Notes under the pieces: generated by a model
The model's input: only the letters and a program-made list of their open reading frames with translations
The model's database searches: none
Told to the model about the DNA's origin: nothing
Made by a program: the position numbers and the translations under genes
Shown: positions 1 through 20,366 of the stretch, piece after piece
How the letters are laid out: each line of letters starts with the position of its first letter
Numbering within the stretch: position 1 is the stretch's first letter
IMG/VR virus record: IMGVR_UViG_3300031760_000026
Length of the DNA stretch: 20,366 nucleotides
Reading direction: 5' to 3' (one strand)
From: a virus
Lineage: Duplodnaviria; Heunggongvirae; Uroviricota; Caudoviricetes

Positions 1-553
1 CTGTATCATAGACTATTGCAGTTGCAGCAGTCTGATTAGTTCTCTTTCCGCCGTTAACTCCAGATGAGTCGTCAATGGAATAAGAATAGGAAGATACATT
101 GCCATCGGTTTCGATAGTTAATGTATATGAATTTTTAATTCCACCTAAAGTTAATTCATAAGGAACTTCAGCGTATCCTTCAGCAGGACTGCAAAGAGCA
201 TAGATTTTCAAGTTTGAAGTATTGTTCTGCTCGGGGAGGTTAAACCATTCGCTATAAACCGCGTGGAATCCGACTCCTTCTCTAGTCCATCCCCAATAAG
301 TATCTAGAAGTTTCGTTCCAGATGCGTTACTTCCAAGATATACCTTCAAAGTAGCTGTAGGATAAGAACTATATGGTGCATAATAAAAATAGGCTTGGAC
401 CTGGATTTTTACTTTTCCGGCAGAGGAAGACTTACCTTGACGGATATAAAGTCGGACATAAATATTGCCGCCTCCACCAGATGCACTTTGTTGGGAAGTC
501 GACCCACCAGAGCCAGAAGTTCCTCCATCAATCGGTATATATTCCGCAGGCAT
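1..553 (-). CDS. Tail fibre / receptor-binding protein, N-terminal part (runs off the window edge; not in the ORF track)
   Basis: Manual translation from ATG at 553 (SD-like AGGTG at 562-566) gives MPAEYIPIDGGTSGSGGSTSQQSASGGGGNIYVRLYIRQGKSSSAGKVKIQVQAYFYY...TAIVYDT, open for 184 codons to base 1. It is beta-rich and follows the baseplate genes. The product call rests on position only. Confidence 0.75.
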   Translation of the reverse strand, partial: MPAEYIPIDGGTSGSGGSTSQQSASGGGGNIYVRLYIRQGKSSSAGKVKIQVQAYFYYAPYSSYPTATLKVYLGSNASGTKLLDTYWGWTREGVGFHAVYSEWFNLPEQNNTSNLKIYALCSPAEGYAEVPYELTLGGIKNSYTLTIETDGNVSSYSYSIDDSSGVNGGKRTNQTAATAIVYDT

Positions 554-567
554 ATGCAATCACCTAC

Positions 568-1083
568 TTAGTCTGCCTTAAGCAAGAAAATAGTTCCTTC
601 GGGAGCATCTGCAGGAAGTGTGTCTCCATACTGAATTTTCGCGGAAGCAACCGCCTTCCTTACGATTGAAGTTGCTCCAGAAGATCCCAATGCTACCATG
701 CAAATTTCTGCTTCATACAAAGTTCCAGATCCAGTGTTAACATCTTGCTGAACTAAATTCGTAAAAGTAGTTAAAGCATTTGCGTAGTCAACTGCAAAAT
801 ACACCTGACCGAACTGTTCAGTTGTAGCAGTTTTAGAAAGATCGAGAACCGCTTTAATTCTTGCATAGCCGCTAGTTCCTTCGACAGAAATTGCCTGAGA
901 TCCGGTTACTGCAAAAATACCACCAGCCACATTCATTAAACCGCTAGTAATAGTAACGTTGCTACCGCTCGCCGTAATATTACAGCCTTCAATAATTCCA
1001 TCACTTAATGCTGAGTGGAATCCACCACGAAGTCCTTTTGCAGTTGGTGCCTGGTTATCAAATATAATTCCTTTTATAGCCAT
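568..1083 (-). CDS. Minor tail / upper-baseplate-like protein (171 aa)
   Basis: Coupled 3 nt downstream of Dit. Beta-rich, with a C-terminal 'IQYGDTLPADAPEGTIFL' of the kind seen at the ends of baseplate and fibre proteins. Function is inferred from synteny. Confidence 0.6.
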   Translation of the reverse strand: MAIKGIIFDNQAPTAKGLRGGFHSALSDGIIEGCNITASGSNVTITSGLMNVAGGIFAVTGSQAISVEGTSGYARIKAVLDLSKTATTEQFGQVYFAVDYANALTTFTNLVQQDVNTGSGTLYEAEICMVALGSSGATSIVRKAVASAKIQYGDTLPADAPEGTIFLLKAD

Positions 1084-1086
1084 TTA

Positions 1087-1983
1087 TTAAATGCTCCTAT
1101 AATAAAAATACACGAAACCATTCACCTGGCCGCTTAACGACTCGCTATCGGCAATGGTTAAATTACAAACTTCACTTAATGGAGCCTTGAAGAAAGGCTC
1201 GCTGGTTAAATCAATATAAGGCAGAAGATCTGTTTCATTGCCAAGAATGTCATATGATTTAATGTAAGAATCCTCGTACATAGTTGACAATTCAATGGTT
1301 GATCCGGCTCCGAATGAACGATTAATTGAACACTTTCCATACTCAATTCCGGTTTCTACGCCAACAAGTTTAATTACTGGATTTGAGCACTCGCCTTTAA
1401 TCGTAATCTTCAAGGCCGGAGGAAGATGGCCAGCAGGATGGATCTCGGAAACATAAGAAGCCGAAGAAGATCCGATCAGCACGTCAGTCGAATCGTTCTC
1501 GTCGTCTCCAAAATAGCTTCCCGGAACATTATCAGTGCCAAAAGTAAATGCTGTTATATCTTCACCAATCATAGAAATGGATGCCGGAGTAGGGATATAC
1601 CATGGACTCAAATACCTTAATCGGAGAGGTATTTCTAAATAGCCTAGTTGATTGATTTCTGTTTTCTGAAAAGACTCAATCTCAACATGGATATAGTAAT
1701 CTACATCGATTGGCCTATAGATGAAATAGAGCTGCTTTGATTGCATGCACCAATTTATGAAGTCGTTATAGAGTCTATAAGGATCTTTCATAAAATTGAG
1801 TTTACCACCGATGACCCGCTGATTATGTTTTTTAGAAACCATTCGGAAGAAACCCTCGCCAATATCGGCGAAGGTATCTCCAAATTCAAGACCGAGACCT
1901 TCTGGTTCAGTTAAGAAGATCCCGGTCTCGTTGTTTAATGGAATGCGATTGCCTAACTCATTTTGCATATAAAATAATCTCAT
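1087..1983 (-). CDS. Distal tail protein (Dit, baseplate hub)
   Basis: 298 aa; ATGA overlap with the tape measure stop codon; size, position and the 'PLRLRYLSPWY' segment fit Dit. Confidence 0.8.
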   Translation of the reverse strand: MRLFYMQNELGNRIPLNNETGIFLTEPEGLGLEFGDTFADIGEGFFRMVSKKHNQRVIGGKLNFMKDPYRLYNDFINWCMQSKQLYFIYRPIDVDYYIHVEIESFQKTEINQLGYLEIPLRLRYLSPWYIPTPASISMIGEDITAFTFGTDNVPGSYFGDDENDSTDVLIGSSSASYVSEIHPAGHLPPALKITIKGECSNPVIKLVGVETGIEYGKCSINRSFGAGSTIELSTMYEDSYIKSYDILGNETDLLPYIDLTSEPFFKAPLSEVCNLTIADSESLSGQVNGFVYFYYRSI

Positions 1984-4900
1984 AACGAGCCAAGCCTCCT
2001 ATTAATGCGACCGGCGAAAGCACCATCGTCAAAGTACAAATCGCTTCCATTTTGAATTTCTTTAAGGATAGCGTTGCCGAGAGTAAGAAACTCTTTAATC
2101 TGCATCGGCGTAATAGACTGCTGTTGCTGCTCAGGCATGGAAAGGGATGGAGCAGCCAAGCTCATGGAGTAATCGGTAAGTGAACGAAGCTCTCCCATGC
2201 CAGATCTAATCTCACTCAAATCTAATACTGGAGTAATTGTCGGATTAGTATCCATTCCAGACTCAATCAACTGAGATAGATTTGAAACAGCAGAAGATAC
2301 TCCATCCATTGGTGCATTGCCCAGATCTTCGCCAACATGCATTGCTTTGCGAAGCATACTGCTGATGCCAATTACCCAACCTTCACCAAAGAATTCACCA
2401 GACCGCATCGCAGCCTTGGAAGGTGAAGCAATCTCCACGGCAGAATCAGCGCCTTCTTTTGCAGAAGTCGACAGGGAAGCACCAGCAGACCTAGCATCTC
2501 CAAGTTTTCCGAGGATACCATTGATAAACCCAGAAGCAACAAATCCGCCAGAAGAAACCCAAGATCCTTCGGTGCTGTCCACACCTTCAGATCCGGAATT
2601 TCCAAGTTGAGTTCCTGCATCCTGAACTTGAGGGTTAGTCTCCAAAAGTCCTGAAATAAATTCAGTTCCGGCACCAGAACCGGAGCTAAACATCTCAGGG
2701 CCAATTCCATCAAGACCAGAAGTGAGAGAAGCTCCAAGAGTAGTTCCAATGCCATCAGCGCCATCCATAGAAGATGTTATACCCTCAATTAAGTTGGAGC
2801 CAAGATTTTGTCCACTAGCCTGCACAGTCGGAGCAGCTGCATCAACACCAGATGCTACAGAAGAGGCAGCAGCTTCGCCACCAGCCGATAGATCGGTTTC
2901 AGCAACGACAGTATCCAATTCCATTTTAAGCCCTTCAAGACCTGCTGCTAGTTTTCCACCAATACCGGGAATTCCAGCAACAAGTTCTTCAAGAACTTCA
3001 AGAAATGTATTAACTATTGATTTACCAAGGTTTAAAACGGCAGCTATAAGCATTGGGCCATTGGAATTCATCGCAACGGCCATTCCATTTATAAAATTGA
3101 CAATAAGCGCAACGCCAGCCACAGCAAGAGGGCCAATTTGAGCAGATACCGCATTAATTAGACCGACTATAAGTTGAAGTCCGGCACTTGCTATCGCAGG
3201 AGCTGCCGATGCTAAAACTTGTAAAACGCCAACAACAAGTGAGCCAATAGCGCTAGCAATGGCGACCGCAGAAGAAGCTATTCCGCCAGCAATAGATGCA
3301 ATTAGTAAAGCAATTGCGCCAGCTAAAGATGCACCAATCACGCCAATACCAGCAATAAGTGTCGCAAGAGAAGCGACAATTGCAGCAGCACCAGCTGTCA
3401 TGCCAGCAGCAAGAGAGGTCATGCCAGCACCGAGAAGCATCATACCTGCACCAGCTAAAACAACTGCTAACCCAAATACTGCCAAGCTGCCGGATAAAGC
3501 TAAAATCATTGGAGCGATCGGGCCCAAAAGAAGTCCAGCAACACCTATTATTGCAAAAGCAGCAGCGAGGCCAAGCAACGCGGTGACCATGGATAATGGA
3601 CTAATAGCGCTGAGTACTGAAATAGCGCCAGCAAGAACAAGGATGGACGCGGATGCGACTAATAGTGCTGCAGAAGCGCCTACCGTTCCTTTCATAAAGT
3701 TAAGAGCTAATGCAATTTCAAGAAGGGCTGCTCCAATTCCAGCAACTCCTTGTAAAGCGGCTCCTTCACTTAGGCTTCCAATACTGCTTATAACAGAAGA
3801 AAGAATTGCTAAAGATGCGGCAACAACCAATATAGAGCCAGCAGAGCCCATCTTTCCTTGGACATTTCCGAGATATGACATAAGAACACCAATGCCAGCC
3901 ATTAAAGCACCAACAGAAGCCATTCCCTGAACAAGTGCATCAGGGTCCATATTAGCCAGTTCTTGAACAGAATTGACCAACACGCTAATCCCTGCTGCGA
4001 TTCCAAGCATACCAAGACCTTGAGAAATACCACCAGACCCTTTAGTAATAGCTTCAAATGCTGTTAACGCTCCAATCAAAGCAATTACAGCAACAGTTCC
4101 TTGGATCAATTCGCCAGTATCCATACTCCCCAATGACTTCGTAACACCGGCAAGTATGGCAATCGCTGCTGCGATTCCAATAAGTCCAAGAGCACTAGTC
4201 TTCATCTTTCCAGAAACCTTAGAAAGAGAAGCTGCCGAAATTGTTAGACCCGCAAGTAAAGCAGATACAGCAGCAAGGCCATGCTCCATCGAAGTCTCGT
4301 CAAGACCTGCTATCATTTTTAATGCTCCGGCCATAATGAAAACCGCAGCGGCCATGCCGACAAGGCCTTTAATTCCCTTGCTAGATTTCTTAGAAACTTG
4401 AGCTAATGAGGCTGCGGCTATTGTTAGCCCGGCCAGCATTGCAGAAATAGCCGCCAAAGAATGCTCCATAGCAGTCTCATCTATTCCGGAGATCATTCTT
4501 AACGCTCCAGCCATAATAAGTACTGCTCCAGCCATAGCAATCATACTTAAAACTGCTTTGGAAGAACCCGCAGAAAAAGCGCCAACATATTTTCCAAGCA
4601 AAGCGGTTGCTAAAACTAATTCACCAAGAAGAACGCCGAGACCAAGTAATCCAGTAGCCATGGAAGATGGATCAATGGCACTCAGTATCACAAGAGCTCC
4701 AGCAAGCATTAAAAGTGCTGTGGCTATTTTCTTTAGTCCATCAATTTTAATAGAGTTTGTAAAAGTAGAGATTGCATCAGATAAGCCTTCAAAAATATCA
4801 GTAATAGGCTCTAGTATTTTACTGACATCAATCCGGCCATCCTTTTTAAAGCTCTTTAAAAAATCATTAACTTTTTTAACTACAGAAGTTAATAATAAAA

Positions 4901-6875
4901 TTAAAGCAGCTCCACCACCAGCACTCAAAGCGGAAGCTGCTTTTTGAAAATCAAAGTTCTTAAAGAAGTTTTTGAAAGCATTTCCAATAGTATTTAATGT
5001 TTTGCTTCCAAACTCCTTTAATTTTGCGCCAATGCCAGAAAAATCGGATGCGAAATTCTTAATTTGATCTTTTAATGAAGAGAAAGATGCTCCAAGATTC
5101 CTAAGTTTCTCTCCTATTGATGGAATATCTAAGCCAAACTTCTTAGCTTTATCTCTTACAGATGCGAACATATCTCCAAAGCTCTTTAATTTTTTGCCTA
5201 TGGATGGTAAATCTAAATGAAACTCCTTAAGCTTTCCGTAAACAGTCGTAAAAGCTTTTCCAAGGTTGATTTGAAGATTTGCCAATTTGGCGCTAGTATC
5301 AGCAAAAAACTTAGCGGCCTTTGGAGAATTGTTTAATTCTGTAAGAAACCGACCGGCTTTAGCGGCAGCTTGAATTGCCTGACCTCCAAACTTCTTTAAA
5401 GCCTCGCCAGTCGGAGCTAAGCCAACAAATACGCTCTTAAAACCTCTTCCAATCAATGACAGACCAGAAGCTACTCCTTTAGAGATGTCTTTAATTATCT
5501 GCAGATTCTTTATTGCATTTTTATTGACAATTTCGCTCTCTGCCGTTTTTGTCCAATTTGGATTCTTGACAAGAGTCAATACTTTTTTTGTTGCTGCAAA
5601 ATTATCTGCAAATTTCTGAGTAAGATTAGAAATAGACTTTGTCATGCCAAGAAGTTTTTCAGAAGTCATTGCTGGAAATACTTCTTTAAATGATTCTTTT
5701 ACAGAACTGGCAATGCCCTTCAAACCTTCCCATGCATTCGAGATGGCTTTTAAAGCTTCCTTATATCCACCAGCTTCATGCCATTCTTGAAGCATTTCAT
5801 TACGAGCTTCGGCGCTTCCAGCAAATACTTCAATCATCTCATTGGCGACATTAGTCCATAACTTGCGAGCTTCATCATAATTACCGAAAACGAGTTCCCA
5901 AGTTTTAGACCAACCAGTACTCACAGCATCTTTGGTAGCTTCGACAGCGTCATTGAATGTTTTAGCTTCTTGTGCCGCATGGTAAGCATTTAAACCAAAT
6001 TCAGTCGTCTGATCGGCATACTTAGACAATGTAGCTAACAGTACGTCAGTATCCAGCCAGCCTTCATGAAGAGTCTGATCGAAATTCTTATATGTAATTT
6101 CCGTCTTCTTAGCAGATAATGCCAATCCATCCTGCGAAGTTTCCAATTTACCCAATTCAATAGCTGTTTGAATAGCAGTTTCTTTAAACTGCTTTGTGCC
6201 CATATTAAGAAGATTTATAGACTTCCAGTCCTGCATCTTCATTGCACCAGCTGAAATCGCCTGAGATAAATTATAAAATGCGGAAGCCGCTTTTGCTGGA
6301 CCAACACCAGCCGTGGCTGCCCAGTTAGCAATGCCCTCCATTGCATCTTCGGCAATATTTAAATCTACACCGGCAGAAGTAAATTTACCAATGCTACTAA
6401 CCATATCAGTAAAGTTGTAGCTAGTTTCATCAGTATAAACATTTAACTTATCAAGTACCTTGGACACATCGTCTATAGATTTGCCAGTTGCGTTCATGAT
6501 CGTCTGAACAGCTTCAGTCTTTTGAGCATATTTACTAAAGCCAGCCCCAATTTGGTCAACAGAAAGCGACTTAATCGCTGAAGCAGCTCGAGAACCTAAA
6601 CGAATAAAACCGTCAGTAAGACGGCGAAGAACTTGATCACCCATGATGCCAAGCGCCGAAAATCGACTTACTACAGTATCAAGTCCCGAAATAGCACCGC
6701 TAACACTAAAGCCAGAGAAAGCAGTGCCGATTGATTGCAAATTATCACTTGCACTTTTTAAATTTAGTGCAGATTTTAATCTATCTAAAGTACCAAGAGA
6801 TTTGCTAACGCCTTGTTCAAACTGGGCATTATCAAATCGCATTTCTACTATGCGTTCGTCAACTGATGGGCTCAT
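1980..6875 (-). CDS. Tape measure protein (1631 aa)
   Basis: N-terminal tape-measure domain (VQTIMNATG...YTDETSYNFTDMV), long Ala/Gly/Leu amphipathic and hydrophobic repeats, canonical position before Dit. Confidence 0.95.
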   Translation of the reverse strand: MSPSVDERIVEMRFDNAQFEQGVSKSLGTLDRLKSALNLKSASDNLQSIGTAFSGFSVSGAISGLDTVVSRFSALGIMGDQVLRRLTDGFIRLGSRAASAIKSLSVDQIGAGFSKYAQKTEAVQTIMNATGKSIDDVSKVLDKLNVYTDETSYNFTDMVSSIGKFTSAGVDLNIAEDAMEGIANWAATAGVGPAKAASAFYNLSQAISAGAMKMQDWKSINLLNMGTKQFKETAIQTAIELGKLETSQDGLALSAKKTEITYKNFDQTLHEGWLDTDVLLATLSKYADQTTEFGLNAYHAAQEAKTFNDAVEATKDAVSTGWSKTWELVFGNYDEARKLWTNVANEMIEVFAGSAEARNEMLQEWHEAGGYKEALKAISNAWEGLKGIASSVKESFKEVFPAMTSEKLLGMTKSISNLTQKFADNFAATKKVLTLVKNPNWTKTAESEIVNKNAIKNLQIIKDISKGVASGLSLIGRGFKSVFVGLAPTGEALKKFGGQAIQAAAKAGRFLTELNNSPKAAKFFADTSAKLANLQINLGKAFTTVYGKLKEFHLDLPSIGKKLKSFGDMFASVRDKAKKFGLDIPSIGEKLRNLGASFSSLKDQIKNFASDFSGIGAKLKEFGSKTLNTIGNAFKNFFKNFDFQKAASALSAGGGAALILLLTSVVKKVNDFLKSFKKDGRIDVSKILEPITDIFEGLSDAISTFTNSIKIDGLKKIATALLMLAGALVILSAIDPSSMATGLLGLGVLLGELVLATALLGKYVGAFSAGSSKAVLSMIAMAGAVLIMAGALRMISGIDETAMEHSLAAISAMLAGLTIAAASLAQVSKKSSKGIKGLVGMAAAVFIMAGALKMIAGLDETSMEHGLAAVSALLAGLTISAASLSKVSGKMKTSALGLIGIAAAIAILAGVTKSLGSMDTGELIQGTVAVIALIGALTAFEAITKGSGGISQGLGMLGIAAGISVLVNSVQELANMDPDALVQGMASVGALMAGIGVLMSYLGNVQGKMGSAGSILVVAASLAILSSVISSIGSLSEGAALQGVAGIGAALLEIALALNFMKGTVGASAALLVASASILVLAGAISVLSAISPLSMVTALLGLAAAFAIIGVAGLLLGPIAPMILALSGSLAVFGLAVVLAGAGMMLLGAGMTSLAAGMTAGAAAIVASLATLIAGIGVIGASLAGAIALLIASIAGGIASSAVAIASAIGSLVVGVLQVLASAAPAIASAGLQLIVGLINAVSAQIGPLAVAGVALIVNFINGMAVAMNSNGPMLIAAVLNLGKSIVNTFLEVLEELVAGIPGIGGKLAAGLEGLKMELDTVVAETDLSAGGEAAASSVASGVDAAAPTVQASGQNLGSNLIEGITSSMDGADGIGTTLGASLTSGLDGIGPEMFSSGSGAGTEFISGLLETNPQVQDAGTQLGNSGSEGVDSTEGSWVSSGGFVASGFINGILGKLGDARSAGASLSTSAKEGADSAVEIASPSKAAMRSGEFFGEGWVIGISSMLRKAMHVGEDLGNAPMDGVSSAVSNLSQLIESGMDTNPTITPVLDLSEIRSGMGELRSLTDYSMSLAAPSLSMPEQQQQSITPMQIKEFLTLGNAILKEIQNGSDLYFDDGAFAGRINRRLGSL

Positions 6876-7249
6876 GCGTTAGAAATCTCCTTCCATACAG
6901 ATTCTGCTATTTCATCGAAAACGGGCTGGACTGCTGGGGGAATGTAATTTCTTCCCTGAACATAACCCCCAGTCCCAGTACCATGCCCATATTGTAAAAT
7001 AATTGCTATATTGACACCCTTGTTAACGTTCGAATTTGTCCATGCAATCGATGCTCCACCACTTCCACTTTCAACTGTAAAATCCCAGGAGTTTGCAGTG
7101 CGGCCAGAGCCAACTGGAGTAGCAGCGGCTAATGCATCGACCCCAATTCGTCCATACTGGCTTAAAATGGAATCGATTTTCAGTTTTCGAGCAAATCCTA
7201 AAAACTTTGTGGTTTTGTTAAAATTTCCTCTATGGACAAATCTAATCAT
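6872..7249 (-). CDS. HK97 gp10-like tail completion / neck protein
   Basis: Motifs 'ATPVGSGRTANSW' and 'ILQYGHGT...GRNYIPPA' are typical of the gp10-like family; overlaps the tape measure start. Confidence 0.7.
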   Translation of the reverse strand: MIRFVHRGNFNKTTKFLGFARKLKIDSILSQYGRIGVDALAAATPVGSGRTANSWDFTVESGSGGASIAWTNSNVNKGVNIAIILQYGHGTGTGGYVQGRNYIPPAVQPVFDEIAESVWKEISNA

Positions 7250-7255
7250 ATAAGC

Positions 7256-7798
7256 TCATCCTTTAGTATGCATTGATCTGCGCCTGCTTGCATTTAAGGC
7301 TCTTTGCTGGGCCATAATGTCCTTTTTCGACATCTTACGAGGCTGTTTGTTCTTTTCATTGCATACTTGAATTAATGTAATAAGTCTATTTAAATGCCAT
7401 TTCTGGCACTCCATCGGAATATTGTATGCAGTCATAAGGTAATAAAAAATCTCAGCTGTAAAAATCTCCCGATTTGGTCTTGCGTGCGGATCTTGCCGAA
7501 TAACAGTCGCGGTCATTGGATCATGAATATATGCATCTATTTCTTTAAGATTCTCTTGAGATAGACGCTTATACACATTAGGATCACTAACTTTTCCAAC
7601 TGTCATGCAGCGGATATAGTCTAATGATTCCTCGGTAGTTAATGACTTAGCCTGTAAAAACGGCTTCTTCCATTTTGATTCCCATTTGGAAAGAGAAAGC
7701 AATGAATGCTCTAAACTAAGCTCCGTTGCCGGAACGGTGAAAAACATTTGAGTTTTTCGATCATACAGCTCTTGCTCTGGAATGGAAATCGTAAGCAT
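7256..7798 (-). CDS. Second tail assembly chaperone (lambda gpT-position protein)
   Basis: Lies between the first chaperone and the tape measure; 'KWHLNRLITLIQV' resembles Gp15-like chaperones. Confidence 0.65.
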   Translation of the reverse strand: MLTISIPEQELYDRKTQMFFTVPATELSLEHSLLSLSKWESKWKKPFLQAKSLTTEESLDYIRCMTVGKVSDPNVYKRLSQENLKEIDAYIHDPMTATVIRQDPHARPNREIFTAEIFYYLMTAYNIPMECQKWHLNRLITLIQVCNEKNKQPRKMSKKDIMAQQRALNASRRRSMHTKG

Positions 7799-7800
7799 TG

Positions 7801-8169
7801 TTAATCAATCTGTGGGATAATCCCATTTACGAACTCAGCAGCCTTCTTGTCATCAGTAGCAAGCTCCATAAAGATCTTGTTATATGCCGGCGTCTGAGAA
7901 AAAGCCTTAGAGAGTTCTTCACTTTTAATAAACCGACGACCATCATCAGACTTCTCGCCATAAGCATCGAGTACAAGCTTCTTAAACAAGCGAATAATCT
8001 CTGCCTGATTGTCGGCTTTTACAATTTTCTCGATGTATGCTTTCAGTCCACCATCGACAGACACATACATCTCAGCAATTTCGGATTCATTGAAATCAAA
8101 ATAGAAATCTTCTTCGCGATTATTGCCATTGTAATCAACATACTTAATAGTCTTTTTAATCATATCCAT
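7801..8169 (-). CDS. Tail assembly chaperone (lambda gpG-like)
   Basis: 122 aa, directly after the major tail gene; strong SD (GAAAGGAG) at 8173-8180. Confidence 0.75.
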   Translation of the reverse strand: MDMIKKTIKYVDYNGNNREEDFYFDFNESEIAEMYVSVDGGLKAYIEKIVKADNQAEIIRLFKKLVLDAYGEKSDDGRRFIKSEELSKAFSQTPAYNKIFMELATDDKKAAEFVNGIIPQID

Positions 8170-8180
8170 TTTCTCCTTTC

Positions 8181-8223
8181 AAAAAAAAGAAAAGGGATGC
8201 CAGCCTAACTGAATACATCCCTT
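8181..8223 (-). terminator. Intrinsic terminator/attenuator after the major tail gene
   Basis: Stem AAGGGATG / CATCCCTT (8216-8223 and 8192-8199) with an inner CAG/CTG stem, followed on the minus strand by TTCTTTTTTTT. Confidence 0.75.
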
Positions 8224-8243
8224 ACAATTAATAAATATTAAGT

Positions 8244-8900
8244 CTAACTCAGCATTCCAATGACTTGGTCCGGTGTAGGCAAATGGGCCGTGCCTTCGCC
8301 AGTTTCAGGGCCATACAGAGCGTCTTCTAAAGTCTTCAGCTTCGTGGAATCAACTTTAGTAGAGTCAATAGTAATGCAGGCCGTGGGCTTATGGCCCGTC
8401 ACATTGACTGGTGTAGTGGTAAACTCCCAACTAAAGGTGATGGCCTCGGGGGAGTCATTGATGGTCTGATAAGCGCGCTCAGACGGAGAAGCAGTAGCGT
8501 TATAAATCAGATGCAGCTTATAGCCATGATCGTCACGCTCAGTGTCATTACCAAGCACGGTACGATAGCAAAGGCCAAACGGAGTACGAGGCTGCTGGCC
8601 AATAGTCACACCGGTAACGACAGAAGCAGATCCATCGCAGGGGGCCCACTCATCAGGATAGGTGTAAGCTTCAATAGTACCACCAAACTCTTCGGCAGCA
8701 CGAAGCTCAAGGTACTTAATATCATCCGCATACAGAGGATTAGCATCAGCGCCAGAAGGAGACTCAGTCACGGCCGTAAGACCATTCCAAGCAACACCAT
8801 TGGGATAATTGCCACCCGCAGCCTGAGGATAAAGAACGCCCATGCGAACACCAGTTTCATAAAAATGTTCGCCGGTTGCATCCCAAACAAGTCTACTCAT
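8244..8900 (-). CDS. Major tail (tube) protein
   Basis: 'AEEFGGTIEAYTYPDEW' and 'TINDSPEAITFSWEFTTTP' are phi13-type tail tube motifs; highly biased codon use. Confidence 0.9.
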   Translation of the reverse strand: MSRLVWDATGEHFYETGVRMGVLYPQAAGGNYPNGVAWNGLTAVTESPSGADANPLYADDIKYLELRAAEEFGGTIEAYTYPDEWAPCDGSASVVTGVTIGQQPRTPFGLCYRTVLGNDTERDDHGYKLHLIYNATASPSERAYQTINDSPEAITFSWEFTTTPVNVTGHKPTACITIDSTKVDSTKLKTLEDALYGPETGEGTAHLPTPDQVIGMLS

Positions 8901-8915
8901 TGGGAAATTCCTCCA

Positions 8916-9224
8916 TTAATAGTAAATTCGAAATACATCATGATGAAGATTATTTGTCGTAAATGATCTAGAATGCCGAATACGATCAAAAGACCTTAAC
9001 AGCATATCAGACAACTCTGAATCTGGATCACGATGTATATAAGTTAAGTCGTATCCAACAAAGCCTCGATACTGAGAGTCATCAGCTCTGATGTCATTTC
9101 TGTCAGCAATGTTGTATACAAAGCAATCGTATTGAAGTTTTACCGACTCTGGGGGCTGGAAATAAACATTTCTAGATCCAAGAATTGAACATAACTCTTC
9201 ATGGAGTTGCAAGCGTCTCGCCAT
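8916..9224 (-). CDS. Tail terminator protein (likely start MARR at 9224; ORF track start 9239)
   Basis: 'NVYFQPP' motif and position before the major tail gene; SD-like GGGGGTG upstream of 9224. Confidence 0.7.
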   Translation of the reverse strand: MARRLQLHEELCSILGSRNVYFQPPESVKLQYDCFVYNIADRNDIRADDSQYRGFVGYDLTYIHRDPDSELSDMLLRSFDRIRHSRSFTTNNLHHDVFRIYY

Positions 9225-9534
9225 TATAAACACCCCCAATTGTCAGAATAAGTCGAGGGTACTGCACGTCTACTGCTGAGACTTTCCAAGCAGTACCCAT
9301 CCACTTAACATATTTAATTGTGTGGAAGTGATTCATAGCGTATGGATCAGAGATGATAGAAATGTTGTTAGACACGTCAATGTTGTCATTGATACTTTCG
9401 CCATTCGAAGACTTCTTATAGTTTTTAAGAACATCTCCAAAGTAGTTTCTTTCAACTATTTGATCCGTCCAAACTCCAGGAGAAGTTTCTTCGGTTACCC
9501 CATACCCAATAGGGCCATAGAATTTGTTAGCCAA
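9199..9534 (-). CDS. Head-closure / stopper protein (SPP1 gp16-like), TTG start
   Basis: 111 aa beta-rich protein immediately after the capsid gene. Confidence 0.7.
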   Translation of the reverse strand: MANKFYGPIGYGVTEETSPGVWTDQIVERNYFGDVLKNYKKSSNGESINDNIDVSNNISIISDPYAMNHFHTIKYVKWMGTAWKVSAVDVQYPRLILTIGGVYNGETLATP

Positions 9535-9560
9535 CGAGAATCACTTCCATTTTGATTTTA

Positions 9561-11627
9561 TCAGCCGTTGTCGCTGTCGCTGTTACCGGTAACCTCTTCC
9601 TCAATAACGATGAAGGAGTAGATGCGGGTGGTGGCGCCAGACATACGAGTCTCAATCAGGCTCTTCTCCTGGTTGAAGTCAATGTCGAAATCGGTGAAGT
9701 GGGTGATCTCGCCACCCTTGGTGGAACCAACAGAGTAGTCATTCAGGTTACCGATGATGGCGAGCAGCTTGTAGGTATGGCCATTAACGGTACGGGTCTT
9801 GTTGGCAAACTCAGGGACATTGTAAATGTTGTTAACATCCAGAGCAGTGGCCAGCTCATTCTTATTAGCGTACAGACGACGACCATTCAGATCCTTAGCA
9901 AGCATCATCTTATTGAAGAACTGCTGCTGGCAGAACATATCGGCAGCACCAGTGCCACGGTAATCGATCTTGGCATCCAGCATGGCCTCTTCCATCGCCT
10001 GAGCATACAGGTAGGAATCGCCAAAGTTGGCAGCGGTATTGGTGCCATTGGGGGTGCCAGTGATGTCAAGGGTCTTGTAAATGGTGAACAGATTCTGGTC
10101 GCCCCAGATAGGACGAACGTGATCCGCGCTGATCTTGTCAGAAGCAGCATCATCGCGGCCATCGCCAATCAGAATGGCACGGGCAATCTCGGTCTCCAGC
10201 TGCTGGCGATCGATCTTGTACTGGTACGCGACGTAATCGAAATCGGTGATGTCGACAATATCATCACGATTCAGAGCACTCTTAACATAAATGGTCTGAG
10301 GATCAGTAGCACGCTTGGCAACGGCATACTGTCCGGCCAGCACCTTCTCCTTGCCCTTCTTGTAGCCGCGAGCACGAATCTCCTCGATACCACGGACATC
10401 AACCTGGGAAGTACGAATACGGCTATAGGGGCTCTTGTGAACCTTATTCAGAACCGCAGTAACCCAGCCAAGATCATTAGTCACAAGCTCGGGAGCACCA
10501 GGACGAACATCTCTATACTCAGGGAACAGGGCCTCAACACCAGTACCAGGAGTAACAGGATAGGAATCAAAGCCGCTCACAGCCTTAGGATCGCCATCGG
10601 CATGGGCCAGCTCATTGGCTTCGGCAAAGTCCATAAAGGCCTGCCGGAAACTACCACCCTTCTTGGCGGCAGCAAGAATGGACTCCTCATCGGAGTGGGA
10701 CAGATAGGCCGCATCGGAAGCGGTCTGAGCGTCAAAAACATTGTGCTTCATAATATCTTCTCCTTCGAAGTCGGAATGCTCGACTTCATCATTTTTCTTT
10801 TTAGCGTCTTCAATAGCCTGGCCGATCATAAAATATACGACCTGCTTCTGCTCTTCAGTGAATTCGTCAAATACATCCTTGACAGTCTTTTCGCCTTTTC
10901 CTTCAGGCGCTTCACCATCGTCGTCGGCGTGCTTCACTTCGGTGTCTTCAGTGCCTTCTTCATCATCGTCATCTTTCTTGCCCTTAGCATCTTCCAGAGC
11001 CTGACCGATCATAAAGTAAACAACCTGCTTTTGCTCTTCAGTAAACTCGTCAAATACATCCTTGACAGTCTTTTCCTTCTTCTCGTTATCCACTTCAGTC
11101 TTCTCCTTACCTTCTGCTTCTTTTTCATCCTCGGCAGAATCTTCAGAATCAGCATGGCCGAGAACAAGACCTTCCTCGTCGTTAAAAATCGTAGCTTCAC
11201 TATTAAGCTCCTCGCTAGTCCCATCGGAGTGGGCCATTACAGGAAACTCAATATATGCGCCAGGATTCGCACCGGCGAGAACTAAACTAACTTCCTTAAT
11301 AGCTCCGTGAAGAACATCTCCACCGTGCTGCTTAAGCTGATTAGCATAAATAGATAATGCAGTCACATCGCCATGCTGAACAAGAGCCTTGGCATGCTGC
11401 CCCCAAGCAGTGTCATTAAACGTGCAGTAGGCATACACGCCTTCATCTCTATTTTCGAGAAGCGCATGTCCGAGAACATTAGTCGGATCGTCATGCCTAT
11501 GCTGCCAAACCAGGGGGACAGTCTGACCATCATCATCCTTAAAGGCATCCTTACGGATAGTGCGGCCATCAGAGCAACGTAAATCGTTTTTAGTTGCCCA
11601 ACCGCAAAAGTCAAACTTAGAACCCAT
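9561..11627 (-). CDS. Prohead protease - acidic scaffold - major capsid fusion (688 aa)
   Basis: N-terminal HK97-type protease with 'PLVWQH', His54 (VLGHA) and Ser114 (EVSLV); D/E-rich linker of about residues 135-292; capsid-like C-terminal region ending 'TRMSGATTRIYS'. Confidence 0.9.
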   Translation of the reverse strand: MGSKFDFCGWATKNDLRCSDGRTIRKDAFKDDDGQTVPLVWQHRHDDPTNVLGHALLENRDEGVYAYCTFNDTAWGQHAKALVQHGDVTALSIYANQLKQHGGDVLHGAIKEVSLVLAGANPGAYIEFPVMAHSDGTSEELNSEATIFNDEEGLVLGHADSEDSAEDEKEAEGKEKTEVDNEKKEKTVKDVFDEFTEEQKQVVYFMIGQALEDAKGKKDDDDEEGTEDTEVKHADDDGEAPEGKGEKTVKDVFDEFTEEQKQVVYFMIGQAIEDAKKKNDEVEHSDFEGEDIMKHNVFDAQTASDAAYLSHSDEESILAAAKKGGSFRQAFMDFAEANELAHADGDPKAVSGFDSYPVTPGTGVEALFPEYRDVRPGAPELVTNDLGWVTAVLNKVHKSPYSRIRTSQVDVRGIEEIRARGYKKGKEKVLAGQYAVAKRATDPQTIYVKSALNRDDIVDITDFDYVAYQYKIDRQQLETEIARAILIGDGRDDAASDKISADHVRPIWGDQNLFTIYKTLDITGTPNGTNTAANFGDSYLYAQAMEEAMLDAKIDYRGTGAADMFCQQQFFNKMMLAKDLNGRRLYANKNELATALDVNNIYNVPEFANKTRTVNGHTYKLLAIIGNLNDYSVGSTKGGEITHFTDFDIDFNQEKSLIETRMSGATTRIYSFIVIEEEVTGNSDSDNG
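10749..10765 (-). promoter_or_regulatory. Internal ribosome-binding site and in-frame ATG (Met293) for a stand-alone 396-aa capsid protein
   Basis: AAGGAGA (10765-10759), a 7-nt spacer, then ATG at 10751, in frame with the fusion ORF (876 nt = 292 codons from 11627). Confidence 0.75.
10801..11075 (-). repeat. Duplicated 92-nt scaffold segment (10801-10892 and 10984-11075)
   Basis: Both copies encode EKTVKDVFDEFTEEQKQVVYFMIGQA[L/I]EDAK; offset 183 nt; 82/92 nt identical by manual alignment. Confidence 0.95.
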
Positions 11628-11628
11628 T

Positions 11629-12885
11629 TTAAATTGTCTCCTCCATTTCTTCAGGATTTATGTCCGGATCATTTGATGGCGTCTTCGGAGATGTGTCATC
11701 AGAAACCGGATTAATATTCTTATTCTTAAGTTTATCCGCTTCAGGATCATCGCTAGGTTTCATTCCCATAAAGGTTCGAATCTCATTTGAAGATACGATT
11801 GCATTCTGAGTAAGAATGCCGGCAACATTAGCAAACGATGAAAGCGGAACAAATTTAAAGTAATCCTGGAAGAAAGAAATAGACTGCCCCTGAGTTCGGG
11901 CAGCCTTAGTTAAAAATTTACGCCGCATCTCTTCTGCAAAGGCAGTTAAGATTACAGCGACTACTCTTTGGTTGTAATTACGCATTGTCTCTTCATTAGC
12001 AGTTCCATTTAAGATCTCATTCGTAATCCCTAACTGGCCCATTAGTGTCTCAGTAAGATACTGAATTTGATTCATTAAATTGTTTTCTACCGGACGATTT
12101 AACTGCGTAATTCTTTCGGTACCATCTGTGTAAGCGATACCATATTTAGAACCAGCGAGCTGCATCTCAATATCTTTACGGCGAGCTTCAGCCTGCTGTT
12201 TTCTAGCTTCTGTCTTAATGACATAAGGTAACTGAATGATCAAATCCAACTTTCCAGCACTACTCTGTTCGTCAATTGCATCAAGCAAATTAAGCTTTCG
12301 AATAAGCCTCTGAAGAGTTGAGTTTGGTTCATTCATAATTGAATAGAATGGATTCTCGACAATGGCGACCATTTTCTTAGGCAAAATAATTTCTCGCCTC
12401 TGACCGGTCCTCTCATCGTAGACTTCGACCCTTACATGCTTAGGCATCCATTCTTTAATTTTTCCAGTCCGCATTGACAAAATATCATATGAGTTTGAAT
12501 CATAAGGGTTAATCGTTGTGTCAATAGGGACTAAAGCTACAACACCCTCGTCAAACATCGACATGACTGCGTCCTGGATCATAGATCGACCAACCTGATC
12601 AATATTGGCCTCAATGGACAAACAATTATTAAGTCCGGACTTAATTGTTTCAACGTATCGACCATCCTTATCAAGACGAACATGACGAATATCAACAGAC
12701 GCCACATCAACTGAGATATGGTTGAAGATCGCATTGATTATCGAGCGTTCATTTCCAAAAGATGATCTTCGTTTACTCAAATTATAAGATGAACCATAAT
12801 AATATGTTTCGGTACGAGGCGGGGTAGGGTCTTTATTGTTAAAGGCGTTCCATGCATGCTGGAGCCTATCAGTAAAACTAGGCAT
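11629..12885 (-). CDS. Portal protein (HK97-like, 418 aa)
   Basis: Size, position before the protease, and C-terminal 'SSNEIRTFMGMKP' portal signature. Confidence 0.9.
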   Translation of the reverse strand: MPSFTDRLQHAWNAFNNKDPTPPRTETYYYGSSYNLSKRRSSFGNERSIINAIFNHISVDVASVDIRHVRLDKDGRYVETIKSGLNNCLSIEANIDQVGRSMIQDAVMSMFDEGVVALVPIDTTINPYDSNSYDILSMRTGKIKEWMPKHVRVEVYDERTGQRREIILPKKMVAIVENPFYSIMNEPNSTLQRLIRKLNLLDAIDEQSSAGKLDLIIQLPYVIKTEARKQQAEARRKDIEMQLAGSKYGIAYTDGTERITQLNRPVENNLMNQIQYLTETLMGQLGITNEILNGTANEETMRNYNQRVVAVILTAFAEEMRRKFLTKAARTQGQSISFFQDYFKFVPLSSFANVAGILTQNAIVSSNEIRTFMGMKPSDDPEADKLKNKNINPVSDDTSPKTPSNDPDINPEEMEETI

Positions 12886-12906
12886 GAAAGCCCCTCACTT
12901 TACTTA

Positions 12907-13599
12907 TTACTTTGTGTATTTTTTCATAAGTGAAATATCTGCGGAAGACCTGATAGCTGCTGCGGCAAATTCATGTCCTCTATCAAGCGCCTTTTGCTCT
13001 GCTTGCGATAAAGCATCATATTTAGCAATTTCAGCGGCAGTTTTACTCCATTTCTGGCCATTCATTGCACCAAGAAACGCCAATGCAGCAGCTTGCTTCT
13101 TTCTCCCTAAAGAATATGTATCGCCTTTAGTTTTTTGATACCTACGAGCGAAAGTTTTCTTACTTCCATGGTATTTTCCAGCAAATTCAGCATCCGTAAG
13201 CCTATGATAATCTTCGGCTACTCTTCTAGTTGCAGAATTTTTAGCGATACTAACATCGACTTTTGCCTTTTCTCGCTCAAGTTTAGCTTCTTTTTTATCG
13301 GCTTTAGCTTTATCTGCCGCTTCTGCTTTCTTAAGTTGCTGGTTCTTAGCAGCAGCGTTCATTGACGCCAAAGTTTTATTTCCTAAACGATTATAGGTTC
13401 GCTCATTAATGTCATAAACTTTTGCTAATGCTCGATGAGCAGTGCCGCCGACAGAACCTCCACCATTGTAACGTTTCTCGCCAGCAGCTTTTAAAGAACC
13501 ATCTTCATTCTGAAAACGTCTTACACCCCACTTTTGGCCTTTGATTCCATGATGCATAAGATCGGAATCTCTTTGAATCTCGTATCCATATAAATTCAT
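12907..13599 (-). CDS. Basic HxG-KWG-motif protein 2 (likely start MNLYG at 13599; ORF track start 13611)
   Basis: N-terminal 'DLMHHGIKGQKWGVRRFQNEDGSL'; Lys/Ala-rich body; SD-like GGTGA 5 nt upstream of the ATG. Confidence 0.85.
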   Translation of the reverse strand: MNLYGYEIQRDSDLMHHGIKGQKWGVRRFQNEDGSLKAAGEKRYNGGGSVGGTAHRALAKVYDINERTYNRLGNKTLASMNAAAKNQQLKKAEAADKAKADKKEAKLEREKAKVDVSIAKNSATRRVAEDYHRLTDAEFAGKYHGSKKTFARRYQKTKGDTYSLGRKKQAAALAFLGAMNGQKWSKTAAEIAKYDALSQAEQKALDRGHEFAAAAIRSSADISLMKKYTK

Positions 13600-13613
13600 A
13601 TTGTTCACCAACT

Positions 13614-15365
13614 TTACTCAAATGTGTCTCGATTAGACTTATATGCCACATATGCATCCAGCATGGCCGCCACATTATCAATCTTATCTTGGCGACGCTT
13701 TTTTAATAATTTCCTATTGCCATTTGTGTCTTCAAGAGTTATGCAATTACCCATCGTGAAAGTCATCAAATCCTGATCAAAAATCAGCATCCGCTGCTCA
13801 GCATATGTTTTCAATTCACCGAGAGGGACTGACTCCGTTTTAGATCCCTGAATAACTTTCTCAATACCAAATGGCCCATTCTCTCTTTCCCAACGCTCGA
13901 CAAATTCTTTGGCATTATACGGGTCAAAGCCGAAGCATCGAACGTCATAACCTGTTTCAGTAATATACTGATCCAAATCTTCATAAACGGCCATCATGTC
14001 AAGAACTGTGCAGTCAAGCACAATTAAACTTCCTTCGTTGATGAAGTCGTTATACTTAATACGCATGGCAACTGGTAACTTATTAAGCGTTATGGACGAA
14101 ATGTAACTTCGAACCTTAACGCCAAAGCCACCATTCTTAAGCGGAAATAGAAATGTAAAGGCACAGAAGTCGTCTCCTTGAGAAAGGTCTGCGCCCAATG
14201 CACAAGGCATTGACCAGAAGTCTCTTCTTCGATGCGGAAGAGTCTCCTCATATGTAAAGAAGTACGTATAGCCTTCCATGGGGAGATTAAACCGCTTTGC
14301 CAAAATATCATTTCTAGCCGCTGGAACTTTCTCAGCTCTCTCTACGTCACGCTGATAGGTCTCATAAGTAACAGTTCGACCAAGATTAGGATTAGCCTTA
14401 AGCCACATTGCAGGATCTGCAACTTCCTTAATATCATCCAGCTTGTAATACCAAATCGACACATTAGGAGCGATGTACTCACCCTTAAGAATTGACATCA
14501 ATTCCATTTTGATTGTGTCACCAGCAGCATTACGAACTGTTCCTTCAGAACTAGTGGCAACTATAATGTAGTCATCCAAACCGCCTTTAGCTGCGCCTTG
14601 CTCAAGAGAGCCAATAGGATCTTCTCGGATGTCGCAAGAAAGCCATTCGTCAACTGTCGCGCACTTAACACGCAATCCTTGAAGTTTGTCAATGGCCATC
14701 GGACGGATCTCAAGCAATGAACCAGTTAGGAAATTCTCAATTCCCTTCTTTGTGGAAGCAAGTTTCACACGATTAGCTTTTGATCCTGTCGTGTTCTGAA
14801 GTGAACCCTCAGTAAGAAACTGAAACAATGGCCCTCTTGCTCGAACAATAGAAGTCTTGATAGGGGATAGGACCTCTTCGGACTGTTTCATTGTAGGAGC
14901 AGTTGTTACCTGATGTGTAGTAGTTCCATCGATGTTAAGAATGTACGACTGTATACAAGAAGCATACATCGATTTAGCTGCGCCTCTGGCAATTATTAAG
15001 TATTGCTTATTTATAAGACGCTGTTTAATACGTTTATTAACATAGTGACCGCCATGATTATCGGGACTTGGCTCATAAACAGATCTAGTAACAAAATAGT
15101 ACCAACCAAAAATCTGCTCGGCCCATAACTTGAAGGTATCAAGTAAAACTAGATCAGATCCGTCAGTCAAAGTTAATTCGTTTTCACAATACCTAATAAA
15201 TCCCTCGACAGCATCTTCATCATAATAAATGCCAGGATTCGCTATAAGGTCATCAATTCGGTTCATCTCCATGGAGATTTCCCTACAAACTGGGATCTCG
15301 CCACGAATGACTGCATCCCGAAATTGCCCGTAATACTTCGGGACAGCAGTATTAGATAAACTCAT
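13614..15365 (-). CDS. terL: Terminase large subunit
   Basis: Walker A-like 'IIARGAAKS', Walker B 'CATVDE', nuclease motifs 'GADLSQGDDF' and 'KIDNVAAMLDA'. Confidence 0.95.
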   Translation of the reverse strand: MSLSNTAVPKYYGQFRDAVIRGEIPVCREISMEMNRIDDLIANPGIYYDEDAVEGFIRYCENELTLTDGSDLVLLDTFKLWAEQIFGWYYFVTRSVYEPSPDNHGGHYVNKRIKQRLINKQYLIIARGAAKSMYASCIQSYILNIDGTTTHQVTTAPTMKQSEEVLSPIKTSIVRARGPLFQFLTEGSLQNTTGSKANRVKLASTKKGIENFLTGSLLEIRPMAIDKLQGLRVKCATVDEWLSCDIREDPIGSLEQGAAKGGLDDYIIVATSSEGTVRNAAGDTIKMELMSILKGEYIAPNVSIWYYKLDDIKEVADPAMWLKANPNLGRTVTYETYQRDVERAEKVPAARNDILAKRFNLPMEGYTYFFTYEETLPHRRRDFWSMPCALGADLSQGDDFCAFTFLFPLKNGGFGVKVRSYISSITLNKLPVAMRIKYNDFINEGSLIVLDCTVLDMMAVYEDLDQYITETGYDVRCFGFDPYNAKEFVERWERENGPFGIEKVIQGSKTESVPLGELKTYAEQRMLIFDQDLMTFTMGNCITLEDTNGNRKLLKKRRQDKIDNVAAMLDAYVAYKSNRDTFE

Positions 15366-15375
15366 TTTGAATTAT

Positions 15376-15846
15376 TTACTTCCCAATAAAATACTTGACA
15401 AAATTCTTGAGGTCATCCACTTTAATCCCTTCAAGACCTTGTTCCTTTAAAATATAGTTTTTGCCAGCTTTAAATGCCCACGTAGCAATTCCGGCAGCGG
15501 CCATAGTTCCAATGCGTTTCATAACATCTTGTGAAAACTTTTTTCCACCAGATACTTTCTGCTCTGCATTAACTAACTGTTTAAGTTGCTGCTCGGTCTG
15601 GATACGATTAACTCGTTCTCTAAGTTCTCGGTCACTAAGCTGATCTCTATGCTTATAAACTTCAGCAGCATTTGTAGATTTAAGAAGCTGCTCTTTAGTC
15701 GGAGCTTTGCTCTTCTTTTTAGCAAGCCCGACTTCTTTTCCACCTTCGCCACTTTGACGGCCGCGGACAGAATAGGGCTGAAATCTACGAATGCCCCATT
15801 TTTGTCCAAGGATGCCGTAATGGGCGAGATAATCTTCGTATTCCAT
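15376..15846 (-). CDS. Basic HxG-KWG-motif protein 1 (likely start MEYED at 15846; the track start 15885 lies inside the upstream terminator)
   Basis: N-terminal 'YLAHYGILGQKWGIRRFQ'; 'LSDRELRERVNRIQTE' helix; Lys/Arg-rich. Confidence 0.85.
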   Translation of the reverse strand: MEYEDYLAHYGILGQKWGIRRFQPYSVRGRQSGEGGKEVGLAKKKSKAPTKEQLLKSTNAAEVYKHRDQLSDRELRERVNRIQTEQQLKQLVNAEQKVSGGKKFSQDVMKRIGTMAAAGIATWAFKAGKNYILKEQGLEGIKVDDLKNFVKYFIGK

Positions 15847-15864
15847 TTTCAGTCCCACTTTCAT

Positions 15865-15900
15865 AAAAGAAAGGAGGGCCCTCAAACGAAGACCCTCCCC
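15865..15900 (-). terminator. Intrinsic terminator closing the accessory cassette
   Basis: Minus strand GGAGGGUCUUC-GUUU-GAGGGCCCUCC hairpin (11 bp including G.U pairs) followed by UUUCUUUU. Confidence 0.85.
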
Positions 15901-15907
15901 ATAAATT

Positions 15908-16414
15908 TTACTCGGCGGAACGAATCATCTCAATGAATCTGCGAAGCTCTCTGCGCTCATAGTCGGAACCAACAGAATCCATCTCCCGCTCAAGGCAAGA
16001 AATAGCTCGATCACCAATACTATGACGACTGTAGCCACGGCCATCTCCATAGTACATGGGATCATCATACTGGTAACCCATAGGTCCAGTGTAAGACCTA
16101 CCATGCTCCATGTAAGGGCCATCACCATAGCTCATACGCATGTTTCCACGAGGTCTGGCATAAGAAGTAATACTATACCGCCTTGGAGTAGCATACATCT
16201 CGCCATGACCATAGCATCCAGAATATTGAGACTTTTCGTTCTCTTCCTTCATCTCACAGTCCTCGATCTCATAGCACAAACGGTCCATAAGCTCGAAACC
16301 ATCAACTAATGCTTTCGTCTCGGCAGGAGTGAGATCAGTTTTCTTTCCAAGCTCGTTGATGTTCTTAACAGTAGCTTGTTTAAGTTTCTTTAAAGATTCA
16401 ACTTCGAAACCCAT
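15908..16414 (-). CDS. Cassette gene 6: hypothetical, helical ends with a Tyr/Gly/Arg/Met low-complexity core (168 aa)
   Basis: SD AGGAGG upstream; the central segment 'YSGCYGHGEMYATPRRYS...YYGDGRGYSRH' is compositionally biased. Confidence 0.85.
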   Translation of the reverse strand: MGFEVESLKKLKQATVKNINELGKKTDLTPAETKALVDGFELMDRLCYEIEDCEMKEENEKSQYSGCYGHGEMYATPRRYSITSYARPRGNMRMSYGDGPYMEHGRSYTGPMGYQYDDPMYYGDGRGYSRHSIGDRAISCLEREMDSVGSDYERRELRRFIEMIRSAE

Positions 16415-16431
16415 TTTGATTTCATTCCTCC

Positions 16432-16890
16432 TTAACGACTAATGATGACATTTGCGTTAGTAACAGCAATAGGAATTGCACTAGTGTTAATAACTGCAAA
16501 GTCTTGGCAGCAACCTTTAAACACAGGAACATTCGAAGCTCTCGAGACATTCCAAAAGTCTTCAGTCGCTGCAGGGGTAACGATCATAGTGGTGCCCTGG
16601 AGAATGCCATTGCCAACTTCAAAAGCAACACTAATCGGCCCAACGGTTTCGCCTTCAGGGATTGCGATGTTCGCACCAAAGTCGACCAAATACTGCACAG
16701 AATTGTTATAAGCGAGGCAGCAAGGGCAGCCATTGTAATTTGCATACGCACCACCATTCAGGTTAAATGTGCCACTATCATCACGATGTTTAACAAGACC
16801 CTTATAGCAGGGGACGGGATTTTCCGTAAAAACGATGGCCTCGCCAGGATTAACAATCTGCCTAGCCACATTAGTCCATTCAGCCATCAT
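16432..16890 (-). CDS. Cassette gene 5: all-beta, Cys-containing protein, possibly a BclA-C-terminal/C1q-TNF-like jelly roll (152 aa)
   Basis: Alternating beta pattern ('YLVDFGANIAIP', 'FAVINTSAIPIAVTNANVIISR') and 6 Cys. The fold assignment is recalled resemblance, not a search result. Confidence 0.7.
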   Translation of the reverse strand: MMAEWTNVARQIVNPGEAIVFTENPVPCYKGLVKHRDDSGTFNLNGGAYANYNGCPCCLAYNNSVQYLVDFGANIAIPEGETVGPISVAFEVGNGILQGTTMIVTPAATEDFWNVSRASNVPVFKGCCQDFAVINTSAIPIAVTNANVIISR

Positions 16891-16899
16891 AACACCCCC

Positions 16900-17709
16900 T
16901 TATGCCCCGCAACCGCAGCCAAGATTCTGATTGCAGCAGTTGGGATTAGGAATGATGTACGCAGGACTGGCAACAGGACGCAGATACTGCTCAAGAGCAG
17001 CGGTCTGAGCGGCCTGAGAAGCCAGAATCTGAGCAGTCTGGTCATTCTGAGAAGCCCGACGATTCGCTTCATTCAGAGCCGCCTGAAGCTCAGAGATTTG
17101 CTGATTCTTGCCATCCAGCTCGAGCTGGCAGATCTTGTCCATGATGGCAGTAAAACCAGCATTAGTAGAATTAACAAGAGCCTGGGTATTTGCAGTGTTA
17201 GCCGCCATAATATCACGAATGCCGTCATTTACAGCCTGGCGATCACTACAGGCCTCAGTGGCAACAGTGTACTTCAGATCGGCCAGACCAGCTCTGTTTT
17301 CACAACAGCAGTTCTGGAGACCCATAGTGAGGGAATTCATGCTCTGCAGAGTAGCAGCCTGATTAGCATTCAGAGTCTGCAAGACATTTGCCTGGGCATT
17401 GCAACGGGAAATCTCGGCGTTGGCGAAACCATTAGAGACAGCGGCAGTAAGACCATTCAGACCGCCCATAATAGCGGACTGATCGAATCCACGCTGAACA
17501 TCATTCTGAGTAGTGTTGCCCATCATCCAAGGCATCATGCCGCCACCTCCAAAGCCGAAGCCATTACCCCAGCCATTGTTGGCGAACAGCAGAAGAATGA
17601 TAAGCCACCAAGCTCCATCTCCACCAAAGAACCCATTGTTACCATAGCCACCAGTGACAGCAGCGACATCCGCGGCGGAAAGACCGCCATTACCTTCGGT
17701 AAAAGACAT
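16900..17709 (-). CDS. Cassette gene 4: Gly-rich N-terminus, one hydrophobic segment, long coiled coil and Cys clusters (269 aa)
   Basis: SD AGGAGGAG; 'AWWLIILLLFA'; 'QNCCCENR'; C-terminal 'NPNCCNQNLGCGCGA'. Confidence 0.9.
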   Translation of the reverse strand: MSFTEGNGGLSAADVAAVTGGYGNNGFFGGDGAWWLIILLLFANNGWGNGFGFGGGGMMPWMMGNTTQNDVQRGFDQSAIMGGLNGLTAAVSNGFANAEISRCNAQANVLQTLNANQAATLQSMNSLTMGLQNCCCENRAGLADLKYTVATEACSDRQAVNDGIRDIMAANTANTQALVNSTNAGFTAIMDKICQLELDGKNQQISELQAALNEANRRASQNDQTAQILASQAAQTAALEQYLRPVASPAYIIPNPNCCNQNLGCGCGA

Positions 17710-17732
17710 TTACGTCTCCTCCTGAAAATAAA

Positions 17733-17772
17733 TTTTTATACTTAACCCTTGGCCAAGGTTGTATATAAAAAA
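17733..17772. promoter_or_regulatory. Intergenic imperfect inverted repeat centred on the 12-bp palindrome CCTTGGCCAAGG
   Basis: Palindrome at 17747-17758, flanked by TTTTTATAC (17733-17741) and GTATATAAAAA (17761-17771). Confidence 0.6.
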
Positions 17773-18000
17773 TTAACGAGTCCTACCAGTTAATCGATTA
17801 GTAATCTGAGCAAGCTGATTGAACTGCTGCTGAGTCATTGCTCCACTTTGCATTAACTGTTGAACTCGTGCTTGAGGCGTCATTCCCATTTGATTCAGAG
17901 ACTGCATCATTTGATTTGCAGCGTTCTGAAAAGCTTGACGACTTGAGAATGGGCTTGAATCATTTTGATTTTGTTGAAACCGTTGATAGAAAGGATTCAT
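17773..18000 (-). CDS. Cassette gene 3: small Gln/Asn/Met-rich protein (75 aa)
   Basis: 18 Gln and 8 Asn in 75 residues; SD-like GAGGTG upstream. Confidence 0.8.
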   Translation of the reverse strand: MNPFYQRFQQNQNDSSPFSSRQAFQNAANQMMQSLNQMGMTPQARVQQLMQSGAMTQQQFNQLAQITNRLTGRTR

Positions 18001-18010
18001 CTAAAGCACC

Positions 18011-18427
18011 TCACTTAAGAAGTTCCTCAATTCTAGAGTTAAAGCTATCTAACTTCTGATTAACAGAATTCACAAGGTCATATAACTTTTGATGCTCTTC
18101 CTTTGTCACAAACTGAGCTTCTGGGCCAAATGCCTCTTCCGAAATCGAGTAAGAAAGCTTGTGTAAAGGATTCTTAATCTTTCCATTCACATCCGTTTCA
18201 CGGACCCATATAATCGGATCATCTCCGGAGCATCCGAAGTAGAGGGTCTCATTCGGAGTAGTCGGATGAGAAAGAACCTCATCTACATTTGCGGCCCAAA
18301 GTAAATTGCACTGGGGACCAGCCATAGCAGATGCAGCAGAAGAGATAATCGGAGCTACAGGATTCACAACAGGGGGAGTAGCTGCAAAGTTTTTAGGTGC
18401 AGCGCTAAAGATTGGATTGCCAGCCAT
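18011..18427 (-). CDS. Cassette gene 2: Pro/Ala-rich N-terminus, small beta domain, C-terminal coiled coil (138 aa)
   Basis: SD AAAGGAG; 'FVTKEEHQKLYDLVNSVNQKLDSFNSRIEELLK' heptad pattern. Confidence 0.8.
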   Translation of the reverse strand: MAGNPIFSAAPKNFAATPPVVNPVAPIISSAASAMAGPQCNLLWAANVDEVLSHPTTPNETLYFGCSGDDPIIWVRETDVNGKIKNPLHKLSYSISEEAFGPEAQFVTKEEHQKLYDLVNSVNQKLDSFNSRIEELLK

Positions 18428-18430
18428 TTA

Positions 18431-18811
18431 TTAATCTCCTTTCATCCAGTAATAAACTGGTATTTCATTGCCAGAGTCCCATGTGTCGTAATAGTCGCCA
18501 TCAACTACCGCGACAACATGCTGATCAATTGCTAATAAAAATCTGCCCTTTGGATTGTCCGCACAGAAATCTCTAACTGTATAGCAATCAGGACAGGTGT
18601 TCGGGATTATATGCCTTGTGTAACCATGCCTTCTTAAATAGGAGCCCCATGTAGAGTTTCCAGAAGGCATGTCCTTTCTTATGAAACCTTGAAAAGCGGT
18701 TCCGGCATAAACAGTATCCCAATCTTGGTTTGTCAGCTTGCAAATTGCTCTAATTGTGCAATCACCGACTAATCTGCCAGCTGGATTAGGATTGTAAAAT
18801 ATGAATGCCAT
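18431..18811 (-). CDS. Cassette gene 1: putative papain-fold (C39-like) cysteine hydrolase (likely start MAFIF at 18811)
   Basis: Candidate triad: Cys in 'GDCTIRAI', His in 'DQHVVAV', Asp in 'YYDTWDS'; also a CPDC motif. Confidence 0.65.
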   Translation of the reverse strand: MAFIFYNPNPAGRLVGDCTIRAICKLTNQDWDTVYAGTAFQGFIRKDMPSGNSTWGSYLRRHGYTRHIIPNTCPDCYTVRDFCADNPKGRFLLAIDQHVVAVVDGDYYDTWDSGNEIPVYYWMKGD

Positions 18812-18813
18812 TG

Positions 18814-19152
18814 TCAAGGAGTCTCCGAGTCAACATTGCAACGCCACTCAAATTCTTTAATAAGATCTTGATAGGCAGCAAGGACCGAAGAACTCGTCGG
18901 CGGATCAAAGATGAGTTTCACCTTCGCGAAAATGTAGCTCTTCACAGTTTCGATCTGATTATTATCGATAAAATCTGACCACGTATCGTTTTCGCTGTGA
19001 ATCACAAACGGCTCAGTCTTATCATCTCCGACTCCCAACTGATAGCAGATGCCAAGCGCGGAGTTGATAAAAATAATTAACTCGGGATCGAAGTGCTTGT
19101 AGTCAGCTTCAATTCCGAGCATTTTCTTTATTGAGTTAAGAATACTTTCCAT
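18814..19152 (-). CDS. Head-tail adaptor / connector (SPP1 gp15 / HK97 gp6-like)
   Basis: 112 aa helical protein beginning 'SILNSIKKMLGI', with 'VKSYIFAKVKLIFDPP'. The family call is from recalled resemblance. Confidence 0.6.
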   Translation of the reverse strand: MESILNSIKKMLGIEADYKHFDPELIIFINSALGICYQLGVGDDKTEPFVIHSENDTWSDFIDNNQIETVKSYIFAKVKLIFDPPTSSSVLAAYQDLIKEFEWRCNVDSETP

Positions 19153-19158
19153 AAAGCA

Positions 19159-19581
19159 TTACCTCCACGGGCAAGTGTCATTTGGTGATCTGGTTGTTGG
19201 CTTAGACGGGACTAGAAGATTTGCGTCTCCATAGTGTATTGCGTTATGAGTTGATTCGATTGTGCAAACTAAATTCTCAGGATCAAATAGTTTGGAACTT
19301 CTAGTTTGAATATCGGTAACTGTAATCGGATTAATGTGATGAATCAGAATTCGTTCCCCATTTGGGATTGGCCTATCATCAGACGCTAAGTCACATCCAT
19401 TATCTCGAATAATAACTTTTCTTCGAGCCGCTTTCCAATCTTTATCTAGGTGATAAAATTGTTGATTAAGCCACCTGTCATACCCGAACGTCGAATCTCC
19501 AACTTGCCCATCTAATCGAAGATACTCAAATCGCTCTTCGAAAGTCGGAAGAGACATCATCTCAGTATATGTCCTGATCAT
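19159..19581 (-). CDS. HNH endonuclease, packaging-associated (HK97 gp74-like); likely start MIRTY at 19581
   Basis: 'RDNGCDL', 'ILIHHINP', 'ENLVCTIESTHNAIH'; SD GAGGA 8 nt upstream; overlaps the end of the TerS-like gene. Confidence 0.85.
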   Translation of the reverse strand: MIRTYTEMMSLPTFEERFEYLRLDGQVGDSTFGYDRWLNQQFYHLDKDWKAARRKVIIRDNGCDLASDDRPIPNGERILIHHINPITVTDIQTRSSKLFDPENLVCTIESTHNAIHYGDANLLVPSKPTTRSPNDTCPWR

Positions 19582-19915
19582 CGTCGTCTTCCTCTGGGTC
19601 TCCTCTGTAAGATTTGAATGCATTGATCGCATTAGAATATAGATCTTCGATTCTCTTTGCAGATTGCAATGCCTCAGTCTTCGCAGAATCTAATTCAATC
19701 TTCTTACTCAGAAGTTCCAATTCTTTTCGCTCCTTCATAGAGCCCAAACGTAAAAAATGGCAAACCTCTTGGGAAGTTGCCGTTCCATTTCGTAGTCTTT
19801 CCTCCGCGACATCATAAGCCAATGCAATTAGCTGGTTCTCCCTAGCCTCAGCAGAAATTGCAGGTCGACTTTTCTTCTTCGGAGGAGAACTTGTTGCTAA
19901 CTTTTGGCGTGCCAT
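19562..19915 (-). CDS. Putative terminase small subunit (likely start MARQ at 19915)
   Basis: First gene of the late operon; basic N-terminus followed by helices and a coiled coil; SD AAGGAG upstream. The call is from position. Confidence 0.55.
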   Translation of the reverse strand: MARQKLATSSPPKKKSRPAISAEARENQLIALAYDVAEERLRNGTATSQEVCHFLRLGSMKERKELELLSKKIELDSAKTEALQSAKRIEDLYSNAINAFKSYRGDPEEDDDDQDIY

Positions 19916-19954
19916 GCCAGAGTTCACTCCTTATTTCATTAAGTTTTACTACAC

Positions 19955-20114
19955 TTTTAGATACTTTTTACAGATGCCTAGGTGCTGGAATATCAGAAAG
20001 ACAAGAAACTCTTGAAAGGAGATGGCTGGCAAGACCATAAGAAAAGGAGGACAATGAACATGGACAGACTATATGTTCGAGAAAAACCTAGGCACCTGTA
20101 AAAAGCATCTAAAA
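19955..20114 (-). ncRNA. Candidate structured RNA / 5' leader closed by a 29-bp stem
   Basis: 19955-19983 versus 20086-20114 are 27/29 reverse-complementary, and both mismatches form G.U pairs on the minus-strand RNA. Confidence 0.55.
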
Positions 20115-20149
20115 AATATCCCCCGGAGAATTTTTCAAGGGAGCCGCGA

Positions 20150-20200
20150 TGCAGAGAGGGGGTGCATTTTGGGAGACCCCCTCCCCCCGGTCGCCGTTTT
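20150..20200. other. Candidate cos / packaging-initiation region
   Basis: GC-rich island upstream of TerS/HNH containing the inverted repeat GAGGGGGT/ACCCCCTC (20156-20163 and 20176-20183), a C6 tract and the dyad 9-mer CGGTCGCCG (20188-20196). Confidence 0.5.
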
Positions 20201-20366
20201 TAGCTAGTTCCGCAATCAATACGACTCAAACACTGAACTAGAAAAGTTTTTTTAAAATTTTTTAAAAATATTTTAAACATTTTTTACAAGAAGGGGGCGA
20301 GGGAGGAGGGCTTAGGGCTCTAGCCAGTAGAGGTAGGGTAAGGAGAGGCCAGCATAGGGAGGTGGG

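Follow-up and report, generated by a model that had tools for sequence, protein, structure and literature searches.

A nine-nucleotide sequence, TCAAAATGG, forms the core of a motif that recurs on a single strand throughout the late operon of this tailed phage, and sequence comparison indicates that the repeat is real and has been preserved without a letter changed in the virion genes of a very large phage group. What we observed is the motif itself, its bias to one strand, its confinement to late genes, the conservation of its positions and synonymous codons across phyla, and its co-occurrence with a phage-encoded RNA polymerase; from these we infer a promoter that works as DNA and is read by the phage polymerase. 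We give a probability of about 0.5 to the reading that the motif is a compact late promoter for the lineage's PHROG 4291 polymerase. The decisive evidence for the motif is the comparison with relatives, rather than the statistics of the window (the whole stretch of DNA analysed, 20,366 nt).

The late operon encodes an HNH endonuclease, a connector-like protein, a six-gene cassette, portal, a protease-capsid fusion, major tail protein, chaperone, tape measure, and distal tail protein, with DUF7211 proteins on both sides of the terminase large subunit (TerL). No near-identical DNA was found in the phage collection searched. The end region of the window gave no exact-word match among the viral contigs searched, and an exact-protein look-up with the HNH gene product was also without a match. 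A look-up with the connector-like gene retrieved contigs that begin about 230 nt upstream of the first late gene. The features of the window are as follows.

2..19927, minus strand: late operon (packaging, head, and tail genes) carrying all copies of the motif
17960..17970, minus strand: motif copy AATCAAAATGA, inside a 75-aa cassette gene (17773-18000), in the phase CAA-AAT-G
16411..16421, minus strand: motif copy AATCAAAATGG, whose ATG (16414-16412) is the start codon of a 168-aa cassette gene
15362..15372, minus strand: motif copy ATTCAAAATGA, whose ATG (15365-15363) is the TerL start codon
14504..14514, minus strand: motif copy inside TerL, ATC-AAA-ATG, encoding Ile-Lys-Met at about residues 285-287
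11624..11632, minus strand: TTAAAATGG, one mismatch away from the motif, at the start codon of the protease-capsid gene; in most relatives the copy there is exact
9547..9557, minus strand: motif copy within the 26 nt that separate the protease-capsid stop (9561) from the TTG start (9534) of the DUF7253 gene
7670..7680, minus strand: motif copy inside a 180-aa tail-module gene (7256-7798), TCA-AAA-TGG, encoding Ser-Lys-Trp
2047..2057, minus strand: motif copy in the tape measure gene, 25 codons before its stop and about 70 nt upstream of the distal tail protein gene
20150..20186, minus strand: G/C-rich hairpin with CCAAAATG in its loop, adjoining the physical genome end

The minus strand is the coding strand of the late operon. 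All seven AWTCAAAATGR sites that a sequence-only reading had reported (starting at 2047, 7670, 9547, 14504, 15362, 16411, and 17960) were found there and none on the plus strand; the core TCAAAATG likewise occurs seven times on the coding strand and never on the opposite one. The other details of that description were borne out as well: two copies supply the start codons of TerL and the 168-aa cassette gene, one follows the capsid stop and sits before the TTG start of the next gene, and the four intragenic copies fall in three codon phases. On the 3′ side, five copies are followed by G and four by GGAA. The ATG within the copy at 9547..9557 opens only seven codons, and the motif-bearing start of the 168-aa gene is preceded by GGAGG, 12 nt upstream. 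The relation of the terminal hairpin loop CCAAAATG to the motif is uncertain. Terminal hairpins with CAAAA-rich loops also end contigs of two independent lineages (L097 and L100), and similar CAAAA-loop hairpins are present in FP_oengus and L029.

Within the window alone, the statistical case depends on the null model. Dinucleotide shuffles yielded a mean of 0.20 AWTCAAAATGR copies, counting both strands together, and none of 100 contained seven or more. Codon-order shuffling of the window gave p = 0.003 and synonymous shuffling gave p = 0.065 for seven or more copies of the 8-mer, while the top 11-mer count had a p of about 0.01. The intragenic copies numbered four against 1.44 expected under a codon-aware null (p = 0.054). 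Of the over-representation claimed at first reading, the strand bias (7 vs. 0) stood, and the excess under codon-aware nulls proved modest (p about 0.05 to 0.003). Taken by themselves, codon-preserving shuffles with p about 0.05, together with AAAATG being a common start context, would leave room for chance or for a by-product of A-rich start contexts and codon usage.

The comparative counts refute that explanation, to which we assign next to no probability. Across 22 dereplicated related late operons (338 kb), TCAAAATGG is the commonest 9-mer, with 109 copies on the coding strand and 0 on the non-coding strand. Its single-base variants each occur no more than nine times, except for the change of the last G to A (18 copies). 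Over all 74 loci, the 8-mer was counted 455 times on the coding strand and 10 times on the non-coding strand; the motif is present 17 times on one strand and once on the other in FP_oengus, and 11 and 0 times in Lactococcus phage P092. Early genes that run in the same direction lack the motif, host genomes show no enrichment of it, and both its position and its synonymous codons are conserved across phyla.

The restriction to late genes was apparent wherever other DNA was compared. In seven genomes, the form TCAAAATRR was found 65 times on the coding strand and once on the non-coding strand of late regions (193 kb), compared with eight and two times in non-late regions (108 kb). No copy was present in the 24 kb of genes that precede the late region and point the same way, or in the 10 kb upstream of the polymerase gene in any of four other lineages, whose loci contain a sole copy within the polymerase gene itself. 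The 5.7-Mb Hungatella genome G001 contains 79 copies, including 11 on one strand of a 20-kb prophage late operon, where motif density is about 45 times higher than in the rest of the host genome. When prophage clusters were set aside, the count in host genomes was about equal to that of a backwards control sequence. The motif runs in one direction and is confined to one temporal class of genes, with copies in one orientation along the operon at a spacing of 1–2 kb. Literature searches on the motif, on promoters of the clade, and on the ReqiPepy6 and phage 1706 papers turned up no account of it.

These distributions also bear on several polar or genome-wide signals. A host polar motif such as Chi, KOPS/SRS, or an uptake sequence was rejected, as there is no over-representation through the host chromosome, and the polar DNA motif for packaging or recombination that had been proposed earlier is not supported, given the same lack of host enrichment and the confinement to late genes. 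Frameshift and methylation sites, along with uptake and Chi/KOPS sequences, were dropped because the motif is restricted to late genes, is not enriched in hosts, and is tied to translation signals. Single-substitution variants of the 9-mer are scarce in relatives, so that the near-matches at 15846 and 8169, previously listed with the motif, probably reflect nothing more than the A-rich context usual at starts. The one at the capsid start occupies a position at which relatives have an exact copy.

Copies of the motif recur at the same places in related phages, and those within genes are fixed at the nucleotide level. The Ile-Lys-Met site of TerL is conserved across the clade, and its Ile codon is ATC in 14 of the 14 relatives that have Ile there, compared with an ATC usage of 28% for Ile in these genes. 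This internal TerL site is also found in Lactococcus P092, FP_oengus, Gordonia Rickmore, and Rhodococcus ReqiPepy6. In relatives, the 180-aa tail gene has the motif at the first of two Ser-Lys-Trp triplets, where Ser is encoded by TCA in 15 of 16 cases (TCA usage for Ser, 23%), and the site extends to the equivalent gene of Arthrobacter, Gordonia, Rhodococcus, and Streptomyces phages. In the window, the first triplet of this gene begins with TCC, and the motif is found four codons later, at the second triplet, as if a shift had been compensated. Fixed synonymous codons next to variable neighbours point to selection on the nucleotides. The earlier proposal of a strand-specific, nucleotide-level signal in the late operon that is no codon artefact is upheld, and the conservation of intragenic copies among relatives, which it had suggested testing, extends to synonymous sites, as at the TerL Ile and Ser-Lys-Trp Ser codons.

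Other positions show the same constancy. Among the tape measure genes listed, all those with a readable 3′-end have a copy roughly 25–81 codons before the stop, and L001, L073, and L063 likewise have one immediately past the capsid stop. A motif copy supplies the start codon of the DUF7253 gene in most relatives, and the capsid gene is flanked by the motif on both sides in several. Copies are found at the same gene positions in Arthrobacter Elsa, Gordonia Rickmore, Rhodococcus ReqiPepy6, and Kardashian; overall, the same motif and places are shared by phages of Faecalibacterium, Lactococcus, Arthrobacter, Gordonia, Rhodococcus, and Streptomyces. The cassette had been suggested to belong to the same circuit, and its copies do look like part of it: in L001, the closest relative, the motif is likewise at the start of the homologue of the 168-aa gene.

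The proximity of many copies to translation signals raises the question of whether the motif is a translational start context, as had also been offered. Only two of the 24 starts in the window have the motif, and 77 of 130 copies lie away from starts. Actinophage copies are located in intergenic gaps just past the previous stop, with 18–50 nt left to the following start, and many of them run straight into the ribosome-binding site; since they sit in such gaps, the motif is no start-codon context. The median distance from the Shine-Dalgarno (SD) sequence to the start codon is also longer at motif starts (10 nt) than at other starts of these late operons (8 nt). A start-associated sequence or initiation context was accordingly rejected, as the motif keeps no fixed register to start codons and occurs in gene interiors.

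The motif could alternatively be a signal in RNA, at which an endoribonuclease or RNA-binding protein cuts or marks the late polycistronic mRNA and so sets its stability and stoichiometry. The exclusive use of the coding strand, the placement at or just ahead of translation signals, and the flanking of the capsid gene would all suit such a role. In predicted RNA folds the motif is slightly more often unpaired than composition-matched 9-mers (0.53 vs. 0.44), although the difference is small, no conserved RNA structure was found around the motif, and its complementarity to host 16S rRNA is no better than that of shuffled motifs. If one unchanging reader serves both Actinobacteria and Firmicutes, the phage itself would have to encode it, and the conserved neighbours included no recognisable RNase or RNA-binding family. 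Moreover, a cut between the SD sequence and the AUG would uncouple the start sites that bear the motif. We consider an RNA-level signal unlikely.

A phage-encoded candidate reader does accompany the motif. A single-chain two-barrel RNA polymerase of 900–1045 aa with flanking helix-turn-helix (HTH) domains (PHROG 4291) is encoded in every relative whose locus reaches far enough. In relatives, including the closest one, its gene is located just upstream of the late operon, across the genome end, and we infer that the phage of the window has it too, outside the window; the lineage's own polymerase was not visible from the window to the sequence-only reading. All six named phages with examined late regions have both RNA polymerase matches and the motif. 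The family is large, with 1020 representatives of 50%-identity clusters at E ≤ 1e-30, and phage records with the polymerase (251) and with this capsid type (244) are nearly equal in host-genus make-up.

The identification of this protein as a polymerase draws on its catalytic residues and modelled structure. The catalytic DxDGD loop is present as ADFDGD at residues 520–525, and S518, G519, A520, D521, D523, G524, and D525 are invariant among 81 polymerase sequences, with F522 nearly so. A first model, built from seven sequences, was too poor to be used (pLDDT 53); the model used has a pLDDT of 87 and a pTM of 0.80. Foldseek returned 26 matches at E ≤ 0.001, all to QDE-1, gp62 of phage P74-26, gp64 and gp96 of phage P23-45, and plant RDR2, followed by weaker matches (E 0.02–0.06) to cellular RNA polymerase large subunits and a crAss-like phage polymerase. 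Global TM-scores were low (0.24–0.32), as expected for a multi-domain remote relative, and the predicted fold is that of the two-barrel polymerases. Sequence and profile searches against the PDB gave nothing significant, and no biochemistry of the PHROG 4291 family was found in the literature searched. The C-terminus has an HTH resembling sigma region 4, while the N-terminus resembles DUF7211, which hints that the polymerase may be carried in the virion.

Under the promoter reading, TCAAAATGG would be the invariant core of a compact, phage-specific late transcription signal, extended to about AAWTCAAAATGGA in Clostridia phages and TCAAAATGGGAGT in actinophages. Its reader would be the lineage's own HTH-flanked two-barrel polymerase, a distant relative of YonO and QDE-1. 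Copies placed every 1–2 kb on the non-template strand could provide several start points feeding the late genes. As the signal contains ATG followed by G, it would be cheapest to place on start codons, as in the compact Firmicutes operons; where no start codon is within reach, it would be written into coding sequence by fixed synonymous codons. Transcription would have to start within the core or at its 3′ edge, because the actinophage ribosome-binding site directly follows the core. Among the roles first offered for the motif, a site for a phage late transcription factor comes closest to this.

A narrower version holds that the motif is a minimal, sigma-independent promoter of 9–13 nt that the polymerase alone recognises and inside which it starts, unchanged since before the split between the two phyla. 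The late mRNAs of Firmicutes phages would then be leaderless, starting at the A of the embedded ATG, and those of actinophages would open with the ribosome-binding site. We regard this minimal form as doubtful.

Several observations weigh against a late promoter for the phage polymerase. The copy in the middle of TerL is 900 nt from the next gene and not obviously useful there, and upstream of the core there is little conservation, an unusual feature for a promoter of a single-chain polymerase. SPbeta, the only YonO system with a mapped start, shows no such motif: neither its late region nor the gap before yonK is enriched. Since the polymerase is never seen apart from the capsid module and the motif, co-occurrence does not distinguish it from other conserved phage proteins as the reader. 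A second, promoter-like (tripartite) motif family is present in the early region of the clade, which differs between lineages and could be the true target of the polymerase, especially if the enzyme is carried in the virion.

This early motif family features in a further alternative, in which the phage polymerase serves the early tripartite promoters and the late motif is read by host core RNA polymerase with a sigma-like or activator protein of the phage, in the style of T4. The late motif is a short A-rich element with no -35 box and a -10-like CAAAAT that keeps the key A and T positions. The DUF7211-like N-terminus of the polymerase hints at virion delivery and early use, and the polymerase gene adjoins the late virion genes. 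However, the surroundings of the late operon held no recognisable sigma-like or gp55-like gene, the host polymerases of two phyla would all need to accept one strict 9-mer, and the early motif is missing from the temperate Hungatella-type prophages, which retain both the polymerase and the late motif. We find this division of labour quite unlikely. A host sigma-A -10 element (TATAAT, T at -12) was rejected as the signal itself: the position has C in 109 copies and T in six, and an invariant C where sigma-A prefers T argues against a host sigma as the reader.

The asymmetry of the motif, its single orientation along the operon, and its 1–2 kb spacing would also be compatible with a DNA site for some other phage protein, such as a stoperator-like repressor, a late activator, or a cos-adjacent HNH endonuclease that nicks DNA. 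Stoperators of phage L5 are asymmetric oriented sites, and some phage HNH enzymes encoded beside cos nick one strand specifically. In the lineages examined, the gene for an HNH endonuclease of a conserved family (phrog_4321) lies a short way upstream. Nicking, however, offers no clear rationale for the late-gene restriction or for the attachment to ribosome-binding sites and start codons. A repressor site usually changes along with the immunity group, but this motif stays the same in lytic and temperate phages and from phylum to phylum, and no repressor gene travels with the late module. A site of the stoperator type was rejected: the same 9-mer occurs in temperate prophages and in actinophages without an annotated integrase or repressor in the regions examined, in two phyla. 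Altogether, we judge a site for another DNA-binding protein improbable.

If the motif is a late promoter of the PHROG 4291 polymerase, it would bear on how YonO-like single-chain polymerases find their genes, which is an open question (PMC5467207). The polymerase family linked to the motif is very large and spans phages of gut Clostridia, lactococci, and soil actinobacteria, and the motif would make it possible to annotate late genes across the group from sequence. A sharply defined 9-mer also offers a specific substrate for transcription in vitro, for assays of HTH binding, and for structural studies. In addition, the motif is a clear case of a putative regulatory signal placed in coding sequence via synonymous codons and held across phyla.

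The phage clade and protein family are those of Koert et al. (2021; bioRxiv 10.1101/842583), who described an HTH-flanked putative RNA polymerase as a "signature" of an actinophage supercluster, the Lactococcus 1706 group, and FP_oengus, and had already established the shared ancestry across phyla and the DxDGD motif. That paper reports no promoter or repeated DNA motif, and the word promoter is absent from it; the late motif is an addition to its description of the clade.

Short asymmetric motifs running along transcription are also known from the start-associated sequences (SAS) of cluster K mycobacteriophages, which contain the ribosome-binding site at a fixed short distance to start codons, and from the stoperators of cluster A mycobacteriophages, which are repressor sites that vary with immunity group. 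Like SAS, the present motif occurs by gene starts, and like stoperators, it is found throughout operons. It is also found inside genes, its distance to starts varies, and its sequence does not change between lytic and temperate phages or between the two phyla. T4 late promoters (TATAAATA) are recognised by the host core enzyme acting together with gp55, gp33, and the clamp. They are similarly short and A/T-rich, lack a -35 box, and occur in many copies near late-gene starts and sometimes within genes, but their sequence differs, and no gp55-, gp33-, or clamp-type genes were recognised here.

T7 polymerase is a right-hand single-subunit enzyme whose 23-bp promoter is confined to intergenic DNA. 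As with the T7 class III late promoters, the putative signal would combine the phage's own polymerase with a conserved element repeated co-directionally through the late genes, and the initial stretch is G-rich and SD-like in both (GGGAGA in T7, GGGAGT in the actinophages). The enzyme here is instead a two-barrel one with HTH domains, and the conserved core is far shorter.

Closer parallels are found among the two-barrel enzymes. YonO, a single-chain two-barrel polymerase also encoded upstream of its late operon, transcribes the SPbeta late genes, which are reported to form one operon with one start upstream of yonK; its promoter sequence was left as an open question (Forrest et al., 2017; PMC5467207). 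YonO is only distantly related to the PHROG 4291 proteins, which have HTH domains, and unlike in this clade, TCAAAATG shows no enrichment in SPbeta (3 vs. 3 copies in the 45 kb examined). In phage P23-45, the two-barrel single-chain polymerases gp96 and gp64 each have their own repeated DNA promoter motif of at least 15 nt upstream of mapped pre-early and early starts, as verified by ONT-cappable-seq and ChIP-seq (Chaban et al., 2024; PMC10770324). The putative promoter core described here is unrelated in sequence, is only 9 nt long, and belongs to late genes, often on start codons or within genes. It resembles the P23-45 motifs in being short, in one orientation, and ahead of gene blocks, and gp64 of P23-45 and gp62 of P74-26 are among the best fold matches of its presumed reader.

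The 11-nt motif AWTCAAAATGR occurs seven times in the window, always on the minus strand, the coding strand of all window genes; its 8-mer TCAAAATG is found seven times on that strand and never on the other. A pattern search returned exactly the seven positions assigned in the sequence-only reading, whose gene placements and codon phases for these copies were also correct. The genes form a siphovirus late operon, listed here in order of transcription:

Minus strand, start: HNH endonuclease, connector-like protein, six-gene insertion (the cassette)
Minus strand, middle: DUF7211 protein, TerL, second DUF7211 protein, portal, protease-capsid fusion
Minus strand, end: head-tail genes, major tail protein, chaperone, tape measure, distal tail protein

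Dinucleotide shuffles of the window gave an expectation of 0.2 motif copies. Codon-aware nulls were stricter: the enrichment claimed from the sequence alone held against a codon-order shuffle (p = 0.003) and was borderline against a synonymous-codon shuffle (four intragenic copies seen versus 1.44 expected, p = 0.054), and the count of the commonest 11-mer was equalled in ~1% of shuffles. Copy number is lower than in most relatives, and the window capsid start has a motif version with one mismatch. By itself, the excess in the window is suggestive, not compelling.

It is the sequence comparison with relatives that settles that the motif is real; chance was not supported. With the protease-capsid fusion as query, 74 related loci were found in viral contigs and Clostridia genomes (36-61% protein identity), all of which have coding-strand copies of the 8-mer (455 in total, versus 10 on the non-coding strand). 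In a dereplicated set of 22 lineages (338 kb), TCAAAATGG is the top 9-mer, outranking ribosome-binding-site words, with 109 coding-strand copies and none on the other strand. Its single-base variants are so rare (at most nine copies each, except for final G to A with 18) that recognition of a specific sequence is indicated; the same counts did not support a host sigma-A element. The Hungatella genome G001 (5.7 Mb) holds 79 copies over both strands, 11 of them on a single strand of a 20-kb prophage late operon, where they run from the first packaging gene to past the tail genes; the co-directional genes that precede this late region were free of copies over 24 kb. A second host genome has two motif clusters, one for each prophage. 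Host-genome counts did not support a polar motif of host type.

Among named phages, the capsid type is found in Arthrobacter, Gordonia, Streptomyces and Rhodococcus phages, the Lactococcus P092 group, and Faecalibacterium phage FP_oengus. The motif is the top 8-mer of FP_oengus (52% GC; 17 coding versus 1 non-coding copies), and P092 has 11 versus 0. Actinophages Elsa and Rickmore each carry four exact copies, located at the start of the capsid gene or of the gene after it, at the TerL-internal site or at the Ser-Lys-Trp site. Across seven genomes, TCAAAATRR occurs 65 times on the coding strand and once on the non-coding strand in 193 kb of late regions; the non-late co-directional regions (108 kb) have 8 and 2 copies.

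In the dereplicated set, the 130 copies lie a median of 1.9 kb apart: 53 provide a real gene with its start codon (packaging protein, portal, capsid, and the DUF7253 gene that follows the capsid fusion), 69 are intragenic, and eight intergenic. The intragenic copies are spread over all three phases (26, 23 and 20), and their positions are kept through fixed synonymous codons. At the Ile-Lys-Met site of TerL, Ile is ATC in 14/14 relatives with Ile here (ATC usage 28%), and adjacent synonymous positions are variable; at the Ser-Lys-Trp site of the 180-aa tail gene, Ser is TCA in 15/16 (TCA usage 23%). The Ser codon of the window is TCC there and this latter copy is lost; four codons further on, a second Ser-Lys-Trp carries the motif. 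In each listed tape measure gene with a readable 3′-end, a copy precedes the stop by ~25-81 codons, a short way upstream of the distal tail gene. The general idea of the sequence-only reading, a nucleotide signal of the late operon, is supported: copies in relatives are strand-specific and confined to late genes, and the intragenic ones are conserved down to synonymous positions.

A start-codon context was rejected, since the motif is found at just 2/24 window starts and distant clade members hold it wholly apart from the start codon. In ReqiPepy6 (Rhodococcus), Elsa (Arthrobacter) and Kardashian (Streptomyces), GGGAGT, AGGAGT or GAGAGT comes after the core, and the motif is intergenic, a few bases past the stop of the preceding gene and 18-50 nt ahead of the following start. 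Median distance from Shine-Dalgarno to start codon is 10 nt at motif-bearing starts versus 8 nt at others in the same late operons. Pairing with 16S rRNA was not supported. In most relatives the DUF7253 gene starts with the motif ATG; the window gene has instead a TTG start 17 nt downstream and out of frame (9534-9557, minus strand), so the start has shifted and the motif remained.

Further features of the window are:

20150-20186, minus strand: G/C-rich hairpin with a CCAAAATG loop, adjoining the physical genome end
12907-13611 and 15376-15885, minus strand: basic proteins flanking TerL, with a shared DUF7211 N-terminal tag (HYGILGQKWGIRRFQ, HHGIKGQKWGVRRFQ)
15908-18817, minus strand: six-gene insertion versus most relatives (128, 138, 75, 269, 152 and 168 aa), separating the connector-like gene from the DUF7211/TerL genes

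Contigs with this phage's genes start ~230 nt ahead of the late operon's first gene, and polymerase-bearing contigs of independent lineages end in the same hairpin type with CTCTGCAT-like letters after it. These ends suggest that window 20150-20366 is a junction of the right genome end with the left. The hairpin could act as a cos element or as a terminator for the polymerase operon, or its loop could present a first motif copy. No classical small terminase was recognised in the window; a small-terminase match of the 75-aa cassette gene was weak and below threshold. One cassette product is glycine-rich and probably membrane-associated, and the closest relative (L001) has at least the 168-aa gene.

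A polymerase gene, which in this phage would lie beyond the window's end, is present in all relatives with a sufficiently long locus, the closest one among them. In FP_oengus, a 925-aa protein annotated "RNA-dependent RNA polymerase" is encoded upstream of the late genes; the 915-aa Hungatella prophage homologue matches PHROG 4291 end to end and has ADFDGD and a C-terminal HTH resembling sigma region 4. The clade and this protein, a putative polymerase flanked on either side by HTH domains, have been described without a promoter (Koert et al., bioRxiv 10.1101/842583), and no published description of the motif was found in the literature searched. A structure model from 81 diverse sequences was confident (pLDDT 87), and its significant fold matches were two-barrel polymerases throughout (QDE-1, Thermus phage gp62/gp64 and gp96, plant RDR2), with cellular polymerase large subunits at weaker scores. 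Metagenomes contain a very large number of family members, and host-genus make-up is nearly equal between polymerase (251) and capsid-type (244) phage records. In four further metagenomic lineages no copy occurs in the 10 kb preceding the polymerase gene, and the sole copy in their loci is inside that gene. In L003 (position 755) and G003 contig C5 (L077:8234), a copy lies in an exonuclease-like gene ~330 nt upstream of the polymerase gene, where it could give the polymerase a feed-forward start of its own.

With a probability of about 0.5, we consider the motif to be a late promoter or initiation site of this phage polymerase, which turns the general signal first proposed into a probable mechanism at even odds. 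This is the simplest reading because the motif is oriented, exact, confined to late genes and invariant over two host phyla, with the polymerase gene just upstream in every relative whose locus extends that far. The polymerase would start late transcription at motif copies. In actinophages the ribosome-binding site comes directly after the core, so the start point would have to fall inside the core or at its 3′ edge. Where the motif overlaps start codons, in Firmicutes phages, leaderless messages could result; alternatively, a start codon may be the cheapest spot for an ATG-containing signal. Polymerase, late module and motif are always co-inherited, so co-occurrence cannot single out the reader. 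An RNA processing or binding site, a late promoter of the host polymerase with a phage factor, or the site of another DNA-binding protein or HNH nickase are, taken together, a serious possibility somewhat short of even.

The polymerase could instead target an early-region motif, which in actinophages is tcgca-N5-tacac-N4-TATAATGAGAcccc and whose parts are not spaced like a sigma-70 -35/-10 pair. The family was located in named clade members:

L087:30113-36837, early motif family
L089:38920-42570, early motif family
L086:25264-31171, early motif family
L085:22979-29905, early motif family

Such a target would be favoured if the virion carried the enzyme, a possibility hinted at by the enzyme's DUF7211-like N-terminus; this N-terminus (LMHYGMPRRSGRYPWGSG) was observed in L067:1094-3841 and homologues in L019, L073, L071, L029 and L077. 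Virion loading, if true, complicates which promoter class the enzyme reads. However, the early motif differs between lineages (a related form, TTTTACATACCCTATAATGA, in P092; a different repeat, CGCGAAAAA ... TGATATTT, in FP_oengus) and is absent from temperate Hungatella-type prophages, which retain the polymerase and late motif. Both motifs have an AATG-R-GA stretch in common, which would fit two promoter classes of one enzyme.

For the late-promoter reading, a precedent for polymerase-specific repeated promoter motifs is Thermus phage P23-45, whose two single-chain two-barrel polymerases were shown experimentally to have each its own repeated motif (PMC10770324). YonO transcribes the late genes of SPbeta (PMC5467207).
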